A stretch of 64,000 bases of DNA, from the sequence record MK817115.1. The stretch is one strand, 5' to 3'. Origin of the DNA: Escherichia phage vB_EcoM_phAPEC6. This document shows, one piece after another, positions 1 through 64,000 of this stretch. A model generated the notes under the pieces. It had not been told where the DNA came from and did not search any database. It saw nothing but the letters and a program-made list of their open reading frames with translations. A program made the position numbers and the translations under genes. How positions within the stretch are numbered: position 1 is the first letter of the stretch; every line of letters starts with the position of its first letter.

Positions 1-651
1 TTCCATTGTAACTGTATATTTTTCACGATAACCAGTACTAATCACTACTTCGGATATATCACCTTTCATGTATATGTCAATATTGTACATCATTGGTCTG
101 CCTGTGGCAATATCTTTCATGCGAAAGAATGCAGTACTACGATATACAATGCCTTCTGAAACCTGTTCTTGTATAGTGATATTTGAAACTTCACTCTCTT
201 GGAATTTGGACTCGAATGAATGAGTGTAATTTGTTTTTTCATTATCTGTGTGCATAGTACATGTGTATTTTCCAAAATCATCTCTAGATGTATATGATTT
301 ATCACTGCTAGTTTTATAGAACGAAACACCATTAATATGTTGTTCTTTATACATCATCGTGTCATGGGATTTGTAGTATGAACAATTAGGTGTTGAAAGA
401 GATTCAAACTTGTTCACGTCATGACAGTAAGAAATAGAAGAATCGCTATACATTACTACATCACGAATTGCAACTTCTTTTGTAAAACCTTTTTTGACGG
501 AAATTTGAAAGTCATTGTATGGGAAGATTGTATATCCATCGTATGCATCTGATGTACTGATACCAAATGGTGTAGTAGAATTCAGAAATTCGTTGATATG
601 TTCAAGTACTGAATACTTTTTAAAATTAAGAAAATCTGAAATATCTAACAT
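1..651 (-). CDS. hypothetical protein, 3' end beyond window start (partial)
   Basis: ATG at 651..649, frame open to position 1 (no in-frame stop on hand translation); absent from ORF track because it has no stop in window. Confidence 0.5.
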   Translation of the reverse strand, partial: MLDISDFLNFKKYSVLEHINEFLNSTTPFGISTSDAYDGYTIFPYNDFQISVKKGFTKEVAIRDVVMYSDSSISYCHDVNKFESLSTPNCSYYKSHDTMMYKEQHINGVSFYKTSSDKSYTSRDDFGKYTCTMHTDNEKTNYTHSFESKFQESEVSNITIQEQVSEGIVYRSTAFFRMKDIATGRPMMYNIDIYMKGDISEVVISTGYREKYTVTME

Positions 652-672
652 ATACAATCCTCATAAATTTAG

Positions 673-703
673 ACAAAAAATTAGTCGAGAATAAATCTCG
701 ACT
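673..703 (-). terminator. rho-independent terminator
   Basis: perfect 8-bp inverted repeat AGTCGAGA/TCTCGACT with ATAAA loop followed by T-run on minus strand. Confidence 0.5.
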
Positions 704-812
704 TGTGTTTTACTTTACCATTTTTCATTTCTTTTTTACGATCCACATGTGTGTGAGGCTTGTTAAACTCATTCATGTGTTTCTGTACGAAATTGTTTAC
801 TTTCTTAGCCAT
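681..812 (-). CDS. small lysine-rich hypothetical protein (43 aa)
   Basis: ATG with GGAG RBS upstream; stop lies inside terminator hairpin; below ORF-track size cutoff. Confidence 0.35.
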   Translation of the reverse strand: MAKKVNNFVQKHMNEFNKPHTHVDRKKEMKNGKVKHKSRFILD

Positions 813-814
813 AC

Positions 815-1288
815 TTACTCCAAACTGGGATCTTTAACTGTTAGACTTTCTATGTCACTCGCATAAAGAACTACATTGGATTGATTTTCAGACACTTTAA
901 AGTCGTGATAACTGTCTTTGACGATAAAATTATCTAATATAAACCCTTTACTACAGCACATCATAATTTTATCATCTTTGATTGTGTAGGTGTTTTTCTT
1001 TTTACGTACTTCAGATTGTGGCGTAATACTATCGTTATTACGAATAACACAATCAATATATTGTTCATTTGTACTCATAGGCATACCCATGATAAACGAG
1101 TTTTCAGTACTGATTGTTAGTATAAAAACGTTAGTATTTGGGTTGTGAAAAAAATCATGCATTGTCTTGCTACACAAAAATAGACATTGAATAATGTCCT
1201 TCACATTAAACATTATATCATGAACTTTGAATGCGTCCAACTCTAAAATGTCATCAATTTTCCCATTTTCAACAGTTTTAATCTCCAT
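815..1288 (-). CDS. hypothetical protein
   Basis: ORF-track ORF, AAGGA RBS, head of minus-strand tandem array. Confidence 0.5.
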   Translation of the reverse strand: MEIKTVENGKIDDILELDAFKVHDIMFNVKDIIQCLFLCSKTMHDFFHNPNTNVFILTISTENSFIMGMPMSTNEQYIDCVIRNNDSITPQSEVRKKKNTYTIKDDKIMMCCSKGFILDNFIVKDSYHDFKVSENQSNVVLYASDIESLTVKDPSLE

Positions 1289-1330
1289 GATCTATCCTTG
1301 ATCTTCTAATGCACTCCATGTGCGTTTTTA

Positions 1331-1828
1331 TTAAGTCACTGCATTATACTTCTCTATAGCATTAGTAATATTTAATATAGCTTCAGGAACCATTTCTTTA
1401 TTGTATTCACGTTTTAAATTTTCCATTTTCTTAATAATTTCCAAGAAAAATGGCAAAATGCATGAAGTATCTGTGAAATTACATGAGTACAAAGTACTCA
1501 TTTGAAATAATTCACCTGAATCAATATTAAGAGATTTGTATTCCTTAACAATGTTTTCGTTTGTATTGAAAATATGAAATACTGTTCCCATGTGATGAAG
1601 ATATACACCATTCTCATTTTGAATATTGCATGGTGTGATTACAATAGCAGTGTTGTCAATATTATTTACTATTGATAAACGTAGACTATGTAAACCTAAA
1701 ATAACAGTACAATCACTTGAACTGCTTTGAATTTGGTCAGCAGTTTGTGTAACACTTGTAATATTTTCCCCATCAAGACAACTCTTGATTTTATCAAATG
1801 AATTTTTCATTGATTTAGTTAGATACAT
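1331..1828 (-). CDS. FamA paralog (FQxS-motif family)
   Basis: core motif GELFQMSTLY; tandem minus-strand array. Confidence 0.6.
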   Translation of the reverse strand: MYLTKSMKNSFDKIKSCLDGENITSVTQTADQIQSSSSDCTVILGLHSLRLSIVNNIDNTAIVITPCNIQNENGVYLHHMGTVFHIFNTNENIVKEYKSLNIDSGELFQMSTLYSCNFTDTSCILPFFLEIIKKMENLKREYNKEMVPEAILNITNAIEKYNAVT

Positions 1829-2232
1829 TTATGAACACCTTCGAAATATTTGATTAATGATTTTATCTTATCGCTACTAATGCCATGTAAGTCAACACCT
1901 AAACACTCGTATTGAAAAAAATCAATATCCTCAAGCGTGTTTAGATCAATTTCCACCTTATCATGACCCAACGAATTCATAATAACGTTTTTATCATTAA
2001 TTGTCAAGAAAGTTTTTTTATCTGAACCTAAAAAGATTTTTACGTGTTTTTTTGGCATTACATCATAAGATAAAGATTGTGAACCATAAATGTATATGCC
2101 TTCCATTGAACCAATATCTATAAAATATAGACGAATCCCTTTGTGGTATTTTGACTCCTTAGTGATCGCCTCTATTAGTTCATCTGTGGTTGTTAACCTT
2201 GTTTCTTTCTTCTCTAAATTGCTCAAATGCAT
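1819..2232 (-). CDS. hypothetical protein, weak FamA-like
   Basis: DFFQYE remnant of motif; tandem array; start uncertain (53-nt overlap). Confidence 0.5.
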   Translation of the reverse strand: MHLSNLEKKETRLTTTDELIEAITKESKYHKGIRLYFIDIGSMEGIYIYGSQSLSYDVMPKKHVKIFLGSDKKTFLTINDKNVIMNSLGHDKVEIDLNTLEDIDFFQYECLGVDLHGISSDKIKSLIKYFEGVHKCI

Positions 2233-2653
2233 AAAATAATACCTTGATCATTTGTAATGTTTCTGACATTACATCAGCAGAAAATTGAACATCAGTGTAT
2301 TTTACCATAGTACTTTGAGTAAAGAAAGTAGCTTCAATATCATCAAGGTCAAATGGTTCATCAAATAAATTAGTACTGAACATATCAGTTTTTTTCTTAT
2401 AAGTCAACATAAACTTAGCACTGTATCTCAATACAATTTCATCTTTACTTACTAAAATTCGTGCAATGTTCTGTCTACCCAGTGTTGTAATGTTAACATT
2501 AAACGTATTCTTTCGTGCCTCAACAATATCAACGAAATAACCATCACCTTGGTAAACGTTATGACGAACTTCTAATCCTTGTTGAACTGTATTGAACAGT
2601 GCGTCCTGGATAAAATAATTTGCAGTATCGATGTTTCCTAAAATATCTAACAT
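2180..2653 (-). CDS. FamA paralog (divergent)
   Basis: motif variant ATFFTQSTMV; tandem array. Confidence 0.5.
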   Translation of the reverse strand: MLDILGNIDTANYFIQDALFNTVQQGLEVRHNVYQGDGYFVDIVEARKNTFNVNITTLGRQNIARILVSKDEIVLRYSAKFMLTYKKKTDMFSTNLFDEPFDLDDIEATFFTQSTMVKYTDVQFSADVMSETLQMIKVLFYAFEQFREERNKVNNHR

Positions 2654-3183
2654 AACTTCTCCTTTATAGCTGTCATATTTAGAAGAAATTCAGTAAGCAA
2701 TTCCTCCGTAACATGCTCTGTATACCAGAATATCACAATATCTTTTGAAAGTCGTGTATTCATAAAAATATCTACTAACTCTTTGTAGTACTCTAGCGTT
2801 TCGAGATTTGTGAGAATTAACGAGTACTGAAAGAGTAATTCTTCAGTTAGATTAAATTCTGGATAAAGTAAATCATTGAACTCATGTGATGCAGTTTGAA
2901 CTTGAATTCGGTCAAAGTTATTGGTTATACAACCGGAATAAATATTTCGGTGCAACTCTCTGTACAACGCAGCATAATCTATGAATTTTGCTTTAGGGTT
3001 AAAATCAAGAACACTTTCACCTTTATATGACAATCGGTGGAACGCCGAGAACATAGTCACTTCCCACGGTTGCCTAATATCTAGCTCAGTGATATCAATA
3101 TTATTGGACAGAAGAACCGTAAAAATCTCACCAATCTTTAATAGTAATTTTGTACGTGCCAGTGCTACCATCGGGTCAGTCAT
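2647..3183 (-). CDS. FamA paralog
   Basis: core motif EELLFQYSLI. Confidence 0.6.
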   Translation of the reverse strand: MTDPMVALARTKLLLKIGEIFTVLLSNNIDITELDIRQPWEVTMFSAFHRLSYKGESVLDFNPKAKFIDYAALYRELHRNIYSGCITNNFDRIQVQTASHEFNDLLYPEFNLTEELLFQYSLILTNLETLEYYKELVDIFMNTRLSKDIVIFWYTEHVTEELLTEFLLNMTAIKEKLC

Positions 3184-3596
3184 TATACACCTTCATATTC
3201 ATCAAGAAAATCTTCGATAATCATTTCAGCTTCATCCATATGCATAGCATCAACTTCAATGATGCGAACTTTAGATGCATCCCAAATCATATAACTAGGA
3301 ACATTATCAGGCTCGTAGTCATTTTTGTACTGAACAGCATCGTAACCTTTCGAAATACAATGTTCAATTAGTGCACGCCACTCATCATCACTACCTAAAT
3401 CTTCACACAGAAGCACGTTATCAACATCAACTTCTAAGGTATGCAAGTATACTGTACATGCGTCTACTACGTTCAGTGGGCTTCTCAGCTTGCGTAAGGC
3501 AGCTTCCAAAGCACTGTGTTTGCCTCCCATATGAAGTCCACCATACGGGATATAAAAGTTATCAATTTTTACAGTACTCGCATGATACAGTTTCAT
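3183..3596 (-). CDS. hypothetical protein (non-family insert)
   Basis: ORF-track ORF without FamA motif; visibly GC-richer than neighbours. Confidence 0.5.
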   Translation of the reverse strand: MKLYHASTVKIDNFYIPYGGLHMGGKHSALEAALRKLRSPLNVVDACTVYLHTLEVDVDNVLLCEDLGSDDEWRALIEHCISKGYDAVQYKNDYEPDNVPSYMIWDASKVRIIEVDAMHMDEAEMIIEDFLDEYEGV

Positions 3597-3605
3597 ATTT
3601 CATTC

Positions 3606-4190
3606 CTATTTCAGTACTTTAGTCAATGCTTTCACAGCGGTTTCGAGTTGAGCATAGTCGTTAATTGTAAGGTAATGAATACCATGTGCATTCATTTCAG
3701 CATCTATTTTATTATATAAATCAAACATGTCAAGGATATGATTGTATGCATATGAAGTATTTGAAACACACAATTCTTGGAACAAACGTTCTTCCAAGTC
3801 ATTCACAACTTCTCCATGAATATCAAGTACTACACCATCTTTGTAAGTGTAGTACTCTTCACTCCACTCTTCAGAAAGTCGGAACAGTAACGGATTCCCG
3901 CCGAACACTTCCATGTCATAGGAATTTATCTCACTAAGTAGTGTTTCACCTGGTTCTGGTGTGAAGTCAAAATATGCGAGTGTTGTACCATCATAGTCCT
4001 TGAGTGATATACCAGTATGATTTAAGGTTACTTCACCATAATTATTATTCTTGAACTTGATTTTGATATTAATCTCAATGTATTTTATTGTCTCATCATC
4101 ACTGAAATTGTAATCAATTTTATACTTTTTCCAAAGAAGTTTGATATCTTTGAAGTACTTTAATTTACTTTCAATTTCTTTAAAGTCCAT
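3606..4190 (-). CDS. FamA paralog
   Basis: motif EERLFQELCVS. Confidence 0.55.
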   Translation of the reverse strand: MDFKEIESKLKYFKDIKLLWKKYKIDYNFSDDETIKYIEINIKIKFKNNNYGEVTLNHTGISLKDYDGTTLAYFDFTPEPGETLLSEINSYDMEVFGGNPLLFRLSEEWSEEYYTYKDGVVLDIHGEVVNDLEERLFQELCVSNTSYAYNHILDMFDLYNKIDAEMNAHGIHYLTINDYAQLETAVKALTKVLK

Positions 4191-4782
4191 CTGGAACCAC
4201 CATTTCTTGAATGTGCTTACATTTTATATTTGCCATATTGGTATGTAATATAATGCTGTGTTTACGCAATGATTTTACTTTGTAGCACTCATTGAGTACC
4301 GAAATAATTCCCCATAACTCTTCTACACTAATAGTGATAGGTTCACTTGTACTCAGTTGCATCAGTGCTGCTTGAACATCATCTTTGTTATTAATAGTGA
4401 ACTGGATTCCTCTTTTGAGAATTTTAGTTTTTGGATTGTACTCAGCTAATACATCACCTTCTGGATAACCCTCATGAAGTAATAATGTTGTTTCAAAATC
4501 ACCGCAGTTGAAGTTAATTTCATCATAATCAGGTACACAAATGTTCCCTTCCCCGTACTCATTAGGTTCAGATTCTAGTGTTAAAATACGCTGAGTCTCA
4601 TTGCTCAGGATGATAGAATCATTCCAGTACTGGGTAGTGAATGCTCTACGTTTCTTTTGAAAGCACATACTCGACATTGACCCATACTTCTTGTATATGG
4701 ACTTCTTGAACTCAATAGCAGCAGGAGCCACCTTGATAACTTCACGAATTAAGTCAATAGCTTCTTGATAACTTTTTCTCAT
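4180..4782 (-). CDS. FamA paralog (divergent)
   Basis: motif variant AALMQLSTSE. Confidence 0.5.
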   Translation of the reverse strand: MRKSYQEAIDLIREVIKVAPAAIEFKKSIYKKYGSMSSMCFQKKRRAFTTQYWNDSIILSNETQRILTLESEPNEYGEGNICVPDYDEINFNCGDFETTLLLHEGYPEGDVLAEYNPKTKILKRGIQFTINNKDDVQAALMQLSTSEPITISVEELWGIISVLNECYKVKSLRKHSIILHTNMANIKCKHIQEMVVPDGL

Positions 4783-5330
4783 TTATCGTATCCATATAAA
4801 ATATGATCTAGTGTACTTTGGACTTCTTCATGAAAGAATGAAGGGTAAACTTGTATTAATTTATCTTTAAGTTCAAGGGAATGGCATAGTTCTAATGTTT
4901 TGTAACAATCCTCGTACTGTGCCAGATCATGTAATGTACTTAACTGAAAATGTTGTTCTTCGGAGTACAATAAATCATAAACCATATTATCGGATAAAAG
5001 ATTAGATTTGATTGAAGGATCAAGTACTGTCTGGTGGTGACCAACCCAAAAGATAGCTTTTGAGTTAATGTTATTACAACCCCATCCTTTCCCCATCTTT
5101 TGGTGAATAGCAAATACACAGGAATCATACAAATTAATGCTCAGACGTTCTTCGTCTGCATGGATAGTTACACCATCAATAGATAGTGTATATTTGAAAT
5201 CCATAGCCCCCTCACTTCGTGCACGAGAACTAAAGACCAGATATCGATGAATTATGGTATTGATTTTATCTGTCCATCCATCAACACATTTGGATGCACA
5301 TAATGTAAAAAGATCATGATTGTAGTTCAT
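4779..5330 (-). CDS. FamA paralog
   Basis: core motif EEQHFQLSTLH; ATGA-type overlap with neighbour. Confidence 0.6.
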   Translation of the reverse strand: MNYNHDLFTLCASKCVDGWTDKINTIIHRYLVFSSRARSEGAMDFKYTLSIDGVTIHADEERLSINLYDSCVFAIHQKMGKGWGCNNINSKAIFWVGHHQTVLDPSIKSNLLSDNMVYDLLYSEEQHFQLSTLHDLAQYEDCYKTLELCHSLELKDKLIQVYPSFFHEEVQSTLDHILYGYDK

Positions 5331-5391
5331 AAAATTCTCCTTTAGGACAATGTATCATACAAAAATACCAGAGTCAACCCCTGGTACGAAT

Positions 5392-5973
5392 TTAATCCAT
5401 CATAAGTGGGATAATTGCCCATATCTTTTTCATAATCATATCTTCAGTAAAAACAAATGTTTTAGGAGCAGTATATGATATTGACACACCAAATGGAAGT
5501 TTGATTGCATCATCAATTATATTATGAATATCAAACCATGTTTTAACATAATCATACGGTGGAAGTTCATGAATTGTACTTAACTGAAAGTAATTCTCTT
5601 CACCAAAATCACTATATTCAATTTCACAAATTTTAGTGAATTGATGATTCCATTTAGATATAATACTATTTTTATTATTGTACATAGTAGTTCTATGCAT
5701 AAAACCATTTTTGCTAGTATGATTTGATATTACGTTTTCTTCAATGTCAGTATCTATTTTAAAATTCATATCAAAGTTGTAGTACGGACTTGACGATTCT
5801 TTGAATTTTAAATGTAAATTGCGATTGTTATTAATTTCAATTTCAATACAAAACACATCTGAATCAAAACGATTAAACTTGTAATCGTTATCTTCCGGTA
5901 GATTCTGTATTTTTTTCATAATACTAAGCATAGGGTGTACTACACTTTTAATAAAATCATTTGTTATTTTCAT
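5392..5973 (-). CDS. FamA paralog
   Basis: core motif EENYFQLSTIH. Confidence 0.6.
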   Translation of the reverse strand: MKITNDFIKSVVHPMLSIMKKIQNLPEDNDYKFNRFDSDVFCIEIEINNNRNLHLKFKESSSPYYNFDMNFKIDTDIEENVISNHTSKNGFMHRTTMYNNKNSIISKWNHQFTKICEIEYSDFGEENYFQLSTIHELPPYDYVKTWFDIHNIIDDAIKLPFGVSISYTAPKTFVFTEDMIMKKIWAIIPLMMD

Positions 5974-6466
5974 AGTATTCCTTTAGAACTTTATATGATT
6001 CAACAATACTATCTTGTGTATAATTTGAACTATATACAACAGCACTTGTTTTAGTTGACCATAGATATGACATAAAGGTTATAACACTACTACATGGACT
6101 TAATGTATTGTTTTGAAATTCAATTTCTTCAATGTTATCAGTACTGGTATAGATGAATTGGAAAGTACCCATTGATTTATTGGACAGCGATACTATAGTA
6201 GAATCCGTACCAGGACTATACATGAATGTCTCATTACTAATTGAACTATCATTAGTATATGATGGTTTGGGAATATAAATCAAACGCATGATATCGCGTT
6301 CAAGACCTGACTTATTACTTTCCACCAAAGAAATCATATCTATATTTGATATATGTTCAACACTGACATGGAACTTTTTGTCGAGAATCACATCTCCATG
6401 AGAATTTTTATATGAAGACAAAATCTCATACATCTCAACTAATTCGCGTGCATTTAATAAACTCAT
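5957..6466 (-). CDS. FamA paralog (divergent)
   Basis: motif variant EEIEFQNNTLS. Confidence 0.5.
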   Translation of the reverse strand: MSLLNARELVEMYEILSSYKNSHGDVILDKKFHVSVEHISNIDMISLVESNKSGLERDIMRLIYIPKPSYTNDSSISNETFMYSPGTDSTIVSLSNKSMGTFQFIYTSTDNIEEIEFQNNTLSPCSSVITFMSYLWSTKTSAVVYSSNYTQDSIVESYKVLKEYYENNK

Positions 6467-6891
6467 GTTTTGTCTCTTAATGAAAGAATATCCTTAGTAT
6501 AAACTGAAACAGAAATATGATTATATTTCATCATTAATTTATACACATAAGAAGCTAGTACTAAATCGTAAATTAATTTAGTATTATACAGTACTTGGTA
6601 TTGTAACGCAAGTGAATCAATATCATCTTTACTTTCAATATCCAGAAATGTACCGAAAAATGTAGTACCGTAGAGATGAAAAGTGGAATTAATGCAATCA
6701 ATGCATTCATTGTCCAATAGAGTAGATGCTGATGCCCTCGGTGAATCCCAAATAGTCACTGCGTGTATGCCCTCAACGAACAAATCTATCCATATTTTGT
6801 GTCGTTGTCTTTTTTTTGTTTTATAATTTTCTGGATTTGAAAGTGTAGTTTCAATTATATCCCATATGTACAAACAATCATCTCTTGTCAT
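6463..6891 (-). CDS. hypothetical protein, weak FamA-like
   Basis: ORF in array; degenerate motif LALQYQVLY. Confidence 0.45.
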   Translation of the reverse strand: MTRDDCLYIWDIIETTLSNPENYKTKKRQRHKIWIDLFVEGIHAVTIWDSPRASASTLLDNECIDCINSTFHLYGTTFFGTFLDIESKDDIDSLALQYQVLYNTKLIYDLVLASYVYKLMMKYNHISVSVYTKDILSLRDKT

Positions 6892-7469
6892 TGTAGCACC
6901 TTATCCATTGCTGCATTTAATGCTTTTAAACGATCAACATTCAAAGTATTGAAGATGTACGTTCCTAAAATGTGGAAATCGAATTGGTTCTTTTTGTATG
7001 TATGATAAATTAAACTACAAAAAACAACAGTACTAAGAACCTCTTCAGGTATAACAGTGCTCATCTGGAACAGTTCTTCTTCAACTGTACTTGAATCTGG
7101 ATTGATAGCTTTTAACACATACTCTTCATCACCGAATAGTACTTTAATATTATATAAAACACCAATAGTACTAATATGGAATGGGTGATGTGAAAAACTT
7201 CCATCATCCTTAATTTGTATATCGGTTCTAATCTCACACTCTTCATTACTTTTACTTTTATTTTTTACAATACAAATATTTCTGGCCCCAGAAATAGTAA
7301 GAATACCGTGGTCGTAATATTCATTTGACCAACATTTAGATGAAATTGATACATCACGGATGAGATATTGTTTTTCAATTTCTTTCGCACTACCAACAAT
7401 TGATAGCATTTTTTTACTGATATCATATAATAACTGATGGCGTTCTGTCATATAACTATAAGCGTTCAT
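6888..7469 (-). CDS. FamA paralog
   Basis: core motif EEELFQMSTVI. Confidence 0.6.
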   Translation of the reverse strand: MNAYSYMTERHQLLYDISKKMLSIVGSAKEIEKQYLIRDVSISSKCWSNEYYDHGILTISGARNICIVKNKSKSNEECEIRTDIQIKDDGSFSHHPFHISTIGVLYNIKVLFGDEEYVLKAINPDSSTVEEELFQMSTVIPEEVLSTVVFCSLIYHTYKKNQFDFHILGTYIFNTLNVDRLKALNAAMDKVLQ

Positions 7470-8040
7470 ATTTTTCCTTAACAGATTCTATATTTTGAAG
7501 TAGTGTATTCAGAACATCAGTCTTGCAATTGATAAAATCATTGTACATAACTAGTTCACCACAATCAAGAATTTTTGCAGTATCGTAACAAAGCATTAAG
7601 TACTCGAATTCTTTGTAATTGTCCAACAAGGATTTCTGGAAAATGAATGCATCTCGAATATCTTCACTTTGGTCTAATTCTGGTGGAACATCCAACCCAA
7701 TAAATCCATCATCTTCACTGAAATTAGATTCTACAATTTTATTCATTTTTTCATGTAATGCATTCGCAAATACCATATTAGAAGAAATAGAACCAATACG
7801 TTCACGATTTCTGGATGTGCGAATGTACATAGTAATCGTATCCCATGAACTTTTAATTTTTTTAGAAAATTCATAAGTTTTATATACATCCAACTGAACT
7901 GATCCAAAACGATGTTTGGATTTGTTTTCAATTTTCAGTCGATAATCATCAAATTCAACAATTTCTGTAATGTCATGAATCTCTGAAAGTTCTGCAATGT
8001 CATGCATGAGTCTCAAAATTTTAGTTCTGATATGGTTCAT
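7456..8040 (-). CDS. FamA paralog
   Basis: core motif DAFIFQKSLL. Confidence 0.6.
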   Translation of the reverse strand: MNHIRTKILRLMHDIAELSEIHDITEIVEFDDYRLKIENKSKHRFGSVQLDVYKTYEFSKKIKSSWDTITMYIRTSRNRERIGSISSNMVFANALHEKMNKIVESNFSEDDGFIGLDVPPELDQSEDIRDAFIFQKSLLDNYKEFEYLMLCYDTAKILDCGELVMYNDFINCKTDVLNTLLQNIESVKEKYERL

Positions 8041-8615
8041 TGTGCATCCTCGAATTTAACAGGTACATGTTCATTAATGAAATTCTTAAGAGCCTGTACT
8101 AAATCCTCTAATTCTTTTGTACTGTATTTTAAAATAGTTTTAAAGTGAATCAAATCTTTTCTTTCCATGATCTTTGGAATTTTATATGCTAACTCTAAAC
8201 AGCGTACAGTACTGGCATCATACAAAAGGTTTGCGTTGAACATTAGAACATTGTATTCATCAGATGAAATTTTATAATTATATGTATCAATCACTTCATG
8301 TGTGTATAAATTCTTATACACAATTTTATTCTCACTGAAGTTTGAGCAAACACACAGATGATCGTTGTAAAATGAAGAACGATAATCTTGTTTACGTTGT
8401 ACATCTGCTATGATTTGTAATACTGTATATTTTTCTTCAGAATCCAACTCAATGTTAGCATAACTGCTCGCAGTTTCAGATACAAGGATATTGATGTTAT
8501 ATTTCTCATTAACTTTAATGTACTGGCGTGAGCCAGTATCAGGAATGAACTTAAAACAATGCTTCAGAAGTAATGTGACTTCTTTAATTAATTCAGTACT
8601 CATAGATTCCTCCAA
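8037..8615 (-). CDS. hypothetical protein
   Basis: ORF-track ORF in array, motif not recognisable. Confidence 0.5.
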   Translation of the reverse strand: MEESMSTELIKEVTLLLKHCFKFIPDTGSRQYIKVNEKYNINILVSETASSYANIELDSEEKYTVLQIIADVQRKQDYRSSFYNDHLCVCSNFSENKIVYKNLYTHEVIDTYNYKISSDEYNVLMFNANLLYDASTVRCLELAYKIPKIMERKDLIHFKTILKYSTKELEDLVQALKNFINEHVPVKFEDAQ

Positions 8616-8690
8616 CTCTAGTTAAAATCAAGTATAACACACCTGAATGCTCTTGTAAAGCCATAAACACAAAAAGACCCATACGGGTCT

Positions 8691-9209
8691 TTATTTTGGT
8701 AAAACACTGTCAATGTACGCTAGAACCTCATCTCGAAGGTACGTTCCATCTATAGTTAGGTAATAGTTCATGGGAATATCACTCCCAACCTTCTCATAAA
8801 TTTTCATACATGATATCACATCTTCATCACAAATGGTACTCAATTGAAAAAGAACTTCATCGGTTAACGGTACGATATCATGTTTAGATAGGGGATTTGT
8901 ATTTTCATTCAACACAATATTAATCAAGTTAGGAGTATTCTTTGACGAAATATAACGATGCTTACTACGAATTACCATTCTCGATAGTGAAATACTGGAA
9001 CTCCATCTTGGATCAACATCTTCATATGATAACGATATTAACATCTCGTGAAAATCTTGAAATTTCATTGACGCATAATATGTTTTATCCTCACCGTACA
9101 TACCAAATGATTTAAATTCAATATCCCCCACTTTGTATGTATCGACATCATTATTTGAGAACTTTATTAAACTATTAATTAGTCTAATTAGAATATCATC
9201 TTTATCCAT
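8691..9209 (-). CDS. FamA paralog
   Basis: core motif DEVLFQLSTIC; start moved to internal Met with GGAG RBS (track ORF runs to 9257). Confidence 0.55.
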   Translation of the reverse strand: MDKDDILIRLINSLIKFSNNDVDTYKVGDIEFKSFGMYGEDKTYYASMKFQDFHEMLISLSYEDVDPRWSSSISLSRMVIRSKHRYISSKNTPNLINIVLNENTNPLSKHDIVPLTDEVLFQLSTICDEDVISCMKIYEKVGSDIPMNYYLTIDGTYLRDEVLAYIDSVLPK

Positions 9210-9765
9210 TCTTAAATAACTCCAAGTGCATGTCGTATAAATCTCTGAAGTCTTCATAGAAATCTTTTTCTACCAGAATATCCTTTAAACTAGGAAACTC
9301 TTCCATAATTTCTTCTATATCCGATTCTATGAAAAACCCTGATGGTTTATCGTAGTTTTGTAACAGATAACTGAAAGTAATAATGTAAAGAAGTTCATTA
9401 GGATTGTGAATTAAACTTAGCTGGAACATAGCTGATTCTAAATCGGATTCAGTACTAAGATCAACCCAACGTGAATTTCTATAATCAATTCGTACTTGAC
9501 TTGTATTTGGATTCCATGTGAAGCAATGTGTACCAATATGACCTATACAACCAACCCTTGTACTGTCTCCGGTATCAACACTGATATCAACAAATAGTTC
9601 AACACAGATATCGGATGATGTTACACGACCTTTTTTCAGAAATAAATCATTATCCTTACGAAATTGTTTGGATGAAAGAGTGTCAATGATGCACATCAAT
9701 GTTTTTGCAAATGCAACACAATGACGAAATTCAAGCCTATGAAATTGGTAATCATTGATATTCAT
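9202..9765 (-). CDS. FamA paralog
   Basis: core motif ESAMFQLSLIH. Confidence 0.6.
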   Translation of the reverse strand: MNINDYQFHRLEFRHCVAFAKTLMCIIDTLSSKQFRKDNDLFLKKGRVTSSDICVELFVDISVDTGDSTRVGCIGHIGTHCFTWNPNTSQVRIDYRNSRWVDLSTESDLESAMFQLSLIHNPNELLYIITFSYLLQNYDKPSGFFIESDIEEIMEEFPSLKDILVEKDFYEDFRDLYDMHLELFKNG

Positions 9766-10304
9766 AATTCAACCCCCAATATTTTATCAGCAATTGATAT
9801 AACCTTATCATTGAATACATTACCAATCTCAATCCTTATATACATAGCAGGTGGAATCTTTCCTTGTAGTGAATAATATGTTTGTATACCTAAGTACTCA
9901 TTATCTGATAATGAAAATTTGATTCTCTCCATATCAATGTCTGTTACTGGTAAATCAATCATTTCATAATGGTAGTCAACGTTTTCAGTGTATATTTTAT
10001 CGAAGTAATTTGAATAATCACTACTAATATAGATGCTATCATCACGAATAATCACTTTATAATCAGAAGGTTCAAATTTATCTTTAGAAGAAAAGAATGC
10101 ATCATCTATCTTCTCTTCTCTTATACCGAATAACATTTTACCATCATATTTTACATCAAGAATACTACCTAGTATATTAATGGTACAATGCTCATCAATA
10201 TTATGACGTAAAGAACGAGTCTTGTATTTTGGGTTAATGAAAATTTTCATTAATTTTATACAAATGTCAGTAATGCATTTTACATTCTCATTTTCTATGT
10301 ACAT
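9762..10304 (-). CDS. hypothetical protein
   Basis: ORF in array; motif degenerate. Confidence 0.5.
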   Translation of the reverse strand: MYIENENVKCITDICIKLMKIFINPKYKTRSLRHNIDEHCTINILGSILDVKYDGKMLFGIREEKIDDAFFSSKDKFEPSDYKVIIRDDSIYISSDYSNYFDKIYTENVDYHYEMIDLPVTDIDMERIKFSLSDNEYLGIQTYYSLQGKIPPAMYIRIEIGNVFNDKVISIADKILGVEL

Positions 10305-10791
10305 TAAAAGCCCTCTTTAATTCTTTTACATTTTTAATGAATACTTTCATTGCAGAAATCTCAAAAGATAATGTATTAAATTTGCAGTACTTTTTAAAGT
10401 ACGACATTATGAATAACATTTTGAGTTCTTTTTCTGTATAAATTAAACTGTTTTGAAAGTAACTTTCTTCGGAAATGTCCGTAAGAAAAGAATAAAATGT
10501 ATTTTGCTTGTGCACAATTTTAATACTATCAGACCAAGATTTGTATGAAACGTAATCAGTACGTGCAAAATCATATAGTGAATTAGATGTATCTGTGTAT
10601 GTTTCCGAGAACACAATCTTATATATCTTATCTTGAATTCGAGAACATATGTACCTATGGTCATCTGTCTCACTGATTGCAATGTATCTATGGAGTAAAT
10701 CTTTATGAGCATTGATGAACTCAAACACTTCTAAACACTCCTTAGCGAACTTCATAGTTTCTCTGTACTTTCGGTTCATTAGTCTCTCCAA
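10288..10791 (-). CDS. FamA paralog
   Basis: core motif EESYFQNSLIY. Confidence 0.6.
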   Translation of the reverse strand: MERLMNRKYRETMKFAKECLEVFEFINAHKDLLHRYIAISETDDHRYICSRIQDKIYKIVFSETYTDTSNSLYDFARTDYVSYKSWSDSIKIVHKQNTFYSFLTDISEESYFQNSLIYTEKELKMLFIMSYFKKYCKFNTLSFEISAMKVFIKNVKELKRAFNVHRK

Positions 10792-11192
10792 ACTTTACCA
10801 GGGAAGTGTTTCTCGTAGTACTCATCATCACTTAACATATAATCAGGAGTTTCTACTTCTATGGTTTTGAAGATTGTTTCTGGAATGTGTGTGACTTTAT
10901 TGGGTTGTACTTTATGTTCGCGTAAAACCTTCTGTATCGCTCCTAGACGTTGTAAATCGATACATGTAGGAAAGACTAAGCTGTACTGAAATAACTCATC
11001 AGGGGTCATTATAGACACATCTTTAGCTTGTTTGATTTGATAATTAGTACTAATGAATATATCAAATCCTTGTACAGCATTATAGCTTACATAGGTTGTT
11101 TTATTTTTGTCAATAGGAGCACTTAAACGATATCCATATATCCCGTGTTGGTCAACAAGACAGCGTTGCATAATTTTAATCATTTCTAACAT
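10779..11192 (-). CDS. FamA paralog
   Basis: core motif DELFQYSLVF. Confidence 0.6.
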   Translation of the reverse strand: MLEMIKIMQRCLVDQHGIYGYRLSAPIDKNKTTYVSYNAVQGFDIFISTNYQIKQAKDVSIMTPDELFQYSLVFPTCIDLQRLGAIQKVLREHKVQPNKVTHIPETIFKTIEVETPDYMLSDDEYYEKHFPGKVWRD

Positions 11193-11538
11193 AATTTACC
11201 TCATATGTATTGTAACACCACGGTTTAACAATATCGATTTGTATATCATTTGCTTCATGAAAATGTTTAAGTACCTTCTGGTATTCCATTATTTCGTACA
11301 CATCTTCAGTACTTATAGTGCTCTCCTGAAATAATTCCTCTTCTGATAAAGTACTATAATCAGGGATTTTTATTTCTGAATATATATCATTTATCTTTCC
11401 ATTATATTGATAAATCTGGATATAAAATTGATTGTATTCTGGAATATAGGTTACATAATGGTTGTGGTTGATTACATATCTTGAAACAAAGTATTCAGTA
11501 CCATCAGTCATGTACTGAATTGTTGTCGTATTTTGCAT
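11176..11538 (-). CDS. FamA paralog
   Basis: core motif EEELFQESTIS. Confidence 0.6.
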   Translation of the reverse strand: MQNTTTIQYMTDGTEYFVSRYVINHNHYVTYIPEYNQFYIQIYQYNGKINDIYSEIKIPDYSTLSEEELFQESTISTEDVYEIMEYQKVLKHFHEANDIQIDIVKPWCYNTYEVNYVRND

Positions 11539-11998
11539 TCAAATAATCCACGCATTTATAGTATACTGCTAAATCTAAAAAGAATCGTTGTTTGTATTTG
11601 TAATGATGAAGTAGTGCACCATAAAATAACATAGCATTAAGTACTTTTGTATCATTAATCAATGATTTCTGAAAGTACATTTCCTCTGACATGAATACTA
11701 AATCATTATATGGAACTTGTACTGCTTCTCTAAATGTATCAATATTAATCTTCAAATCAGACCCAGGGCAATATGAAATGTATTCTGCTTTGTAATGAAA
11801 GTCATTATTATCAAAGTACTCCGCGTAGATTTGATTACCTCTACCATTAGTAAATGCTAGTCTTCCTTTAGATGAACTGAACTCATCGTATTGAAACATA
11901 CCACCAAAAGGTTTAGGACTTCTGAACTCCTTTGCAATGCGATAGATATTTTCTGCAAATTCTAAAACACCATCGTAATCATATTCTGTAGTAATCAT
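11504..11998 (-). CDS. FamA paralog
   Basis: core motif EEMYFQKSLIN. Confidence 0.6.
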   Translation of the reverse strand: MITTEYDYDGVLEFAENIYRIAKEFRSPKPFGGMFQYDEFSSSKGRLAFTNGRGNQIYAEYFDNNDFHYKAEYISYCPGSDLKINIDTFREAVQVPYNDLVFMSEEMYFQKSLINDTKVLNAMLFYGALLHHYKYKQRFFLDLAVYYKCVDYLNAKYDNNSVHD

Positions 11999-12471
11999 AA
12001 ACCATTTTTCTCCAGGTACTCAATAATACAATCGACATTGTTCAGGTCCAAGTAGAAATGATCACTATCGGAATTTAGTTCATTTTTAAGGGCTGTTAAA
12101 ATCACTGAACTGAAAACAATCCTCTCTGGATACACAGTACTGTACTGGAAGAACTCTTCTTCAGTGTTAATTACAATCGTATCAAATGCTTCATTTATAA
12201 GAAGATGATTGTAGTATTTGAAATTATCTGAACTTGGGAAATGGTATGAAATAAAATCACCACTTGGTACTTCATCAAGCACTCTAATACTACAAGTTGA
12301 TTCATCTGAGCTATAGAGTAACCCATCCATAAAGGAAAGATATCCATTTCGTTTAATAACTTTATTTTTATCAATTAAAAAATCTTCAGTAACATTCGCA
12401 AGGAATTTATAAACCCTGATAATGTCTTTTGCTATTTTTTGTGCATTGCTAAATGATAGGTCTTTGGACAT
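11995..12471 (-). CDS. FamA paralog
   Basis: core motif EEEFFQYSTVY (verified by hand translation). Confidence 0.6.
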   Translation of the reverse strand: MSKDLSFSNAQKIAKDIIRVYKFLANVTEDFLIDKNKVIKRNGYLSFMDGLLYSSDESTCSIRVLDEVPSGDFISYHFPSSDNFKYYNHLLINEAFDTIVINTEEEFFQYSTVYPERIVFSSVILTALKNELNSDSDHFYLDLNNVDCIIEYLEKNGL

Positions 12472-12530
12472 TGTGTTATAACCCTTTACAATTAATATAA
12501 AGGGATTATATCACAAAAAATCGGTGGGTG

Positions 12531-13067
12531 TCAAGAGTGGTTGCGAAGTTCTACCATTTCTTCCCAAACTAATTGGTAATCTTCTAAGTCCAGATAGAAG
12601 TCTTCATTCCAGTGCTCATGAAAGTACTTATACATGAATAGAACTCCTAAATCGTATGCAGGAAACAATAATGATAGTTGAAAGTAGTATTCCTGATTTA
12701 AAACTATATCAATAAACTCTAATGTACGTATGCCACCTTTCGATGAACGTATCTCAATGTGTGAGGTATCCTTCATACTGTAACACATGAAACCACCTCT
12801 AAATTCTGGATCATATTCACATTCGAACTGCTCACTGTTGTTATAGAAATCTCTCCCACTTTCTTGATCTTTCGGTCTACGTACTGATACATGAATATTT
12901 TTATCACGGTACATTGAACGATTTAGTATTTTCAAACATTTGAACTTATCTTCTTTAATGAACTTGATAATATCAATTATATCTTGTGCTGTACTGATAG
13001 CTGATTCGAATGTATCCAACTTAAGATGATTATATTGGGTTCCAGAGTTCATTTTTTTATCTAACAT
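12531..13067 (-). CDS. FamA paralog
   Basis: core motif QEYYFQLSLLF; start moved to Met17 with GAGG RBS (track ORF to 13115). Confidence 0.55.
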   Translation of the reverse strand: MLDKKMNSGTQYNHLKLDTFESAISTAQDIIDIIKFIKEDKFKCLKILNRSMYRDKNIHVSVRRPKDQESGRDFYNNSEQFECEYDPEFRGGFMCYSMKDTSHIEIRSSKGGIRTLEFIDIVLNQEYYFQLSLLFPAYDLGVLFMYKYFHEHWNEDFYLDLEDYQLVWEEMVELRNHS

Positions 13068-13074
13068 ATAAACC

Positions 13075-13416
13075 TCATAATTCATACATTTTTGATTTGA
13101 ACTGCATATGACCACCTATTTCACATGGATAACAATTCATAATTTTGTTCAATAGAATCTGGTATTTTTTAATAACTTCTATATCAATTTTTATATTACT
13201 ATTAAAAACTAATGATTCTTGAAATAATTCCCCCTCGTCAAGTGAAGTAAAATCATTTATCTTCAAGGGTATATTGTTGCATCGCAAGGAGAATGTATTT
13301 TCATCACGAATTAAAGTATAGAAATCATTATGTTTTTTATTATAATCAAATTTAACAAGTAGTAGTTTAATATGAGTAGCGTACATTACTTTAACTAATT
13401 CAGATTCACGTCGCAT
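13075..13416 (-). CDS. FamA paralog
   Basis: core motif GELFQESLVF. Confidence 0.6.
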   Translation of the reverse strand: MRRESELVKVMYATHIKLLLVKFDYNKKHNDFYTLIRDENTFSLRCNNIPLKINDFTSLDEGELFQESLVFNSNIKIDIEVIKKYQILLNKIMNCYPCEIGGHMQFKSKMYEL

Positions 13417-13838
13417 ACAATACCTCTCTTATGATGCAAACATTCTTGCATAATGTGTTGTATTTTTCGTAACAGAAACACATCCAGTTCATTAAAAACA
13501 GTACTGTACTGGAACATCTCTTCTTCCCCGTACTCAGTTAAATCATCAATTTCATCTCTAGAAACAGCTACAATATTAAAACCACGTGTACTACAATAAC
13601 CCTTAGTAAGATAATATATGTACTTGTACTCTCCGTTGATATCTAAGAGATCTTGTGTGATACAGAAGCTTTTGGGTGACAGTTTATCATCAGGAACCAT
13701 ATGCCTTGCTTGTACATAGCAACGGATACCATCACCTATACTATATGTAATAACTTCAAATTCAATCTTCATAGGTGAATATAATCCTTTTATATTGCTC
13801 AGGTGCAGTACTGAAACGTTTGATTGGATAATTATCAA
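13395..13838 (-). CDS. FamA paralog
   Basis: core motif EEEMFQYSTVF; start uncertain (possible internal Met near 13772). Confidence 0.55.
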   Translation of the reverse strand: MIIIQSNVSVLHLSNIKGLYSPMKIEFEVITYSIGDGIRCYVQARHMVPDDKLSPKSFCITQDLLDINGEYKYIYYLTKGYCSTRGFNIVAVSRDEIDDLTEYGEEEMFQYSTVFNELDVFLLRKIQHIMQECLHHKRGIVCDVNLN

Positions 13839-14124
13839 AGATTCTTTTCATTTCTTTCTGGATTAAACATAAGAAATCAAAGTTACAATCGTACTTATTA
13901 TCCCATACTAAACTTTCTTGGAATAACTCATCCTCTTGCATTAGTGTAGTGTCAATTACATCTTCACGGACATAGCTATATACTTCATAGCTCTTGAAGC
14001 CATCTTCTGATAATTCTAATTCATATGCAGCCATATCAAACATATCATCATGGTTTGTCTTCAAAGATATTAAACAAGTAACTAATTTTTTAGTTGTATA
14101 GTATGTAATACTTAATGTGTTCAT
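13762..14124 (-). CDS. FamA paralog (FDKKY subfamily)
   Basis: motif DELFQESLVWDNKYDC. Confidence 0.6.
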   Translation of the reverse strand: MNTLSITYYTTKKLVTCLISLKTNHDDMFDMAAYELELSEDGFKSYEVYSYVREDVIDTTLMQEDELFQESLVWDNKYDCNFDFLCLIQKEMKRIFDNYPIKRFSTAPEQYKRIIFTYED

Positions 14125-14129
14125 TTGTT

Positions 14130-14732
14130 TTATACCTCAGTATATAGCTTACAATAGCTTTCATCGAAATTACAAACACTTCTCAAGTACTGACACAGGT
14201 CATTGAAAATATTTACATTTGATATATATACATTATCAAATTCTGTTCGTTGAAAGAATGTATACATAGAATTTGTAATATATCGCATTGCATCTTCACG
14301 TCCCATAGTTATATCATTTGTGAACATTGCATCTTCATCAGTACTGATGTGTTCTATTTTAAATGATTTCATAAATGGAATACTCTTTCCTAGGGCATAA
14401 CCATCACCATATGATGCTTCTACTGCACCTTTGGAATAAAGGAATTGATATAAGTCCGAATCACGATTATAAAAAGTACGACATACGGAGGAACATAATT
14501 TATTATCTATATGAAATAAAAATCTTTTAGCATTTTTGTCTAATACTATTCGCAATGCATCACTCTCTAGAAATATATCACCATCAAGCATAAATGAGAA
14601 CTGTACTAATGCTTTTTCTAAATCCGCTCGTTTGTGATAAATCATTTCCTGCATATATATAATATCATTTGCTAATTTCTTAAAAAACAAATGCACATCT
14701 GCACTACAACATTTATTTGCATTTATTGACAT
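14130..14732 (-). CDS. FamA paralog (divergent)
   Basis: motif variant DEDAMFTNDITM. Confidence 0.5.
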   Translation of the reverse strand: MSINANKCCSADVHLFFKKLANDIIYMQEMIYHKRADLEKALVQFSFMLDGDIFLESDALRIVLDKNAKRFLFHIDNKLCSSVCRTFYNRDSDLYQFLYSKGAVEASYGDGYALGKSIPFMKSFKIEHISTDEDAMFTNDITMGREDAMRYITNSMYTFFQRTEFDNVYISNVNIFNDLCQYLRSVCNFDESYCKLYTEV

Positions 14733-15283
14733 AATAGTTCCTTATACATATGATGTACTTTACAAATCTCATTATAGTATTTCATATCAATGTCATTTGT
14801 ATTAAAAACGGAAACAGACAATACTGCTAACTTATCAATTAAGTAATTATTATCGGCGTACTGTTTTAACTTATTGAACATATAGATGCATTTTATACTT
14901 AATTCATCATGCAACACACTGTTCTGAAAAATATTCTCTTCAGTATTAGGAGATAAGTAATCTTCAATTATATACGATAAACTACTATCGCAATCTTTAT
15001 AGATTGAAATTGATGGATGTAATGTGTCATACATTACACTAAACAGATCACCGTCATATGTGGATATTAAACTATTATTGGAAACAGTAGGATGATAATA
15101 TTTCAGTACTGAAAACTTTGAACAATCAGTGCAGTAAAAATGATCCATCCCTCGACGACTTTCGTATGAGAATAGTTTACTTGTATATTCAATCCCTTTG
15201 GTGCGACGGATTGTTTCATGCATTTCTGCACATTGCATTAAAATTACCATACGTTCAAACGCAAGATCTAAATCATCGTACAT
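14723..15283 (-). CDS. FamA paralog
   Basis: core motif EENIFQNSVLH. Confidence 0.6.
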   Translation of the reverse strand: MYDDLDLAFERMVILMQCAEMHETIRRTKGIEYTSKLFSYESRRGMDHFYCTDCSKFSVLKYYHPTVSNNSLISTYDGDLFSVMYDTLHPSISIYKDCDSSLSYIIEDYLSPNTEENIFQNSVLHDELSIKCIYMFNKLKQYADNNYLIDKLAVLSVSVFNTNDIDMKYYNEICKVHHMYKELLCQ

Positions 15284-15464
15284 AACGGATATCCTTCTTC
15301 AACGAATTAATATATTCCAAAATAACTTGTTCCTGATATTGGGTTCCCAAGTACATCAGTACTTTCAACTCTTTGAATTCAGTACTATATGAGTCTGTTT
15401 GCATCATTCTAGTAGAATATATATTGAATAGTTTAGCAATATCATCTTGGTCTATTATTTTCAT
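15273..15464 (-). CDS. FamB-like small protein
   Basis: C-terminal YLGTQYQEQVILEYI motif; dispersed copy inside FamA array. Confidence 0.55.
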   Translation of the reverse strand: MKIIDQDDIAKLFNIYSTRMMQTDSYSTEFKELKVLMYLGTQYQEQVILEYINSLKKDIRYVR

Positions 15465-15660
15465 TAACCCTCTTCTGTATTAGTTCCTGTAAGTGCTGAA
15501 TATAACCCTTCATTGCAACATCCTGTTTGTTAGAGCCAACGAAGAACAAGAGCTTAAAGTCATGGTAATCCATTTTTGGTTTAGTAGTGAACCATATGTC
15601 CCACACTGCACTCACAGTTCTCATGTATTCAATTCGATTAAATGTTTTTGAATACTTCAT
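15442..15660 (-). CDS. FamB-like small protein (divergent)
   Basis: FVGSNKQDVAMKGYI variant of FamB motif. Confidence 0.5.
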   Translation of the reverse strand: MKYSKTFNRIEYMRTVSAVWDIWFTTKPKMDYHDFKLLFFVGSNKQDVAMKGYIQHLQELIQKRVNENNRPR

Positions 15661-16174
15661 CGATGTTCATTGCCAATAAGTTAATATACAAATTACTGTT
15701 AAATGCTATCTGCAATTCCATATAGAACTGAATGATTGCATAGTCAGGGTCAGTACACGATAGTTGAAAACACTGTTCGTCGAATGCATTGTAATTGTAC
15801 TTAGGGATGTGAATTTCACGCTTCAAATCAGGTTGCCCCCACTTCATCGCGTACACACCAATGTTATTGTTCTTTTTCCTTTTCTTAAATGTTAATTGTT
15901 GAATATTTCCTGCGTTATCCAGGAAAATAGAATTATTCGACACAGGTGCACCAATAGAAAACAATGATGTATCAATTACGTGTTTCTCACGTACATCACA
16001 CTTCTGAAATGCACCTGTACCCTGTAATACACGATGAAAATTGTACTTCTCATTAACAACAGTACTAGGATCAATTAAACCAGTACTGCATTTTTTGAGT
16101 ACTGGTACGATGATACGAATCTTTTTTGATAAATCTTGTAATGCATCAAAGTCATTGATGTTAACTTTCATCAC
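15638..16174 (-). CDS. FamA paralog
   Basis: motif DEQCFQLSCTD. Confidence 0.55.
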   Translation of the reverse strand: MMKVNINDFDALQDLSKKIRIIVPVLKKCSTGLIDPSTVVNEKYNFHRVLQGTGAFQKCDVREKHVIDTSLFSIGAPVSNNSIFLDNAGNIQQLTFKKRKKNNNIGVYAMKWGQPDLKREIHIPKYNYNAFDEQCFQLSCTDPDYAIIQFYMELQIAFNSNLYINLLAMNIDEVFKNI

Positions 16175-16620
16175 TCAAATGTGGCCTCTTCAGTAGTAAC
16201 AAAATTGATTAGTGTATCCAGTTCAGCAGTGTCAAGATAAAATACATCCAGTACTGATTTCTGATATATTACACTGAATGTGCATAGATTGTCAAGCGTT
16301 CCTTGTTCATAAACAGTACTACCCTGGAAGTACCCTTCTTCAGTACTCAGGGATAAAATGTCTGAAATTTTAAAAGATTCTTCAGTCGCATGTCTTTCTA
16401 TATTAACTAAATGTCCGTTTCGGTTCAATGAAATATAATCGTATGCTAACTCAATTAGACTATAATTATCCGCATTAGTGTCAAATAAAGCGACAATTTT
16501 TCGTCTCAATCTCTCATCGTGATCATGGTTTTCATCAGCTAAGTATTCAGGATTTTCTTTGAAGAACTTAACAACTTTTAGAATATCATTTGCTTTCTTG
16601 ATTGCACTTTCGTAACTCAT
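16171..16620 (-). CDS. FamA paralog
   Basis: core motif EEGYFQGSTVY. Confidence 0.6.
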   Translation of the reverse strand: MSYESAIKKANDILKVVKFFKENPEYLADENHDHDERLRRKIVALFDTNADNYSLIELAYDYISLNRNGHLVNIERHATEESFKISDILSLSTEEGYFQGSTVYEQGTLDNLCTFSVIYQKSVLDVFYLDTAELDTLINFVTTEEATFE

Positions 16621-16925
16621 AATAATTCAACCACTCCATCTCTAAAGTACATATAACTACCACCATTGGATACTGTGAATTCTATTGTCCCCAATAATAT
16701 ATTATATTTTTTTATTTCACATGTAGTACTTGTAGTGTAAGGCTCACCATCTCCTAAGTACATTGACATATGACATAGAACTTTTCTACCAGCATATTTC
16801 TCTTCAAACGATTGTTCAAAACTATGCATAATTTGATTTAAAGCTGAAATGTAATTAATAAAGTCAGGTATTTCTGTCAATGAATTATAAACCGTACAAA
16901 GTGAATCAAATTCATTTTTAGTCAT
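16617..16925 (-). CDS. hypothetical protein
   Basis: ORF in array, no family motif. Confidence 0.5.
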   Translation of the reverse strand: MTKNEFDSLCTVYNSLTEIPDFINYISALNQIMHSFEQSFEEKYAGRKVLCHMSMYLGDGEPYTTSTTCEIKKYNILLGTIEFTVSNGGSYMYFRDGVVELL

Positions 16926-17239
16926 TATATTTCTATCTCAATGTAATCCTGTGTGATTAAGTAATCCCAATGATACTTCACCTGCTTTTGTAATTCAATT
17001 AACGTAAAGAAGTTGATCGATTTATCCCATACGAGCGATTCCTGGAAAATAAATGATTCATGTTCATCGTAATAATCACACTCTAAAAAATCAGGTATAT
17101 ATTCACTATCGTGAATGTATTCAACAAACGAACTAGCTTGGCATTTCTTTACTACTAGTAATAATGAATTATCATGATCAAACAGATACAATAAACTAAT
17201 TTCACCAGGGACGTACTGAACACTGAATAAGTTTTTCAT
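16925..17239 (-). CDS. FamA paralog
   Basis: core motif ESFIFQESLVW. Confidence 0.6.
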   Translation of the reverse strand: MKNLFSVQYVPGEISLLYLFDHDNSLLLVVKKCQASSFVEYIHDSEYIPDFLECDYYDEHESFIFQESLVWDKSINFFTLIELQKQVKYHWDYLITQDYIEIEI

Positions 17240-17688
17240 TCTATACCTTCTGGATCTTTACGAAGTTCTTCGAAATCCAAATAAAATCGAGGACAGTTAA
17301 CACTCTTTAAATACCACATAATAACTAATGCTTCAAGTACTTCATCATCGTAAACAGTACTGTTTTGGAAGTAATACTCTTCACTATCCCACGGACCATC
17401 CAGTACTTCATAATTCAAAATTAATGGTTTTTTGCGATTAATAAAACGAATGCTACCATTTTCAACATAACTAATAAATTCTGCATCTCTATTGTATTCA
17501 GAAAACGATATAGGACTATTGGAATTCAACCCAAGAATAACCCTTACACCAACGGAGTTATTATACATTTCATCTTTGTAGTAGTTGCCGTTCTCGGCTT
17601 TGTACACTTCTTTGAACTTTCCTGCCTTTATATCGTCAAAGTATCCATGTAGTTCTTTTGCTTTTTCAAGAGCACTTTGTAATGACAT
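17236..17688 (-). CDS. FamA1 subfamily paralog
   Basis: N-term MSLQSALEKAK, LDGPWDSEEYYFQNSTVY. Confidence 0.65.
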   Translation of the reverse strand: MSLQSALEKAKELHGYFDDIKAGKFKEVYKAENGNYYKDEMYNNSVGVRVILGLNSNSPISFSEYNRDAEFISYVENGSIRFINRKKPLILNYEVLDGPWDSEEYYFQNSTVYDDEVLEALVIMWYLKSVNCPRFYLDFEELRKDPEGIE

Positions 17689-18154
17689 TACCTTCTCCTA
17701 CAGTATTCTCTACATATTCATAATCAAAATAGAAACTACTGGAGTCAATACTTTTGAAATACCACATAATCACAATAACATCCAGTTCTTCTTCATTGTA
17801 CAACGTACTATTCTGGAAGTAATACTCTTCACTATCCCACGGACCTTCTAGTACTGAATAAGGAATGATAGTGTCATCAGCATCACTATCTGTGTTGTAG
17901 ATGGTAATATCTTCATTACGGCAATAACTAATGTACTGATTGTACATATGATATTCACAGTTATCACTGTCACCAGTATCAGTGTGCAGTACTAATGTTT
18001 CTGCACATATCTCGGACTCGTCATAATCGTCACGGTCTTTTACAAAAAATTCAGTATCAGATGTTTTATATACACCTGGAACTGAACCTTCTTGTACCAT
18101 AATCATATACTCATGAATCTTCTTTGCTTCTTTCAATGCACTTTGTAACGACAT
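17666..18154 (-). CDS. FamA1 subfamily paralog
   Basis: N-term MSLQSALKEAK, LEGPWDSEEYYFQNSTLY. Confidence 0.65.
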   Translation of the reverse strand: MSLQSALKEAKKIHEYMIMVQEGSVPGVYKTSDTEFFVKDRDDYDESEICAETLVLHTDTGDSDNCEYHMYNQYISYCRNEDITIYNTDSDADDTIIPYSVLEGPWDSEEYYFQNSTLYNEEELDVIVIMWYFKSIDSSSFYFDYEYVENTVGEGNVITKCS

Positions 18155-18597
18155 TACAAATCCCCTGAACTTAAATATTCACATGCTCCCCAGTCAAGAA
18201 AGAATGGTTCAAAATTCAATTCCTTAAAGTACCACAACACAACCAAGGAATCAAGCATTTCTTGGTTAAAAATGAAACTCTGTTGGAAGTAATACTCTTC
18301 AGTACCCCACGGGCCATCAAGTACCCCGAAGTCAACAGGTGCATTTGATGTGTCAAACGTAATCTTAGTACCTGGAATATATACAAAAAAACTAGTATAT
18401 TGACTACATGAAGAGTACTGTATAGTATTGTCTTTATCCTGTCCCATAAGTAAAATATCATCAGAGTATGTCTTTATACCTGATAGATAATACTCATCAC
18501 CAAATGCACTTACTTTATCACCATAGAACCCACTTTTTATGTTATCGTGGAAGTGATGTATTCTGTGTGCTAGTTCAAGTGCACTTGCTAAACTCAT
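18154..18597 (-). CDS. FamA1 subfamily paralog
   Basis: N-term MSLASALELAH, LDGPWGTEEYYFQQSFIF. Confidence 0.65.
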   Translation of the reverse strand: MSLASALELAHRIHHFHDNIKSGFYGDKVSAFGDEYYLSGIKTYSDDILLMGQDKDNTIQYSSCSQYTSFFVYIPGTKITFDTSNAPVDFGVLDGPWGTEEYYFQQSFIFNQEMLDSLVVLWYFKELNFEPFFLDWGACEYLSSGDL

Positions 18598-19064
18598 ATA
18601 TCCTCTTTAATAACTCGTAGTAGATCCAAGTCCAAATAGAAGCTAGGACAATCTGTATTATTAAAGTACCACAGAATGACAAGCTTGTCAAGTACATCTT
18701 CCTCGTAGATAGTATTCTGCTGGAAGTAGTACTCTTCACTTCCCCAGTCATTATCCAGTACTGAATACGGAAGATGTTTCTCTGCTGCACCAGATATAAT
18801 GTCAGAATCTTGTATTAAAATATCAGCATCACGACAGAAGTACATGTAATTATCTTCCAAATTAACATCACACCCATTGAGTGTTGTTTCAGAAGAATCT
18901 AAGTTTTCTTCATACATGTGAATGTACTCACTACTGTCATCGTATCTCATTCGACAATAAGATTTACCTTCCTTGAATAGATATCCATTGAGACAATTTG
19001 CTACAATTTCTTTGCTGCATAAATCAATTAACTTCGCAATCTCTAATGCTCTTTCTAAACTCAT
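18594..19064 (-). CDS. FamA1 subfamily paralog
   Basis: N-term MSLERALEIAK, LDNDWGSEEYYFQQNTIY. Confidence 0.65.
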   Translation of the reverse strand: MSLERALEIAKLIDLCSKEIVANCLNGYLFKEGKSYCRMRYDDSSEYIHMYEENLDSSETTLNGCDVNLEDNYMYFCRDADILIQDSDIISGAAEKHLPYSVLDNDWGSEEYYFQQNTIYEEDVLDKLVILWYFNNTDCPSFYLDLDLLRVIKEDI

Positions 19065-19065
19065 T

Positions 19066-19557
19066 TTAACCCCTGTTAATACCGTTATCTACAGTTTTCT
19101 TTACGTATTTGTAATCGAAATAGAAGTTCCCAGAACCAATACTTTTAAAGTACCACATAATTATAATAACATCAAGTACTTCATTATCGTATACAGTACT
19201 TTGTTGGAAGTAATACTCTTCACTATCCCACGGACCTTCCAGTACTTCACTCGGAATTATAATGTCATCGGAATCGCTATCAGTACTGTAGATGGTATCT
19301 GTATCATTAATATAGACCATGTACTCATTATGCATATTAATGAAGCATTCATAATCATTAGGGTCGGTATCCAGTACACACGTTTCTGTATCCAGTACGC
19401 ACGTTTCTGTATCTGAGCAGTCATTATAAAGGAGGTTATCCGGTACATAATATTGAGTACTTGTGTCTTTGAAAACACCGTAAACTGAACCTTCTTTTGC
19501 CATATTCATGTACTCATGAATCTTCTTTGCTTTTTCCAATGAACTCTGTAATGTCAT
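19066..19557 (-). CDS. FamA1 subfamily paralog
   Basis: N-term MTLQSSLEKAK, LEGPWDSEEYYFQQSTVY. Confidence 0.65.
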   Translation of the reverse strand: MTLQSSLEKAKKIHEYMNMAKEGSVYGVFKDTSTQYYVPDNLLYNDCSDTETCVLDTETCVLDTDPNDYECFINMHNEYMVYINDTDTIYSTDSDSDDIIIPSEVLEGPWDSEEYYFQQSTVYDNEVLDVIIIMWYFKSIGSGNFYFDYKYVKKTVDNGINRG

Positions 19558-19566
19558 TTTATAATC

Positions 19567-19926
19567 TCATATATTGAAATAATAATTATTCGTTCTTGAT
19601 GGGGATGGATTAAATACGTTTTCTTTTTCAAATCTCTTCATTTCATTTTGCAAAGAAACCATTTCTTCAAATGTACAGGAGTACTTATTCTTATCAAACA
19701 CTAATGCAGCCTGAAATAGTTCACCATCGTCCAGTACTGTATAATCTATAAGACTCTCAGATTCATAGTCATAGTCGTCATGTGATACATGAATAAATTT
19801 AAAACAAGAATCTTTGTAATGCATATATAAACTCAACTCATGTTCCGAGTCGCCCTTAATAAGATTACAGCACAAGTCCCATCCTTTAGGTAACTTATAA
19901 TAGTACATAGAATAATCATATGTCAT
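19567..19926 (-). CDS. FamA paralog (FDKKY subfamily)
   Basis: motif GELFQAALVFDKNKYSC. Confidence 0.6.
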   Translation of the reverse strand: MTYDYSMYYYKLPKGWDLCCNLIKGDSEHELSLYMHYKDSCFKFIHVSHDDYDYESESLIDYTVLDDGELFQAALVFDKNKYSCTFEEMVSLQNEMKRFEKENVFNPSPSRTNNYYFNI

Positions 19927-20279
19927 TCTTGAATTCCTAAATTGAATTTGTATTCTTGATTAATACTTGCATTGGGTTTATGCAAAGCAGCATACTCTTT
20001 CATTTCATTTTGTATTGCAATAACTTCTTCAAATGTACACAAGTACTTCTTATCAAATACTAATGATTCTTGGAATAGTTCTGCGGTATCCATTAATGTA
20101 TAGTCCGGCATATCTTGGTGTGGATACTGTAATGAACTGTAATCAATGAATGTAAATTTACCCTGAGTGTAATGAATATACTCATTTGCACTGTGCATTA
20201 AATCACCTTTGTTTAAATTACAAAAGTACTGATAACTGTGCTTGAAAGTATGTACTGATATTAAAAAATCAAATTCCAT
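19923..20279 (-). CDS. FamA paralog (FDKKY subfamily)
   Basis: motif AELFQESLVFDKKYLC. Confidence 0.6.
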   Translation of the reverse strand: MEFDFLISVHTFKHSYQYFCNLNKGDLMHSANEYIHYTQGKFTFIDYSSLQYPHQDMPDYTLMDTAELFQESLVFDKKYLCTFEEVIAIQNEMKEYAALHKPNASINQEYKFNLGIQE

Positions 20280-20650
20280 CAGTACTCAACCTCTACATAA
20301 ATAGATTCAGGAAACTTAGTCATATAATCTTCTGGATAGTTCTGCATTACTTTGATCATTTCTGCCTGTGTAGCACGGACGTATTCAATTGGTGCTCCTG
20401 GTAAATTCCAGACAGTACTTTCCTGAAAGAATTCCTCTTCTGACAGTACTGTCAGATTTACAAAATCATTACGGTAATTTTTTGAATCATCATATGTGAA
20501 GATTTTAAAAGACCCATTTTCATATAGTACAAGAACAAAATGGGAGAATTTTTGTAATGCACCACCAAGGCTTTCCACGACCGCATGATTCAGTGTACAG
20601 ATGACCTCTTTTTTCCTCATACCGAATTGAATTCTAATTTCTTTTTTCAT
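20279..20650 (-). CDS. FamA paralog
   Basis: core motif EEEFFQESTVW. Confidence 0.6.
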   Translation of the reverse strand: MKKEIRIQFGMRKKEVICTLNHAVVESLGGALQKFSHFVLVLYENGSFKIFTYDDSKNYRNDFVNLTVLSEEEFFQESTVWNLPGAPIEYVRATQAEMIKVMQNYPEDYMTKFPESIYVEVEY

Positions 20651-20808
20651 AAAATCTCCTTCAGATTAGTACTGAATTTGTACAGAATATTAGAACTGTA
20701 TACAGCCTCTGTATCTGTATCCATAATCAAATCACCTTTGTTTAAATTACAAAAGTACTGATAACTGTGCTTAAAAGAATGTACTGATATTAAAAAATCA
20801 AATTCCAT
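20647..20808 (-). pseudogene. truncated duplicate of the 5' end of FamA gene 19923..20279
   Basis: 53-codon ORF; first ~27 aa (MEFDFLISVHSFKHSYQYFCNLNKGDL) and ~85 nt of DNA near-identical to start of 19923..20279, then diverges; no FQxS motif. Confidence 0.45.
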
Positions 20809-21185
20809 CACTCTTCCCCTAGATTGAAATGATTACAAAAATCATCTTCACCAGTACTGCACCAGATATCTATACATTCCCTGTGAATACATTTAATTCT
20901 ACGCTGTAATTCAATCATCTCTTCTAATGTACAGATGTACTTCTTATCAAATACTAATGCCGCCTGAAACAGTGCAGCATCATCAAGTACTGTATAGTCC
21001 AACATCTCGGTTGCTTTACCCCTAAACCCAGTACTAAAATCCATCAAATAAAAGTCAGCATTCCAGTACTTTAAAATCTTGTCCCTAGCGTAGTTTAAAT
21101 CACCCTTGTATAAGTTAGAGTGCGTAACTAACTCACCAGTGTACATCCATGTCCTTGCACAAAATTCATTATATTTTATTTCCAT
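20808..21185 (-). CDS. FamA paralog (FDKKY subfamily)
   Basis: motif AALFQAALVFDKKYIC; start moved to Met37 (MEIKYNEF), track ORF to 21293 reads through intergenic DNA. Confidence 0.55.
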   Translation of the reverse strand: MEIKYNEFCARTWMYTGELVTHSNLYKGDLNYARDKILKYWNADFYLMDFSTGFRGKATEMLDYTVLDDAALFQAALVFDKKYICTLEEMIELQRRIKCIHRECIDIWCSTGEDDFCNHFNLGEE

Positions 21186-21381
21186 CTTAATCTCTACTAT
21201 AATTAATAAGGTAAACTCCAATATAAGGAGCACGTTGCGGGGGCGGGGTATTTTTTGTTTCAGGAAACATGAACTGTACTCTGAAAAACACAATATAAAA
21301 CTTTATATTAAACATATACCTTAGCATGTTTTTCAGCGGAAATTTTTTTGACCCCCTGCGGCCTGTCAAAACGAAACGTCT

Positions 21382-21606
21382 CTATTTATTCAGCCTAGAA
21401 ACCTTGATTTCTTCAATCCTTTTCATTGCACAAAGCCTTCGACTCGTCCTCTCGTATATATTCAATACTCGCTGTAATGCATTATCTGTATTATCTGCAA
21501 CTGCAATCTGAACCAAATATGTATCCTTCAAAATAGAATCCATCATGAATTCAAAACCTTTCACACTAAAGCAATATGCCACTTCCGGCTCTTCAAACGT
21601 AATCAT
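21382..21606 (-). CDS. hypothetical protein
   Basis: ORF-track ORF, same strand, no family motif. Confidence 0.45.
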   Translation of the reverse strand: MITFEEPEVAYCFSVKGFEFMMDSILKDTYLVQIAVADNTDNALQRVLNIYERTSRRLCAMKRIEEIKVSRLNK

Positions 21607-21796
21607 AATTCCAATCCCCTATTCCCTCTAACCTTCTAAGATATCTTGCGTAAATTATTTCGAAATATCTGTGCAACGAAATTACGGATTGCTCATAATC
21701 ATCATTCCTGTACATTGTGCATGTCAGAAAATCATTTAACCCAAAATCTAAACTGCACTTGAACTTCTCCTTAGCAACATCTCTAAAATTATTCAT
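21593..21796 (-). CDS. hypothetical protein
   Basis: ORF-track ORF, same strand. Confidence 0.45.
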   Translation of the reverse strand: MNNFRDVAKEKFKCSLDFGLNDFLTCTMYRNDDYEQSVISLHRYFEIIYARYLRRLEGIGDWNYDYV

Positions 21797-21950
21797 AATA
21801 TGTCCTCTGTACAGCGTAGGTGTACTGTGAACTCAGCACCACTAATAGGTAATCTATATTGTAAGCACGATTTCCTCGTTGACTAGCACGGCTGGAATAA
21901 AGAATATTATCCACATATGTATTGAACTGATCTTCAAATAACTCTTTCAT
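21789..21950 (-). CDS. small hypothetical protein (53 aa)
   Basis: hand-translated ORF, no internal stops, overlaps start of downstream gene. Confidence 0.35.
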   Translation of the reverse strand: MKELFEDQFNTYVDNILYSSRASQRGNRAYNIDYLLVVLSSQYTYAVQRTYYE

Positions 21951-21978
21951 CAGCATTATACCATCACATAATCATACA

Positions 21979-22530
21979 TCATACATTAACAACTTTATCG
22001 ATGTAATCTTCTAACATATCAATATATCTGGTATTGGTTCTAACTAAAAGGTATGCAAATCCAGAGAACTCCTGTGTATAATGCTTTACAGCGTACATAC
22101 AACGAAGCTTATCATTGTCATACATTGTACTGTACTGAAACAAACTCTCGTCTGATAGCTCTAATAACGCTTGGGCTTCACTTCTCGTGAACTTCATAGG
22201 GTCATGTACTGCATCACAAAAACAAACCTGTGTCTCGCTATTGAAACCCTGTGATAGATATATACCTTCACACTCTGAACGCACCGATACTGCATTATAA
22301 CTATGTGTTGCCCCCATCATATCTGAACTCAAAACTAAAATCAACCCATTTTTATTTTTAATCAACAAATCTGACTTAAGGGATTTGATCTCCGTATGGG
22401 AAATATCACCAAATCTTCCTGGGACTTCAAACTTATCAACGTTGTATACAATCTTTTGTACTTGCTCTTTTAAACGCTTAATTGCACTTCTGTCTTTTTC
22501 TAATGTATCTAATAAACTCATTGAACTCAT
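21979..22530 (-). CDS. FamA paralog
   Basis: core motif DESLFQYSTMY; start at Met25 behind AAGGAAAG RBS (track ORF to 22602). Confidence 0.55.
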   Translation of the reverse strand: MSSMSLLDTLEKDRSAIKRLKEQVQKIVYNVDKFEVPGRFGDISHTEIKSLKSDLLIKNKNGLILVLSSDMMGATHSYNAVSVRSECEGIYLSQGFNSETQVCFCDAVHDPMKFTRSEAQALLELSDESLFQYSTMYDNDKLRCMYAVKHYTQEFSGFAYLLVRTNTRYIDMLEDYIDKVVNV

Positions 22531-22540
22531 TGTACTTTCC

Positions 22541-22882
22541 TTACATATTTGTACCGAACAAAACGGAACTGCGAACGTCATTGATCGACAATTCATGTAC
22601 ATATATATTTTGTCTGAACAAAGGAACTAATTGAACTAAACTTTGTTGCATAACAATATGCATATGTAAATTGTCATATGCCGTTTCGTATTGGAAACGT
22701 GCTGCTTCATCTTCTATGAAATTAGGAACTTGGACTGGATTTTCAAAATTTGTTCTTGAACTGAACTGCACATCATTATCCTGTACTTTAATACCATATG
22801 CATTATCATCATCATATACATCTAATTCAATTAAACTACCATCACTTTTTATGTTTACCACACAAACCGAAAATCGACTCAT
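22541..22882 (-). CDS. FamA paralog (divergent)
   Basis: motif variant EAARFQYETAY. Confidence 0.5.
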   Translation of the reverse strand: MSRFSVCVVNIKSDGSLIELDVYDDDNAYGIKVQDNDVQFSSRTNFENPVQVPNFIEDEAARFQYETAYDNLHMHIVMQQSLVQLVPLFRQNIYVHELSINDVRSSVLFGTNM

Positions 22883-23394
22883 AAACCTATTTCCTCTAAA
22901 TCTTTGACAAATGTATCATAATCCGATAATGACAAAAATATGTCTGTACTGATGTTTTGACGTAATGTATTAAACAAATTATGTACCTGTAATAAATCAG
23001 GTGCATAAATCAGGGATTGCTGGAAATACGATTCTTCTGTATCTAATATATCCCTGCACTCAATTTCACGAACTCGTTGGTATATTGAATTTAATAATAC
23101 ATTTTCATCTTTGAGCATTGGAAGGTATCTGATGTACATGTGCTCCATCAACTCATCCTGGATTGAACCCCTGAACTGCAACACGTATTCAAAACACATC
23201 ACTACATCTTGTAGGTAATTGGCACTGTAATTATTGCTGTAAACAATCTTATGACTTCTGAACTCATCATCATTTCTGAACCAATCGTCACCCACTTTGG
23301 TGTACTTATGACTAAGCTTCCCATCCTCCAACGCTCGAATGAACTTCATAATGTTAATTGCAAAATCATATGAATGATGCTTGTGTTGATGCAT
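22879..23394 (-). CDS. FamA paralog
   Basis: core motif EESYFQQSLIY. Confidence 0.6.
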   Translation of the reverse strand: MHQHKHHSYDFAINIMKFIRALEDGKLSHKYTKVGDDWFRNDDEFRSHKIVYSNNYSANYLQDVVMCFEYVLQFRGSIQDELMEHMYIRYLPMLKDENVLLNSIYQRVREIECRDILDTEESYFQQSLIYAPDLLQVHNLFNTLRQNISTDIFLSLSDYDTFVKDLEEIGL

Positions 23395-23402
23395 TTTTTA
23401 CC

Positions 23403-23597
23403 TCAATTCTGTCCGAAAAAATAACCAAAATGTTTAAAACAAGAAAGCATTACTATGTTCATCACTCTATCATCAAATTCATCTTGTGTTTCTGCACATA
23501 ATGTTTCACAGATATTCAAATGTAATAATTCAAGCTGGAAACTGTCGGTGAACCAATCAAACTTACGGTATTTTTGTTTAACATCAACTGTAAGCAT
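23403..23597 (-). CDS. hypothetical protein
   Basis: ORF-track ORF in array. Confidence 0.4.
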   Translation of the reverse strand: MLTVDVKQKYRKFDWFTDSFQLELLHLNICETLCAETQDEFDDRVMNIVMLSCFKHFGYFFGQN

Positions 23598-23598
23598 A

Positions 23599-24222
23599 CT
23601 ATATATCCAACCCTTTTACAACATCTACGAAATGTTCAAACACTTCTTTTGAAAAATAACCACCTTCACAAAAAAGCATACTAAACGGTGGCAGCATGTC
23701 CGATAACTCTTTAGCTAAATTGATTTCTGCTCTTAACTCTTGAACATCAATGATATCATGTACTAACGATAATTGAAACATGAATGCATCTACATCTTCA
23801 TTCATTTCTGAATTGTAATATAACTCTTCAGGGAATTTGTCGGTTTCGTAATAATAAAAAACTTTATTGTTGAACACACCACTAATAGGAACATCATTTT
23901 CATCTTTCTTTGAAATGTTTGTTTCCCATGACTCTATATTATTAGGAACAAAAAAATCATAGGCTGATTTTGAACCCTGTACTGAATCCAACTTTATTCC
24001 ATAATATTCCGTATCCATGTATTTCTGCTGTAATGTAATACCACGTGTACTGACATTCACTTGGAATATATCATCTTTATCTGGAACACTAAATGGAATA
24101 CATAACACTGAATTCTCAGGGTATTTGGCAATGAATGCATCCAGCACTTTATTAAGCACCGGAATGGCAATTTTACTGTACTGCATCAAATCATACATTT
24201 TAATTCTGGTCATATCATTCAC
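23599..24222 (-). CDS. FamA paralog
   Basis: core motif DAFMFQLSLVH. Confidence 0.6.
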   Translation of the reverse strand: MNDMTRIKMYDLMQYSKIAIPVLNKVLDAFIAKYPENSVLCIPFSVPDKDDIFQVNVSTRGITLQQKYMDTEYYGIKLDSVQGSKSAYDFFVPNNIESWETNISKKDENDVPISGVFNNKVFYYYETDKFPEELYYNSEMNEDVDAFMFQLSLVHDIIDVQELRAEINLAKELSDMLPPFSMLFCEGGYFSKEVFEHFVDVVKGLDI

Positions 24223-24742
24223 CTGTGTATGTTTTCACCCTTAGCGATTCAAAATCCCATACATCACTGATTGTACCATTGTGCCTGTAATCATAATATT
24301 CTACTAATACATTATACAATAACTTCAACGATACAAATTCATGATTCCACGGAGCTTTATTCTCATGAACACATTTGGTGATATAAGGTATAATATATAA
24401 ACTAAACAACACTAATGGTGAATGTATACATTGCATTTGAAAATATTCTTCTTCTTGCATACAATGCTCAGGAATAATCAATTCCGTATGTGACCCTAAG
24501 CTATACGAACCTGCTGTGTATTTTTTCGTATCACATGCGTACCATATTGTACTATCCGAAATAAATGGAATGATACCATTATTGTTTGCAATGTACATCA
24601 TATGGTAAGAGCGATTTGTCTTGTTAAATATCTCAATACTTTCGATATTACTACAAATCATGTATTCAATGCAATCAATAATCTTATCTTTAAATGCACC
24701 AATTTCATTGAATGTCATTGATTTCTGCACTTCACTGCTCAT
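24215..24742 (-). CDS. FamA paralog
   Basis: motif EEEYFQMQCIH. Confidence 0.55.
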   Translation of the reverse strand: MSSEVQKSMTFNEIGAFKDKIIDCIEYMICSNIESIEIFNKTNRSYHMMYIANNNGIIPFISDSTIWYACDTKKYTAGSYSLGSHTELIIPEHCMQEEEYFQMQCIHSPLVLFSLYIIPYITKCVHENKAPWNHEFVSLKLLYNVLVEYYDYRHNGTISDVWDFESLRVKTYTGE

Positions 24743-25281
24743 ATGTTCTCCTTAAAAAAATTCAAATACTCTTCATTGAAAGCATATGTATCATCTTTTT
24801 TGTTATGCACCACATAATCATAAAGAGCTATGAATGCAGGGATTATGATCTTACATGATTTATTATTGTATTTGTACTGCTCCAAATCAACGGTGTTCAA
24901 TTTAGCAATAAGCATAGCAGCAAAGATATCTTCATGGCGGTGTACTGTGCTGTACTGAAAATATTCATCCTCTCCAATATCGGGATGATATAACGGTATA
25001 ACCAAATTATTACGAATTGACATCTTATATTTTTGTAATGCAGCTAAATGTATGAACCACAATCTATCTTCATTGAAATATGGAAAAATAATTTTGTCTG
25101 TGCTAATAAAAATTTCTTCATTTCGATTATTTGTCACAAGAGGTGCATACATTTTAATTTTTGCAGATTTAATAATTAAATTAAAAATATAATGAATCTT
25201 ATGAACTGCACTTGATGCATCTTCGTATGTACTTGGGATTATGAAACTCACTATATGTTCTCCTTTAAAATGAATACACAT
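24739..25281 (-). CDS. FamA paralog
   Basis: core motif EDEYFQYSTVH. Confidence 0.6.
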   Translation of the reverse strand: MCIHFKGEHIVSFIIPSTYEDASSAVHKIHYIFNLIIKSAKIKMYAPLVTNNRNEEIFISTDKIIFPYFNEDRLWFIHLAALQKYKMSIRNNLVIPLYHPDIGEDEYFQYSTVHRHEDIFAAMLIAKLNTVDLEQYKYNNKSCKIIIPAFIALYDYVVHNKKDDTYAFNEEYLNFFKENI

Positions 25282-25333
25282 GATAACAGCTTTGGTCTTC
25301 TATGTCAATACCAAAACGAAAAAAGCCCATATC

Positions 25334-25840
25334 TTACGATACAGGCGTTCTGGGCATGTTGATTTGAATTTCATTGTACAAATCATCAATATATAGACAT
25401 GAAAAAAATACACTATCTTGTACTATATTGTTGTGATAAAGCATTTTAAATACTACATAAAAAAATAAATCAATATCATCGTGGACTAAATTCTGCTGGA
25501 ACCACCACTCGTCTGTTAAATCTTGTGCATTAAAATCATCAGGAACTTCAATGAACGACATATCACAATCTTCTTTGTACTCAAACCACATGTCGTCATT
25601 CGGATAACGTTCATGCTTCTCTGGGTAACAATTGCTGGGATTAAATGTTAAAATATTAAACCCCGTAGAGCAACGTTCTTTATTTAAAAATGTATTATTC
25701 CATACCTGATATTTTTCACCAACATCAAGCTCTTCTGTTACTGATTTTATTGCACATAATGTACTGTATATTGTTTCTATCTTGTGAACATATTTAAATG
25801 CAGCATCTAAGCTGAACTCTAAATCATACATGTACTGCAT
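25334..25840 (-). CDS. FamA paralog
   Basis: motif DEWWFQQNLVH. Confidence 0.55.
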   Translation of the reverse strand: MQYMYDLEFSLDAAFKYVHKIETIYSTLCAIKSVTEELDVGEKYQVWNNTFLNKERCSTGFNILTFNPSNCYPEKHERYPNDDMWFEYKEDCDMSFIEVPDDFNAQDLTDEWWFQQNLVHDDIDLFFYVVFKMLYHNNIVQDSVFFSCLYIDDLYNEIQINMPRTPVS

Positions 25841-26160
25841 AAAATTACCTCAACTAAAGCAAGGACTGTATTGAATTCCACTATACTTGTAATTCCTTGA
25901 AGGTACATATACTTTGCTACTACATATTTCTGTACTAAATTATAATTATTAAATTCCTCAAAATTGTAATTTAGAACAAAATCTGTACTCAAAAATATCT
26001 TATGCATCTCTAATGCACTTTGATAATACGCGTACAACTCACTGATATCAATACTGGTTAAATTATATTGTTCATATCTATGATACGGGATGGCTTCAAT
26101 TTCAATACTATAAAACCATTCTCTTAACTTATTAATATCAAATGTATTATTCAGCTTCAT
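25819..26160 (-). CDS. hypothetical protein
   Basis: ORF in array, no motif. Confidence 0.5.
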   Translation of the reverse strand: MKLNNTFDINKLREWFYSIEIEAIPYHRYEQYNLTSIDISELYAYYQSALEMHKIFLSTDFVLNYNFEEFNNYNLVQKYVVAKYMYLQGITSIVEFNTVLALVEVILCSTCMI

Positions 26161-26713
26161 AACTCAATACCTCCATTAAACACTCATACACACCATCAAT
26201 CGCATAAGCACAAAAATTGAAATTAATTTTGTGATTCTTGTGTAATGGACTATTGTGTACTGTACTCATTATGACATTATAAAATAACAAACGCACTGGT
26301 ACAAGCATTGAACCTTGGAAAAATTCTTCCTCTGATTTATATGTATTGTACTCTATTGTTTTGTTCGTTTCTTTATCATATGTTACCATTACTAATGGGG
26401 CATTTTTATTATACCATGCGTACTCTAAATCATTCTTTCCAATAACAGCACCAGGTGCGAAATCCAAAAGACCAATAACACTACGGGAATTTGGGGTATC
26501 AGGTGTATTGAATCGTTTATCAAAATGACTCGTGCACGCAATATATGTATTGTACTTCGATGGAATAATACCAATACATTTGTGGAAATGACGCTTGTGA
26601 TATTTCTGGGCATTATATAAGGCTGCAACAATACAAGCTAACTTTTGTCCCATAAGGATTGCATTAGCGTAGGTGTACTGAATTTCATTGCTGGTACGGT
26701 ACTTCGAGGTCAT
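26147..26713 (-). CDS. FamA paralog
   Basis: core motif EEEFFQGSMLV. Confidence 0.6.
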   Translation of the reverse strand: MTSKYRTSNEIQYTYANAILMGQKLACIVAALYNAQKYHKRHFHKCIGIIPSKYNTYIACTSHFDKRFNTPDTPNSRSVIGLLDFAPGAVIGKNDLEYAWYNKNAPLVMVTYDKETNKTIEYNTYKSEEEFFQGSMLVPVRLLFYNVIMSTVHNSPLHKNHKINFNFCAYAIDGVYECLMEVLSYEAE

Positions 26714-26996
26714 AATATTTCCTTTGCCATATCATGGGCTTAAAATCAATAACAGCTTTCTGTATCTTTTTTAATAATAAGACATCATAACCACCCGTGT
26801 CAATCACTAATTGCTGTTGGAACAATTCTTCATCGGATAATGTATTGAAATCTACAAAATAATCTGTAACTATCGAATCATTTAAATGTGCCATGTACCA
26901 ACCTGAACTTCTTGAATAAATCAAATTCCACCCATCGTCATCATCTTCTAATTCAACATAAATCATATCTGGGGTATACATCATTTTATACTTCAT
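26685..26996 (-). CDS. FamA paralog
   Basis: motif DEELFQQQLVI. Confidence 0.55.
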   Translation of the reverse strand: MKYKMMYTPDMIYVELEDDDDGWNLIYSRSSGWYMAHLNDSIVTDYFVDFNTLSDEELFQQQLVIDTGGYDVLLLKKIQKAVIDFKPMIWQRKYYDLEVPYQQ

Positions 26997-27534
26997 AACT
27001 ATATCCTTGCATTAATAAATCATAAACTACATGGACTAAATTTAATTGAATATAAAATTTTAAACCTTTAATTAATGGATTCAAATGCATTGTACTGAAT
27101 AACATTAGATACATCATCTCATGCGGTTTTGTGATTAATGATTTTTGAAATACTTCAGCTTCATCATAAGGGTCTATGAACTGAAATTTGTCTTCATCAT
27201 AATTTGTATTGGAATGCTGATATATAAAATAATCATCATTGGTATTGTACCACAAATATCCTTCGAATCCTGTACTAACATCTTTGGTCAATGGGGATGC
27301 TGATACTGGATTTGAACTGATTAATGCACCTACATCAACAATCCCCGTTGTATCATATTCGATTTCAACATCAATATCAATGTATTTCCTTGCGATATCC
27401 GCGTTTATGGACAAATATAAACTACCACCTGTCCTCTGACTCAGGATTCCATCTATATGCGATATAGGATGGTTGTTATTGAGGATAAGCATTATTGTAC
27501 TTATCTTGTGTGCTAATAACTCTATCTCATTCAT
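26986..27534 (-). CDS. FamA paralog
   Basis: core motif EAEVFQKSLIT. Confidence 0.6.
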   Translation of the reverse strand: MNEIELLAHKISTIMLILNNNHPISHIDGILSQRTGGSLYLSINADIARKYIDIDVEIEYDTTGIVDVGALISSNPVSASPLTKDVSTGFEGYLWYNTNDDYFIYQHSNTNYDEDKFQFIDPYDEAEVFQKSLITKPHEMMYLMLFSTMHLNPLIKGLKFYIQLNLVHVVYDLLMQGYSYEV

Positions 27535-27734
27535 AATTTACCTATCGATGGATACCTAGGATTTGTAGGATGTAAAATCCTGTCCTGTACTGAAAGGTGC
27601 TCAAATGTAATTAAACTCAAATAATAATCGTAATTATCAATACCACCCTTCAAATGTATATTGTAATACATCTTAATACTATCTAATAATGAATCCTGTA
27701 ATGCATTTAATGTTATCGTATTAATCTTTTGCAT
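27531..27734 (-). CDS. hypothetical protein
   Basis: ORF-track ORF. Confidence 0.45.
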   Translation of the reverse strand: MQKINTITLNALQDSLLDSIKMYYNIHLKGGIDNYDYYLSLITFEHLSVQDRILHPTNPRYPSIGKL

Positions 27735-27882
27735 TAATGTTCTTCTCTTAAAAATCGTTTGATAGCATAATCTAAATAAAATTCATAACACATGCTATCT
27801 CTGTTCTTTATCCATATTTTGTAATCGGATTTTATATTACGCAACAAATAATTTGTATTAATTGTGTAATAATCTAATCGCC

Positions 27883-28275
27883 CTAATCTTTCCATTTAAT
27901 AGGATACTCCTTTCCTTGTACTATATATGACAAAATCCATCCGTAATGAATAGGATGATTTTTGTCTGAATCAGGAATAAAATATAAAGCTGTACTTGGA
28001 TTATGACTGAATAAATCTTTATTGTCAAATGTAAAATGTGATAATATAATTTTCCTTGCACTTGGACGAATAACATTCTTAACACTGAACTCTGAACCTT
28101 TGTATTTCTCCGATAATTCAAATAATGCATCTGTAATTAAATCACTGATCTCTTGGATTACAAAATTCTGATAAAATGCATTAATCTCTTTTAACTCTGT
28201 ATACAATTCACTTCTGGTATTCAAAAGAAATATTACTTTTTTAAGATCCTGAACTATTTCTGGATTCATATTCAT
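27883..28275 (-). CDS. hypothetical protein
   Basis: ORF-track ORF; weak INAFYQNFVIQ motif. Confidence 0.5.
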   Translation of the reverse strand: MNMNPEIVQDLKKVIFLLNTRSELYTELKEINAFYQNFVIQEISDLITDALFELSEKYKGSEFSVKNVIRPSARKIILSHFTFDNKDLFSHNPSTALYFIPDSDKNHPIHYGWILSYIVQGKEYPIKWKD

Positions 28276-28507
28276 TTATCTCATTCTGTATCTTAAGCAT
28301 CAAAATTTGCATATTAATTTTTTGTACAAGGTGCTTGATAAATTTCTGTGCCATTTCTTCTTGTTCTTTTGTACCAAGATAAAATAACAGATTAAATTCT
28401 GATAATCGCAAAGAAAAATCTTCATCACCACCCTTTAAACAAAAATCCCTGTACTTTGTAGCGTACAAATATTGGTTTACCTTTTTATAATACCCTGTGT
28501 TTTGCAT
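28241..28507 (-). CDS. FamB-like small protein
   Basis: YLGTKEQEEMAQKFI motif. Confidence 0.5.
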   Translation of the reverse strand: MQNTGYYKKVNQYLYATKYRDFCLKGGDEDFSLRLSEFNLLFYLGTKEQEEMAQKFIKHLVQKINMQILMLKIQNEINEYESRNSSGS

Positions 28508-28695
28508 ACTATCTCCGTTCGCAACGAATTTATATAATAATGAACAAATTGTTCTTGTGAACGTGTTCCAAGAAAAATAAACATATCAAACTCTGTTGTT
28601 TTTAAATTCAATGCATCTTTTGTAAAATTCCTGTTGAATTCCCTGTACTTTTGGGTCTTCCATTCTTGATTAATTGTCTTGTATATCGATTTCAA
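28477..28695 (-). CDS. FamB-like small protein
   Basis: FLGTRSQEQFVHYYI motif. Confidence 0.5.
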   Translation of the reverse strand: MKSIYKTINQEWKTQKYREFNRNFTKDALNLKTTEFDMFIFLGTRSQEQFVHYYINSLRTEIVCKTQGIIKR

Positions 28696-28996
28696 TGATT
28701 CTCCCTGATGTACCTTGTATTAGCTTATCATACATATCGAGCATCACTTTTTGAATACTAATTAGTACTGGCATCGTGCAAATATCAATGTCGTATACTA
28801 AGCTGTACTGGAATAATTCATCTTCCTGCATTTGTACTAAATTAGGTAAAGGATAATTGTCTGCCTCTTCATCCTGGTACTTGAAATGCATAACACCATC
28901 CTTTTTGTACAAAAGAATGTCAATATCACCTAACTCATCAGCATAACCAAAAATACATATACTCGATGTTTTTGCTATATTAAATTTCATCTCCAC
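28670..28996 (-). CDS. FamA paralog
   Basis: core motif EDELFQYSLVY. Confidence 0.6.
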   Translation of the reverse strand: MEMKFNIAKTSSICIFGYADELGDIDILLYKKDGVMHFKYQDEEADNYPLPNLVQMQEDELFQYSLVYDIDICTMPVLISIQKVMLDMYDKLIQGTSGRIIEIDIQDN

Positions 28997-29232
28997 CTCT
29001 CTCCGTCAGCACAAGAGTACTGGTACGTTGTCGTTAGGGTAGGGACCATGTTTGTAATGGGCATGTTGTTAACAATAACCGTAACAGGCATAAGAATCGT
29101 CTCTACTCTACTCTGTCCTGTCCTTGTGCAATTCATCTTCTGCATTTCATCTGAATCCATGAAATACAATACAAATGGTGCAATCCCAAGAACAATACAC
29201 AAGACGATAAGGAAATTTAAAAAATTTAACAT
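28987..29232 (-). CDS. putative small membrane protein
   Basis: N-terminal hydrophobic stretch FLNFLIVLCIVLGIAPFVLYF; syntenic strand; weak RBS. Confidence 0.4.
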   Translation of the reverse strand: MLNFLNFLIVLCIVLGIAPFVLYFMDSDEMQKMNCTRTGQSRVETILMPVTVIVNNMPITNMVPTLTTTYQYSCADGERWR

Positions 29233-29291
29233 AATTTTTACCCTATGATTAACGTTAGTGTACTATATCAGTAATGAAAAGTACTGTCAAG

Positions 29292-29696
29292 CTAGTATTG
29301 CACTGTTCTAATGAAAGTACCTTTACTCATGGATTTAAGCTTATGAACCTCTTCCTGCATACCCTTAATTAACCCTAAAGGTATAGGTAAATCATGTACT
29401 AAGCTGTACTGAAAGTATTCTTCTTCAGATAAAGTACTAACATCTGGAACGCCAATTTTAGTTATATAATCTTGATGTGTTGACCAATAAATTATATCTT
29501 CAGTACTATTGTACTCCCCATATACTGAACAATATTGATGAATATCTTTCCTGTACCCTTGAGCAATAAAGAACTTATCTAATGCATTACCAGCATTAAT
29601 AGAATTTACTTCGATTGTCACAGTACTTGAGCTTGTATAACTCTTAATATTATCAGTACTCTTAATACTCAACGATGTGTTCTTCATAATCACCAT
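29292..29696 (-). CDS. FamA paralog
   Basis: core motif EEEYFQYSLVH. Confidence 0.6.
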   Translation of the reverse strand: MVIMKNTSLSIKSTDNIKSYTSSSTVTIEVNSINAGNALDKFFIAQGYRKDIHQYCSVYGEYNSTEDIIYWSTHQDYITKIGVPDVSTLSEEEYFQYSLVHDLPIPLGLIKGMQEEVHKLKSMSKGTFIRTVQY

Positions 29697-30006
29697 TAGG
29701 CTCCTGTTTAGATTCTTTCATTAGTACTATCATCTTATGTACTAATGGCATAGGAAACTCTAAATCCCATACTAATGATTCCTGAAAGTATTCCTCTGGT
29801 GATAAAGTACTTAAATCTTTAATATCAACGTGCTTGTATATTTTATTTTCGTAATTAACAAATGATATATATAAATCACTAACATAAGAATCATAGGTAA
29901 TTGTGAATGGTTTACCCTTGTAATCCATTACATCTCTACATAGACTACTTTTGATATATGTATGTTCAAATGATTTATATACCTTGAGTTGTATATTAGT
30001 TTTCAT
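29662..30006 (-). CDS. FamA paralog
   Basis: core motif PEEYFQESLVW. Confidence 0.6.
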   Translation of the reverse strand: MKTNIQLKVYKSFEHTYIKSSLCRDVMDYKGKPFTITYDSYVSDLYISFVNYENKIYKHVDIKDLSTLSPEEYFQESLVWDLEFPMPLVHKMIVLMKESKQEPNGDYEEHIVEY

Positions 30007-30256
30007 ATTTCTCTTTATTAGCTTGTTTGGTTTTATAGTGAATTAAATCTATTAATGTAATCAAGTACAACGTCAAATAGTACTCTTGTTGATCTGTACC
30101 TAATGATACAAAGAACTTGTGCTCATAGATTAAAACCTGTTTCTCTTCAAATGGACATTTAATCCTCTGTATAGGCTTAAGTAAATGATAGTACTTATTA
30201 AATCTATGATACATTTCTAGTTCTGTCAGTACTTTCATATTAAACACATACTCCAT
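29996..30256 (-). CDS. FamB small protein
   Basis: motif SLGTDQQEYY; start of 28-gene tandem array. Confidence 0.55.
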   Translation of the reverse strand: MEYVFNMKVLTELEMYHRFNKYYHLLKPIQRIKCPFEEKQVLIYEHKFFVSLGTDQQEYYLTLYLITLIDLIHYKTKQANKEKYEN

Positions 30257-30461
30257 TAGCAGTAGCAGTACTTAAAGCACTCAAATACCTCTGTACGGCT
30301 TGCTCTTGATGATCTGTACCTAAAAGTATATACACCCATAATTCATTGTAGTGTACATCTTCTGTATAAGGGTTGTTGTAACTTTTTGATAATATAGCAT
30401 CAAATTCAGATGCATAATCCCTTGTGAACTTAAACATATCTTGTTGTGTTATGATTCTCAT
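30240..30461 (-). CDS. FamB small protein
   Basis: motif LLGTDHQEQAV. Confidence 0.6.
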   Translation of the reverse strand: MRIITQQDMFKFTRDYASEFDAILSKSYNNPYTEDVHYNELWVYILLGTDHQEQAVQRYLSALSTATANGVCV

Positions 30462-30673
30462 AACTTTTCCTGTATAAGCTTCTTAAGTATTTCTATGTGT
30501 GAATTAACAGTTCTTTCTTGATGCTGTGTTCCTAAGAGTGTCAGTACTATCATCTCTGAACGCAAAAGATTTTTTTCAAGTTCACTTATATCAGTTCTTG
30601 AATCAAGTGCCATATATTTGTGATTATTCTTCCTGAATAGTGCCAAGTACTCTTGATTTGATATTTCCTTCAT
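30458..30673 (-). CDS. FamB small protein
   Basis: motif LLGTQHQERTV. Confidence 0.6.
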   Translation of the reverse strand: MKEISNQEYLALFRKNNHKYMALDSRTDISELEKNLLRSEMIVLTLLGTQHQERTVNSHIEILKKLIQEKL

Positions 30674-30900
30674 AGTTTATTCCTGATGCCATTTAAAAGT
30701 GCTCTAATATGCTCATTGACAAATCGCTCTTGGGAATCTGTTCCTAGAGTGAGTAGCAATCTTAAATCTGAACTTTTGATGTGATATTCTAAATCATTCT
30801 TTGATTCTTGCATCAGTTTCTTAAAGGATGAGAAGTTTGCAGCCATTAGTTCAATGTATTCTGCTGTTCCTAGGGGTTTGTGTGTGTGCTGTCTGTGCAT
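30670..30900 (-). CDS. FamB small protein
   Basis: motif TLGTDSQERFV. Confidence 0.6.
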   Translation of the reverse strand: MHRQHTHKPLGTAEYIELMAANFSSFKKLMQESKNDLEYHIKSSDLRLLLTLGTDSQERFVNEHIRALLNGIRNKL

Positions 30901-31112
30901 TTTAATTGTATTACCCTTTTGAGTGTATTAATGTAATTATACACATTGGCTTCTTGATAGTTTGTTCCTAGAGTAGCTTGAACGTAGATTTCATTTAACT
31001 TAATAATTTTATCAGAATCTGGAAGTTTTGATGTGTTAATGGCAAATAACTTCGAAAACAGTCCATTTATGATTGTTAGGTATTCTACTTCGGTAATGAT
31101 TCGCATTTGCAT
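30870..31112 (-). CDS. FamB small protein
   Basis: motif TLGTNYQEANV. Confidence 0.6.
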   Translation of the reverse strand: MQMRIITEVEYLTIINGLFSKLFAINTSKLPDSDKIIKLNEIYVQATLGTNYQEANVYNYINTLKRVIQLKCTDSTHTNP

Positions 31113-31324
31113 TGGATAAACCTTTTTAGTTCATTGATGTAATCATTAATATTGCATTCTTGATAGTTAGTCCCTAGTGTAGCTTGAACATAGATTTCAC
31201 TTACTAGAATACTTATTTCATCATCTGGTAATTTCATGCTTTTTGTTATAAACAGCTTTAGAATTAAACTACTTAATAGTTGGTTGTATTCTGTGGGTGA
31301 AATGATTTTCATTTGCATTTGCAT
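31085..31324 (-). CDS. FamB small protein
   Basis: motif TLGTNYQECNI. Confidence 0.6.
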   Translation of the reverse strand: MQMQMKIISPTEYNQLLSSLILKLFITKSMKLPDDEISILVSEIYVQATLGTNYQECNINDYINELKRFIQCKCESLPK

Positions 31325-31530
31325 TTTCTCAGTACTGATTCTTTAAGTTCATTAATGTAGCACTCTACATATTCTTCTTGTAGGTTTGTTCCGATATGTA
31401 ACAGTACTCTTAAATCTGCTCTCAGTACTTCTTTATCATCTTCATCTATATCAGACAGTGTTATGTTTAAGAATTTACTTGAACTCTCTATAAGTAATAT
31501 TACTGAATCACCTTTGCTTAAAATTTTCAT
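31309..31530 (-). CDS. FamB small protein
   Basis: motif HIGTNLQEEYV. Confidence 0.6.
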   Translation of the reverse strand: MKILSKGDSVILLIESSSKFLNITLSDIDEDDKEVLRADLRVLLHIGTNLQEEYVECYINELKESVLRKCKCK

Positions 31531-31738
31531 AATCTCTTTTTGCTTTCCTCGCCAAAAGGTACATATACGATTCTTCGTATTGTGCTTGGTAGTTTGTGTT
31601 TAAGAGTCGAAACAACTTCTGTTCTGCTAGAACGAGTTGCTTATCTTCATAACAACGATAGCGTATCAACTTTTTGTATTCGATGTTGATTACATCCATT
31701 ACTATAAGCCCATGTTCATCATCTGTCAAGTGTTTCAT
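31508..31738 (-). CDS. FamB small protein
   Basis: motif LLNTNYQAQYE. Confidence 0.55.
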   Translation of the reverse strand: MKHLTDDEHGLIVMDVINIEYKKLIRYRCYEDKQLVLAEQKLFRLLNTNYQAQYEESYMYLLARKAKRDYENFKQR

Positions 31739-31977
31739 GCATTTTTTCTTTTTCTTATATGTTTAGTTAAAAGGTATATTAGTTTTCTATTGTATTCTTC
31801 CTGATAGTTTGTTCCTAATAGTGCAAGAAGTTTTGCTTCAACTAAAGCTAATTGACGTTCTTCAAATGTGTGTTCCAGTATGTACTTGGGGTTTGATTTT
31901 TTAGCGTAAGCACTATTAGTCTTCATTACAATCTTATGATATTCATTAGCAGTTAGGATTTTTAAATACTTGATCAT
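31735..31977 (-). CDS. FamB small protein
   Basis: motif LLGTNYQEEYN. Confidence 0.6.
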   Translation of the reverse strand: MIKYLKILTANEYHKIVMKTNSAYAKKSNPKYILEHTFEERQLALVEAKLLALLGTNYQEEYNRKLIYLLTKHIRKRKNA

Positions 31978-32197
31978 GTATCTTTTCCTTTATAGAGAAT
32001 TTAAGATATCGAAGCATACTTTCAATGTAATACTCTTGTCTGTCAGTGCCAAGAAAGTACATGAGTTGAATGTATAAAACTTCTGCACTCCTTTCCGCTG
32101 GAGACTTGTTTGTGTCGTTTGGAAGTTGATTTGTATGTTTTCTTGATTTAATTAGTCGTTCTTTTAACTCATCGTCTGTTAAGTATTTCATTTGCAT
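31946..32197 (-). CDS. FamB small protein
   Basis: motif FLGTDRQEYYI. Confidence 0.6.
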   Translation of the reverse strand: MQMKYLTDDELKERLIKSRKHTNQLPNDTNKSPAERSAEVLYIQLMYFLGTDRQEYYIESMLRYLKFSIKEKIHDQVFKNPNC

Positions 32198-32423
32198 TTA
32201 CTTTTTCCTTAATAGTGATTTTAAGATATCTAATCATACGTGCAACATATTCCTCTTGTCTATCAGTTCCCAGAAGATATGGTAGTGATTGGAATAATAC
32301 TTCTGCACTCCTTTCTGCTGGGGTTTGGTTTAGGTCAATTGGACGTTTATTGGTATATCTCTTGGCACGAACTAATCTCTCGACGTATTCATTATAGGTT
32401 AAGTATATCATTTCATTTTGCAT
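32169..32423 (-). CDS. FamB small protein
   Basis: motif LLGTDRQEEYV. Confidence 0.6.
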   Translation of the reverse strand: MQNEMIYLTYNEYVERLVRAKRYTNKRPIDLNQTPAERSAEVLFQSLPYLLGTDRQEEYVARMIRYLKITIKEKVNANEILNRR

Positions 32424-32643
32424 TTACTTTTTCCTTAATACTCATTATAAGATGTTCAATCATATTTTGAACCATAAATTCTTGTTTATCAGTTCCAAGA
32501 ACGTATGGTAGCTTCTGAAACAATACATTTGCAGATACTTCAGATATTGATTGATTTGGACCGAACTTAAGAGTAATGTTTTTGGTTTTTAACATCTTCT
32601 CTTGAAATTCTTCATTCGTTAAGTATATCATTTCATTTTGCAT
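32413..32643 (-). CDS. FamB small protein
   Basis: motif VLGTDKQEFMV. Confidence 0.6.
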   Translation of the reverse strand: MQNEMIYLTNEEFQEKMLKTKNITLKFGPNQSISEVSANVLFQKLPYVLGTDKQEFMVQNMIEHLIMSIKEKVNAK

Positions 32644-32859
32644 TTACATTCTCTCATATATATTTTGGGTTAAAAGGTCAATCCAGATTTCCACATATCG
32701 TTGTTGGTGTTGCGTCCCTAACAGTACACCCAACTTAGCTTCACACTCTAATAACAATCTGGTTTTGTATGGTAGACTTTGGAATCCTATAGTAGCATCT
32801 AATTTGGTAATTGCATAGTTGATTCGGATGAATCTTTCTTGCAATGTGATGTTGATCAT
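32644..32859 (-). CDS. FamB small protein
   Basis: motif LLGTQHQQRYV. Confidence 0.6.
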   Translation of the reverse strand: MINITLQERFIRINYAITKLDATIGFQSLPYKTRLLLECEAKLGVLLGTQHQQRYVEIWIDLLTQNIYERM

Positions 32860-33119
32860 TTCTTAGTACACCTCAGTGGTTGGGTCATTTGATGAAAGTA
32901 CAGCTTACCTCTGATTTCCAGTAGCAACTCCGCGATTAAGCGATTTACTTCTGTATCTTGATAGTTTGTTCCTAAGAATACACCCATCTTTAACTCACGC
33001 ATCATAATCATTTTCTTACTGTGTTGAATTTCTGGGTTGTGATAGATTGTATTACGTTTGTGCGTAATTTTTGTCATACGCTCGGTATATTCATCTTTAC
33101 TTAAATTGATCATTTGCAT
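32856..33119 (-). CDS. FamB small protein
   Basis: motif FLGTNYQDTEV; start at Met10 (MQMINLSKDEY) behind GAGG RBS, track ORF to 33146. Confidence 0.55.
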   Translation of the reverse strand: MQMINLSKDEYTERMTKITHKRNTIYHNPEIQHSKKMIMMRELKMGVFLGTNYQDTEVNRLIAELLLEIRGKLYFHQMTQPLRCTKK

Positions 33120-33148
33120 GTTCATCAACCTCACATTTATTTTCAATA

Positions 33149-33388
33149 CTATTCTTTAGTTTGTAGATATAGTTTTCTTCCAATATATCTCTTAAGTGCG
33201 ATTATGTATTCATCTACATAATACTCCTGATAGTTTGTTCCTATGAATGCACCCACCTTTAACTCAAGTTTCATAATCATCTTATTTCCGTGTTTAATGA
33301 CTTCTCCGTGATGGATTTCATTAAGTCCAGGTGCAATTTTTACCAGGCGTTCTTTATATTTTGCTTGAGATAATTTAATCATTTTCAT
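33149..33388 (-). CDS. FamB small protein
   Basis: motif FIGTNYQEYYV; start at Met10 (MKMIKLSQ) behind AAGGG RBS, track ORF to 33415. Confidence 0.55.
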   Translation of the reverse strand: MKMIKLSQAKYKERLVKIAPGLNEIHHGEVIKHGNKMIMKLELKVGAFIGTNYQEYYVDEYIIALKRYIGRKLYLQTKE

Positions 33389-33389
33389 G

Positions 33390-33620
33390 TTAATTACCCT
33401 TACATTTATTTTCAATACTATTCATGAGTTCTATAAGATAGTTTTCTACCTTACCTTCCTGATAGTTAGTCCCTAGGAAGTTGCACAACACGGCTTCTAT
33501 GATTTTGATTTTCCTGATATCAGGCTTCAATCTTTTGTTATTGAATATTTGAATCCTTATATCTCTGGATGCATTTAAACGTTTTTGATATTCATGGTAA
33601 GTTAAATTAATCATTTTCAT
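33390..33620 (-). CDS. FamB small protein
   Basis: motif FLGTNYQEGKV. Confidence 0.6.
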   Translation of the reverse strand: MKMINLTYHEYQKRLNASRDIRIQIFNNKRLKPDIRKIKIIEAVLCNFLGTNYQEGKVENYLIELMNSIENKCKGN

Positions 33621-33835
33621 TTACGTTTAACCTCTCGCTGGAGGGCATCAATTAACATCAGTACAGCATTCTCTTGATAGTTTGTTCCTAAGACTGAAAG
33701 CATCTTTATCTCATTTACTAAAATCAACTTCTTTGAGGGTTCAATAATGTGACTATCATAAACGGCCTTACGTGCTGGATAAGTTTTCGCCAGTATAACA
33801 TAAAATTCGTCTTTACTTAAATTAATCATTTGCAT
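33617..33835 (-). CDS. FamB small protein
   Basis: motif VLGTNYQENAV; AAGAGG RBS 9 nt upstream of ATG. Confidence 0.6.
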   Translation of the reverse strand: MQMINLSKDEFYVILAKTYPARKAVYDSHIIEPSKKLILVNEIKMLSVLGTNYQENAVLMLIDALQREVKRK

Positions 33836-34044
33836 TTACTTTTAACCTCTTTCTGTAGAGCGTCAATCCATAGATCCACATACATTTGTTGATAGTTTGT
33901 GCCTAAGAGTGCACCTACATAGAGTTCAGTTACTAGTGCGTGCTTAAGGTTAGCTTGGATGCTCTTATCGCTTGATAAGATTTTCCTTCTGCTGGTGCAT
34001 GTTTTCAGGAGTCTGATGTATTCAAAGCCTTGTAAATTTCTCAT
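33826..34044 (-). CDS. FamB small protein
   Basis: motif LLGTNYQQMYV. Confidence 0.6.
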   Translation of the reverse strand: MRNLQGFEYIRLLKTCTSRRKILSSDKSIQANLKHALVTELYVGALLGTNYQQMYVDLWIDALQKEVKSKCK

Positions 34045-34256
34045 ATTTTGGATACCACCTTGTTACGTAAGGCACTTAACAATACGTCAGTGTAGATGTT
34101 TTGATAGTTTGTCCCTACGAAAGCACCCAACTTCATTTCAGCTATTATAACACATTTGTCCTCTTGTGCAATAGATTTGTTTAACACAATACTATACACT
34201 TTTGATTTGATAGTTTGTAACCTCCAATGATACTGAAACTCATTTAGTGTTATCAT
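34041..34256 (-). CDS. FamB small protein
   Basis: motif FVGTNYQNIYT. Confidence 0.6.
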   Translation of the reverse strand: MITLNEFQYHWRLQTIKSKVYSIVLNKSIAQEDKCVIIAEMKLGAFVGTNYQNIYTDVLLSALRNKVVSKI

Positions 34257-34491
34257 TCTCTCGTCTCCATATCTCGGTTCTAATGTGTTGACATTGTGCT
34301 TCGATGAACATATCTATTGATTTGGCAATTGCTTTTTTATCAGTGCCTGTCATCAGTACAAGCATCTCTGCCTCACTATGAATTAAACGCATGATATCAT
34401 AGGGTAATATTTCAGATACAGTGTCATAGTGTTTCTGTGCCAGTGTCTGTAATAGTTTACAATACATTTTGTGATTTAGTCTGTGTCGCAT
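34240..34491 (-). CDS. FamB small protein (divergent)
   Basis: motif variant LMTGTDKKAIA. Confidence 0.5.
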   Translation of the reverse strand: MRHRLNHKMYCKLLQTLAQKHYDTVSEILPYDIMRLIHSEAEMLVLMTGTDKKAIAKSIDMFIEAQCQHIRTEIWRRENDNTK

Positions 34492-34748
34492 TGTTTATTC
34501 CATTCTCTTCTGGCTTGACGGGTTTTATCTGATATTTCGTTTCTCAATGCAGCGATATATCGTAGAGTGAACAGTTCTTGATAGTTAGTCCCTATGAATT
34601 TATTAAGATATACATCAGCGTTGACGATATCAGCTTCACGGGAATTATAAAGTTTATTGTTCGTGCGGAGGGTGTTTAGAAGAGAGAAGAGGGCAGTCTG
34701 ATACTCCACTCCTGATAAAATCTTCATGTTTTGTGAGCAAATAATCAT
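34476..34748 (-). CDS. FamB small protein
   Basis: motif FIGTNYQELFT; true start probably Met8 near 34727. Confidence 0.55.
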   Translation of the reverse strand: MIICSQNMKILSGVEYQTALFSLLNTLRTNNKLYNSREADIVNADVYLNKFIGTNYQELFTLRYIAALRNEISDKTRQARREWNKQCDTD

Positions 34749-34968
34749 CTAGTTTATCCTGTATAACATTCGTTAATTGTTCGATATATTCTGTGCAAAA
34801 CTTATCTTGATATTGAGTCCCCATAAAGTACAGCAACCATAGCTCATTAACTTTAGCTCGCATTTGGTTCCATGTAAGGCTGGGGTCACCGTAGACTATC
34901 CTTGTGATGGGGGTTAGTTTACGAATTATAGTTTCAAATTCATCATCAGTTAAGTGTTTCATTTGCAT
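34654..34968 (-). CDS. FamB small protein with 3' extension
   Basis: motif FMGTQYQDKFC; ORF continues ~30 codons past the usual family C-terminus and overlaps downstream gene out of frame. Confidence 0.5.
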   Translation of the reverse strand: MQMKHLTDDEFETIIRKLTPITRIVYGDPSLTWNQMRAKVNELWLLYFMGTQYQDKFCTEYIEQLTNVIQDKLDDYLLTKHEDFIRSGVSDCPLLSSKHPPHEQ

Positions 34969-35177
34969 TTGTCCCTTATTAAATCAGTGAGGGCAACTAT
35001 GTGTGCAACAACATACTCTTCCTGAAAGTTCGTCCCCAGTACAGCCATCATGCGTATATCGGTGGTGTTTATCCTGTGTTCCCTTACACATAAACCTTCT
35101 GTGTGAGGAAGTGTAAAATATTTGTTTATTGCAGCAACGATAATTTTATTCTTCTCGGAGTTACTTAAATGTTTCAT
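34959..35177 (-). CDS. FamB small protein
   Basis: motif VLGTNFQEEYV. Confidence 0.6.
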   Translation of the reverse strand: MKHLSNSEKNKIIVAAINKYFTLPHTEGLCVREHRINTTDIRMMAVLGTNFQEEYVVAHIVALTDLIRDKCK

Positions 35178-35386
35178 AGTTTACTCCTGATATAATTCTG
35201 AAGTGCAATTAAGTATTCCCCTACATAATACACCTGAAAGTCTGTATCAAGGAATGCACCCATAAGTAAATCTTTTTCTAATACCCTTGATAAGTTAAGG
35301 TCTGCATTTGAAAGGTATATAAGTAAGATTTCACCCTGTGCGGAATTGAAACGTTTCTTATATTCTTCTGGTGTTAAAAAAATCAT
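35174..35386 (-). CDS. FamB small protein
   Basis: motif FLDTDFQVYYV. Confidence 0.55.
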   Translation of the reverse strand: MIFLTPEEYKKRFNSAQGEILLIYLSNADLNLSRVLEKDLLMGAFLDTDFQVYYVGEYLIALQNYIRSKL

Positions 35387-35598
35387 AATTTGCTCCTGAT
35401 ATATTTCTCAAGAGATGACAAATACTTTTCCTCATAATACTTCTGATAGTCTGTTCCTAAGAATGCACCCAATAGTATATCATTTTCCAATACCTCGGCT
35501 AAGTTTAAATCAGAAGTCTCTTCGTATATTATGAGGATTTCAAGTTGTCTGGCAGCGATGCGTTCAGTATATTGATATGAGTTTTCTATAATAATCAT
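35383..35598 (-). CDS. FamB small protein
   Basis: motif FLGTDYQKYYE. Confidence 0.6.
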   Translation of the reverse strand: MIIIENSYQYTERIAARQLEILIIYEETSDLNLAEVLENDILLGAFLGTDYQKYYEEKYLSSLEKYIRSKL

Positions 35599-35804
35599 AA
35601 TTTACTCTTTATATCTTGAATTAAAAATCGAATCCATTCTTCAACATAATCTTCCTGATGGTTTGTGTTCAGTACAGCCAACATGCGGATCTCTGCTCTT
35701 GCAACTTCAATTTCAGTTTTAGGAAGGTCTTTGCTGATATCCACCATTAAGTCCATGTATTTCAAGATAAGACCGTATGATTGGGTTCGTGTTATAGTTT
35801 TCAT
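35595..35804 (-). CDS. FamB small protein
   Basis: motif VLNTNHQEDYV. Confidence 0.55.
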   Translation of the reverse strand: MKTITRTQSYGLILKYMDLMVDISKDLPKTEIEVARAEIRMLAVLNTNHQEDYVEEWIRFLIQDIKSKL

Positions 35805-36001
35805 TGTTTCCTCGTGGACAATATTTTATTTTTCAATGTATCCATATATTGAATCACCCATCTTTCCTGATAGTTAGTTCCCAAAGTAATCAAAAGGTAT
35901 AACTCCATTCGTTCTACGTGTGTGTCTGTATTATAAATCTTTGTGAAGTTTTTACGTAACAGTGATTGATATTCTTCTTTATTTAAAATACGCATTTTCA
36001 T
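35801..36001 (-). CDS. FamB small protein
   Basis: motif TLGTNYQERWV. Confidence 0.6.
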   Translation of the reverse strand: MKMRILNKEEYQSLLRKNFTKIYNTDTHVERMELYLLITLGTNYQERWVIQYMDTLKNKILSTRKQ

Positions 36002-36195
36002 AGTTTACTCGTTATATCTTCAATTAAATACCAAATCCAATCGTTGACATACCTTTCCTGAAAGTTAGTTCCAATGAATAGTGCCATAATTAATTCACGC
36101 TTATAGGCAATACCACGGTCATGGGACTTATACATTATCATAGCCATGTTATTGATAAGTCTTTCGTGGTGCTGTTCTTTAGTTAAAATACGCAT
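35998..36195 (-). CDS. FamB small protein (first gene of array)
   Basis: motif FIGTNFQERYV; start at Met11 behind AAGGGAG RBS (track ORF to 36225). Confidence 0.55.
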   Translation of the reverse strand: MRILTKEQHHERLINNMAMIMYKSHDRGIAYKRELIMALFIGTNFQERYVNDWIWYLIEDITSKL

Positions 36196-36225
36196 AGGGA
36201 CTCCCTTAAAATTATTATCGATCAT

Positions 36226-36444
36226 ATTTTATACGATTCATATAAAAAGTCAATAACATTTTATTCGTAATACCCCTTTATCGAAGTCGCTAAGGTTACC
36301 CGCCCTTTAGCCCCCTACGCATTTTGCCATAGTCCAATCCCTTTTATTTCAAAAAAGTCAAGGGATTACCTATGCATTTTTTTAACGCATAATTTTAAAA
36401 ACGCCTTGACTTTTTTCTGAATCAGTACTAGATCCCTTTACGCA
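36226..36444 (-). promoter_or_regulatory. intergenic control region upstream of FamB array
   Basis: noncoding ~220 bp with minus-strand TTGACT-16-TAAAAT promoter-like site and repeated AAAAAGTCAA, TACGCATT and CCCTTTA words. Confidence 0.4.
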
Positions 36445-36654
36445 TTAATCCTTCGTTACGCTAACGATTATCTGTGTATCCCCGTAGTCCTGCCATACTT
36501 CCACGCCATCGGTCGCCCTGGTTAGTCGTGCTGTCATCTGCTTAATGGTCTTAGGCTTTAGTGGAACCTGTTGCAGTACTGTACGCATAGCATCATTGAC
36601 GTTATCATGTACGCCTGCAATAGTACCTAGAACGCTGTATACTGTATAGAACAT
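36445..36654 (-). CDS. hypothetical protein
   Basis: ORF-track ORF; AGGAG RBS; hairpin AGGCCGC/GCGGCCT immediately upstream. Confidence 0.5.
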   Translation of the reverse strand: MFYTVYSVLGTIAGVHDNVNDAMRTVLQQVPLKPKTIKQMTARLTRATDGVEVWQDYGDTQIIVSVTKD

Positions 36655-36722
36655 ATGTATGTACTCCTGATATAGTTAAGGCCGCTACAAGGCGGCCTAT
36701 GATGTTTGGTGATGTGTAACGC

Positions 36723-37124
36723 TTACAGTCCTAAGATAGTGCGTGCTTCGTTACGTTCCGTACACAGCTGCATGATGTGAGCAAGTAAGTCCTTGCTAAT
36801 GTATCCGTTGTCCATAGCTTCACGGATAGATACATCATAAGCACCGAACCCCGTGCGAACGATACGCACATCATTCAGGTTAGTATTATAGATACCGCCG
36901 AGATCAACGGCTTCGAATACTACATCAACAGAATATTCATTGTTGCCATCGTGGAAGTTTTCCAGTGCAATAGTATTGGATACCGCCCAACGTTTGCAGT
37001 TTCCAATGATGCGGCACTGTTCCGGTTGGATAGTGCCATTACTTACAGCGTACTCCAGTGCATCTTTACCGAAAGTCCGAGCCAGTACTAAAACGTCAGC
37101 GAAGGAATTGATTGAGAAGGTCAT
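36723..37124 (-). CDS. hypothetical protein
   Basis: start at Met12 behind AAGGAG RBS; track ORF to 37157 reads into 5' hairpin of cassette. Confidence 0.55.
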   Translation of the reverse strand: MTFSINSFADVLVLARTFGKDALEYAVSNGTIQPEQCRIIGNCKRWAVSNTIALENFHDGNNEYSVDVVFEAVDLGGIYNTNLNDVRIVRTGFGAYDVSIREAMDNGYISKDLLAHIMQLCTERNEARTILGL

Positions 37125-37213
37125 GATAAAACTCCTTAATTTAGGAGGGAGAACCATTTCCCCCTCTCTATGTAAAACATTATACTTGATTCTAAGTACT
37201 ATGCAAGTACTTT
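37125..37213 (-). promoter_or_regulatory. promoter / 5' stem-loop / RBS cassette
   Basis: TTGCAT -35, TATAAT -10, GTTTTACAT, GGGGG..CCC hairpin, AAGGAG RBS (minus-strand reading). Confidence 0.6.
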
Positions 37214-37546
37214 TTACATTTTAATACCTGGATTCAGGTAGCGGTGAGATCCATATTCTGGATCGGTTTCGGTCCAGTACTGTAAATCTATAGTACCTTT
37301 AGCGTTAATCTTGTCTACCAGCTTATTCATCTTAGCGTATACTACATCAGCATCGATGCGTTTAAAGCCAGTAGCTTTAGTGAAGTAGTAGTGATTTGCT
37401 TCACTATCATTAAGGATATACCGAGCACCGTTTGCAGTCTGTGCGATAATGATTGAGTATTCTACTTCCCGATCCAGACCGTCGATGAATACAGATGAAA
37501 CATTGGTACGGATGAAAGCTTTAACGATAGCGATTGAAGTACTCAT
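37214..37546 (-). CDS. hypothetical protein
   Basis: ORF-track ORF; TTGACA-17-AATAAT promoter and AGGAGA RBS upstream. Confidence 0.55.
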   Translation of the reverse strand: MSTSIAIVKAFIRTNVSSVFIDGLDREVEYSIIIAQTANGARYILNDSEANHYYFTKATGFKRIDADVVYAKMNKLVDKINAKGTIDLQYWTETDPEYGSHRYLNPGIKM

Positions 37547-37649
37547 TTTGAATCTCCTAACTTTGTGGGCCGTCGCACCATTGCCGCCCTACGAGATACA
37601 TTATTGCAGTACTGATATACTTTGTCAATACTTTTTTATTAATAGTTTT

Positions 37650-37790
37650 AGTTCCACCAGCAGATAGTTACTCACCGTTATTAACTATATATTTTGGATA
37701 CACTCCTGCACCCAGTGGGCTAGTTTTTGTCTATGCGTATATAATAGCAAAGGGACTGACCGGAGTCAATCCCTTTTTTATTCTTTTTTG
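37650..37790 (+). ncRNA. conserved intergenic element, candidate small RNA with bidirectional terminator (copy 1)
   Basis: GATACAC..GCACCCAGTGGGC core, TATAATAG box, GGGACTGACCGGAGTCAATCCC hairpin flanked by A-run and T-run. Confidence 0.3.
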
Positions 37791-37991
37791 TTAGATGATT
37801 CTCCAATCTTCTACGATCATGGTAAGATAACGGACCATCGATTCAAGTGATTCGAATTCCCGATAGTCTGCCGCTCCACCAGCGGTACAAGTACAGCCGA
37901 TTAAACCATTTTGCAATTCCTTAATCTGTACATCGATAAGGTTGGCTTTAGCTTCTTTCAGTACTTCAACCAGGGCGATAGCGATAGACAT
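37791..37991 (-). CDS. hypothetical protein
   Basis: ORF-track ORF; cassette upstream. Confidence 0.55.
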   Translation of the reverse strand: MSIAIALVEVLKEAKANLIDVQIKELQNGLIGCTCTAGGAADYREFESLESMVRYLTMIVEDWRII

Positions 37992-38081
37992 AATGTTTTA
38001 CTCCAAACTATTAGCGGGAGAACTATTCCCCCGCTCTATGTAAAACATTATACATTACTGGTTAGTACTGTCAAATAGTTT
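37992..38081 (-). promoter_or_regulatory. promoter / 5' stem-loop / RBS cassette
   Basis: GCGGGGGAATAGTTCTCCCGC hairpin between TATAAT and GGAG RBS. Confidence 0.6.
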
Positions 38082-38339
38082 TTATGAAATATCTTCGATG
38101 TAGTCGGCCCATTTCATTTTTTCAGTACTGTCAATGGCTACCGGATTATTTGGATCAAACCATTCACCATTACCGCAGTACATACCAACGGCTACGGTTT
38201 TATAGCCATCCTGGGCCGTACTCCACGACATTGCACGATAGATATGGCCTTTAACTGGTTGCAGTACTGGTAATGTTTTATGGTCTTCTACGTAGGCCAT
38301 AGCTTGAGGATTTACCCGATATTGTGTGAACTGTTCCAT
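38082..38339 (-). CDS. hypothetical protein
   Basis: ORF-track ORF; TTGACA-17 promoter-like site upstream. Confidence 0.5.
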   Translation of the reverse strand: MEQFTQYRVNPQAMAYVEDHKTLPVLQPVKGHIYRAMSWSTAQDGYKTVAVGMYCGNGEWFDPNNPVAIDSTEKMKWADYIEDIS

Positions 38340-38415
38340 TATGTTTCCCCTTGTAGTTAGTAAAGTTATTACATCAGTACTATCAAGCTATGTCAATAGT
38401 ACTGAAATAAAACTT

Positions 38416-38640
38416 TTAGATTAGATTATTGATGCCTGAAATGGTAGACTCACTTTCTTCTTTCTCCCATTGGCGGTAGTACTTCCACGCTTCATGATAG
38501 GTGGCGATCAGTTCATCTTTTTGATCCTGAGTACATGCCAGTACTGAATCACTGTAAGCGGTGTTATAGATAGAATCGAATGATTTCTTCTCTTCTGCCA
38601 GGTTAGCTACTTCCCGCATCAGTTCATCAAAGTTAGCCAT
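38416..38640 (-). CDS. hypothetical protein
   Basis: start at Met16 (MANFDELM) after cassette; track ORF to 38685. Confidence 0.55.
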   Translation of the reverse strand: MANFDELMREVANLAEEKKSFDSIYNTAYSDSVLACTQDQKDELIATYHEAWKYYRQWEKEESESTISGINNLI

Positions 38641-38708
38641 TTTAGTACTCCTTATTAGTGGGGGAGGATATCTCCCCCTATGCAAAACATTATACTTTGT
38701 TTTAGTTA

Positions 38709-38972
38709 TTATGCAAGTACTTTTTTCATATAAACATTAAATTCTACACCGCCGTAACCTTCTACGATGATATGTTTTGCGTTATCACGTTTGCACATAG
38801 TGAAACCGTTGTTGATGTGTTCTGCATTTTCCAGGGCGACATCACCGATAGCGGCACATACGGCACTAATAACAGTATTCCGCAAAGTACTGGTATCATT
38901 AGCGGTCATAGTAGTTTGCAGTACTACGTTGTCGTATACGTGTGCATTGATAGTGATTTCGATAGTGTTCAT
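38709..38972 (-). CDS. hypothetical protein
   Basis: ORF-track ORF; cassette with AGGAGA RBS upstream. Confidence 0.55.
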   Translation of the reverse strand: MNTIEITINAHVYDNVVLQTTMTANDTSTLRNTVISAVCAAIGDVALENAEHINNGFTMCKRDNAKHIIVEGYGGVEFNVYMKKVLA

Positions 38973-39058
38973 GGTGTATCTCCTGCACAGTCGGGAGAAC
39001 TATTCCCCCGCTCTATGTAAAACATTATACGTTAATCTAACTACAATGCAAGTACTTT
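38973..39058 (-). promoter_or_regulatory. promoter / 5' stem-loop / RBS cassette
   Basis: TTGCAT-16-TATAAT, then CGGGGGAATAGTTCTCCCG hairpin, AGGAGA RBS. Confidence 0.6.
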
Positions 39059-39250
39059 TTAAATTTTATTTCCGATATAGTCCGGTCTATTCTTTTCGGT
39101 CATACGCTTTGCTAATGTTTGCATATGGCTTATTGCGTTTAATGTGTCTTCCTCCAGGGATGAATCAACATAATCAGGATCATTCTTCACCTTGCAATGA
39201 TTATGATAGCGTAGTACTGCCAGTACTTTTTTAACTTCTTCTACTGTCAT
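39059..39250 (-). CDS. hypothetical protein
   Basis: ORF-track ORF; overlaps start of upstream gene (operon). Confidence 0.5.
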   Translation of the reverse strand: MTVEEVKKVLAVLRYHNHCKVKNDPDYVDSSLEEDTLNAISHMQTLAKRMTEKNRPDYIGNKI

Positions 39251-39519
39251 AATAAGTACCCCACTTCGTTAGCTTTCAGGTTAGTATCAATCATCAGTGG
39301 ATTTTTGTAGTTCACAAAACGATTAGTTTTCTCGATAGCGAATCCCATATAATCCAGCTTACTAACAGTACATTCATTCTTAAAAACTTCTTTCGCTGCA
39401 TTGATGGCTGATTCAATTGATAACCGACCATCTAAGTTAATGTTTCCAAATGATCCACCAGCAGAAGTAGGATTACCGTTCATATCTTTAATGATCATAG
39501 TAGCGGAGTAGCTAGACAT
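39247..39519 (-). CDS. hypothetical protein
   Basis: ORF-track ORF; cassette upstream. Confidence 0.55.
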   Translation of the reverse strand: MSSYSATMIIKDMNGNPTSAGGSFGNINLDGRLSIESAINAAKEVFKNECTVSKLDYMGFAIEKTNRFVNYKNPLMIDTNLKANEVGYLL

Positions 39520-39603
39520 AATTTTGTTTCCTTTTAGTATCGGGGAGAACTATTCTCCCCTTGATGTAAACTATTATACAGTACTAAGATACTTTGTCAA
39601 TAC
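39520..39603 (-). promoter_or_regulatory. promoter / 5' stem-loop / RBS cassette
   Basis: TTGACA-16-TATAAT variant, GGGGAGAA..TTCTCCCC hairpin. Confidence 0.6.
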
Positions 39604-39825
39604 TTAATTACGTTTAAAATGATATGTGCCTTTATCATCCTGTACGCCCCATACTGATTTACCATCAACACCAGTGAAACCGGATTGTAATTCAATATGG
39701 AAACCATTATTATCAACTACAAAAACTTTTTTATTTTCATCCCGATAACATTGATATTCTGAATCAACATTAAAGGCCGCATCATTCAGAAGATTGGAAG
39801 CGTAAATGCAAGTCATTGTAGTCAT
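39604..39825 (-). CDS. hypothetical protein
   Basis: start at Met26 (MTTMTCIY); track ORF to 39900 reads through leader hairpin. Confidence 0.5.
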   Translation of the reverse strand: MTTMTCIYASNLLNDAAFNVDSEYQCYRDENKKVFVVDNNGFHIELQSGFTGVDGKSVWGVQDDKGTYHFKRN

Positions 39826-39914
39826 GATTTTATTCCTTATTGCCAGGGAGAACCATTTCCCCCTCTCGATATAAAACATTATACTTGATTCTAAGTACAA
39901 TGCAAGTACTTTTT

Positions 39915-40056
39915 ATCAAATACTTTAAAATAGTTTTCAGTACTGAATACTTATATAATAGATACACTTATGCACCCTGTGGGTCAGTGAGTTATCTCTC
40001 AATGAATATATATTAGCAAAGGGACTGACCGGAGTCAATCCCTTTTTTAATCTTTT
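39915..40056 (+). ncRNA. conserved intergenic element, candidate small RNA with bidirectional terminator (copy 2)
   Basis: near-identical to copy 1: TATAATAGATACACTTATGCACCCTGTGGG ... GGGACTGACCGGAGTCAATCCC T-run. Confidence 0.3.
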
Positions 40057-40641
40057 TTATCGTGTTATAGTTACGGCTTTTACATCACGCTTTTTATAGT
40101 ACTGATTCCAGATATTGCGGGTTAAACCGTAATCAAGTACTTTAATAAGTCCATTACGATCCTGGCCGATATTCTGTTTTCTGATATCTCTTATCGTTAG
40201 TGTTGATAATGTATCATCGACGTGTTGTAGTGCATCAGCAAAGCGGTGCTGGCGTTCAATGGCATTACGTTTAATATTGTACTTTAATTCGTTGCACGCG
40301 TTAACGTGCTTCACACTGCCTTTACTTGCAGTACTCAACCGATCCATAACGATAAACATATTATCAGGATCGCATAAATGCATATGCACCTTTGCAAAGT
40401 ACTGTTTCAATTGAGGGCGGTCATAGTCTAAAAAATTCCATACCTTACATTCAGTTTCATTTTGTTCTACACCCGCATCACAATTGGCGACCTTAATCAC
40501 TAACCGATCATTTAAAGCGAATACGATACGGGAAGAACCCGCCCCGATGATCTCCAGGCCAGCTAACCGACAAGCTGAAAGGATCTCTTTGTTGGTTTCC
40601 ATTTCTGACAGTGTACGGATGAATTTAGTATAATTACGCAT
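40057..40641 (-). CDS. putative protein kinase (Hanks-type catalytic motifs)
   Basis: Gly-rich loop IGAGSSRIVF, VIKV lysine, catalytic loop RDIRKQN, DFG-like LDYG; start at Met20 behind AAGGAGA RBS. Confidence 0.6.
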   Translation of the reverse strand: MRNYTKFIRTLSEMETNKEILSACRLAGLEIIGAGSSRIVFALNDRLVIKVANCDAGVEQNETECKVWNFLDYDRPQLKQYFAKVHMHLCDPDNMFIVMDRLSTASKGSVKHVNACNELKYNIKRNAIERQHRFADALQHVDDTLSTLTIRDIRKQNIGQDRNGLIKVLDYGLTRNIWNQYYKKRDVKAVTITR

Positions 40642-40672
40642 TGCATGTTCTCCTTGAGTTAATGAAACTATC

Positions 40673-40915
40673 TTACAGTACTTTACTATCAATGGCAACC
40701 ACTTTTTTCACACTAACCGCGTGAATCACTTCCTTAGTGTTTTTAGTACTGAATACTTTCGCTGTTCCTTGTTCTACTGCAATGCGATAACGACCGTTAA
40801 CATCAACCATATTAATAAAGTCCGGTGTACTAAACCGAGTAGTACGGCATTTCAGTACTGTTAACAATTCCACCAGCGATGTAGTTTCTTTGATACGTTT
40901 TTCTAAAGTAATCAT
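40673..40915 (-). CDS. hypothetical protein
   Basis: ORF-track ORF; TTGACA promoter-like site upstream. Confidence 0.5.
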   Translation of the reverse strand: MITLEKRIKETTSLVELLTVLKCRTTRFSTPDFINMVDVNGRYRIAVEQGTAKVFSTKNTKEVIHAVSVKKVVAIDSKVL

Positions 40916-40973
40916 TTTGTTTTCCCCCGTGTTGGTATGTACATATAGTACTAAAACATTTGAGTACTGTCAA

Positions 40974-41192
40974 TTAGATAATAGAATATTTCTTTAGTGA
41001 TAATGCGTCTTCTGTCGGTTGATATTCTACACCGTTCCCGTTATCAACCTTAGTGAGTAAACCTTTATCAATGAGTTTTTTGATGGTACGGTTTCCCTGT
41101 TGAAAACTGGTGAAGTGTGAATCATTACGAAAGGTATAACCGTGCTTCACTGCTTCATCAATAGTTTTCTTTTCGATTTTAGATAATTTCAT
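40974..41192 (-). CDS. hypothetical protein, possible winged-helix DNA-binding
   Basis: start at Met21 (MKLSKIEKK); TTGACA-17-TATTAT promoter; weak HTH-like pattern only. Confidence 0.45.
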   Translation of the reverse strand: MKLSKIEKKTIDEAVKHGYTFRNDSHFTSFQQGNRTIKKLIDKGLLTKVDNGNGVEYQPTEDALSLKKYSII

Positions 41193-41248
41193 TTTGTTTC
41201 TCTCTCTGTGTTGGTATAGATACATAATACTAAAACAATTGAGTACTG

Positions 41249-41503
41249 TCAACGTGATATTAGTTTTATTTTTTTATTGTATTGTTGGTGTTCATATAGA
41301 TTAATTTTTCCAGTACTCTCAATTACTATTCTATTGTTAGTGTCTACATCGATAACACGTAGTTTCCCGTTGCTTAACTTCCTGGGTAATAGACTACCAT
41401 TAATAAACTCATTAGCAAGCTGTACGGCCTTTGTGATGATTCTCTGTGGTGCTTTATAGTGTACCCGCAAGATATTATCTTTAGATAGTTGTACCTTCAT
41501 CAT
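41249..41503 (-). CDS. hypothetical protein
   Basis: ORF-track ORF downstream of terminator. Confidence 0.45.
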   Translation of the reverse strand: MMKVQLSKDNILRVHYKAPQRIITKAVQLANEFINGSLLPRKLSNGKLRVIDVDTNNRIVIESTGKINLYEHQQYNKKIKLISR

Positions 41504-41512
41504 TTTAGTTTA

Positions 41513-41545
41513 TCCTATAAAAAAAGGCGGGAACTGAACCCGCCG
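41513..41545 (-). terminator. rho-independent terminator
   Basis: GGCGGG..CCCGCC hairpin followed by T7 on minus strand. Confidence 0.6.
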
Positions 41546-41567
41546 TGTTGTTAGTACTGCAAAGTTA

Positions 41568-41963
41568 TTAGATAACCTGGCGGCGTTTACTGTATACTGT
41601 TACACGGTTTCCTTTACGGTCATGACGGATCTCTTTCTGGTTACGAATCAGTTCACTTGGACGCTTAAGGTTTGCCAGGTGATCCGCGTGAGTCCATGCA
41701 TTTGCGTTAACTGTAACTTCAATATCAGAACCTTTCAAAAAGTCATCTTGAGCGTTCAGTACTTCAGCCAGTTCTTGAGCTTGCTTTAGTTCTGCTTCAG
41801 TAAGTACAGGCTCAGGTGAATTCACAATATCAGAGATCTCTTTGAACTGTACCGCCCAGCGTTGTCCTTTCGGTGCATCTTTGCCCATGTCTTTAAATGT
41901 TTCACCTTCTTCACGAGCAACGATGCGAGCTTGTTCACGGGTAGCGAAGAATTTAGTAATCAT
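41568..41963 (-). CDS. hypothetical protein (FATREQAR paralog 1)
   Basis: paralog of 53585..53851 (KYFATREQARIAAR, DRKGNRVTVY); consensus TTGACA-17-TATAAT promoter; start by analogy at Met4. Confidence 0.55.
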   Translation of the reverse strand: MITKFFATREQARIVAREEGETFKDMGKDAPKGQRWAVQFKEISDIVNSPEPVLTEAELKQAQELAEVLNAQDDFLKGSDIEVTVNANAWTHADHLANLKRPSELIRNQKEIRHDRKGNRVTVYSKRRQVI

Positions 41964-42062
41964 GGTGTACATCCTATTAGTTAAGTTAATTAGTACTACA
42001 AGTTAGAGTCTATTATAAAGTACTATCTGGGCAATGTCAAATAGTACTTTAAATGGATTCTA

Positions 42063-42386
42063 TTACATGTCTTTTTTACGTTTTACATCGTAGTAACGAA
42101 CTGTAATTTCTTTGTTGATCTCATCCTCAATTCTGTGTAGTACTTTCTCTTTCGGGTTGAAACCTATTACAGTTTCTTTAATGATCTCCAAGCCCGTGTA
42201 TTCGCCTTGTGTACCGTAACCGTAAGTAAAGGTTTCATGTCCCAGGTCTTCCCAGCGGTCACCAATCAATGCAGACACGTAGCATGAGTGGTAAGTATTG
42301 CCGTGGCTATCAGTCCACCGATTAACTTTAATGTCAAAGGAAGTTACAATTTTCATTTCTACTTTCTGGGCAAGGATCATAGTCAT
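42063..42386 (-). CDS. hypothetical protein (YGYG/DVKRKKD paralog 1)
   Basis: paralog of 48255..48599; cassette upstream. Confidence 0.55.
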   Translation of the reverse strand: MTMILAQKVEMKIVTSFDIKVNRWTDSHGNTYHSCYVSALIGDRWEDLGHETFTYGYGTQGEYTGLEIIKETVIGFNPKEKVLHRIEDEINKEITVRYYDVKRKKDM

Positions 42387-42473
42387 TTTAATTTCTCTCT
42401 TTTTGTTAGGAAGGGAACCATTCCCCTCACTTGATGTAAACTATTATACAGTACTAAGATACTTTGTCAATAC
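42387..42473 (-). promoter_or_regulatory. promoter / 5' stem-loop / RBS cassette
   Basis: TTGACA-16-TATAAT and GGGAACCATTCCC hairpin. Confidence 0.6.
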
Positions 42474-42749
42474 TTAAGTATTGTAAATGTCGTGAATAGT
42501 GATAAAGTTTTTACGACCGTAAACATGTAAATCAGTATCAATGTAGTGCTTATCAAGTACATCCTCGACGCTTAAAGCCGTGTCGTGAATATCTTCATAG
42601 AATTGTGGATCTACAATCTTACTTAAATCATCCGGCGTTAACTTATCATTGAGCCATTGCACCGCCTGGATATCTGCATCACGTTTCCAGTCTTCCAGGT
42701 TAGTAGTCAGTACTTGCTCGATTTCGTTAGCTGTCAGTAGAATCCGCAT
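42474..42749 (-). CDS. hypothetical protein
   Basis: ORF-track ORF; cassette upstream. Confidence 0.55.
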   Translation of the reverse strand: MRILLTANEIEQVLTTNLEDWKRDADIQAVQWLNDKLTPDDLSKIVDPQFYEDIHDTALSVEDVLDKHYIDTDLHVYGRKNFITIHDIYNT

Positions 42750-42838
42750 TTTAATTTCTCTCTTTGTTAGGTGGGGAACTATTCCCCACTTGATGTAAAA
42801 TATTATACAGTACTAAAAACTATTGTCAAACTATTTTA

Positions 42839-43039
42839 TCAAATTGTTTCCCATTTCATGTTACCCGCTTTACGCTGTGAAACAGGAATAAACATGTTAT
42901 TAATGTTACTAATATAACCGACCTGTAAGTCACGCTGTGAACCATACGCCCGACTTGCTGCATTTTTAGCACCGCGTTCTGATTTATAAACGCCGCTGGA
43001 TACTGTAAAGCCTACTACACCGAAAGTAAAATGTTTCAT
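42839..43039 (-). CDS. hypothetical protein
   Basis: ORF-track ORF behind tandem promoters. Confidence 0.5.
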   Translation of the reverse strand: MKHFTFGVVGFTVSSGVYKSERGAKNAASRAYGSQRDLQVGYISNINNMFIPVSQRKAGNMKWETI

Positions 43040-43250
43040 TTTGTATTCCTCTTTGTGGTTGATGTAAGTATTATACTCGTTTAATTTCTATTGTCAAACT
43101 ATTTTATCAGGGGAGGTTTTCGTATGTCTTACTCCTGGACTACTTAACGGGGTTACTTATTTCGTTCCCCGTCCTGATGTAAAACATTATACTTGATTCT
43201 AAGTACAATGCAAGTACTTTTTAAAAATAGTTTTCAGTACTTGATAGTAC
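43040..43250 (-). promoter_or_regulatory. tandem promoters separated by ~80-nt structured leader element
   Basis: two -35/-10 pairs; between them ACGGGG..CCCCGT and CAGGAG..CTCCCCTG stems; element recurs near 49950 and 52910. Confidence 0.5.
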
Positions 43251-43356
43251 TAGCCACCAGCATATAATAGATACATTTATGCACCCTGTGGGTTAGATTG
43301 TTTCTATGCATATATAATAGCAAAGGGACTGACCGGAGTCAATCCCTTTTTTAAAT
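43245..43356 (+). ncRNA. conserved intergenic element, candidate small RNA with bidirectional terminator (copy 3)
   Basis: same core and terminator hairpin as copies 1 and 2. Confidence 0.3.
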
Positions 43357-43360
43357 CTTT

Positions 43361-43510
43361 TTAAACTTGTTTTGGGTTGCGATATGTGATAGCGTTCGGG
43401 TACATTTGTTTAATGTTATTCCATGCCTGGTTAACATTGTAACCACTTGATCGAATCAGTTGGTTACTTCCTACGCCCTGAAACACTACTTCGAATAAGA
43501 ATTCTTTCAT
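43361..43510 (-). CDS. small hypothetical protein (49 aa)
   Basis: hand-translated ORF, ATGA overlap with upstream gene; below track cutoff. Confidence 0.35.
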   Translation of the reverse strand: MKEFLFEVVFQGVGSNQLIRSSGYNVNQAWNNIKQMYPNAITYRNPKQV

Positions 43511-43677
43511 GCTGCAATCCCCTCTGATTTACCTTTACGCCAGGCGTTAGCCAGTTCATTACGTTGCCATACATCCAATGCAATGTATAGTTTAGCAGTA
43601 TCCCCTTTAGGGTATTCGCCAGTAGTGCCTAACCGATAAAACAGATCTTTCAGTACTGATAATTCTACTTGGATCAT
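43507..43677 (-). CDS. small hypothetical protein (56 aa)
   Basis: hand-translated ORF in operon. Confidence 0.35.
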   Translation of the reverse strand: MIQVELSVLKDLFYRLGTTGEYPKGDTAKLYIALDVWQRNELANAWRKGKSEGIAA

Positions 43678-43766
43678 TGTATTACTCCTGATTGTGTTAG
43701 TACTTCTACGATGGCATGAATGATCATAAGTACAGCTAACACAACAATCATCGGATTCATTTGCAT
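43674..43766 (-). CDS. small hydrophobic peptide (30 aa)
   Basis: MQMNPMIVVLAVLMIIHAIVEVL; AAGGAG RBS; overlapping stop/start with next ORF. Confidence 0.35.
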   Translation of the reverse strand: MQMNPMIVVLAVLMIIHAIVEVLTQSGVIQ

Positions 43767-43783
43767 AAGCTGTACTCCTTCTA

Positions 43784-43996
43784 TTAATCTTTCAGCCAAT
43801 GATCTTGAATGAATTTTTCACAGAATCCCTGTTTCATAGATTCTAACAGGCGTTCACGGTGAGCGGCGGCATATTGCTCAGTACTATGCGTTACGCCAGG
43901 TTGATAACGTGAAACACCGTCCGGTCCGATATATTGAACATCCCACGGTTTTTCGTTAGTATCAGACCATTTACGAACGATTAGTTGACCTTGCAT
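43784..43996 (-). CDS. hypothetical protein
   Basis: ORF-track ORF; cassette upstream. Confidence 0.55.
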   Translation of the reverse strand: MQGQLIVRKWSDTNEKPWDVQYIGPDGVSRYQPGVTHSTEQYAAAHRERLLESMKQGFCEKFIQDHWLKD

Positions 43997-44081
43997 GTTT
44001 CTTTCCTCTTAGTGGGGAGAATCATTTCTCCCCTTCATGTAAACTATTATACAGTACTATAATCTATTGTCCAGTACTTTT

Positions 44082-44270
44082 TTACAGTTTATGAATCAAT
44101 TCTTTATCTAAGCGATAGCGTACATTATTAATGGTAACAGCATTATTTTTAATGCTACGCTGTACTGGCCCACCAGCAATAACAAACGTTGCTTTATTAC
44201 CCCGAACAATGATAGCACTACCAGGATTGCCAAAATCATCTTGTACTAAAATACTTGATAAGTTTTCCAT
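44082..44270 (-). CDS. hypothetical protein
   Basis: start at Met3 behind AAGAGG RBS (track ORF to 44276). Confidence 0.5.
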   Translation of the reverse strand: MENLSSILVQDDFGNPGSAIIVRGNKATFVIAGGPVQRSIKNNAVTINNVRYRLDKELIHKL

Positions 44271-44348
44271 TTTCATTTCCTCTTAGTAGGGGAAGACGTT
44301 TCCCCTTGATGTAAGTACTATAACAGTACTGGAAACTAAATGCAAGTA

Positions 44349-44705
44349 CTACGATAAAATCATGATAGGATATTCACTATCGATCAGTACTTCAAATCCA
44401 AAACTTTCATACCATTCTTTAAGATTAAAGGCGTTATCTTCTCCCGTATCGCATTCTAAAATGATACAATCTGAATCATCGGCGGCATCAATAAAGGCGT
44501 TCATCAATTCCGTACCTTCACCATTACCCCGACTAGCAGGATCAACATAAAGAGAATCAATAAACGCTACACGGTCATAATCAAGATCCGGTGCAATGAT
44601 TCCACGTTTAACAAACCAGTACTGCAATTGTGCTACTTTGCCCTGTACTTGATAGCCAGTGATCTCGCCATTGTCAGTAGTACGCGTGGTATGTTGTATT
44701 CCCAT
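44349..44705 (-). CDS. GNAT-family N-acetyltransferase
   Basis: motif A-like RGNGEGTELMNAF; consensus TTGACA-16-TATAAT promoter and GAGGA RBS. Confidence 0.55.
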   Translation of the reverse strand: MGIQHTTRTTDNGEITGYQVQGKVAQLQYWFVKRGIIAPDLDYDRVAFIDSLYVDPASRGNGEGTELMNAFIDAADDSDCIILECDTGEDNAFNLKEWYESFGFEVLIDSEYPIMILS

Positions 44706-44768
44706 GATTTCTATCCTCAGTTAAGATATAAAATATTATACACTATCTTTCAGTACTGTCAATACTTT

Positions 44769-45026
44769 TTATCTCATAGATCTATGCCAACAATTACGCG
44801 GATCTCTTTTAAAAGTACTATCATGATCCTCCTGGCAAGTTATGCAATACTTACATCCCTTAACAGCCTGGCGGCGATTCTCAGGGATTTTATCGCCACA
44901 GTCGAGGCAATGTATCAGTGATTCTATTTGTGCGTTAATTTGCTTTCTAGCGTGGTTTACGGCGGCCTGAATCACTGCGTTAATCTCGTCTTGCTCGGCC
45001 CCGTCTTTCGCGAATCCTACAGCCAT
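44769..45026 (-). CDS. TraR/DksA-family C4 zinc-finger protein
   Basis: CLDC-x17-CITC with IPENRR between cysteines. Confidence 0.6.
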   Translation of the reverse strand: MAVGFAKDGAEQDEINAVIQAAVNHARKQINAQIESLIHCLDCGDKIPENRRQAVKGCKYCITCQEDHDSTFKRDPRNCWHRSMR

Positions 45027-45223
45027 TATTTTAACTTTTTTCTGTCATTGATTAATGCTTTCAGTACTATACTAATGATTTGCAATGATTCATCAATAAC
45101 TATAAAATTATTTTCTTTCATTAGATGATAGTTACCATTGATATTATATTCTAACGAGTACTGTTTACGTTTAATTTTTGATAATGTTTCTATTTGTTTT
45201 TGTACTGATTTCATGCTAATCAT
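45026..45223 (-). CDS. hypothetical protein
   Basis: ORF-track ORF; stop overlaps start of the zinc-finger gene. Confidence 0.45.
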   Translation of the reverse strand: MISMKSVQKQIETLSKIKRKQYSLEYNINGNYHLMKENNFIVIDESLQIISIVLKALINDRKKLK

Positions 45224-45328
45224 TGTTAAACGTCCTGTAACGCATTCTAACGAGATAAACGGTTTAGTACTGGCATTGTATAGGGTAATGGATTAAAGCC
45301 CACCAGCGTTAACCAGTGGGCTATAATC

Positions 45329-45472
45329 TTACATCTTGCGGATAATCTTAACAGTATCTTTCACCGATTTACCGTTTTGCTGACATTGTTCGATCATCGC
45401 GTATTGTTCTGCGGTCAGATCCTCGCCAGTTTTTGCCAGTACTGCATCGATGAATGAATCTAGTGCGATCAT
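45329..45472 (-). CDS. small hypothetical protein (47 aa)
   Basis: hand-translated ORF between cassette and terminator hairpin AGCCCAC..GTGGGCT. Confidence 0.4.
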   Translation of the reverse strand: MIALDSFIDAVLAKTGEDLTAEQYAMIEQCQQNGKSVKDTVKIIRKM

Positions 45473-45570
45473 TTTGTTTCTCTCTTAGGTTAAGTTAACT
45501 ACTGTTTATAAAACTTATTATACAGTACTATCAAACTATGTCAATATCTTTAATAGTACTGGTAATATAT

Positions 45571-45741
45571 TTTAGCGGTAGTCGTCGTATGCTTTATTCA
45601 CCTGGCGAATGTAACTTTCAAAGGCTTCGTCTACCGTTTCATACTCCCGAACATAATCACCATAGGAAACTACATACATCCCTTTTTGATCTTCAAACGT
45701 CATGATGATAGAATCCAGGCCGATGATTTCAGTTTTTGCGA
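45571..45741 (-). CDS. small hypothetical protein (56 aa)
   Basis: hand-translated ORF preceded by cassette. Confidence 0.4.
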
Positions 45742-45832
45742 TGATAGCCATTTTTAATTCCTTAGTAGTGTAGTTGATAAAACTTATTATACAGTACTAT
45801 CAAACTATGTCAATAGTACTGTGATAATATTT

Positions 45833-46045
45833 TTAGTTAATGATAGTCAGTGTAAAATTGTAATCCCCTGCCTGGTATAGTACTTTGTCGCCGAACGTAC
45901 CAACACGTTTCATATTGCAATAGATACCCATAACACTTTTTACATCTTTGATATTCCGAACGCCTGTGATATCCTTGTTGAAATTTTCATGATCAGAAAA
46001 TAAAACTTGTTTTGCATTTTTCAGTACAGTGCAGATATTAGCCAT
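45833..46045 (-). CDS. hypothetical protein
   Basis: ORF-track ORF; cassette upstream. Confidence 0.55.
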   Translation of the reverse strand: MANICTVLKNAKQVLFSDHENFNKDITGVRNIKDVKSVMGIYCNMKRVGTFGDKVLYQAGDYNFTLTIIN

Positions 46046-46138
46046 TTTGATTTCTCTTTGTTAGTGGGGAGAACTATTCTCCCCTTGATGTAACTTATTA
46101 TACAGTACTATAATCTATTGTCAAACTATTTTTTAATA
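46046..46138 (-). promoter_or_regulatory. promoter / 5' stem-loop / RBS cassette
   Basis: TTGACA variant, GGGGAGAACTATTCTCCCC hairpin, AAAGAGAAA RBS. Confidence 0.6.
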
Positions 46139-46480
46139 TTATTCAAAATCTTCTGGACCGGACTGATAATCATCTTCACCGTATGCACTTTCTAACTTCT
46201 CGCCAGTGTGATCATCAGTTAGTGAGTCATCCTCATAGTTCACGTCTACGCCCGTGATGTAAAACTGGCTATCGTCTGGATCATTGAAATTAATTTTCTG
46301 AATGTTTACAATAACGGTATTGATGCCCAGGACACCGCCATCAGCAGTTACAAAGTACTGATAGTTTTCACAACCGCCTGTATTGAAACCGTAATTAATT
46401 TCGGCCCGACCATCATTTAAACGCAGTGCCTGGGCGATGATTTCGTTTTCAAAGTTAGATTGAGCAATTGAGATAGTCAT
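46139..46480 (-). CDS. hypothetical acidic protein
   Basis: start at Met22 (MTISIAQ); track ORF begins at TTG inside leader. Confidence 0.55.
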   Translation of the reverse strand: MTISIAQSNFENEIIAQALRLNDGRAEINYGFNTGGCENYQYFVTADGGVLGINTVIVNIQKINFNDPDDSQFYITGVDVNYEDDSLTDDHTGEKLESAYGEDDYQSGPEDFE

Positions 46481-46564
46481 GATTCGTTTCCTTATTACCA
46501 GGGGAAACCGTTTCCCCTCTCGATGTAAAACATTATACGCCAATTGAGATAGTTTGCAAGTACT

Positions 46565-46690
46565 TTTTAAAAATAGTTTTCAGTACTCAATACTTATATA
46601 ATAGATACACTTATGCACCCGGTGGGCTAGTGAGCTATCTCTCAATGAATATATAATAGCAAAATGGCTGACCGAAGTCAACCACTTTTT
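46565..46690 (+). ncRNA. conserved intergenic element, candidate small RNA with bidirectional terminator (copy 4)
   Basis: same architecture, hairpin variant GGCTGACCGAAGTCAACC. Confidence 0.3.
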
Positions 46691-46694
46691 TCAT

Positions 46695-46829
46695 TTATTT
46701 TTTAGCTTTCAGTACTGCCGCCTTTCGCGTCATGCCTTGCTTAATGTACTCCTTTACTTTCGCTTTACGTGCTTTCGCTTTATCTGCTTTCGTTTTAGGA
46801 GTACTGTAAATTAAACCGTTAGGATTCAT
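46695..46829 (-). CDS. small lysine-rich hypothetical protein (44 aa)
   Basis: hand-translated ORF. Confidence 0.35.
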   Translation of the reverse strand: MNPNGLIYSTPKTKADKAKARKAKVKEYIKQGMTRKAAVLKAKK

Positions 46830-46919
46830 TTAAATCACCATAAAGAATAGATAGGTTACTAACAATGCCGCGATCAATGCACCGATCACCGCTGAACTGT
46901 AATAAGCTAATGATTTCAT
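46830..46919 (-). CDS. small hydrophobic peptide (29 aa)
   Basis: MKSLAYYSSAVIGALIAALLVTYLFFMVI. Confidence 0.3.
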   Translation of the reverse strand: MKSLAYYSSAVIGALIAALLVTYLFFMVI

Positions 46920-47068
46920 TTTTTAGCCTGGAAGTAATGTTTAATTTGTGCGGCGGTCAGTGCACAATTACGCAGGAAGTTTTCTGTATAACTGCGGCGA
47001 GTACTGAAAGAGAATTGACCTTTGCCGTTACCGATAGTAACATCAAACCGAGCGTTGTATTGTTTCAT
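46916..47068 (-). CDS. hypothetical protein
   Basis: start at Met11 (MKQYNARF) after cassette; track ORF to 47098. Confidence 0.5.
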   Translation of the reverse strand: MKQYNARFDVTIGNGKGQFSFSTRRSYTENFLRNCALTAAQIKHYFQAKK

Positions 47069-47149
47069 TTTGTTTCTCCTGTTATTGGGGAGAATCATTT
47101 CTCCCCTTCATGTAAAACATTATACAGTACTAAAAACTAATTGCAAGTA
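47069..47149 (-). promoter_or_regulatory. promoter / 5' stem-loop / RBS cassette
   Basis: TTGCAA -35, TATAAT, GGGGAGAATCATTTCTCCCC hairpin. Confidence 0.6.
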
Positions 47150-47296
47150 CTATTTTTTAGATTTACGCAAACTTTCTACCATCTCAGGAGTAAGGCCAGG
47201 CGGGTAGGAAACCACTTCATCAACGAAACGTAAAGGGAATACCCCAGCGAAAGGTGAACATGCTTTCTTAGTATTACTCTTTTTTGATGCTTTCAT
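47150..47296 (-). CDS. small hypothetical protein (48 aa)
   Basis: hand-translated ORF with cassette upstream. Confidence 0.35.
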   Translation of the reverse strand: MKASKKSNTKKACSPFAGVFPLRFVDEVVSYPPGLTPEMVESLRKSKK

Positions 47297-47365
47297 TTCA
47301 TATTCCTTAATTAGTGGAGAGAATCATTTCTCCCCTTCATGTAAAACATTATACGCGTTTAAAAA

Positions 47366-47575
47366 CTAATTGCAAGTATTATTTGAAAGTAAATGCTCAT
47401 ACGCTGCATTAACTACGTTTTCAATAACCGACTGTACAGAAAGATCCCCCACGTCCTGGCTATAGTAGAAATCGCTTACAGTACTATCATCGTATGCAAA
47501 TACTTTACCAGGATCTGCATCAATCACATACATATTAACCTTTAAGATGTCGATCTTATCCTGTACAGTAAGCAT
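47366..47575 (-). CDS. hypothetical protein
   Basis: ORF-track ORF; AAGG RBS. Confidence 0.5.
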   Translation of the reverse strand: MLTVQDKIDILKVNMYVIDADPGKVFAYDDSTVSDFYYSQDVGDLSVQSVIENVVNAAYEHLLSNNTCN

Positions 47576-47580
47576 ATTAA

Positions 47581-47853
47581 TTAACCTTTTAAGTACTGGC
47601 TTAAGTAGTCTTGTTGATCTTCGGTGATTGCAGCCATCTTCCCTAGTACTGGATTGATGATATAATCCCCTGTAACGTCCTGTAACGCATTCTCAGGCGG
47701 TTTAACGGCTGGGGTAGCCATAGCCATTGCCTGGACTTGTTCGACGCTGTAACGCTCATAAAGGCGGCATTCTTCCGGTGTTAACATAGCATCAGTACGC
47801 TTCATCGGTTTAATGATGCTTTCGATCTCATTCAGTACTTGATTAACGTTCAT
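47581..47853 (-). CDS. hypothetical protein
   Basis: ORF-track ORF. Confidence 0.5.
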   Translation of the reverse strand: MNVNQVLNEIESIIKPMKRTDAMLTPEECRLYERYSVEQVQAMAMATPAVKPPENALQDVTGDYIINPVLGKMAAITEDQQDYLSQYLKG

Positions 47854-47904
47854 GGTATAATCCCCAATATAAGCGGCCTAAATCGACCGCTAACGATGTT
47901 TTGA

Positions 47905-48174
47905 TTAATAGGTGTATGGTTGACGCTCAAACAATGAATAGACGTTATACGCCCCGCTTATGGGCTTCGCTGGTAAATCAATTTTATATTGTTCACGCTT
48001 AAAGATAATAAAACGGCAATTGTTTTTAACATCAAAATTGATTGAACGTTCCAGGAGTTTACCATCGTGCACAAATACAAGATAACCGCTCGCTACTTGT
48101 TTTGTAGTACTGGTTGCAACCATAGACCGCCGAACATGTGTACCTGCATCAATTAAAGTACTGATATTTTTCAT
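47905..48174 (-). CDS. hypothetical protein
   Basis: ORF-track ORF. Confidence 0.5.
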   Translation of the reverse strand: MKNISTLIDAGTHVRRSMVATSTTKQVASGYLVFVHDGKLLERSINFDVKNNCRFIIFKREQYKIDLPAKPISGAYNVYSLFERQPYTY

Positions 48175-48254
48175 TATACTATCTTCTTAAGTTAATTTAA
48201 TTTCTTTCCCCTATGCAGACACTATATCAAAGTATCTGCATAAAGTAAAGCTAA

Positions 48255-48599
48255 TTAAAGATCTTTTTTGCGTTTAACATCAGTTACCGAACTGTAAACA
48301 GTGATATTATTGTCACGGCAAAAACGGGAAAGATAAGAACCGCGTAAAAACTCTTTATCTTCCATATTAATAACCTTGCTAAATTCTTCCATTGCTACAG
48401 TGTCAAAGTGATCCCCGTATCCATATTGGAACGGCACGTTTACTACTTCAATAAAATTACCATCAATTTCTACGTCTACACTTAAAGAGAAATAAGTGTT
48501 ACCATATGAAGCCTGGAACCAACGCCGAGCGGCAATATGTACAACTTCAACAGAAGACAGGTTGATATTTTGTTTTGCGATAGTGTTGATATTAGCCAT
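48255..48599 (-). CDS. hypothetical protein (YGYG/DVKRKKD paralog 2)
   Basis: paralog of 42063..42386 (GNTY, YGYG, C-terminal DVKRKKD). Confidence 0.55.
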   Translation of the reverse strand: MANINTIAKQNINLSSVEVVHIAARRWFQASYGNTYFSLSVDVEIDGNFIEVVNVPFQYGYGDHFDTVAMEEFSKVINMEDKEFLRGSYLSRFCRDNNITVYSSVTDVKRKKDL

Positions 48600-48680
48600 T
48601 TTAATTTCCTCTTAGTTGTCTTGATAAAATCTATTATGCCAGTACTATCAAACTATGTCAATAGTACTGTGATAATATTT

Positions 48681-48824
48681 TTACTTACTTTTTGCTTTCT
48701 TTGCTGCTTCCACCTGGTCGGCCCATTCTTTACCCCATACTTGTAAATTATAATGGTACTGGCAAAGTGCAACGCCCCGCTTTAAACCAGTAATAGATTT
48801 TTTACCACATTGACAAGTTTTCAT
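48681..48824 (-). CDS. small Cys-rich protein (47 aa), possible zinc ribbon
   Basis: CQCG...CQYH spacing; cassette upstream; hand-translated. Confidence 0.35.
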   Translation of the reverse strand: MKTCQCGKKSITGLKRGVALCQYHYNLQVWGKEWADQVEAAKKAKSK

Positions 48825-48910
48825 ATTAGTTTCCTCATTATCAGGGAGAACCATTTCTCCCCTTGATGTAATGTATTATACTTTATCTGATTTACTTTGC
48901 AAGTACTTTT

Positions 48911-49138
48911 TTAATTTAATTCATCCAGGCAAAGGATACGCTCAACGCCCAAATCAGTTAAACTAATCGACGGCACTTGATAGGTTTCAATGTATGCTAC
49001 ACTTGCCCACTGACCGAACTCATTAACGGCCCATTTATCCATTGCAAAATGCAATTCCGCACCTTTCTTATTAGTAATTACAGCAACAGTAGAAGAATTG
49101 CCAGTAGTACCAGTTACGCGAGTGATTACGATAGCCAT
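48911..49138 (-). CDS. hypothetical protein
   Basis: start at Met20 (MAIVITRV); track ORF to 49195 reads through leader. Confidence 0.5.
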   Translation of the reverse strand: MAIVITRVTGTTGNSSTVAVITNKKGAELHFAMDKWAVNEFGQWASVAYIETYQVPSISLTDLGVERILCLDELN

Positions 49139-49422
49139 TGTTTTAATTCCTTTGATTTGGAAGGAGAACCGTTTCCCCCTCTCGATGTAAAACATTATAC
49201 GCTAATCTCTTAATCGTGCAAGTACTTTTTATTACTTTTTGCAAAATACTTTAAACGCACTCAATCGCGTTCTTACAGCCTTAACGCCACCAGCTAGGGC
49301 AATGCATCAGATAATCAGTTTAATGCGTTAGAATCGATTCTAGGCGGTGCTGGTGGCCTGGTAAACGTTAAACACAAAAAAGCCCACTTATGCAGTGGGC
49401 TAGTGATTCAGTACTTTAATTG

Positions 49423-49905
49423 TTATGCTTCCACTTTGCGATGAGCTTCGATCCATTCCTCGCGAGTCATACCGCTGGAGTTAATCGCATCCAGTACTAC
49501 CGCAATGCAGTTACCACGCACCGGAATCAGATATTCTTCCCCGTTGTCCAGTACTACCGCTACACGTTTTTGAATCCATTTTTTAGGCTTAGATTCCGGC
49601 TTATCTTCCCCATACTTAACCGCCAGGGCTTTTTGTGCCATCTCTGTAACTACTTCCAGATCCAATCCAACTACTGCCGCCTGAATACTTTCAATTGTTG
49701 CTTGTAGTTCTGCTTCACGGGCCGCCTTTGCCGCTTCAATTTCTGCCGCTTTATTTGCTTGTAGTTCTTTCGCAGTACTATAAGCGATGTTAAAATTATT
49801 GCGTACCGCTTTCATGGTATCGTTATCCAGATCAGCCAGGATCTCTGCCGCGACGTTAGTTTCATTTGCTACCAGTGCTTTGATGAATGATTTTACATTA
49901 GCCAT
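49423..49905 (-). CDS. hypothetical Ala-rich coiled-coil protein
   Basis: start at Met6 behind GAGGA RBS; tandem promoters with structured leader upstream. Confidence 0.5.
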   Translation of the reverse strand: MANVKSFIKALVANETNVAAEILADLDNDTMKAVRNNFNIAYSTAKELQANKAAEIEAAKAAREAELQATIESIQAAVVGLDLEVVTEMAQKALAVKYGEDKPESKPKKWIQKRVAVVLDNGEEYLIPVRGNCIAVVLDAINSSGMTREEWIEAHRKVEA

Positions 49906-50103
49906 TTTATAAATCCTCAATTAAAGTTTAGTTTACGTTGGTTAGTGTATCAAAGTTTTCTCGACGTGTCCAGTTTTTCGTTCGACTTACTGGCGGTCTA
50001 CTTAGTGCTCCCCGTCTTGATGTAATATATTCTACGCCTTTTTGCGGTAATGTCAACTATTTTTTAAAACTATTTTCAAAGTATCTCAGTACTACGATAC
50101 TAC

Positions 50104-50132
50104 AAAAACAAAAAAAGCCCACCAGGTGGGCT
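50104..50132 (-). terminator. rho-independent terminator
   Basis: AGCCCACC..GGTGGGCT hairpin followed by T-run on minus strand. Confidence 0.6.
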
Positions 50133-50138
50133 ATGTAC

Positions 50139-50369
50139 TTAATCAGTAATTAAAACATTAAACACTTTATCATTTAACGTTATGGGTGTACTGCTACCAG
50201 GCTTGAGATCAGTTAGTACACCTGCAATAGCTTTTTCATTGGCGACCTTTCCAGTGTCCAACAGTACTACAGTACTGATAAGATTAACGCTCGTTTCAAT
50301 ATCATAATGCACGGCGTTAAGTAGTTGTGTAGTACTGCTTTCGTTAAGTAAAACAATTCGCTTAGTCAT
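50139..50369 (-). CDS. hypothetical protein
   Basis: ORF-track ORF. Confidence 0.5.
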   Translation of the reverse strand: MTKRIVLLNESSTTQLLNAVHYDIETSVNLISTVVLLDTGKVANEKAIAGVLTDLKPGSSTPITLNDKVFNVLITD

Positions 50370-50390
50370 GATGTTACCCCGTAGTATCTA

Positions 50391-50690
50391 TCAACGGCAA
50401 TTAATAACGCCAGTATGAGTTACTTTCTCAGTATCCATAACAGTGACCGAACCGCGTTTAGTACTTGCATCGTAATAAATTGTCGTGCTACCGTTTTCGT
50501 CTTCTTCATGGAACGGGCCGTTTTTAAATGCTTCCGGCTGGATCTCTAAATCCTTTAAAACAATCTCGCCAGTACTTTCATCGGTCATTGCAACAGTGCA
50601 CTGAATGAATTTTTCACTACTTACATCTAATGACGCATTAACAGCGAAAGAGGAAACAGATAAAGCCAGGGCGATGATTGCAATTTTCAT
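50391..50690 (-). CDS. secreted/periplasmic hypothetical protein
   Basis: classical signal peptide MKIAIIALALSVSSFAVNA with AXA site; two Cys; cassette upstream. Confidence 0.55.
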   Translation of the reverse strand: MKIAIIALALSVSSFAVNASLDVSSEKFIQCTVAMTDESTGEIVLKDLEIQPEAFKNGPFHEEDENGSTTIYYDASTKRGSVTVMDTEKVTHTGVINCR

Positions 50691-50775
50691 TTGATTATCC
50701 TTAGTTACCAGGGGGAACCGCTCCCCCCTTGCGATGTAAAATATTATACAGTACTAAAAACTAATTGCAAGTACT
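50691..50775 (-). promoter_or_regulatory. promoter / 5' stem-loop / RBS cassette
   Basis: TTGCAA, TATAAT, GGGGGAACCGCTCCCCCC hairpin. Confidence 0.6.
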
Positions 50776-51012
50776 TTATGATTTTTTATAAAACATTTCG
50801 GCAGTGATATTTTTACCCGTTGGTTGTACTTTATCCAGAATTTTTTGATGTCCAGGGCGACCAAATGAATAAGATCCGTAAACCGTAAACCAGTAGTTAC
50901 CCTCAGTGTTTACATGTACAGCACAATAGGGAACGCCCCGCGATTCATCACTAGTAAAGTGTGATACCGTACCCGTTACATTCGCAGACGTTGATTTGAT
51001 TTGTTCGACCAT
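50776..51012 (-). CDS. hypothetical protein
   Basis: ORF-track ORF; cassette upstream. Confidence 0.5.
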   Translation of the reverse strand: MVEQIKSTSANVTGTVSHFTSDESRGVPYCAVHVNTEGNYWFTVYGSYSFGRPGHQKILDKVQPTGKNITAEMFYKKS

Positions 51013-51120
51013 TTTCTTATTCCTTAGTTACCAGGGGAACCGCTCCCCCTATGCAAAACATTATACGCGTTTAAAAACTAATAGCAAGTATTTTAATAAA
51101 AAGTATTTGGAAAATAATTG

Positions 51121-51149
51121 TTGACAAGTGCATCCAGTACTGGCATAAT
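51121..51149 (+). promoter_or_regulatory. plus-strand sigma70-like promoter
   Basis: TTGACA-17-CATAAT; followed by CCCACCGGGTGC-containing ~100 nt and a terminator hairpin. Confidence 0.45.
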
Positions 51150-51262
51150 TACTACATCAAGACGAAACAGTCACTAACCCACCGGGTGCCGAGATCCGTC
51201 TATTAAATGATTCAGTACTAAAAAAAGAAAGGGGATCAATTGATCCCCTCGTTGTTATTTTG
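51150..51262 (+). ncRNA. candidate small RNA
   Basis: bounded by promoter above and GGGGATCAATTGATCCCC hairpin plus T-run; no ORF. Confidence 0.3.
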
Positions 51263-51476
51263 TAAGGTATAAACAGAAGTCACCTTTATTTGCTACGCCG
51301 CCAGTGTAACGCGAGGAATAGTTAGAAACGTCCTGGACTTCTGCTATTACCAGGGTATCATCATTCAATTCGTCGCAGAAGCAAACGGCTGGATCTTGTA
51401 CGCCGATATTGTCGGCATGTTCCCGCATAGATTTAACCAGTGCTTCAAGTTGGGAAAGAGTAGTGATATTAGCCAT
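51255..51476 (-). CDS. hypothetical protein
   Basis: start at Met11 (MANITTLSQ); track ORF to 51506. Confidence 0.5.
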   Translation of the reverse strand: MANITTLSQLEALVKSMREHADNIGVQDPAVCFCDELNDDTLVIAEVQDVSNYSSRYTGGVANKGDFCLYLTK

Positions 51477-51559
51477 TTTATTTTCCTCATTACCAGGGAG
51501 AACCATTTCTCCCCTTGATGTAAACTATTATACAGTACTAAAAACTAATTGCAAGTACT

Positions 51560-51841
51560 TTAACTGTAAGATCCGCAACGGTCGCAGTAGTGCCCCTCGT
51601 CATCGTCAACGAATTGACCAACGAAATTATCTACTTTCGCTTTCAGGTTATTATAATCGTTTTCTACTTCATTTAAACGCTTCTGGTAGTATTCCAGTGC
51701 TTTAAGATATGCCGCATCAGCAGTTTTCTCCTGCATAGCTAAATTCATGCCACGCGTTTCATCGTACAGCCAAAAACCATCGGTGCACTGGCTAATAGAT
51801 AATGACTTGCTTAGTACTGTATAGTTAATTACTTTACTCAT
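51560..51841 (-). CDS. hypothetical protein
   Basis: start at Met28 behind GAGGG RBS; track ORF to 51922 reads through GGCGGGG..CCCGCC hairpin. Confidence 0.5.
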   Translation of the reverse strand: MSKVINYTVLSKSLSISQCTDGFWLYDETRGMNLAMQEKTADAAYLKALEYYQKRLNEVENDYNNLKAKVDNFVGQFVDDDEGHYCDRCGSYS

Positions 51842-51899
51842 TAGATAAACCCTCAATAAAGGCGGGAACCATTCCCCGCCATTGTTACAGTACTGAATA

Positions 51900-52139
51900 T
51901 TACATTCCAACCATTGCAGCACGGATCGCAGTAGTGCTATACTTAAAGCCGTCCGGCGTTGTAGTAGTACCGTTGGCTTTTAATCTGCGGTACATGCATT
52001 CCGCTGCAATATCTTTAGTTCTACTTTGTGCGATACAACTTTGTGCAAGCCGATACAATGACTCACCGTTATTAATCCATAAGGAAACATTCCAATGAGT
52101 TTTGTTTTTGTGCCCGTTGTAAGTTTTAGTACTAGCCAT
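51900..52139 (-). CDS. hypothetical protein (THWNVSLWINN paralog 1)
   Basis: paralog of 53937..54176 (GHKNKTHWNVSLWINN, TPDGFKYSTTAIRAAMVGM). Confidence 0.55.
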   Translation of the reverse strand: MASTKTYNGHKNKTHWNVSLWINNGESLYRLAQSCIAQSRTKDIAAECMYRRLKANGTTTTPDGFKYSTTAIRAAMVGM

Positions 52140-52231
52140 TTTTTTTAATCCTCGTTTGAGCGGGGAACCACTCCCCGCCTCGATATAAAGTATTATACGC
52201 TTTTAAACTTAGTTTGCAAGTACTTTTTAAA
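52140..52231 (-). promoter_or_regulatory. promoter / 5' stem-loop / RBS cassette
   Basis: TTGCAA, TATAAT, GCGGGGAACCACTCCCCGC hairpin. Confidence 0.6.
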
Positions 52232-52843
52232 TTAATATTCGATTGATTCTACTACGCCATCAATAACATTGAATTGATATTCGTTACCCTCAATCAGTGC
52301 TGTAATGTTTTCAGTAGTGAATTGATCCTCATATGCATTCTCTAAATCACGGTACAACTTGCGGGATAATTCACGAATAGTTTCAGTGAGTAGTTCCTCA
52401 AGCTCATTAACTAACGTTTCTTGTTTTGCGGTTAAATCAGTGTAAGCCGATTCAATGTACCCGCTTACAGTGTTTTCATGCGAGTAGTGGGAGTGAGAAC
52501 GCTTTACACTCATCGCCAAATCATCTTCATTCAGCAGGTGACGGATTGAGCGATACTTAGTTAATGCTCTTACCTTGCGTAAAAACTTCACTGCGTCAAC
52601 GTGGTCAGTACTGATTGATGCACCGTCACCCTGGGACCAAAAACCACTGAATTGTATTTCAGCGTCATTAATGCCATATTCCGGCAATACTGTTTCTTTA
52701 TAGTGTTCAATTTCACTTTCAGAAAAATAATCGTCGTTTGAGTTTTTTTCACGTTCCCGAACCAGTTCGATAGCTGACGTTTTTTGTTCTGCGTTCAATT
52801 CAGAAAAATCCATAACATAAGTAGTAGTAGTGATAGTTTTCAT
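52232..52843 (-). CDS. hypothetical acidic protein (203 aa)
   Basis: ORF-track ORF, strongly Asp/Glu-rich; tandem promoters with structured leader upstream. Confidence 0.55.
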   Translation of the reverse strand: MKTITTTTYVMDFSELNAEQKTSAIELVREREKNSNDDYFSESEIEHYKETVLPEYGINDAEIQFSGFWSQGDGASISTDHVDAVKFLRKVRALTKYRSIRHLLNEDDLAMSVKRSHSHYSHENTVSGYIESAYTDLTAKQETLVNELEELLTETIRELSRKLYRDLENAYEDQFTTENITALIEGNEYQFNVIDGVVESIEY

Positions 52844-53060
52844 TTTGTAACCCTCATTCAGTAGTTTATGTAAGTATTATACGCTTTTAAAAACAATTGT
52901 CAAACTATTTTATCAGGGGAGTTTTTCGTGTGCCTTACTCCTGGGCTACTTAACGGGAAGTTACTTATTTCGTTCCCCGTCCTGATGTAAAACATTATAC
53001 GCCTTTAAACATAGTTTGCAAGTACTTTTTAAAAATAGTTTTCAGTACTGAATAGTAAAA
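52844..53060 (-). promoter_or_regulatory. tandem promoters separated by ~80-nt structured leader element (copy 2)
   Basis: near-identical to 43085-43170 element with compensatory stem changes. Confidence 0.5.
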
Positions 53061-53065
53061 AGGTA

Positions 53066-53094
53066 TTGACAGCACTATCCAGTACTGGTATAAT
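53066..53094 (+). promoter_or_regulatory. plus-strand consensus sigma70 promoter
   Basis: TTGACA-17-TATAAT; downstream CCCACCGGGTGC and GATACACTCCCGCACCC elements, no ORF. Confidence 0.45.
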
Positions 53095-53268
53095 ATACCC
53101 CATGACAACAGCTAACCCACCGGGTGCACAATTGTAACTGTACTAAACTACTTTTTCTATAGATACACTCCCGCACCCTATGGGCTACGGCTTATCTGCC
53201 AATGAATACATTATGCCAGTACTGACAAAATAAGTCAATACCGGCAATTGTAAAGATTTGTAAACTAC

Positions 53269-53499
53269 TTATACTGCAATCGCGTCCAGGCTATAATAAT
53301 AATAAGTGCCGTATTGGTGTACTTTATTACCTTTTATTTCAGTACTGAATGAATCCGAACGATTGGCATATGATGTTAATTTATAGTACTTTACTTTACT
53401 AATACGTTGCCATACACCGCAGATCCGCTGTAAGTAAGTAGTTTTATTTGTGGTAGTATCTTTTACGGCTTTCAATTCGATCATATACATAGTGGTCAT
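53269..53499 (-). CDS. hypothetical protein
   Basis: ORF-track ORF; AAGGAG RBS and cassette upstream. Confidence 0.55.
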   Translation of the reverse strand: MTTMYMIELKAVKDTTTNKTTYLQRICGVWQRISKVKYYKLTSYANRSDSFSTEIKGNKVHQYGTYYYYSLDAIAV

Positions 53500-53584
53500 T
53501 TTATTACTCCTTGCTTTAGTGGGGAACTATTCCCCACCTGATATAAAGTATTATACGCGTTTAAACTTAGTTTGCAAGTACTTT

Positions 53585-53851
53585 TTATTCAAGTACTGCG
53601 ATCTTTTTAATACGGTACACGGTCACGCGGTTGCCCTTTCGGTCGAGCTTTATTTCTACCACTCGACGCGATACACTATCAGGACTTTTCAACGCCGCTA
53701 ACCAGTACTGTAATGATCTGGCGGTACTACGCTTTACAATGGCCCAACGTTTACCACGTTCCGATTGTACGCCCATATCTTTAAACGTTGCCCCGTCCTG
53801 GCGTGCGGCGATCCGAGCTTGTTCACGCGTCGCAAAATACTTAATATTCAT
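53585..53851 (-). CDS. hypothetical protein (FATREQAR paralog 2)
   Basis: start at Met13 (MNIKYFATREQ); promoter region also paralogous to that of 41568..41963. Confidence 0.55.
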   Translation of the reverse strand: MNIKYFATREQARIAARQDGATFKDMGVQSERGKRWAIVKRSTARSLQYWLAALKSPDSVSRRVVEIKLDRKGNRVTVYRIKKIAVLE

Positions 53852-53936
53852 GCTGTTGCCCTTATCGTTGGTGTATGAATAAAACACTATTATAAAGTAC
53901 TATCGCAAAAAATGATAGTACTTTAAATAAATTCTA

Positions 53937-54176
53937 TTACATTCCAACCATTGCAGCACGGATCGCAGTAGTGCTATATTTGAATCCGTCCGGTGTTTTA
54001 TCTTGTCCAGTCTGTTCTAAAAATAACATCATATGACGGGCCGCATCATTACGATTAGTATTGGCGGCAATAAAGTCCTGGGCCAACCGGTATAATGATT
54101 CATCGTTATTAATCCAAAGGCTTACATTCCAATGAGTTTTGTTTTTGTGACCTAAGAACATTTTTGATTTAGCCAT
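53937..54176 (-). CDS. hypothetical protein (THWNVSLWINN paralog 2)
   Basis: start at Met14 (MAKSKMFLGHKNKTHW) by analogy with 51900..52139. Confidence 0.55.
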   Translation of the reverse strand: MAKSKMFLGHKNKTHWNVSLWINNDESLYRLAQDFIAANTNRNDAARHMMLFLEQTGQDKTPDGFKYSTTAIRAAMVGM

Positions 54177-54269
54177 TTTTTTAATCCTCTTATATAGTGG
54201 GGAACTATTCCCCACCTGATGTAAAACATTATACGCTTTTAAACATAGTTTGCAAGTACTTTATTAAAC
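54177..54269 (-). promoter_or_regulatory. promoter / 5' stem-loop / RBS cassette
   Basis: TTGCAA, TATAAT, GGGGAACTATTCCCCAC hairpin. Confidence 0.6.
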
Positions 54270-54632
54270 TTATTCGTAAATTTTGCCACTGTCAGCCCAT
54301 ACCAGGAAACGAGGCATATTATCCCATGCATCTTGTTTTAAATTTAAACCGTGTAATACTTCTGTACTTTCCATTCCTGGTACTGGTTTACTATACACCG
54401 CAAATAGTTCACCCATATACTGATAAGCCATCGTTAAATCACTGGCGATCATCTTATGGATCATCGCATCAAGCATCACGGTAGCGGCGTATTGTTCACG
54501 CTTAAGCGGTAACATTGCAATAAGTTCCCGATAAGCTGAAATGTGAATTTTTACCGTTTCAGCCGGAAGACCTTTCATCTCTTCACGGAAGTTAACCAGG
54601 TTAGCAATAATTTTATTGATTTGAGTCGCCAT
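54270..54632 (-). CDS. hypothetical protein
   Basis: start at Met20 (MATQINKII) behind AAGAGAGA RBS; first gene after the noncoding hub. Confidence 0.5.
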   Translation of the reverse strand: MATQINKIIANLVNFREEMKGLPAETVKIHISAYRELIAMLPLKREQYAATVMLDAMIHKMIASDLTMAYQYMGELFAVYSKPVPGMESTEVLHGLNLKQDAWDNMPRFLVWADSGKIYE

Positions 54633-54746
54633 CGTTTTCATCTCTCTTACAGTGTAGCGGGAAGTGTTCCCGCTCTCGATGTAAAACATTATACGCTTTT
54701 AAACATAGTTTGCAAGTACTTTCTACATGTACTTTTAAAATAGTTT

Positions 54747-54840
54747 TCTTTCTATATAGGAGTACTATTATTCAGTACTGCAACCATCCAGGGGAACTAT
54801 CTTTCTATATAGTAGTACTATTATTCAGTACTGAATCAAT
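54747..54840. repeat. direct repeat, 2 copies of ~36 bp
   Basis: CTTTCTATATAGGAGTACTATTATTCAGTACTG repeated ~60 bp apart. Confidence 0.55.
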
Positions 54841-54995
54841 CAACCAAATCACTACTACACCCCGTAAAACGGCCTCAGACGCATTCTAACGCATTAATAC
54901 ACCCAAGCTATACATTTGCACCATTCCAATCATTCCAGGGCTTTACGGGCCGTTTAAACGCGTTAAATTATTTTCAATTATTTTGTTTTTAGGTA

Positions 54996-55023
54996 TTGAC
55001 TCAGTACAGAAAAAGCGTATAAT
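54996..55023 (+). promoter_or_regulatory. plus-strand sigma70-like promoter
   Basis: TTGACT-16-TATAAT; followed by GGGTGCGG..CCGCACCC inverted repeat. Confidence 0.45.
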
Positions 55024-55210
55024 TACTATATAGACGCGAGAAAGCGGAAACCCCAGAGGGTGCGGAATTACGCCCAAAATTCAAGATATAAAAAAAGGAT
55101 ACACTCCCGCACCCTAGCAGGTAAACGCACTTTCTCAGTACTGAAATATAGTACCATAGTCCGGCCCAGGATAGCAAGCAAATTAATTAAAACTTTTTTC
55201 ATCCAGGGTA

Positions 55211-55238
55211 TTGCTTTATTTTTCCAGTACTGTATAAT
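55211..55238 (+). promoter_or_regulatory. plus-strand sigma70-like promoter
   Basis: TTGCTT-16-TATAAT; followed by GAGAAAG..CCCACCGGGTGC..TTACGCCCAAAATTCA element shared with 55040-55100. Confidence 0.45.
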
Positions 55239-55469
55239 AGTTCCATCAAGTCGAGAAAGACTCAAGCCCACCGGGTGCATAGTTACGCCCAAAATTCAGT
55301 ACTAGATTATTTTTTAAAAATATTCATCCAGGCGGTTGACATTGCCCCCAGTTTATAAGATAATGATTCCAGATTCAGAAAAATCTAACTCCAGATACTG
55401 CGGGGAAACTATCCCCACGCGGTAGGGGAACTATTGGAAAAAACAAAATAAAATTTTGATTTAGCCGTC

Positions 55470-55600
55470 TATACTTCCAGACGTGTAACCATCTAGCCGT
55501 TTAGCCGTCCAAACGTCTAGCCATCCAGCCCTCCAGAAATCTAGCCGTTTAGCCGTCTAGATGGATAGCCATCTTTACTTCCAGACTTCTGGAGGGCTAG
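55470..55600. repeat. iteron-like repeat cluster with inverted repeat
   Basis: CTAGCCGTTTAGCCGTC twice, multiple TAGCC(G/A)T words, 11-bp inverted repeat GCCCTCCAGAA/TTCTGGAGGGC. Confidence 0.5.
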
Positions 55601-56631
55601 ACATATCTACGTCCAAAATCCACCCAGGGTAACTACGCCCAAAATCCGTCAGTACTATACCATAGATCTATCTTTTGAAAGGGAGTATTCAGTACTGCCA
55701 TCATAGCCCTCACTATGTTACCCTAGGAGGATGAAGACTATCATGTAGTACTGAATACTGTTAGAGGGAATCCACCAGCACAAGCTGGTGGCATAATGCT
55801 TTAGATTAAAATCAGTACTGACACCATTCTGTTAATATCAGTACTGTTATTACGATTTTCATATGAGGTTCAAAAAGATGTACCACCACAGGAGGAACTA
55901 TCTTTTCTGTACTGTCTCACGACAGGAGGTAGAGTAAATGAATTGTTCGCAGCAACTCATCACCCTATGTAGAACATTATACAGTACTGAATCATAATGT
56001 CAATAGCTTTCTTTCATTATTCAGTACTGATATTCTTGAGAACTACCCGACTACAAACATCATTATATCCCACAAATCATAAACGTCCCAACGTAAATTT
56101 CAACTTTCGAAGATCCAACTTTTATTTCATAGGTACTCCAAAATTTTTAGGATCGAGATTTAGGATGGAGTACTAACCAACTTTTTGCTGGAGCCTCAAG
56201 GGGTAATGGAATTTTACCCCGAAGGGTAAAGGGGTAATTGAAATTAAGGTGAAAGTAATAATTCAGTACTAATCATTGCGTGATTACTTTTGATTACATT
56301 TGATGTAATTTGAAAAATGGAAAAGGAGCTTGGAAACTACAAAGTACGGCAGACTTCCTCTGCCTACTTAGTGGCATATCAGTACTGAATCCTTCCCGTG
56401 CATTCTTGAGCATTCTTGTCTATACTAATCAGTACTGAATCATATATAATCATTCTGTGATTCTACGGTGCTCATATAAATGTTTATATATGATTACTTA
56501 TGACTACCTATGATTACGGGGTTTAGCCTGGGGAGAATCCTAGTGATCGCATTTGTCCAGGCTGAATTTTAACAATTCGCCTGTACATAAAGGTTGTTCA
56601 CTAGGAGCTTCCCCTGTCTCTATGTGTTTAA

Positions 56632-56823
56632 TTACTTTCTATATATAAGCATTAAGATATAGTAGTACTGATTATACTGTACATTCTCTTTAATATTATA
56701 AGGGTCTATAGCAATCTCGGTACATCTGTTAAATGCATATCTATTAAATGCCAGTGGAATTATAGATCTAATCCATACTTGTTCATTTTCTTTTAGTTTA
56801 CTTATATAGAAGTTTTTATACAT
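56632..56823 (-). CDS. FamC mini-protein
   Basis: N-term MYKNFY, C-term ILMLIYRK; tandem array. Confidence 0.55.
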   Translation of the reverse strand: MYKNFYISKLKENEQVWIRSIIPLAFNRYAFNRCTEIAIDPYNIKENVQYNQYYYILMLIYRK

Positions 56824-56838
56824 AGTATTCTCTATTAA

Positions 56839-57021
56839 TTAATATGATAGTACTAGTGTTAGTACTGAGCACAATTGTTCTTTATAGTTCTTAGGGTATA
56901 TAGAATCTTTTATGCACTCATTGAAGTGCCATAGGTATAATCTTGGGTCGCATTCTTTATATATTCTTACGGGGACGAATGTTAGTTTTCTTATATAGAA
57001 TTCTTTATGTTCTTTATTCAT
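56839..57021 (-). CDS. FamC mini-protein
   Basis: N-term MNKEHKEFY, C-term LTLVLSY. Confidence 0.55.
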   Translation of the reverse strand: MNKEHKEFYIRKLTFVPVRIYKECDPRLYLWHFNECIKDSIYPKNYKEQLCSVLTLVLSY

Positions 57022-57022
57022 A

Positions 57023-57211
57023 TTAGTACCTGAATATAAGTAGGATTATGTTATAGTACTGGTTAGTACTGCAATGATTCTCTATACATCGATTAACAGT
57101 TATGGAATAGCTATATCTGGCGTAAGCATTATCCAGCGGGATTTTACATTGAGCACTTAGAGAAAGTACAGTAGGTAGTGTATTCAAATAGAAGTCTTTG
57201 TAATTATTCAT
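57023..57211 (-). CDS. FamC mini-protein
   Basis: N-term MNNYKDFY, C-term ILLIFRY. Confidence 0.55.
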   Translation of the reverse strand: MNNYKDFYLNTLPTVLSLSAQCKIPLDNAYARYSYSITVNRCIENHCSTNQYYNIILLIFRY

Positions 57212-57413
57212 ACAGGAATAGTATACCTATGATACCTGAGTACAGGTTAGTACTGTTACCATCTTCGTTTGCGTTTAAAGTCATTTGAATACAATTATTG
57301 TAGCATACTCTGCCGAAAAATGTATTAGTACTTAAAGGTGGAGTAGTCCTTAGAAACATTTGTTCTGAGGGGCTTATGTATTTGGAGTAGAATTCTTTAT
57401 GTTCTTTATTCAT
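57204..57413 (-). CDS. FamC mini-protein
   Basis: N-term MNKEHKEFY; near-duplicate of 60216..60425. Confidence 0.55.
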   Translation of the reverse strand: MNKEHKEFYSKYISPSEQMFLRTTPPLSTNTFFGRVCYNNCIQMTLNANEDGNSTNLYSGIIGILFLYE

Positions 57414-57418
57414 ATTAG

Positions 57419-57604
57419 TTAGTGTCTGTATATAAGTAATAGTAAGAATACGTACTGCACATCTTCATCTTTAGTATTGAGTACTGTACGTATTGCGTCA
57501 TTAAACAAGAATATAGTACTTGGGTCATGAGAATTTAAAGGGGTTCTGGGTACGGCATGTTTGTAGTTCCCTTTAACAAATTGTGTGTAGTATTCTCTAT
57601 GCAT
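57419..57604 (-). CDS. FamC mini-protein
   Basis: N-term MHREYY, C-term LLLLIYRH. Confidence 0.55.
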   Translation of the reverse strand: MHREYYTQFVKGNYKHAVPRTPLNSHDPSTIFLFNDAIRTVLNTKDEDVQYVFLLLLIYRH

Positions 57605-57605
57605 A

Positions 57606-57791
57606 TTAGTACCTATATATTAGGGCGATAATGTAGTACAATTCATATGGAATGTAATTTGGGGTGATCGCACACTGTGTATGGTAAATGAATTGTTCGG
57701 TATTTTTCTTATCCTTGATATCTATTGGGATTAGTGGTATAAGCATTTGGGAGTTTAGATCGAGATGGCTTAAGTAGAATTCTTTATGCAT
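57606..57791 (-). CDS. FamC mini-protein
   Basis: N-term MHKEFY, C-term IALIYRY. Confidence 0.55.
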   Translation of the reverse strand: MHKEFYLSHLDLNSQMLIPLIPIDIKDKKNTEQFIYHTQCAITPNYIPYELYYIIALIYRY

Positions 57792-57800
57792 ATTGTTCTT

Positions 57801-57989
57801 TTAGAATACGAAAGCTAGGTACAGGGTATGATACAGTACTCGATGATAGCTGTCAAAATCTAGTATACATGCTTTAGTGCACATAGTAAAGTACACTTTA
57901 TCGTTTTGTGCATTGATACCGCGAGGTTTATCTAATAGATTAGTACTGAGGTACATTGGGAAATATTTTGTGTAGTATTCTTTATGCAT
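57801..57989 (-). CDS. FamC mini-protein
   Basis: start at Met16 (MHKEYYTKYF); track ORF to 58034. Confidence 0.5.
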   Translation of the reverse strand: MHKEYYTKYFPMYLSTNLLDKPRGINAQNDKVYFTMCTKACILDFDSYHRVLYHTLYLAFVF

Positions 57990-57990
57990 A

Positions 57991-58173
57991 TTAGTACCTG
58001 AATATAAGTAGGATAGTGTTATATAGCTGGTCATAACTACTACTATTTTCTATACTTCGTTCTATGCAGTTATTGAATCCCAGTACTGCCAAATCGTTAT
58101 CCATAGGGACTTTGTATCTGGCGTAGTGTTCAAAAATGCTGGGGAGAAATTGTGTGTAGTATTCTTTGTGCAT
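57991..58173 (-). CDS. FamC mini-protein
   Basis: N-term MHKEYY, C-term ILLIFRY. Confidence 0.55.
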   Translation of the reverse strand: MHKEYYTQFLPSIFEHYARYKVPMDNDLAVLGFNNCIERSIENSSSYDQLYNTILLIFRY

Positions 58174-58174
58174 A

Positions 58175-58360
58175 TTAGTACCTATATATTAGTAAAAGGA
58201 TGTGATACAGTACTCGATTATAGTCTTCAATATATATCGAGGATTTAGTGCACTGAATGAAGTAGTCTTTTTCGTAGTTTTTTTCTATACCCAATGGTTC
58301 TGTTGGTACAAGGTGTTGGAGATACATTGGGAGTTTCTCTATGTAGTATTCTTTATACAT
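58175..58360 (-). CDS. FamC mini-protein
   Basis: N-term MYKEYY, C-term LLLIYRY; AAGGA RBS. Confidence 0.55.
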   Translation of the reverse strand: MYKEYYIEKLPMYLQHLVPTEPLGIEKNYEKDYFIQCTKSSIYIEDYNRVLYHILLLIYRY

Positions 58361-58369
58361 ATATTATCC

Positions 58370-58567
58370 TTAGTACTGGAACGCAAGGTACAGGGTGTGG
58401 TAAAGTTGTACTTGATAATTGTTTTCATTAGCTTCTTCATTAAGTACTTGTTCAGTACATGTACGGAAGTAATCAGCTTCATATATACAGTCAATACCGC
58501 GAGGTTCATCTTCTAATAGATTTCCTTGTAGAAACTTTGGTAGTTCTTTTATGTAGAATTCTTTATA
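58370..58567 (-). CDS. FamC mini-protein
   Basis: start at Met23 (MYKEFYIKELP); track ORF to 58633. Confidence 0.5.
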   Translation of the reverse strand, partial: YKEFYIKELPKFLQGNLLEDEPRGIDCIYEADYFRTCTEQVLNEEANENNYQVQLYHTLYLAFQY

Positions 58568-59234
58568 CATAGTTTGTAATATACGTAATGAGGTGATGCA
58601 TTTTCTTATCAGTACTGATAATTTCCTGTACATGTTTTGTCAGATTGTACGCGTTTTTATAGAGTACTGGATTATCGATTACAGTACTGTACATGAATAG
58701 TTCTTCTTCCTGTAGTTCTTTGTGTTCTAGTTCTTTGAGGAATTCTACAATTGATTTAGTTTCTTCTGTACGTTGTGCTTGCCAGAAGTGCATATTCTCG
58801 TGTACTTTTTTTGCACCTATACTGTATATACCACCCATTTGGAATTGTGCTGTATTGACATCGTGGGAGGTGTTACAATTCCCGAAGAAGTATGTATTCC
58901 CGAAGTATAGCATTAAAGTGCACGGGGTATTATCCAACTGCATATGGATGATGAAGGATGCGTTCTTTAGTACCTTTGTGCTCGTATTAGTACTCAATAC
59001 TTTTAAATCAGTATTATAGATATTCATATAATGAACAGCTATATTATTTTTCTTCATGTACAATCCCAGGTTCTTTGATACGTTAACTCCATTTGTACTG
59101 GATTTTTCCTTTTTATTTCGTTTCTTTAGTACATTCGGGTGATACGTATATGCAGATGTAACTGATTCTGCCTGAATACTATTGAGGTACTTAAAGTGCT
59201 TAAGGTATTGTTTGCTGTGTGCATTAAGTTTCAT
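58563..59234 (-). CDS. FamA-like protein embedded in FamC array
   Basis: 223 aa with QEEELFMYSTVIDN (FQxS-type core with M for Q). Confidence 0.55.
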   Translation of the reverse strand: MKLNAHSKQYLKHFKYLNSIQAESVTSAYTYHPNVLKKRNKKEKSSTNGVNVSKNLGLYMKKNNIAVHYMNIYNTDLKVLSTNTSTKVLKNASFIIHMQLDNTPCTLMLYFGNTYFFGNCNTSHDVNTAQFQMGGIYSIGAKKVHENMHFWQAQRTEETKSIVEFLKELEHKELQEEELFMYSTVIDNPVLYKNAYNLTKHVQEIISTDKKMHHLITYITNYV

Positions 59235-59244
59235 TTGGTTTCCT

Positions 59245-59424
59245 TTATATAGATGCCAGGGCGAGGATTTCCCTGTAGGGATTATCTTGTGTTAGTACAG
59301 CATAAATGCAGTTATTGAGATTAATATTTTTAGTACTTTTTGTTCCTAGTTTGTAGTACTTCACGAAGGTGTCGTACATGAAACGGTCTTTTATGGTTAT
59401 ACGTTCTCTATAGAATTGTTGCAT
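59245..59424 (-). CDS. FamC-like mini-protein (59 aa)
   Basis: hand-translated; N-term MQQFY, C-term EILALASI; just below track cutoff. Confidence 0.4.
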   Translation of the reverse strand: MQQFYRERITIKDRFMYDTFVKYYKLGTKSTKNINLNNCIYAVLTQDNPYREILALASI

Positions 59425-59432
59425 AGTATTCC

Positions 59433-59615
59433 TTAAATAGCGATTAGTTTCATTACTTCTCTGTATGTGTACTTTTCGTTTTGTGCATCTCTTGTGACGA
59501 CATATAGGAAGGTGTGTTTATCTTTTTTGTTCCCGCAATTGTAGAAAATATTGAACTTATTGAAGTTGAATCTTTCGGCGTGTTGTAGTTTAGTTAAATA
59601 GAATTCTATGTTCAT
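59433..59615 (-). CDS. FamC mini-protein
   Basis: N-term MNIEFY, C-term KYTYREVMKLIAI. Confidence 0.5.
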   Translation of the reverse strand: MNIEFYLTKLQHAERFNFNKFNIFYNCGNKKDKHTFLYVVTRDAQNEKYTYREVMKLIAI

Positions 59616-59623
59616 TTTCTTCC

Positions 59624-59809
59624 TTACATTTCAATAAGTTTCAGTACTGCTCGGTACGTGTACTTAGTTGTCAGTGCTTCTTTAATAGAAATACAGAAGT
59701 AATGTTGTTTGTCTCTTATACTGCCGCGTTTGTAGTACCACACATGGGAGTTGTGACTGTACTTGTCTCTGTCGGATAGTTGTTGGTAGTAGTAGCTTAT
59801 ATGATTCAT
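59624..59809 (-). CDS. FamC mini-protein
   Basis: C-term TKYTYRAVLKLIEM, paralog of 59433..59615. Confidence 0.5.
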   Translation of the reverse strand: MNHISYYYQQLSDRDKYSHNSHVWYYKRGSIRDKQHYFCISIKEALTTKYTYRAVLKLIEM

Positions 59810-60018
59810 TATAATGTAATTAGCCTTACTATATTAAAGTACTCGGTCCCTGGTGTACCTTGTAGTATATTACGCACGACATTTTTTTGGTGCTGGATGA
59901 TTGCTGAAGGTGCGGTTCTTTTTAGTTTTTTTAAAGTACTGAATTCTTGTTTAAGTATGAACTGTACATCTTTAGGGAGAATATCTATGTAGTACTGATG
60001 AATGTTTGTAGTTTTCAT
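59809..60018 (-). CDS. FamC mini-protein (QYYID subtype)
   Basis: HQYYIDILP and RNILQGTPG; paralog of 60427..60630. Confidence 0.5.
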   Translation of the reverse strand: MKTTNIHQYYIDILPKDVQFILKQEFSTLKKLKRTAPSAIIQHQKNVVRNILQGTPGTEYFNIVRLITL

Positions 60019-60028
60019 ATAGCACCTT

Positions 60029-60223
60029 TTAGAACTTAAAGATGAGGTTCAGGATAGAGCGGTACTTAGTTTCAGGGAACTGATGTTCTATTGCATAACG
60101 TGTCGCCATCCTGAAATCGTAATTGTAATATAGATTATCCTTTCTCATAGGTGGTGCTAAAGAGAATGATAGCTGGTCTTGCTTGTGTAGTTTACTACCA
60201 TAGAAATCTTTATGATTATTCAT
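60029..60223 (-). CDS. FamC mini-protein
   Basis: N-term MNNHKDFY, C-term LNLIFKF. Confidence 0.5.
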   Translation of the reverse strand: MNNHKDFYGSKLHKQDQLSFSLAPPMRKDNLYYNYDFRMATRYAIEHQFPETKYRSILNLIFKF

Positions 60224-60425
60224 AGAAGTAGATTAGTCCTATTAAACCTGAGTACATAATATTTTTGTTATTGCATTCGATTGCTTCTAGAGTACTACGT
60301 ATACAATTATTAAAGCAATCTCTACCGAAGTGAGTATTGGTACTTACAGGTGATACACTCCTTAGAAACAATTGTTCTTCGTTGCTAAGGTATTTGGTGT
60401 AGAATTCTTTATGTTCAGTATTCAT
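60216..60425 (-). CDS. FamC mini-protein
   Basis: N-term MNTEHKEFYTKYLS, near-duplicate of 57204..57413. Confidence 0.55.
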   Translation of the reverse strand: MNTEHKEFYTKYLSNEEQLFLRSVSPVSTNTHFGRDCFNNCIRSTLEAIECNNKNIMYSGLIGLIYFYE

Positions 60426-60426
60426 A

Positions 60427-60630
60427 TTAGTACTCGATTAAAAGGGCAAGGATATAATAGTATTGCATACTTTCTGCCCCTTGTAAAGCATTTCTTATGA
60501 TATTATTCCTGTACGAGTTCAGGAGTTTAGGACAACGTTTGTAGTGTATAATAGTATTTTGTGTATACAGTAGGCTTTCTCGTAGACCTTTTGTTGGTAG
60601 TGCATCGATGTAGTACTGTTCGATATTCAT
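60427..60630 (-). CDS. FamC mini-protein (QYYID subtype)
   Basis: EQYYIDALP and RNALQGAES. Confidence 0.5.
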   Translation of the reverse strand: MNIEQYYIDALPTKGLRESLLYTQNTIIHYKRCPKLLNSYRNNIIRNALQGAESMQYYYILALLIEY

Positions 60631-60854
60631 ATAGATAGCAGTACTAAGATTTTTGATAATTGTTTATTGCTATCCCCGCAGATGTTGCTGTGTAAAATAC
60701 TCACAATGAGGGTATCAATTGCATTGTTCATCATAAGGGTGCATCCTGGACTATTATAATTTTTTAGCTCAATTAGCCACGAACTATCCGAGAGAAACTC
60801 CCCGTACTCTAGTTCATTTAGAGTATTGAGGTAGTACTTAAGAGTATTTGTCAT
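60627..60854 (-). CDS. FamC-like mini-protein (first gene of array)
   Basis: ORF-track ORF, C-term KILVLLSI; divergent point of transcription. Confidence 0.45.
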   Translation of the reverse strand: MTNTLKYYLNTLNELEYGEFLSDSSWLIELKNYNSPGCTLMMNNAIDTLIVSILHSNICGDSNKQLSKILVLLSI

Positions 60855-60899
60855 GTGTAGTTCTCCTTATATTCCTTCTATAGTACAACAGTACTGAAA

Positions 60900-60956
60900 G
60901 GATGTCAAGGGTTTTCTTTATGGGGTAAATATGATATAATGAATAAGGAGGGATTT
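60900..60956 (+). promoter_or_regulatory. promoter-like region and RBS for first RCC1-like gene
   Basis: TATAAT box then AAGGAGG RBS 5 nt before ATG; -35 not obvious; same block repeated before the two downstream paralogs. Confidence 0.4.
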
Positions 60957-62105
60957 ATGTTACCTTTTGCAAGAATGATTAAGTACGGGAATATTGCCCC
61001 TGGTGATGATGGACGTTTTAAAATATATTCCAGTGATTCCATGTATCTTCATGATACTTATACTGATAAGTTGTATGCATCTTCTGCGACGAATTGGGGT
61101 ACTGGTACAGGTGTAGCATCGAGTAAATTTATTCTTTGTGCGGAGAATGTTAAACGAGTTCTATTGGAAGATAACAGTAGTGATTGTCAATTGTACGAAG
61201 AGAAAGGTACGGGAAAAGTTTTTATCACTGGCAACACGAAGGCATTCACTGGTGTAACTGATAGAAAAACTTTGTGGACGGACTGTACTACATGGATAAC
61301 ATCAGGTGGTATTAATGTTTCTGATATAAAATACATGAGTAGTTTTTATGATATGAAGGTGAATTTGATAACAAACGATGGTACATTGTATTGTTGTGGA
61401 GCTAACAATATATCGAACATATCATCATTTGGTGATGGCACAAACATTAATTCTTTTAACACATTCAAAAGAGTAGATACTATAACTTCGGTTAAAAAGG
61501 CAGTTGGTAACATTTATTTGCGAGAAGATAATACTTTATGGGGTTGTGGTTTTAACTATTACTACCAGTTGGGTACGGGTAATCAAACTTCTATTACTGG
61601 GGTGACGATGATTTCTTCGGATGTTATAGATTTTAATGTAAGTTATCAGAGTACATTTTTTATCAAATCGGATAATAATTTGTACGCTTGTGGTAAACAG
61701 TTCGGTGCACAATATGGGAACGAATTTGGTACAGGTGGTACTTCTACATCTACAGATATACAATATAAAACTCCGACATTATTGAGTTCAGGAGTTTATA
61801 CTCTATATACTTGTGTTGGTAACATGGCATCACATATTGTCAAAGCAGATGAAGTTCTATATGCTTCTGGAACGAATGGGTTTGGGCAATTAGGTGTTGG
61901 TAATAATAATAATCAGTACTCCTATACTCCTTCTTATACTTCTTTTAATAGTTCGTGTGATTTGGTACGCAGTCCATCTGGATCACTTATACTTACGGAT
62001 ACTGGAAAATTATATTATTGTGGCATTGCAATAGTAGTAATGGGTGGTATTTCTGGACAGAACGTTCTTAATTATACAGAAGTAGATATGTCATTTATAC
62101 AATGA
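60957..62105 (+). CDS. RCC1-like repeat (beta-propeller) protein, FamD copy 1
   Basis: repeated LWGCGFNYYYQLGTGN, LYASGTNGFGQLGVGN blocks; start at MLPFARMIKYGN behind AAGGAGG (track ORF begins 18 nt upstream). Confidence 0.6.
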   Translation: MLPFARMIKYGNIAPGDDGRFKIYSSDSMYLHDTYTDKLYASSATNWGTGTGVASSKFILCAENVKRVLLEDNSSDCQLYEEKGTGKVFITGNTKAFTGVTDRKTLWTDCTTWITSGGINVSDIKYMSSFYDMKVNLITNDGTLYCCGANNISNISSFGDGTNINSFNTFKRVDTITSVKKAVGNIYLREDNTLWGCGFNYYYQLGTGNQTSITGVTMISSDVIDFNVSYQSTFFIKSDNNLYACGKQFGAQYGNEFGTGGTSTSTDIQYKTPTLLSSGVYTLYTCVGNMASHIVKADEVLYASGTNGFGQLGVGNNNNQYSYTPSYTSFNSSCDLVRSPSGSLILTDTGKLYYCGIAIVVMGGISGQNVLNYTEVDMSFIQ

Positions 62106-62113
62106 ATTAATAT

Positions 62114-62142
62114 GCCAGTACTTGATACTGGCTTTTCTTTTT
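62114..62142 (+). terminator. rho-independent terminator
   Basis: GCCAGTA-CTTGA-TACTGGC hairpin followed by TTTTCTTTTT. Confidence 0.6.
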
Positions 62143-62177
62143 GTATTAAATATAGTATAATGAATAAAGGAGGAATT

Positions 62178-63320
62178 ATGTTACCTTTTGCAAGAATGGT
62201 TAAGTACGGGAATATTGCACCTGCACAAATCGGTAGATATAAAATATACAGTTCATCTTCTTCACTATTTTTATTGGATACCCAAAAACACAATTTGTAC
62301 AGTACATCGAACATTAATTATACTAGTGGTACAGGTAATGTTGAGCCTAAATTTGTGTTAAGTGCAACTAATGTTAAAAGATTATTACTATCTGATAATA
62401 GTTGTGCAATGCAAATATATGAAGATATGAATGGGCGTGCAGCGATGTGTGGCACAAGAACTGCATATAGTGGGGTTGCAAATGATAATGTACTGGTATG
62501 GACGGATTGCACTACATGGTTCACAAATGTAGGGTTGAATGTATCAGATATTCAGTACATGTCTGGTTTTTATAATCTGAAACTAAACATAGTTATGAAT
62601 AATGGTGATTTGTGGTGTAGTGGGAAAAACAACACTACTACTATGTCATCATTTGGTAATAGCACAAATATCGATTCATTCAATCAGTTTACCAAAATAA
62701 CAACAATATCAAATGTTATTAAAGCCACCGGGAATATATACTTATGTGCAGATAATACTTTATGGGGATGTGGTTTTAACTCTTACTATCAGTTAGGGAC
62801 AGGTAATCAAACATCCAGTATTAATTTGATTATGATGGCTTCTAATGTTATCGACTGTAATGTTGGTCTTCAAAATACTTATTACTTGACTAATAATAAA
62901 GAACTTTATGGATGTGGTACACAATTTGGTACAACTTACGGGAATGAATTTGGAACAGGAAGGCAGGGAACATCAATACAATATAAGACTCCTACTATAA
63001 TTTTCACAAATGCAGATGGTCTGGCTGTTTGTGTCGGTAATATGTCTACTCATGTTATTCAATATGATAAAGTTTTTAGTTCTGGTAATAATGCCCTTGC
63101 ACAGTTGGGTGTAGGCAACCGTGACAATGTGTACACATATACACAATCATTTGATAATTTCAAAATGGATTCTTCTATAGTACGTGCAAACGTTGGAACA
63201 TTGATAATGACAGCGGACAATAAGTTATATTACAGTGGGAGAAATGATGTTGTTATGGGTGGAACAAGCACACAATACACGACGGTTTTCAGTGAAGTTA
63301 ATATGTCATTTATACAATGA
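62178..63320 (+). CDS. RCC1-like repeat protein, FamD copy 2
   Basis: same N-terminus MLPFARMVKYGN and C-terminus EVNMSFIQ as copy 1; LWGCGFNSYYQLGTGN; start behind AAGGAGG. Confidence 0.6.
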   Translation: MLPFARMVKYGNIAPAQIGRYKIYSSSSSLFLLDTQKHNLYSTSNINYTSGTGNVEPKFVLSATNVKRLLLSDNSCAMQIYEDMNGRAAMCGTRTAYSGVANDNVLVWTDCTTWFTNVGLNVSDIQYMSGFYNLKLNIVMNNGDLWCSGKNNTTTMSSFGNSTNIDSFNQFTKITTISNVIKATGNIYLCADNTLWGCGFNSYYQLGTGNQTSSINLIMMASNVIDCNVGLQNTYYLTNNKELYGCGTQFGTTYGNEFGTGRQGTSIQYKTPTIIFTNADGLAVCVGNMSTHVIQYDKVFSSGNNALAQLGVGNRDNVYTYTQSFDNFKMDSSIVRANVGTLIMTADNKLYYSGRNDVVMGGTSTQYTTVFSEVNMSFIQ

Positions 63321-63326
63321 ATTAAT

Positions 63327-63357
63327 GCCAGTACTTGATACTGGCTTTTCTTTTTTG
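63327..63357 (+). terminator. rho-independent terminator
   Basis: identical GCCAGTACTTGATACTGGC hairpin plus T-run. Confidence 0.6.
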
Positions 63358-63392
63358 TATTAAATATAGTATAATGAATAAAGGAGGGAATT

Positions 63393-64000
63393 ATGTTACC
63401 TTTTGCAAGAATGGTTAAGTACGGAAATGAAGCACCAGAACCAAAACCTCTATTTAAAAATAGATTACAAGCAAATTATAATACTCGTTTTTATTTGCAT
63501 GTTAATGGTGACTTGTACTGGTATGGTTCATCTTCATTTGGACAAGGTGGTAATGGTTCATTACAATCATCCACCGTATGGACCCGTGTGAATAATAATA
63601 TTGAACGTTACTGGGGTGGTGTTCTTGGTTCCATTGCCATTAAGAATGATGGAACTATTTGGTTCACAGGTGCTAGTATAGTAATGCCACAAATCGGAAC
63701 AAATACAAATGGGGTTTGGATTGATGTAACCCAGTACTTCACTGATTTTGGTGTCAGTGCTGATGATATTGATGGTATTGCTGTTGGACAGAATTTGCGT
63801 GTATTTTTGAAAAATGGAAAATGGTTCTACTGTGGTGCTGGCGAGGGTGGTGTATTTGGTAACGCATCAACAGCTAATGTCACATCGTTCAGATACAGCA
63901 CTATAGAAAATGTTAAAAGTTATGGCTGTTCTTTGCTCAGTACTGGGTTAGTTCTTGATGATGGTTCCTATTGGTATGCAGGAAATACTGTTGCTCCTGG
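63393..64000 (+). CDS. RCC1-like repeat protein, FamD copy 3 (partial, continues beyond window)
   Basis: ATG behind AAGGAGGG; frame open to window end on hand translation; N-terminus MLPFARMVKYGN; SFGQGGNG and CGAGEGGVFG glycine-rich repeats; not in ORF track (no stop). Confidence 0.55.
   Translation, partial: MLPFARMVKYGNEAPEPKPLFKNRLQANYNTRFYLHVNGDLYWYGSSSFGQGGNGSLQSSTVWTRVNNNIERYWGGVLGSIAIKNDGTIWFTGASIVMPQIGTNTNGVWIDVTQYFTDFGVSADDIDGIAVGQNLRVFLKNGKWFYCGAGEGGVFGNASTANVTSFRYSTIENVKSYGCSLLSTGLVLDDGSYWYAGNTVAP

What the first reader, a model, noticed from the sequence alone, without database searches (positions are those of the whole stretch)
1331..30006. Tandem array of about 55 FQxS-motif paralogs (FamA) filling almost 30 kb
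Nearly every minus-strand gene from 1.3 to 30 kb, plus one at 58.6 kb, encodes a 100-210 aa protein with a variable N-terminal half, a short invariant core [DE][DE]x[FY]FQxS[TL][VI] and a C-terminal segment often carrying F[YF]LD. N-termini are highly diversified while the core is kept. Subfamilies are visible, for example ELFQ(A/E)(A/S)LVFDKKY at 13762, 19567, 19923 and 20808. An amplified, diversifying single-domain repertoire of this size is unusual and suggests a variable host-interaction or anti-defence set; the function is unknown.
Basis: seen in the sequence. Interest (0 to 1): 0.85.

Follow-up and report, generated by a model that had tools for sequence, protein, structure and literature searches.

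The report
Forty-one-gene early protein family, jumbo phage
A giant E. coli phage devotes about 20 kb next to its genome end to at least 41 divergent copies of one small, uncharacterised protein with an apparently new fold. The genes sit where phages keep their first-expressed host-takeover genes, so this is probably a battery of host-targeting proteins whose targets are unknown.

Summary
The window is an Asteriusvirus (121Q/G17-like E. coli jumbo phage). Between 1331 and 30006, 41 of 68 minus-strand ORFs form one protein family (HMM E<1e-3). Three more are borderline and about eight carry only a degenerate motif, so there are about 41-52 members, not about 55.

The core [ST]-E-E-x-[YLF]-F-Q-x-S-[LT]-[VIL] is selected at the protein level. 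Only F and Q are invariant. An AlphaFold model (pLDDT 92.6) has no analogue in the PDB, and Pfam, PADLOC and PDB sequence searches find nothing.

The family occurs only in RaK2-like jumbo phages, with about 3 copies (CBB), 18 (Munch), 29 (Muenster) and 39-42 (Asteriusvirus).

The genes are tightly packed. Consensus sigma-70 promoters and terminators occupy the few intergenic gaps. In phages with mapped ends the array starts about 6 kb inside the left terminal repeat.

Most paralogues are ancient. Each is kept as a syntenic orthologue under purifying selection (dN/dS about 0.26), so the "diversifying" reading is not supported.

The most likely reading is an early-expressed repertoire of small acidic host-takeover or anti-defence binders built on one scaffold. 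The targets are untested.

The parts
1331..1828 (-). family member, 165 aa, core SGELFQMSTL
   Evidence: HMM member; motif
2647..3183 (-). family member, 178 aa, EELLFQYSLI
4779..5330 (-). family member, 183 aa, EEQHFQLSTL
5392..5973 (-). family member, 193 aa, EENYFQLSTI
6888..7469 (-). family member, 193 aa, EEELFQMSTV
7456..8040 (-). family member, 194 aa, DAFIFQKSLL
8691..9257 (-). family member, 188 aa as longest ORF (the G17 annotation starts later), DEVLFQLSTI
9202..9765 (-). family member, 187 aa, ESAMFQLSLI
10288..10791 (-). family member, 167 aa, EESYFQNSLI; one of three basic members (pI 9.1)
10779..11192 (-). family member, 137 aa, PDELFQYSLV
11176..11538 (-). family member (short form), 120 aa, EEELFQESTI
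11504..11998 (-). family member, 164 aa, EEMYFQKSLI
11995..12471 (-). family member, 158 aa, EEEFFQYSTV; first gene after the 12/12 promoter
12531..13115 (-). family member, 194 aa as longest ORF, QEYYFQLSLL
13075..13416 (-). family member (short form), 113 aa, EGELFQESLV
13395..13838 (-). family member, 147 aa as longest ORF, EEEMFQYSTV; no orthologue in ph0011
13762..14124 (-). family member (short form), 120 aa, EDELFQESLV
14723..15283 (-). family member, 186 aa, EENIFQNSVL
16171..16620 (-). family member, 149 aa, EEGYFQGSTV
16925..17239 (-). family member (short form), 104 aa, ESFIFQESLV
17236..17688 (-). family member, 150 aa, EEYYFQNSTV; the member modelled (pLDDT 92.6); first of the young 5-gene cluster
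17666..18154 (-). family member, 162 aa, EEYYFQNSTL; young cluster, net charge -26
18154..18597 (-). family member, 147 aa, EEYYFQQSFI; young cluster
18594..19064 (-). family member, 156 aa, EEYYFQQNTI (S replaced by N); young cluster
19066..19557 (-). family member, 163 aa, EEYYFQQSTV; young cluster; 58% identical to 17666-18154; no orthologue in ph0011
19567..19926 (-). family member (short form), 119 aa, DGELFQAALV
19923..20279 (-). family member (short form), 118 aa, TAELFQESLV
20279..20650 (-). family member (short form), 123 aa, EEEFFQESTV; no orthologue in ph0011
20808..21293 (-). family member, 161 aa as longest TTG ORF (the real start is probably about 125 aa from the stop), DAALFQAALV
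21979..22602 (-). family member, 207 aa as longest ORF, DESLFQYSTM
22879..23394 (-). family member, 171 aa, EESYFQQSLI
23599..24222 (-). family member, 207 aa, DAFMFQLSLV
24215..24742 (-). family member, 175 aa, EEEYFQMQCI (S replaced by Q); found only by HMM iteration; no orthologue in ph0011
24739..25281 (-). family member, 180 aa, EDEYFQYSTV
25334..25840 (-). family member, 168 aa, DEWWFQQNLV; found only by HMM iteration
26147..26713 (-). family member, 188 aa, EEEFFQGSML; no orthologue in ph0011
26685..26996 (-). family member (short form), 103 aa, DEELFQQQLV; found only by HMM iteration
26986..27534 (-). family member, 182 aa, EAEVFQKSLI
28670..28996 (-). family member (short form), 108 aa, EDELFQYSLV
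29292..29696 (-). family member, 134 aa, EEEYFQYSLV
29662..30006 (-). family member (short form), 114 aa, PEEYFQESLV; promoter-proximal end of the array
22541..22882 (-). borderline member, 113 aa, EDEAARFQYETAYD
   Evidence: broad-profile HMM E=1.3e-3; motif
5957..6466 (-). borderline member, 169 aa, NIEEIEFQNNTL
   Evidence: E=7e-3; hhalign 5.7%
   Evidence: E=0.0065, 0.11; motif
3606..4782 (-). two interspersed ORFs (3606-4190, 4180-4782) with a degenerate motif at the equivalent place (LEERLFQELC; VQAALMQLST); membership unproven
   Evidence: AF2 of 4180-4782 failed, pLDDT 37
3183..3596 (-). conserved non-family landmark inside the array: ADP-ribosyltransferase-like ORF, 137 aa
   Evidence: 60% identical to Muenster gp123, annotated as ART by HHpred; found in 73 phage records; not confirmed by Pfam or PDB phmmer
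12505..12534 (-). sigma-70-type promoter, TTGACA-18-TATAAT with TG, in an intergenic gap
   Evidence: 12/12 match; sequence
29262..29290 (-). sigma-70-type promoter, TTGACA-17-TATAGT with TG, in an intergenic gap
25280..25346 (-). terminator hairpin (25325-25346) followed by promoter TTGACA-17-TATCAT (25280-25308)
   Evidence: G17 terminator annotation
8631..8692 (-). terminator hairpin (8673-8692) followed by promoter TTTACA-17-TATACT with TG
21342..21369 (-). weaker sigma-70-type promoter in an intergenic gap
5365..5387 (-). terminator-like hairpin in an intergenic gap
20647..20811 (-). 54-aa truncated copy of the start of gene 19923-20279 (85 nt, 96% identical): a scar of a recent unequal crossover
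   Evidence: D17
36226..36444 (-). 219-nt intergenic region with TTGACT promoters; corresponds to the inner boundary of the direct terminal repeat in fEgEco12

Best explanation
This is a lineage-specific multigene family of small (about 100-210 aa), mostly acidic, soluble alpha/beta proteins found only in RaK2-like jumbo phages.

Shown: the genes sit in tightly packed operons. Consensus host sigma-70 promoters and intrinsic terminators occupy the few intergenic gaps. In relatives with mapped ends the array begins about 6 kb inside the left direct terminal repeat. Each paralogue is old, individually conserved and under purifying selection.

Inferred: the genes are expressed early by the host RNA polymerase. 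The conserved core acts as the structural keystone of a common scaffold. That core is an N-capped short helix ([ST]EE-x-aromatic-FQ), a tight S-[LT]-[VIL]-aromatic-D turn, a long amphipathic helix and a closing F-Y-L-D strand. The variable N-terminal helix and beta-sheet give each paralogue its own binding surface. The set would then work as a battery of stoichiometric binders, each of which inactivates or redirects a different host protein, defence protein or competitor-phage protein during takeover. Copy number has grown by tandem duplication, from a few genes (CBB) to more than 40 (Asteriusvirus).
For: Family and motif.

Fold: a confident single-domain model (pLDDT 92.6, pTM 0.86) with the motif in its best-predicted part. 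BFVD models of divergent members share the fold.

No relatives outside the clade: only 135 cluster representatives among 1.84 billion proteins, all single-domain, 65-208 aa.

Physical properties: acidic (median pI 5.0, 36 of 41 below 6) and no transmembrane segments.

Selection and age: purifying selection and synteny against ph0011; ancient paralogy with two young tandem clusters and one duplication scar.

Promoters: 5 of 22 strong minus-strand sigma-70 matches fall in the 506 nt of intergenic gaps (0.37 expected, Poisson p = 4e-5), often just after a terminator.

Position: in fEgEco12, whose ends were verified experimentally (PMC13070987), the order is DTR 1-20,993, then the tiny-gene array, then 42 family members at 27,270-56,262, all reading inward. 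Muenster has the same layout with a PhageTerm-defined DTR.

Analogy: in the related jumbo phage PA5oct the small genes of the DTR region are the early, host-RNAP-transcribed class (PMC7318152). CBB has RpoD-like promoters at this end (PMC5259590).

Not structural: no virion protein between gp347 and gp549 in the phAPEC6 proteome (PMC7247149).

Neighbour: an ART-like gene sits inside the array, as T4 carries Alt/ModA/ModB among its early takeover functions (textbook knowledge).
Against: No expression, interaction or phenotype data exist for any member. Early timing rests on promoter consensus and on analogy. That the left end enters the cell first is an assumption.

An invariant Gln and near-invariant Glu-Glu, Ser and Lys are more polar conservation than a purely structural core needs. 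They could mark a shared functional site, which favours the hub or ligand models.

Steady purifying selection (dN/dS about 0.26) with no elevated-rate signal is not the usual signature of arms-race anti-defence genes.

PADLOC and PDB searches give no link to any defence or anti-defence protein.
Confidence: 0.45

Rival explanations
1. Common-hub adaptor family. The invariant polar and aromatic C-terminal core (EE..FQ.S...K) is a docking site for one shared partner, which could be a host protease, the RNA polymerase, or a phage enzyme such as the neighbouring ART-like protein. The variable N-terminal half selects different substrates. This is the logic of F-box, BTB or poxvirus PRANC adaptor families.
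For: The architecture is a variable N-terminal part plus a short, strictly conserved C-terminal module. F and Q are invariant, and E103, S110 and K129 are 59-89% conserved across about 205 sequences. The core evolves most slowly (dN/dS 0.17 against 0.31). An ART-like gene is conserved inside the array in all genera.
Against: In the model the motif lies in the most confidently packed region, and its hydrophobic positions look like core residues. [ST]-E-E is a classic helix N-cap, which has a structural explanation. No partner is known, and coordinates could not be inspected.
Confidence: 0.15
2. Ligand-binding or enzymatic domain. The conserved E-E, Q, S, D, K constellation would be an active or ligand-binding site, and the paralogues act on related small molecules or nucleic-acid ends.
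For: Conserved polar residues cluster around the helix-turn-helix junction.
Confidence: 0.08
3. DNA-mimic anti-restriction proteins (Ocr/ArdA-like in action), at least for the very acidic 17236-19557 cluster.
For: Net charges are -10 to -26 and pI is 4.05-4.7 in that cluster. Position and timing are early-type.
Against: The predicted fold is a mixed alpha/beta globule with no match to Ocr, ArdA or other mimics in the PDB. Three members are basic or neutral. Acidity is common among phage early proteins.
Confidence: 0.08
4. Virion or inner-body components. The paralogues would be packaged proteins like the paralogous inner-body families of phiKZ (121Q and phAPEC6 do have an inner body).
For: 121Q shows a phiKZ-like inner body (PMC5646251). 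Paralogous head-protein families are known in phiKZ-like phages (own knowledge).
Against: The phAPEC6 virion MS lists 62 proteins, none in the gene-number range that should hold this block (the mapping is inferred). The promoters are of host sigma-70 type. No prohead-protease-type N-terminal propeptide is evident.
Confidence: 0.04
5. The core is a short linear motif rather than a fold element. It would be either a 3C/TEV-type protease site (E-x-x-Y-x-Q|S/G resembles EEYYFQ|N) or a beta-clamp-binding motif (QL[SD]LF resembles Q-x-S-L-[LIV]).
For: The string resemblance is striking in many members: EEYYFQN, EENYFQL, EEGYFQG; QLSLL, QLSLI, QKSLI. The motif consensuses are from own knowledge.
Against: The segment is helix plus a tight turn with pLDDT of about 98, inside a folded domain, not an exposed linker or tail. 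Half of the members have T where the clamp motif needs L, and many have L or F where TEV needs Y. No Gln-specific protease was seen among the ORFs scanned.
Confidence: 0.03
6. Functionless or selfish filler: duplicated ORFs tolerated because a large capsid gives spare capacity.
For: Hua et al. proposed tandem duplication as a route to genome expansion in jumbo phages (PMC5646251).
Against: dN/dS is about 0.26 in every region of the protein. 36 of 41 orthologues are retained in synteny. The family is conserved across at least five genera with intact ORFs and translational coupling.
Confidence: 0.04

Closest known systems
Terminal multigene families of large eukaryotic DNA viruses (ASFV MGF360/505/110; poxvirus ankyrin/PRANC, Bcl-2-like and kelch families)
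   Same: Tandem arrays of divergent paralogues of one small domain lie next to a genome terminus or terminal repeat. Copy number differs between lineages (about 3 to 42 here). Orthologues are retained. A host-interaction role is presumed.
   Different: There is no sequence or fold relationship. The host is a bacterium. The function here is untested. Variation between close isolates is modest: 39-42 copies, and 5 of 41 members lack an orthologue in ph0011.
Early host-takeover modules of large virulent phages (SPO1 gp37-60 in the terminal redundancy, T5 pre-early region, T4 early 'monkey-wrench' ORFs with Alt/ModA/ModB ARTs; early DTR genes of PA5oct)
   Same: Small proteins are encoded in densely packed operons behind strong host-type promoters, at or next to the terminal repeat. 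An ART-like gene is embedded in the array.
   Different: Those modules are collections of unrelated ORFs. Here about two thirds of the block is a single paralogous family. Early timing has not been measured for this phage group.
[quoted passage not shown]
   Same: The phenomenon is the same and it occurs in the same phage group (PMC7824862, PMC5646251, PMC3622015).
   Different: These are one-sentence mentions that describe no motif, fold or distribution. The 121Q remark ('very similar') fits the adjacent array of about 31 tiny genes at 28.2-36.2 kb better than this deeply diverged family.
PHROGs 9317, 12674, 13866, 15629, 34017 and about 10 others
   Same: Window members hit these profiles.
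   Different: All are 'unknown function'. PHROGs splits the family into many groups, so its unity and size are not visible there.

Membership tests
Any curated protein family (Pfam-A, PADLOC, PDB sequences) | Significant profile match above the curated threshold | tested here: not met
   Pfam: 0 hits above the cut-off for 10 members. PADLOC: only 4 scattered single-member hits among 41. PDB profile search: 0 hits at E<=1.
Terminal multigene family (ASFV/poxvirus type) | Tandem paralogues adjacent to a genome terminus or terminal repeat | tested here: met
   fEgEco12: DTR ends at 20,993 and the family spans 27,270-56,262. Muenster: DTR 1-20,030 and the family spans 20.9-50.5 kb.
Terminal multigene family (ASFV/poxvirus type) | Copy-number change between lineages through gain and loss | tested here: met
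   Copies: about 3 (CBB), >=15 (Hallingskeid), 18 (Munch), 29 (Muenster), 39-42 (Asteriusvirus). 5 of 41 members lack a ph0011 orthologue. Duplication scar.
Terminal multigene family (ASFV/poxvirus type) | Demonstrated host-range or immune-evasion function | not testable with these tools
   Needs deletion mutants and host panels.
Phage early host-takeover module | Host-sigma-factor promoters driving the operons | tested here: met
   Consensus sigma-70 sites lie in 5 of 7 intergenic gaps, p = 4e-5. This is consensus evidence only.
Phage early host-takeover module | Transcription within the first minutes of infection | not testable with these tools
   Only by analogy: early DTR genes of PA5oct (PMC7318152).
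phiKZ-like inner-body or virion paralogue families | Presence in purified virions | tested here: not met
   The phAPEC6 virion proteome has no entry between gp347 and gp549. Mapping of the array to that range is inferred from synteny, because MK817115 is not in the collection.
3C/TEV-type protease substrates | E-x-x-Y-x-Q|(S/G) in an exposed, flexible segment, plus a cognate protease | tested here: not met
   The motif sits in a helix and turn with pLDDT of about 98. The P3 residue is Y in only about 40% of sequences. No protease domain was seen in the ORFs scanned, although the whole genome was not searched.
Sliding-clamp-binding proteins | QL[SD]LF-type pentapeptide in a disordered terminus or loop | tested here: not met
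   The pattern Q-x-S-L-[LIV] is present in about half of the members and T replaces L in 44%. It is embedded in the folded core.
DNA-mimic anti-restriction proteins (Ocr/ArdA) | Strongly acidic protein with a DNA-like elongated fold | tested here: inconclusive
   The acidity criterion is met for most members. There is no fold match to the mimics in the PDB. The charge pattern could not be inspected without coordinates.

The most novel reading that the evidence does not exclude
The family is a bacteriophage counterpart of the eukaryotic-virus substrate-adaptor families (F-box/PRANC-like). About 40 early proteins would share one invariant docking module (EE-x-aromatic-FQ-x-S...K) for a single hub, possibly the co-located ART-like enzyme or a host protease. 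Each would use its variable beta-sheet half to deliver a different host or defence protein to that hub. That would be a programmable, many-target takeover system built on a fold not seen before.
Probability: 0.15. Interest if true: 0.85.

Novelty: new variant of a known kind. Interest (0 to 1): 0.62.

Why it matters
Over 80% of jumbo-phage genes have no known function. Here a single uncharacterised domain accounts for about 7% of the genes of a 350-kb phage that is being developed for therapy, and it recurs in every RaK2-like genus examined.

A confidently predicted fold with no solved analogue, a defined signature motif, and a graded expansion (about 3, then 18, 29 and 42 copies) make the question concrete: what do these phages need forty variants of one small early protein for?

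If the proteins are target-specific inhibitors, they are a ready-made library of probes against E. coli, Klebsiella and Salmonella proteins or defence systems. If they share one hub, they would be the first adaptor-type multigene family described in a phage.

Tried and rejected
- Interspersed ORFs were tested as hidden members with hmmsearch --max, jackhmmer, hhalign and a broader 205-sequence profile. Only two reach borderline scores, and the rest show a degenerate motif without statistical support.
- An AF2 model of one of them (4180-4782, 5-sequence alignment) failed with pLDDT 37. Its helix / strands / helix / helix / strand order resembles the family but cannot be used.
- The 'DNA repeat' artefact is rejected on codon diversity and on the repeat scan: only the two young clusters and one 85-nt duplicate are similar at the DNA level.
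- Gene-wide diversifying selection is rejected.
- The ART annotation of 3183-3596 could not be reproduced with Pfam or PDB phmmer. It rests on another group's HHpred note.
- The phAPEC6 record (MK817115) is not in the collection, so the gp numbering could not be mapped directly.
- One literature search with generic terms returned only irrelevant papers.
- The protease-site and clamp-motif readings were considered and set aside on structural grounds.

Full report
**Identity of the window.** Megablast places the window in the genus Asteriusvirus, the 121Q/PBECO4-like E. coli jumbo phages of about 350 kb. Window 10-30 kb is 98.6% identical to vB_EcoM_G17 and 95% identical to 121Q, and every gene there is annotated 'hypothetical protein'. 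G+C is about 31% across the array, and the minus-strand genes are packed with overlapping stop/start codons.

- A simple pattern search finds FQ.S in 36 of the 57 minus-strand ORFs of >=100 aa below 30.3 kb. Shuffling each protein gives 1.13 on average and never more than 6.
- An HMM built from motif-bearing ORFs and iterated on all 349 ORFs of the window converges on 41 members at E<1e-3, all on the minus strand between 1331 and 30006. A broader profile of 205 sequences recovers the same 41.
- The members are 103-207 aa long and cover 19.1 kb, which is 67% of the interval. They are 41 of 68 non-nested minus-strand ORFs.
The 30-nt core is only 55% identical between copies. Phe and Gln use both synonymous codons. 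The conserved Ser is encoded by AGY in 23 members and by TCN in 12 members, two codon families that cannot interconvert by a single synonymous change.
- A repeat scan finds DNA-level similarity only in two young clusters and one 85-nt duplicate.

**Where the observation overshoots.**
- 'About 55 members' and 'nearly every gene' are too high. Beyond the 41, three ORFs are borderline: 22541-22882, 5957-6466 and the 58.6-kb ORF 58563-59234, which reads EEELFMYSTV.
- About eight interspersed ORFs show a degenerate motif at the equivalent distance from the C-terminus: DFFQYE, FFTQST, LFQELC, LMQLST, LALQYQVL, MFNANLL, CFQLSC. None reaches significance by hmmsearch --max, jackhmmer or hhalign.
- An AlphaFold model of one of them failed (pLDDT 37).
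- Only F and Q are strictly invariant. E103, S110 and K129 are 59-89% conserved.

**The protein.**
- AlphaFold2, run with the 41-sequence alignment, gives a confident single domain for the 150-aa product of 17236-17688 (pLDDT 92.6, pTM 0.86). The order of elements is: N-terminal helix (3-21), seven beta-strands (28-91), a short helix 103-109 (EEYYFQN), a five-residue turn (STVYD), a long amphipathic helix (115-129) and a closing strand 135-138 (FYLD).
- The signature therefore reads as an N-capped helix ([ST]-E-E), an aromatic-Phe pair, Gln, a tight turn and the next helix.
- Short members (about 105-135 aa) lack the N-terminal helix and some strands.
- Foldseek against predicted viral structures finds only uncharacterised proteins of 121Q (TM 0.87), SP27, RaK2, GAP32 and Serratia phage BF. 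Those models were predicted independently, so they show that divergent members (16-34% identity) share the fold.
- The members are mostly acidic (median pI 5.0; 36 of 41 below 6; the 17236-19557 cluster has pI 4.05-4.7). No member has a credible membrane segment.

**Distribution.**
- An exhaustive HMMER scan of 1.84 billion cluster representatives returns only 135 proteins at E<=1e-3. All are 65-208 aa with no fused domains, and nearly all carry the motif.
- Distant representatives map to Erwinia phage Hallingskeid and Klebsiella phage Muenster.
- Scanning homologous regions with the family profile gives the following counts:

| Phage | Members found |
|---|---|
| Pectobacterium CBB | about 3 (weak) |
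| Erwinia Hallingskeid | >=15 |
| Salmonella Munch | 18 |
| Klebsiella Muenster | 29 |
| Escherichia ph0011 | 39 |
| this window | 41 |
| Escherichia fEgEco12 | 42 |

- The family is therefore a hallmark of RaK2-like jumbo phages and has expanded most in Asteriusvirus.

**Evolutionary mode.**
- Against ph0011 (about 83% DNA identity), 36 of 41 members have syntenic reciprocal-best orthologues at 39-95% amino-acid identity (median 76%). Five have none.
- Gene-wide dN/dS has a median of 0.26. Pooled over all pairs it is 0.31 for the N-terminal part, 0.17 for the 17-codon core and 0.29 for the C-terminal part, against 0.21 for the interspersed non-family genes.
- Most paralogue pairs share only the motif (23-40 bits).
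- Real recent duplication is limited to five genes at 17236-19557 (35-58% identity, period about 450-480 nt) and three at 19567-21293. There is also a 54-aa truncated copy (20647-20811) of the start of gene 19923-20279.
- The repertoire is thus old, individually maintained and slowly turning over. It is not hypervariable.

**Genomic setting and timing.**
- The array has only seven intergenic gaps of more than 40 nt. Five of them hold a strong sigma-70-type promoter on the coding strand, one of them a perfect TTGACA-18-TGtTATAAT. This compares with 0.37 expected (p = 4e-5). Three are preceded by a terminator hairpin.
- The termini of fEgEco12 were verified by PhageTerm and restriction mapping (PMC13070987). 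There the order from the left end is: 21-kb direct terminal repeat; an array of tiny genes (21.1-27.3 kb); the FQxS array (27.27-56.26 kb); Dam methylase and nucleotidyltransferase. All read inward.
- Muenster and Munch have the same order.
- The DTR boundary corresponds to the 219-nt gap at window 36226-36444.
- In the related phage PA5oct, the small genes of the DTR region are the early class and are transcribed by host RNA polymerase (PMC7318152). CBB has RpoD-like promoters at this end (PMC5259590).
- The phAPEC6 virion proteome (62 proteins) contains none between gp347 and gp549. Its RCC1-like 'DNA condensation' proteins gp549/551/003-010 match the window's plus-strand ORFs at 60.9-63.3 kb, so the array should fall in the empty range (PMC7247149). 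That mapping is inferred.
- One conserved non-family gene inside the array, 3183-3596, is 60% identical to a Muenster protein annotated as an ADP-ribosyltransferase by HHpred. It is present in 73 phage records. I could not reproduce the assignment.

**Interpretation.**
- What is shown: a clade-specific family of 41 or more members with a new fold, under purifying selection, in sigma-70-promoter operons next to the terminal repeat, and absent from the virion proteome.
- What is inferred: early expression, and a role as a battery of small binders against host, defence or competitor proteins. In this reading the conserved core holds the scaffold and the variable N-terminal half provides specificity (confidence 0.45).
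- The main rival (0.15) is that the invariant polar core docks all paralogues onto one hub, which would make them substrate adaptors.
- Ligand or enzyme, DNA-mimic, virion-component, linear-motif (TEV-like site, clamp-binding-like QxSL[LIV]) and 'filler' readings are each less likely, for the reasons given under the rivals.

**Prior knowledge.**
- The literature has only passing remarks. [quoted passage not shown] A restatement for phAPEC6.
- PHROGs splits the family across more than 10 'unknown function' groups.
- I found no description of the motif, fold, distribution, position or selection regime of this family in the searchable library.

**Verdict.** This is a genuine, large and previously uncharacterised family. 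The kind of phenomenon is known: a lineage-specific early-gene expansion near a viral genome end. The family, its fold and its scale in a phage are new. Interest 0.62.

Noticed in passing
window 28241-36225, minus strand: A second, separate tandem family of about 31 tiny ORFs (66-104 aa; N-termini such as MQMxxLTxxEY) lies between the FQxS array and the terminal-repeat boundary. It has no Pfam match. [quoted passage not shown] 2017.
   Followed up: partly
window 36226-36444: A 219-nt intergenic region with two TTGACT promoters aligns with the inner boundary of the 20,993-bp direct terminal repeat of fEgEco12. The window from about 36.4 kb rightward (to about 57 kb by repeat length) should therefore be the terminal repeat.
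   Followed up: partly
window 3183-3596, minus strand: A 137-aa ORF is far better conserved than its neighbours: 60% identical to its Klebsiella phage Muenster counterpart and present in 73 phage records, including a few Vibrio phages. Others annotate it as an ADP-ribosyltransferase (HHpred 4GV2). Pfam and PDB phmmer do not confirm this here.
   Followed up: partly
window 20647-20811, minus strand: A 54-aa ORF has its first 28 codons and ribosome-binding site 96% identical to the start of gene 19923-20279. This is a truncated duplicate, and it indicates recent unequal recombination inside the array.
   Followed up: yes
window 60939-62105 and 62112-63320, plus strand: Two RCC1-repeat proteins (388 and 402 aa) correspond to the paralogous 'DNA condensation proteins' detected in phAPEC6 virions (gp003-010, gp549, gp551). 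They form a third paralogous set in this window.
   Followed up: partly
window 40057-40698, minus strand: A 213-aa ORF has a weak protein-kinase-domain match (E about 3e-3, below the Pfam cut-off). Its counterparts in ph0011, fEgEco12 and Munch are annotated as protein kinases and lie inside the terminal repeat.
   Followed up: no
window about 56000: GC skew changes sign and the coding strand switches from minus to plus. This marks the junction between the leftward small-gene block and the rightward RCC1 block.
   Followed up: no
L005 (CBB 23110-26139), L007 (Munch 21318-34236 and 46686-48323), L004 (Muenster 20938-50544): Family copy number rises stepwise across genera (about 3, 18, 29, then about 40). 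The ART-like gene always sits at the distal end of the array. Munch has two extra members about 12 kb further in.
   Followed up: partly

What the first reader, a model, noticed from the sequence alone, without database searches (positions are those of the whole stretch)
17236..19557. Five consecutive FamA1 genes: recent tandem amplification
Five adjacent genes share the same architecture: N-terminus MSLQSALEKAK-like, internal L[DE]GPW(D/G)xEEYYFQ(N/Q)S, C-terminal IMWYFK..FY(F/L)D. They differ mainly by a variable insert in the middle. This looks like the youngest amplification inside the FamA array and a good place to read how the family diversifies.
Basis: seen in the sequence. Interest (0 to 1): 0.6.

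Follow-up and report, generated by a model that had tools for sequence, protein, structure and literature searches.

The report
Old five-gene paralogue block, jumbo coliphage
Five neighbouring genes in a giant E. coli phage really are close relatives of one another, but they duplicated long ago rather than recently, have each been kept as a separate gene ever since, and encode small acidic proteins whose function and fold are still unknown.

Summary
17236-19557 (minus strand) contains five abutting ORFs (147-163 aa) that share the N-terminal helix, the GPW..EEYYFQ motif and the WYFK..FYxD tail. They are the tightest subfamily (PHROG 9317) of a 40-member tandem array (1331-30006) in an Asteriusvirus jumbo coliphage (99% to G17/PBECO4/phAPEC6).

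The interpretation "recent amplification" fails. The copies are only 30-58% identical in protein and 47-71% in DNA, and synonymous sites are saturated (dS 1.07 to infinity). Each of the five positions forms its own clade across the ten genomes placed in the tree, so the duplications predate this phage clade.

Copy number is 5 in 24 of 35 records, 4 in nine and 3 in two, and never more. All copies are under purifying selection (dN/dS 0.05-0.5). Present-day diversification comes from:
- a 21-bp repeat present in 1-3 copies in the acidic insert of p5;
- loss or replacement of the edge genes;
- recombination breakpoints at gene boundaries.

The parts
17236..17688 (-). p1, 150 aa, subfamily member (PHROG 9317), pI 4.66
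   Evidence: ORF. phrog_9317 E = 5e-60. Family HMM E = 8e-32. Two deep alleles exist (69% aa between the window and the SP27/EC.P1/ph0011 type). AF2 model pLDDT 78.5.
17666..18154 (-). p2, 162 aa, the most constrained copy and sister of p5
   Evidence: ORF. phrog_9317 E = 9e-66. 58% aa and 71% nt identity to p5. Orthologue dN/dS 0.05-0.09. Its 3' end overlaps the start of p1 by 23 nt.
18154..18597 (-). p3, 147 aa, the most divergent copy
   Evidence: ORF. phrog_9317 E = 3e-55. 30-35% aa identity to the others. Its TAA stop overlaps the p2 ATG by 1 nt.
18594..19064 (-). p4, 156 aa, motif variant LDNDWGSEEYYFQQN
   Evidence: ORF. phrog_9317 E = 6e-59. ATGA overlap with the p3 start.
19066..19557 (-). 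p5, 163 aa, sister of p2, 100% identical to phAPEC6 gp442c
   Evidence: ORF. phrog_9317 E = 3e-65. Identical to P0002. Absent from ph0011 and WPEC5, where a 61-aa unrelated ORF sits in its place.
19367..19413 (-). 21-bp tandem repeat (2.2 copies) inside p5, encoding DTETCVL in the acidic insert; copy number is polymorphic between isolates
   Evidence: TRF, 96% matches. One copy in JP4, UE-S1, P0188 and P0003; two in the window, G17, 121Q, PBECO4, SP27 and EC.P1; three in P0196.
1331..30006 (-). Extent of the parent array: 40 paralogous genes (103-207 aa) of which the five are one subfamily; F-Q is invariant in all 40
   Evidence: Iterative HMM search of window ORFs converged at 40 members. Alignment A2 has F107/Q108 invariant.
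17650..17700 (.). Recombination breakpoint at the p1/p2 junction relative to the SP27/EC.P1/WPEC5/ph0011 lineage
   Evidence: In 100-nt windows, nucleotide identity to SP27 is 63-85% from 16900 to 17699, 91% at 17700-17799, and 95-100% from 17800 to 19699. dS is 0.74 in p1 against 0.02-0.20 in p2-p5.

Best explanation
SHOWN: The five ORFs are real, co-oriented protein-coding genes. They are packed head to tail (junctions +1, -4, -1, -23, -4 nt), and each start is preceded by a Shine-Dalgarno-like GGAG/GAGG/GGGG inside the end of the previous gene. This suggests one polycistronic, translationally coupled unit.

They form one subfamily (PHROG 9317) of a roughly 40-member tandem array of small, mostly acidic proteins in an Asteriusvirus (PBECO4/121Q/G17/phAPEC6-type) jumbo coliphage.

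They arose by local duplication, but anciently. Synonymous sites between copies are saturated. Each of the five slots is a separate orthologous lineage in the ten related genomes placed in the tree.

Since then every copy has been maintained under purifying selection, which implies five non-redundant jobs rather than gene dosage. What changes today is:
(i) point substitution;
(ii) short indels and slippage of a 21-bp repeat in the disordered acidic insert;
(iii) loss or replacement of the edge genes (p1 in A4, p5 in ph0011/WPEC5);
(iv) homologous recombination between phage lineages, with breakpoints at gene boundaries.

INFERRED (about 0.3 confidence): the proteins are non-enzymatic intracellular binding proteins for host take-over or counter-defence.
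- They share one alpha/beta scaffold. Its invariant [ST]-E-E-x-[YFL]-F-Q segment is the N-capped start of a buried helix, i.e. structural.
- Specificity would reside in the N-terminal helix, the acidic insert and the sheet surface.
For: Genes and subfamily.

Ancient duplication:
- nt identity 47-71% and dS at least 1.07;
- position-specific clades in ten genomes;
- exactly five places per genome in 24 of 35 records, and never more.

Purifying selection: orthologue dN/dS 0.05-0.5 for whole genes and 0.05-0.78 in every partition.

Coupled operon anatomy.

Diversification modes:
- repeat copy number 1-3;
- p5 missing in ph0011/WPEC5;
- p1 slot replaced in A4, and only three members in Turkey5;
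- breakpoint at the p1/p2 junction and whole-cassette swaps next door.

Non-virion: phAPEC6 gp442c equals p5, and the virion MS table lists nothing between gp347 and gp549 (PMC7247149).

Acidic: pI 4.05-4.66, net charge -10 to -26.

No enzyme signature: only F and Q are invariant across the 40 paralogues, and there is no Pfam, PADLOC or PDB hit.

Scaffold: two AF2 models with pLDDT 78.5 and 84. The motif lies in a helix with pLDDT about 97, and the insert has pLDDT below 50.
Against: Function is not demonstrated by anything here.
- There are no expression data for this phage group.
- The sigma-70-like promoter scan is not enriched (93 found against 112 +/- 9 expected), so 'early' timing is a guess.
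- Absence from a virion proteome (62 proteins detected) does not prove absence from virions.
- Pairwise dN/dS cannot exclude positive selection at a few sites.

On the age of the duplications:
- The p2/p5 split (dS 1.07) is not much older than the deepest orthologue divergence (dS 0.91).
- A4 carries a p2-slot gene only 61% identical to the window's p2, so the age of that one duplication relative to the genus is less secure.
- The tree is neighbour-joining without bootstrap.
Confidence: 0.75

Rival explanations
1. Recent tandem amplification: the five copies were generated lately, as in a viral 'gene accordion', and are just starting to diverge.
For: They are the most self-similar cluster in the array. 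They are contiguous. A 32-35-nt exact nucleotide match survives over the motif in p1, p2 and p5.
Against: - 30-58% aa and 47-71% nt identity, with dS saturated.
- Positional orthologues in ten genomes.
- Copy number never exceeds five in 35 records.
- Codon identity in the motif is not significantly above the rest of the gene (one of ten pairs at p = 0.007 uncorrected).
Confidence: 0.04
2. Only the p2/p5 pair is comparatively young: a duplication at about the base of, or within, the genus that was then spread or lost by recombination. p1, p3 and p4 are much older.
For: - p2/p5 dS is 1.07, against the deepest p2 orthologue dS of 0.91.
- ph0011 and WPEC5 carry p2 but not p5.
- A4 has a p5-like gene (78%), and its p2-slot gene is only 61% identical to the window's p2.
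- Turkey5 lacks recognisable p2 and p5 (its three members match p4 and p1). JNE01's best match to p2 is likewise only 34%.
Against: - In the tree all ten p2 genes form a clade that excludes p5.
- WPEC5 p2 groups with EC.P1 p2, and EC.P1 does have p5. This implies loss of p5 rather than late gain.
- p2 and p5 are separated by p3 and p4.
Confidence: 0.2
3. Concerted evolution: the five are kept similar by gene conversion between copies, so their similarity overstates relatedness, and the subfamily is no younger than the rest of the array.
For: The long identical nucleotide tract over GPWDSEEYYFQ. Recombination is demonstrably active in the region.
Against: - Copies cluster by position, not by genome.
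- No conversion tracts appear outside the motif: the longest exact matches elsewhere are 11-13 nt.
- The motif's codon identity is explained by amino-acid identity plus codon bias.
Confidence: 0.05
4. Structural role: the proteins are virion components, for example part of the hair-like fibres of these phages.
For: These phages carry unusual whisker or hair structures whose components are incompletely assigned (PMC7247149).
Against: - None of the array's genes is among the 62 virion proteins of phAPEC6; there is a gap between gp347 and gp549, and p5 equals gp442c.
- The proteins are small and globular, with a disordered acidic insert.
Confidence: 0.03
5. The E-E-x-Y-F-Q-[NQG]-S motif is a protease recognition site. 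It resembles TEV (ExxYxQ|S/G) and 3C (LFQ|G) sites, so the family would be a set of substrates or decoys for a Gln-specific protease.
For: From memory, the motif superficially resembles the TEV and 3C consensus sites. F-Q is invariant in all 40 paralogues.
Against: - In both models the motif is helical and among the most confident, buried parts (pLDDT about 97; H103-109 in p1, H65-75 in the short form), not an exposed loop.
- The preceding S/T-E-E fits a helix N-capping box.
- I did not scan the window or the genome for a 3C-like protease. The only protease I saw listed for this phage group is the prohead core scaffold/protease in the phAPEC6 virion table.
Confidence: 0.02

Closest known systems
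PHROG 9317 (and sibling PHROGs 12674, 15629, 13866, 30243, 34636), all 'unknown function'
   Same: All five proteins match phrog_9317 end to end (E = 3e-55 to 9e-66). The neighbours match the sibling PHROGs, with weak cross-hits between them.
   Different: PHROGs only clusters the sequences. It gives no function, no structure and no statement that they form one 40-member array or five positional orthologue lineages.
Tandem gene arrays of jumbo phages noted by Hua et al. [quoted passage not shown]
   Same: Same phage group (121Q), and the same interpretation of tandem duplication as a route to genome expansion.
   Different: It is a single sentence. It is unclear whether it refers to this array or to the adjacent array of about 27 genes with the LGTNYQE motif. 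'Very similar' does not describe this family (median about 25% identity). No dating, orthology or structure was given.
Uncharacterised paralogue families of Rak2-like jumbo phages (Klebsiella RaK2, Cronobacter GAP32, Serratia BF, Yersinia fHe-Yen9-04)
   Same: Foldseek against BFVD finds the same predicted fold in several RaK2 proteins (H6X4L9 E = 4e-4; H6X4N1 E = 0.016) and, at non-significant E-values (0.06-0.4), in GAP32, Serratia BF and Yersinia fHe-Yen9-04 proteins. The RaK2 paper states that about 10% of its gene products are paralogues of one another (PMC3622015).
   Different: Sequence similarity is too low for HMMER. The ten profile hits whose source I looked up were all Asteriusvirus phages or E. 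coli assemblies, apart from two partial stray entries. The five-gene subfamily itself exists only in 35 Escherichia/Salmonella phage records.
Poxvirus-type 'gene accordion' and lineage-specific expansions in large viruses (e.g. the ~35-copy zinc-ribbon expansion in Bacillus phage G, PMC7824862)
   Same: A tandem multi-copy family in the accessory part of a very large viral genome. It is plausibly used in host interaction (for phage G; the poxvirus comparison is from my own knowledge).
   Different: Accordions are transient and near-identical, with variable copy number. Here the copies are old and diverged, and the number is essentially fixed at five.

Membership tests
PHROG 9317 subfamily | Full-length match to the phrog_9317 profile | tested here: met
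   E = 3e-55 to 9e-66, covering profile positions 1-155/160 or more for all five.
40-member 'FamA' array of this phage | Significant match to the family HMM and possession of the invariant F-Q preceded by an acidic [ST]-E-E-type stretch | tested here: met
   E = 1e-27 to 6e-32. F107/Q108 invariant in A2. Motif listing.
Recent tandem amplification / gene accordion | Near-identical copies with unsaturated synonymous sites | tested here: not met
   nt identity 47-71%; dS 1.07 to infinity.
Recent tandem amplification / gene accordion | Copies of one genome cluster together, or copy number varies upward between close relatives | tested here: not met
   Position-specific clades. Five copies in 24 of 35 records, 3-4 in the rest, and never more than five.
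Known anti-phage-defence system proteins (PADLOC models); no anti-defence (counter-defence) library was available | Profile match to a described family | tested here: not met
   No PADLOC hit at E up to 1. No Pfam hit above threshold. PADLOC covers defence systems, not phage counter-defence proteins, so this is only a partial test.
Acidic DNA-mimic proteins (Ocr/ArdA-like in behaviour) | Strongly negative surface that imitates the DNA backbone, and binding to DNA-binding enzymes | not testable with these tools
TEV/3C-type protease cleavage site | Motif exposed in an extended, accessible segment, and a cognate Gln-specific protease present | tested here: not met
   The motif is in a confidently predicted helix. 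The presence of a cognate protease was not tested.
Virion structural proteins of Asteriusvirus | Detected in purified particles by mass spectrometry | tested here: not met
   phAPEC6 Table 1 lists no gene product between gp347 and gp549, and p5 equals gp442c.

The most novel reading that the evidence does not exclude
The 40-member family, including these five, is a new protein fold. A jumbo phage would use it as a combinatorial toolkit of inhibitors or adaptors, with each long-maintained copy neutralising a different host factor or defence system. The strongly acidic, repeat-bearing insert of the PHROG 9317 copies would act as a nucleic-acid mimic. The five-gene block would then be a fixed 'pentad' of distinct specificities rather than redundancy.
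Probability: 0.15. Interest if true: 0.7.

Novelty: new member of a known kind. Interest (0 to 1): 0.3.

Why it matters
Tandem paralogue arrays are a recognised way for jumbo phage genomes to grow. This case adds a dated, well-resolved example showing that such an array can be old and stable: five positional orthologues, each under purifying selection. That argues the copies have distinct functions.

About 8% of this phage's genome (30 kb) is spent on one uncharacterised family with no detectable fold relative among solved structures. Working out what one member binds would probably explain a large block of 'dark matter' in Rak2-like phages, some of which are being developed for therapy.

Tried and rejected
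1. Semi-global identity with free end gaps gave spurious 50-60% values from tiny overlaps. I replaced it with BLASTP bit scores.

2. Nucleotide-level constraint on the motif.
- The 32-35-nt exact match suggested a DNA/RNA signal or conversion tract.
- Family-wide, however, the motif's codons vary freely.
- Within the five, codon identity is not significantly higher than elsewhere.
- Rejected as a signal.

3. Function by homology. All of these were empty:
- Pfam and PADLOC;
- a PDB sequence profile at E up to 10;
- BFVD, which returned only uncharacterised Rak2-like phage proteins.
The afdb50 library was unavailable.

4. Profile search of 1.84 billion representatives. It gave 157 hits, all 65-204 aa and each matched in a single stretch, so no large fused partner domains. 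All ten sampled were Asteriusvirus phages or E. coli assemblies, apart from two partial stray entries.

5. Promoter and terminator scan. Sigma-70-like sites are not enriched, so there is no inference on timing.

6. Rfam and tRNA scans of the window found nothing.

7. The plus-strand ORFs 17585-17851 and 18973-19416 mirror each other only because they are antisense to the paralogues p2 and p5. Together with the strongly negative GC skew, I treated them as non-genes.

8. One literature query was too generic and wasted. The 29 papers mentioning Asteriusvirus appear, from their titles and abstracts, to be genome reports and surveys; none addresses this family.

9. CMSTMSU (an UNVERIFIED record with a fragmented, apparently frameshifted gene set in this block) was excluded from the copy-number reasoning.
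Full report
**Source.** The window is an Asteriusvirus-type jumbo coliphage. Region 16000-21000 is 99.3% identical to Escherichia phage vB_EcoM_G17, 99.2% to SHEFM2K, 99.0% to PBECO4 (over the 86% of the query it covers) and 94.6% to 121Q. The p5 protein is 100% identical to phAPEC6 gp442c. GC content is 31-34% with strongly negative GC skew over 1-30 kb, which fits minus-strand coding.

**Observation.** Five minus-strand ORFs occupy exactly 17236-19557:
- p1, 17236-17688
- p2, 17666-18154
- p3, 18154-18597
- p4, 18594-19064
- p5, 19066-19557

Their alignment confirms the N-terminal MSLQSALEKAK-type helix, the V-L-[DE]-G-P-W-x-x-EEYYFQ core (p4 deviates: LDNDW...FQQN) and the WYFK...FYxD tail. 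There are 19 invariant columns. Most of the length variation sits in the middle.

The junctions are +1, -4, -1, -23 and -4 nt. Each start codon is preceded by a GGAG/GAGG/GGGG element within the preceding gene's last codons. The block therefore looks like one translationally coupled operon segment. Every GenBank record I inspected that carries annotation calls these genes 'hypothetical protein'.

**Family context.** An iterative HMM search started from the five converges on 40 paralogues between 1331 and 30006, all on the minus strand. In the 40-sequence alignment only the initiator Met and F-Q (F107, Q108 of p1) are invariant. The usual context is [ST]-E-E-x-[YFL]-F-Q-x-S.

In all-against-all BLASTP, each of the five has the other four as its best partners (63-183 bits). 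Nothing else reaches above 42 bits against them. The only other visible cluster is 19567-19926 / 19923-20279 / 20808-21185 (64-89 bits). PHROGs reflects this. All five belong to phrog_9317 and their neighbours to sibling PHROGs, all of unknown function.

**Age of the duplications.** Codon alignments give 47-55% nucleotide identity for nine pairs and 71% for p2/p5. dS is 1.07 for p2/p5 and 1.2 to infinity for the rest; dN is 0.27-0.80.

I fetched the homologous region from G17, 121Q, JP4, PBECO4, SP27, ph0011, WPEC5, UE-S1 and EC.P1.
- Eight of the ten genomes (counting the window) have five copies at the same positions.
- ph0011 and WPEC5 have four. In these the p5 slot holds a 61-aa unrelated ORF.
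- A neighbour-joining tree puts every position in its own clade across genomes. (p2, p5) are sisters, p1 is next, and p3 and p4 are deeper.

tblastn of p2 against 50,697 phage records finds the subfamily only in 35 Escherichia/Salmonella phage records. There are five places in 24 records, four in nine and three in two, and never more than five.
- In A4 the p1 slot holds a distant family member, and the p2-slot gene is only 61% identical to the window's p2.
- In Turkey5 only three diverged members remain.

The amplification therefore predates the PBECO4/121Q clade and is not ongoing. The only reservation concerns p2/p5. Their dS (1.07) is close to the deepest orthologue dS (0.91, window against ph0011).

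**Selection and modes of change.** Orthologue dN/dS is 0.05-0.09 for p2 and about 0.2-0.46 for p1, p3 and p4 at appreciable divergence. When the genes are partitioned into N-helix, insert, sheet and motif plus C-terminus, every partition has omega below 1 (0.05-0.78). The highest values fall in the beta-sheet segment, not the insert. The ORFs are thus real genes, each separately constrained.

Three kinds of ongoing change are visible.
- A 21-bp tandem repeat at 19367-19413 encodes DTETCVL in the acidic insert of p5. It is present once (JP4, UE-S1), twice (the window and most others) or three times (P0196).
- Recombination produces a mosaic. Against SP27/EC.P1/WPEC5/ph0011, per-gene identity is 53-81% from 16171 through p1. 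Against SP27, 100-nt windows then rise through 91% (17700-17799) to 95-100% from 17800 onward, placing the breakpoint at the p1/p2 junction. 121Q and UE-S1 show patchy 77-100% blocks in p3 and p4.
- Whole genes are swapped or lost at the edges. Examples are 16617-16925, 20279-20650, p5 and the p1 slot in A4.

The 32-35-nt exact match over the motif in p1, p2 and p5 is not a significant excess of codon identity. Family-wide, the motif's codons vary.

**What the proteins are.**
- There is no Pfam family, no PADLOC model and no PDB sequence match to the family profile even at E up to 10.
- AlphaFold2 with the 40 paralogues as the alignment gives a confident model of p1 (pLDDT 78.5, pTM 0.75). It has an N-terminal helix at 3-21, a disordered insert at 28-50, four strands at 62-91, helices at 93-97, 103-109 (the EEYYFQN motif, pLDDT about 97) and 115-129, a strand at 135-138 and a final helix at 139-143.
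- The short-form member 19923-20279 models better (pLDDT 84, pTM 0.79). It has five strands, two helices and a last strand.
- Foldseek against viral models returns only uncharacterised proteins of 121Q, SP27 and RaK2, plus weaker, non-significant matches (E 0.06-0.4) in GAP32, Serratia BF and Yersinia fHe-Yen9-04.
- A profile search of 1.84 billion representative proteins finds 157 hits, all 65-204 aa and each matched in a single stretch. Those I sampled were all Asteriusvirus phages or E. coli assemblies, apart from two partial stray entries.
- The five are strongly acidic (pI 4.05-4.66, net charge -10 to -26); the family median pI is 4.9.
- None of the array's products is among the 62 virion proteins of phAPEC6 (PMC7247149).

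**Mechanism.** Shown: ancient tandem duplication, retention of five positional orthologues under purifying selection, operon-like packing, and diversification by slippage, recombination and cassette exchange.

Inferred: the invariant S/T-E-E-x-hydrophobic-F-Q segment is a helix N-cap plus buried core, i.e. a determinant of the fold. No catalytic-type residue is conserved. So these are most likely non-enzymatic intracellular binding proteins on a common scaffold, with specificity in the variable N-helix, acidic insert and sheet surface. A role in host take-over or counter-defence is plausible but untested. The superficial resemblance of the motif to TEV and 3C cleavage sites is most likely coincidental, because the motif is helical and buried.

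**Literature.**
- Hua et al. [quoted passage not shown]
- The RaK2 paper notes that about 10% of its proteins are paralogues.
- The phAPEC6 paper repeats the tandem-duplication idea.
- The remaining papers that mention Asteriusvirus appear, from their titles and abstracts, to be genome reports and surveys.
- None analyses this family, its subfamilies, age or structure.

**Verdict.** In kind this is an ordinary lineage-specific paralogue expansion in a jumbo phage, of unknown function. Interest is modest. The more interesting object is the whole 40-member family with an unmatched predicted fold.

Noticed in passing
window 30240-36225 (minus strand); strays at 15273-15464 and 15442-15660: A second, unrelated tandem array of about 27 abutting genes of 66-104 aa sharing an LGT[ND]YQE motif. 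Two likely members of the same family (LGTQYQEQ; the second only VGSNKQD, judged by eye) sit inside the FamA array. This may be the '>30 very similar genes' of Hua et al. 2017.
   Followed up: partly
window 20726-20834 vs 20197-20307: A direct repeat (100/113 identical overall; the core of about 85 nt is about 96% identical) duplicates the ribosome-binding site and the first ~28 codons of gene 19923-20279. The upstream copy starts a 54-aa ORF (20647-20811). The repeats flank the 20279-20650 cassette, which only the window, G17 and 121Q carry. This looks like a recent insertion or recombination scar, and it is the only truly recent duplication near the finding.
   Followed up: partly
window 16617-16925 and 20279-20650: Whole-gene cassette replacements between phage lineages. 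16617-16925 is non-homologous (about 53% nt) in SP27, ph0011, WPEC5 and EC.P1, where a 444-474-nt gene sits instead. 20279-20650 is absent from seven of nine relatives.
   Followed up: partly
window 17236-19557, 3' ends of p5, p4, p3 and p2: The last codons of each gene (…GINRG, …IKEDI, …SSGDL, …GEGNV…) encode the Shine-Dalgarno sequence of the next gene. The Gly/Glu/Asp-rich C-terminal tails may therefore be shaped by the downstream ribosome-binding site rather than by protein function.
   Followed up: no
protein clusters of p1, p3 and p5 (P0002, P0007, P0012 and members): Many NCBI assemblies labelled 'Escherichia coli' contain 345-360-kb contigs carrying these genes, i.e. complete virulent jumbo-phage genomes inside bacterial isolate assemblies. 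Two partial entries are labelled Actinomadura adrarensis and are probably contamination. This fits recent reports of lytic phages in bacterial assemblies.
   Followed up: no
window 17585-17851 (+) and 18973-19416 (+): Long plus-strand ORFs (88 and 147 aa) whose translations resemble each other only because they are antisense to the paralogues p2 and p5. They are probably not genes.
   Followed up: no
window ~36000 and ~56000: GC content steps up from 0.31-0.35 to 0.37-0.40 at about 36 kb, where the small-gene arrays end. GC skew changes sign at about 56 kb, suggesting a switch of coding strand. From 36-56 kb the relatives share only 34-54% of the sequence, so it is a highly mosaic region.
   Followed up: no
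L011 (Escherichia phage Turkey5) 2672-5460: In this divergent Asteriusvirus lineage the subfamily has only three clear members (57% to p4; 33-36% to p1). They are interleaved with a different FamA member, so the block's composition differs outside the PBECO4/121Q clade.
   Followed up: partly

What the first reader, a model, noticed from the sequence alone, without database searches (positions are those of the whole stretch)
20647..20808. Truncated duplicate of a FamA gene start, evidence of ongoing array turnover
A 53-codon ORF between two full-length FamA genes repeats about 85 nt (27 codons) of the 5' end of gene 19923..20279 almost exactly, then diverges and ends without the FQxS core. Its last codons supply the RBS and overlapping stop/start for the downstream gene. 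It looks like a remnant of unequal crossing-over within the array.
Basis: seen in the sequence. Interest (0 to 1): 0.45.

Follow-up and report, generated by a model that had tools for sequence, protein, structure and literature searches.

The report
Chimeric junction ORF beside a mobile phage gene
The 53-codon ORF is a recombination scar in a jumbo E. coli phage: the first 27 codons of one array gene are fused to the last codons of an unrelated gene that arrived together with an accessory gene, and the resulting 85-nt repeats let that 529-nt block be gained and lost among related phages.

Summary
Window 20726-20810 repeats 20197-20281 at 82/85 nt, and this is the only near-identical direct repeat in the 31-kb gene array.

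The ORF (20647-20808, minus strand) is not a decayed FamA duplicate. It is a chimera.
- Codons 1-27 come from FamA gene D (19923-20279).
- The tail is the 3' end of a different 192-198-aa gene. That gene is intact only in phage A4 and in one metagenome contig, where it lies directly upstream of the homologue of gene X (20279-20650).
- The left junction is an 8-nt microhomology (GATTTGAT). The right junction is the stop/start overlap TGATGGA.
- Phage 121Q keeps a 74-codon form. The window form has lost a further 63 nt in frame.

About 10 Asteriusvirus genomes carry the 529-nt unit and about 20 lack exactly it. Carriers and non-carriers are interleaved on flank trees, which require at least 5-6 gains or losses. 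Turkey3 is the fEgEco12 backbone plus a unit 100% identical to the window's, with the exchange points inside the repeat.

This is a well-resolved example of known phage mosaicism. The closest analogue is PeSL cassette shuffling in T4-type phages. The peptide probably has no domain function, though it may act as a translational bridge to X. Interest is modest.

The parts
20647..20808 (-). Chimeric junction ORF, 53 codons: FamA-D 5' end fused to the 3' end of a 364-like gene
   Evidence: Identical protein annotated as hypothetical in G17, slurp01 and BF17, and found in two metagenome contigs.
20726..20810 (-). Repeat copy B: TGA stop of gene U plus the first 82 nt of a D-type FamA gene
20197..20281 (-). 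Repeat copy A: TGA stop of gene X plus the first 82 nt of the intact FamA gene D
20726..20733 (-). Left junction, 8-nt microhomology GATTTGAT shared by D (GATTTAAT here, GATTTGAT in other lineages) and the 364-like gene
20647..20725 (-). Tail derived from the 3' end of a 364-like gene. It carries the RBS and the stop/start overlap for gene X.
   Evidence: blastn of A4 to window 20272-20691 (94.8%) and 20678-20733 (82%); alignment
20682..20692 (-). Scar (TAATATTCTGT) of a secondary 63-nt in-frame deletion between imperfect 11-nt repeats. 121Q and A4 keep the 63 nt.
20656..20661 (-). Shine-Dalgarno AAGGAG for gene X, inside the last codons of the chimeric ORF
20279..20650 (-). Gene X (123 aa, phrog_13866, has the FFQES core): an accessory gene found only in the 10 long-form phages and A4
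19923..20279 (-). Gene D: intact FamA gene (118 aa, phrog_15629) whose 5' end was duplicated
20808..21185 (-). Gene U: FamA gene (125 aa, phrog_15629) upstream. Its TGA overlaps the ATG of the chimeric ORF, or of D in short-form genomes.
20197..20725 (.). The 529-nt presence/absence unit (one of the equivalent registers): tail, gene X and one repeat copy
   Evidence: (872 versus 1401 nt matched)

Best explanation
The ORF is a recombination scar, not a gene copy in decay.

Context. The window comes from an Asteriusvirus-type jumbo coliphage (121Q/PBECO4/G17 group). It carries a long minus-strand array of small paralogous genes that are mostly joined by overlapping stop and start codons.

Step 1 (shown by homology; direction inferred). 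A segment made of the last ~47 codons of a 192-198-aa gene (A4_364-like) plus the complete accessory gene X became joined into FamA gene D. The left junction lies at codon 27 of D, in an 8-nt microhomology (GATTTGAT). The right junction lies at the X-stop/next-start overlap TGATGGA, which D's own start also has. This left D intact and duplicated its first 82 nt plus the preceding TGA. The product was a 74-codon in-frame fusion ORF, as still seen in 121Q.

Step 2 (shown). A 63-nt in-frame deletion between TAATGTTCTGT and TAATATTCTGT shortened the ORF to the 53 codons seen here.

Step 3 (shown comparatively; mechanism inferred). The two 85-nt repeats now act as homology arms. Homologous recombination between them deletes the 529-nt unit, and recombination with a co-infecting relative installs it. 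The unit therefore moves between phage backbones. Each event re-homogenises the repeats, which is why they are 96% identical.

The peptide keeps only beta-strands 1-2 of the FamA fold and cannot form that domain. Its most likely role is passive. It uses D's translation-initiation region and ends on X's ATGA, so ribosomes are passed from gene U to gene X. This last point is inferred, not shown.
For: Identity of the genome and the locus: (35 Asteriusvirus records match).

Chimeric nature: translations and the nucleotide alignment show three forms.
- 121Q_366: MEFDF...NKGDL|IMDTDTEVVYSSNVLCKEFQNSKMLELLCIADCNILYKFSTNLKEIL
- A4_364 C-terminus: ...FQQDL|IMDVDSAATYSSNVLCKEFQNSKILELLYIADCNILYKFCTHLKEIL
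- window form: the same minus 21 codons
By tblastn the full-length donor-type gene is found only in A4. It also occurs as P0010 in a Logan contig, where it again sits directly upstream of an X homologue.

Gene X: at E<=1e-10 it occurs only in the 10 long-form phages and A4. X in the donor contexts is 95.7% (A4) and 97.6% (Logan contig) identical to the window's X, whereas the surrounding A4 array genes are 72-87% identical or unalignable.

Short forms lack exactly 529 nt and read U-TGATG-D.

Recombination inside the repeat:
- SD15 (short form) differs from the window's D at only 2 of 357 nt, and both are the positions and bases that distinguish copy B from copy A.
- Turkey3 matches fEgEco12 at 95-100% per 100-nt window (mostly 99-100%) on both flanks, where the window is 80-90%. 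Its unit is 100% identical to the window's. Its copy A is window-type for nt 1-80 and then backbone-type. Its copy B is backbone-type.
- Fitch parsimony on the flank trees needs 5-6 changes among 20 genomes.

Loss of the fold: the AF2 model of D (pLDDT 85.5) places the FQ core in helix 65-74, and the chimera keeps only residues 1-27. It matches only positions 1-39 of 121 in phrog_15629.

Coupling context: 33 of 42 neighbouring gene pairs in the array overlap, 18 of them by 1 or 4 nt. No promoter or terminator signal above chance was found within the unit.
Against: The direction of step 1 is not proven. An alternative route to the same fusion is a deletion from a larger ancestral arrangement (D'-...-364-like-X-D), and no sampled genome shows either intermediate. 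For each closely related long/short pair, deletion and insertion cannot be told apart. The ORF is intact in all long-form genomes, and both rearrangements are in frame. This could mean selection on the peptide or on read-through, rather than a neutral scar. No expression data were available.
Confidence: 0.82

Rival explanations
1. One reading: a tandem FamA duplicate made by unequal homologous crossing-over between FamA paralogues and later truncated, with a tail that is just diverged FamA sequence.
For: The 5' 85 nt are a true duplicate of D's start. The array is full of paralogues that could misalign.
Against: The tail aligns to the 3' end of A4_364 and P0010, not to any FamA gene. That gene has no PHROG hit and no profile similarity to FamA beyond 12 columns around FQ. 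The duplicated block contains a gene of another family (X). No relative has a full-length FamA gene at this position.
Confidence: 0.04
2. The same chimera was formed by deletion rather than insertion. An ancestor carried D'...364-like-X-D, and one microhomology-mediated deletion fused D' codon 27 to the 364-like tail. Short forms then arose by recombination between the D' remnant and D.
For: This route needs only one illegitimate event. The junction microhomology fits a deletion equally well. The window form shows that such deletions do happen at this spot (the 63-nt loss).
Against: No sampled genome has X followed by D together with an intact 364-like gene. In A4, X is followed by a different gene (A4_366) and lies about 3 kb further down the array. 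The most divergent lineages (ph0011, CMSTMSU, UE-S1, Ecwhy1) are all short form.
Confidence: 0.15
3. The 53-aa product, or translation through it, is functional and selected. It could be a leader ORF needed for translational coupling of X, or a micro-protein.
For: The ORF is open in every long-form genome. Both rearrangements (the fusion and the 63-nt deletion) are in frame; roughly 1 in 9 would be expected by chance. Its stop overlaps X's ATG and its start overlaps U's stop. Overlapping junctions dominate the array.
Against: X has its own strong SD (AAGGAG, 5-nt spacer). The copy-B part in 121Q and CRJP21 carries 6 amino-acid changes in 9 codons, including Y to P, which argues against constraint on the peptide. 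The tail is 100% identical among six of the genomes, so it gives no test. The FamA fold cannot form.
Confidence: 0.2
4. Assembly artefact: a mis-join or duplication produced by the assembler.
For: The GenBank record of Sharanji is linearised inside copy B.
Against: The same structure occurs in about 10 independently sequenced phages and in two metagenome contigs, with allelic variants of it (121Q, CRJP21, Turkey3).
Confidence: 0.01

Closest known systems
PeSL-mediated modular shuffling and mini-circles in T4-type phages RB49/phi1 (Arbiol et al. 2010, PMC2839356; Comeau et al. 2014, PMC4122927)
   Same: A single small ORFan-type gene is flanked by short direct repeats. Close relatives differ by exactly the repeat-bounded unit. 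Gain and loss are attributed to the phage's general homologous recombination, reversibly, and no integrase is involved.
   Different: There the repeats are regulatory cassettes (early promoter plus stem-loop terminator) in intergenic DNA. Here they are a duplicated coding 5' end plus a stop/start overlap, with no promoter or terminator signal above chance. Mini-circles were shown there by inverse PCR; here they are only inferred.
Mosaic junctions from illegitimate recombination in phage genomes (the Hendrix/Hatfull model; the homeologous alternative is tested in PMC2327257)
   Same: There are abrupt homology breakpoints at or near gene boundaries, a few bases of microhomology, and a leftover chimeric ORF at the joint.
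   Different: This case lies inside a tandem paralogue array of a jumbo lytic phage. Both parents of the chimera and a less-deleted intermediate (121Q) can still be identified. My knowledge of the classical model is from memory; only PMC2327257 was seen in the search list, and it was not read.
Poxvirus 'gene accordions' and multigene-family turnover (from my own knowledge, not checked here)
   Same: Arrays of paralogous accessory genes expand and contract by recombination between repeats.
   Different: No copy-number amplification of one gene is seen here. The unit carries a different family member, and it is gained or lost once per genome.
Integron gene cassettes
   Same: A promoterless single-gene unit is inserted into an expressed array and can be excised.
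   Different: No attC-like site or integrase is involved. The exchange points lie in 85 nt of ordinary homology.

Membership tests
FamA protein family (phrog_15629) | Full-length match to the ~121-position family profile | tested here: not met
   The chimera matches only profile positions 1-39 (E=1.2e-9). D and U match positions 1-121 and 2-121.
FamA protein family (phrog_15629) | ELFQxxLVFDKK core helix followed by the C-terminal helix and strand | tested here: not met
   There is no FQ in the 53 aa. In the AF2 model of D the core is helix 65-74, and the chimera ends its FamA part at residue 27.
Chimeric recombination-junction ORF (mosaic scar) | Two parts, each homologous to a different intact gene | tested here: met
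   The 5' part matches D (82/85 nt). The 3' part matches A4_364 and P0010.
Chimeric recombination-junction ORF (mosaic scar) | Abrupt breakpoint with short microhomology | tested here: met
   GATTTGAT at 20726-20733; TGATGGA at the right-hand junction.
Chimeric recombination-junction ORF (mosaic scar) | Close relatives lack the joint and show the uninterrupted parental arrangement | tested here: met
   About 20 genomes read U-TGATG-D with exactly 529 nt fewer.
PeSL-type mobile cassette of T4-type phages | Unit bounded by direct repeats, with an indel between close relatives exactly at the repeats | tested here: met
PeSL-type mobile cassette of T4-type phages | The repeats are a sigma-70-like early promoter plus a stem-loop terminator | tested here: not met
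   The repeats are coding sequence. The promoter and terminator scan gave counts at chance level and no site in the repeats that fits.
PeSL-type mobile cassette of T4-type phages | Circular excision product detectable during infection | not testable with these tools
   Requires inverse PCR or read-level data.
Product of unequal homologous crossing-over between tandem paralogues | The hybrid or duplicate consists only of sequence from the misaligned paralogues | tested here: not met
   The tail and gene X are not FamA sequence. The tail's parent gene lies elsewhere in the array, in A4.

The most novel reading that the evidence does not exclude
The duplicated 85-nt gene start works as a portable homology arm. 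It turns 'junction ORF plus gene X' into a recombination-mobilised mini-cassette that excises (possibly as a 529-nt circle) and re-integrates into any relative that has a D-type gene. This would be a coding-sequence analogue of PeSL mini-circles. In this reading the junction ORF is kept in frame because expression of X in the polycistronic array depends on ribosomes delivered through it.
Probability: 0.3. Interest if true: 0.5.

Novelty: new member of a known kind. Interest (0 to 1): 0.3.

Why it matters
This case shows, at nucleotide resolution, how an accessory gene enters and leaves the large paralogous gene array of Rak2/121Q-like jumbo phages. One microhomology-mediated event creates a fusion ORF and a pair of repeats. 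Ordinary homologous recombination then spreads or removes the unit across backbones that differ by 10-20% in the neighbouring genes. It also warns annotators that the 53-aa and 74-aa 'hypothetical proteins' in G17, slurp01, BF17, Turkey3, CRJP21 and 121Q are junction remnants, not family members. It does not reveal a new kind of system.

Tried and rejected
- Pfam scan of D, X, U, A4_364 and four other array genes: nothing significant.
- PHROGs: only families of unknown function.
- Homologue search with D: 9 proteins, all phage or metagenome hypotheticals.
- Profile comparison of A4_364 with the FamA/X alignment: only 12 columns around FQ, E=0.12.
- Promoter and terminator scan: at chance level.
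- IMG/VR scan for the X-end/D-start junction: only 121Q itself. JGI metagenome scan for the tail/X-start junction: nothing.
- Literature: no description of this gene family or of this locus. The Sharanji paper and the jumbo-phage comparative paper do not discuss it.
- The source of the clustered substitution patch in copy B of 121Q and CRJP21 was sought in all fetched loci and the window, and was not found.
- Rejected: a simple truncated FamA duplicate, and an assembly artefact.

Full report
**What the window is.** megablast of window 19000-22000 and 19900-21300 finds 35 phage records. All are Escherichia or Salmonella jumbo phages, and those with a genus-level taxonomy belong to Asteriusvirus (121Q, PBECO4, G17, slurp01, Sharanji and others), at 85-100% identity. 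From about 800 to 30000 every sizeable ORF is on the minus strand. 33 of 42 neighbouring pairs overlap, 18 of them by exactly 1 or 4 nt (TGATG or ATGA). About 45 of these genes share a [ST]EE-x-[YF]FQ-x-S-like core.

**Checking the observation.** The 85-nt direct repeat is real: 20197-20281 versus 20726-20810, 82/85 identical, 529 nt apart.
- An 80-nt probe from copy A finds just these two sites with at most 3 mismatches, and none of 100 shuffles gave a match.
- It is the only near-identical direct repeat in the 31-kb array. All other paralogue similarity is 60-85%.
- The ORF (ATG 20806-20808 to TGA 20647-20649, minus strand) encodes MEFDFLISVHSFKHSYQYFCNLNKGDL-IMDTDTEAVYSSNILYKFSTNLKEIL.
- Its first 27 residues equal those of gene D (19923-20279) apart from S for T at position 11. 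Beyond that point the pairwise alignment collapses.
- Its stop overlaps the ATG of gene X (20279-20650) as ATGA, with AAGGAG 5 nt upstream. Its own ATG overlaps the TGA of gene U (20808-21185).

One qualification: the downstream neighbour X belongs to phrog_13866, whereas D and U belong to phrog_15629.

**What the tail is.** The decisive result came from relatives.
- In 121Q the ORF at this position is 74 codons: MEFDF...NKGDL-IMDTDTEVVYSSNVLCKEFQNSKMLELLCIADCNILYKFSTNLKEIL.
- In phage A4 the X homologue (A4_365) is preceded by a 192-aa gene (A4_364) ending ...AFQQDL-IMDVDSAATYSSNVLCKEFQNSKILELLYIADCNILYKFCTHLKEIL.
- At nucleotide level, A4 aligns to window 20272-20691 (94.8%) and 20678-20733 (82%), and to nothing else nearby.
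- The three-way alignment shows the left junction. D reads GGTGATTTAATgcac, A4_364 reads AGGATTTGATTATGGAT, and the chimera reads GGTGATTTGATTATGGAT. This is an 8-nt microhomology, exact in lineages whose D reads GATTTGAT.
- The right boundary of the shared segment is the X stop/next start TGATGGA. This string is common to the A4_365/366 junction and to the U/D junction.
- Relative to 121Q and A4, the window form lacks 63 nt (21 codons) between TAATGTTCTGT and TAATATTCTGT.

By tblastn a full-length 364-like gene exists only in A4. The large protein database adds one cluster (P0010, 198 aa, 97% identical), and its contig again shows a 182-aa gene, the 198-aa gene and then X. A4_364 has no PHROG or Pfam match, and it resembles FamA only in 12 columns around FQ.

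The ORF is therefore a fusion of D's first 27 codons with the last ~26 codons (47 in 121Q) of an unrelated gene that travels with X.

**Where X normally sits.** A4's array is syntenic with the window. The conserved promoter-side intergenic region and the block 19559-17707 both align. In A4, however, genes A4_350-353 replace U, the chimera, X, D and gene 19567-19926, and X lies about 3 kb further down.
- X is 95.7% (A4) and 97.6% (Logan contig) identical to the window's X. This is as close as the cassette alleles are to each other (96.5-97.3%), while neighbouring A4 genes are 72-87% identical or unalignable.
- At E<=1e-10, X occurs only in the ten long-form phages and A4. It is an accessory gene that always comes either with the intact 364-like gene or with the chimera.

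**Presence/absence polymorphism.** Ten records match window 19900-21300 end to end. This includes 121Q, which has 61 extra nt. About twenty match it over 872 nt, that is, minus exactly 529 nt. In these short forms the sequence runs U...TGATGGAATTT...GATTTAATgcac...D.
- NJ trees of the 640 nt on either side interleave long and short forms, and Fitch parsimony needs 6 (left flank) or 5 (right flank) changes among 20 genomes.
- SD15 (short) has 0/640 differences from the window in the left flank. fEgEco12 (short) has 0/640 differences from Turkey3 (long).

**Evidence that exchange happens inside the repeat.** In the window, G17, BF17 and slurp01, copy A reads ...ACATACTTTCAAG... and copy B reads ...ACATTCTTTTAAG....
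- SD15 (short) differs from the window's D at only 2 of 357 nt, and both are the copy-B bases at those two positions. PBECO4 carries the same two copy-B bases plus two further differences elsewhere in D. JP4 and UB carry the copy-A bases. This is what reciprocal crossovers at different points within the repeat predict.
- Turkey3 is the clearest case. Per 100-nt window it matches fEgEco12 at 95-100% (mostly 99-100%) on both flanks, where the window is only 80-90% identical. Its 529-nt unit is 100% identical to the window's.
- Turkey3's copy A is window-type for nt 1-80 and then backbone-type. Its copy B is backbone-type.
- WPEC3, a short form with a Turkey3-like D, carries the window-type first 80 nt. 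This looks like a footprint of a former cassette.

Direction (deletion or insertion) cannot be decided for any single pair. The unit has clearly crossed between backbones, with both exchange points inside about 85 nt of homology.

**Mechanistic reading.**
- *Shown:* the two parental homologies, the microhomologies, the in-frame secondary deletion, the exact 529-nt polymorphism, and the recombinant repeat patterns.
- *Inferred:* a single founding illegitimate event created the fusion and the duplication. This was either a template switch or double microhomology joining that inserted tail plus X into D, or a deletion from a larger arrangement that has not been sampled.
- *Inferred:* the phage's general recombination then removes or installs the unit and keeps the repeats nearly identical. 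On this view the 96% identity dates the last exchange, not the founding event.
- Copy B in 121Q and CRJP21 carries a patch of 11-13 substitutions in ~25 nt, giving 6 amino-acid changes in 9 codons. It may be the original allele or a conversion tract from an unsampled paralogue. Its source was not found.

**Does the peptide do anything?** The AF2 model of D (pLDDT 85.5, pTM 0.81) is a five-stranded sheet followed by two helices and a terminal strand, with the FQ core in helix 65-74.
- The chimera retains only strands 1-2, so it cannot form that domain.
- The ORF is nevertheless open in every long-form genome, and both rearrangements are in frame. It starts on U's stop and ends on X's start.
- In an array built on overlapping junctions, with no internal promoter or terminator signal, the most economical role is a translational bridge. 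I rate selection for this at about 0.2-0.3. The non-conservative patch in 121Q/CRJP21 and X's own strong SD argue against a need for the peptide itself.

**Comparison with known systems.** The closest described phenomenon is PeSL-mediated modular shuffling in T4-type phages. There, ORFan genes flanked by repeated promoter/stem-loop cassettes are deleted or inserted between close relatives, and they form mini-circles (PMC2839356). The logic here is the same, but the repeats are a duplicated coding 5' end and the PeSL-defining regulatory motifs are absent. The founding event fits the classical picture of phage mosaicism by illegitimate recombination. It is not a FamA family member, not an integron cassette, and not a product of unequal crossing-over between FamA paralogues.

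**Verdict.** The feature is a chimeric junction ORF that marks a repeat-flanked, recombination-mobilised accessory-gene unit. It is a new, unusually well-resolved member of a known kind, and interest is modest.

Noticed in passing
window 800-30000, minus strand: About 45 of ~60 consecutive genes share a core [ST]EE-x-[YF]FQ-x-S-[LT]-[VI]-x-[DN] about 45-50 residues from the C-terminus (for example SEEYYFQNSTVY, TEEGYFQGSTVY). This superficially resembles the TEV protease site ENLYFQ(S/G). There is no Pfam hit, the PHROGs are of unknown function, and the AF2 fold has no PDB match. This is a very large paralogous superfamily of unknown role in Rak2/121Q-like jumbo phages.
   Followed up: partly
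L020 (UE-S1) 1224-1952, equivalent to window 19923-21185 minus the unit: In phage UE-S1, genes U and D are annotated as, and translate as, one in-frame 242-aa fusion (...NHFNLGERVMEFDF...). The U stop is lost. This is either a real fusion or a sequencing indel.
   Followed up: partly
L009 (Sharanji OR545507) end of record, equivalent to window 20772: The Sharanji GenBank record is linearised inside repeat copy B, so the junction ORF is split and unannotated there. The window is 100% identical to Sharanji over 19900-20772.
   Followed up: no
L002 (121Q) 2390-2471 and L007 (CRJP21) 2030-2111, equivalent to window 20750-20780: Copy B in 121Q and CRJP21 carries an identical cluster of 11-13 substitutions within ~25 nt (ACGGTCAAGGGTGCACCTCAGTACC). 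It looks like a gene-conversion tract, and its source was not found in any fetched sequence. CRJP21 combines this patch with the 63-nt-deleted tail, so the long forms are themselves recombinants.
   Followed up: partly
window 21188-21356; L022 (A4) 18209-18378: The intergenic region upstream of gene U is 94.7% conserved between the window and A4, although the genes on its downstream side are completely different (A4_350-353 versus U/X/D). It is probably a promoter/regulatory module that anchors block replacement. It contains the inverted repeat 21272-21290 / 21327-21345.
   Followed up: no
window 19080-19530 (gene 19066-19557): In Turkey3, fEgEco12, WPEC3 and ph0011 this 163-aa gene is replaced by two shorter genes. 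Identity to the window drops to 40-50% over exactly this gene and recovers on both sides. This is another gene-sized replacement in the same array.
   Followed up: no
window 58000-64000: The plus-strand genes 60939-62105 and 62112-63320 lie in a region annotated in relatives as RCC1-like 'regulator of chromosome condensation' or DNA condensation proteins. The region is highly mosaic: at most 70% of the query is covered in any relative, in 4-8 pieces.
   Followed up: no
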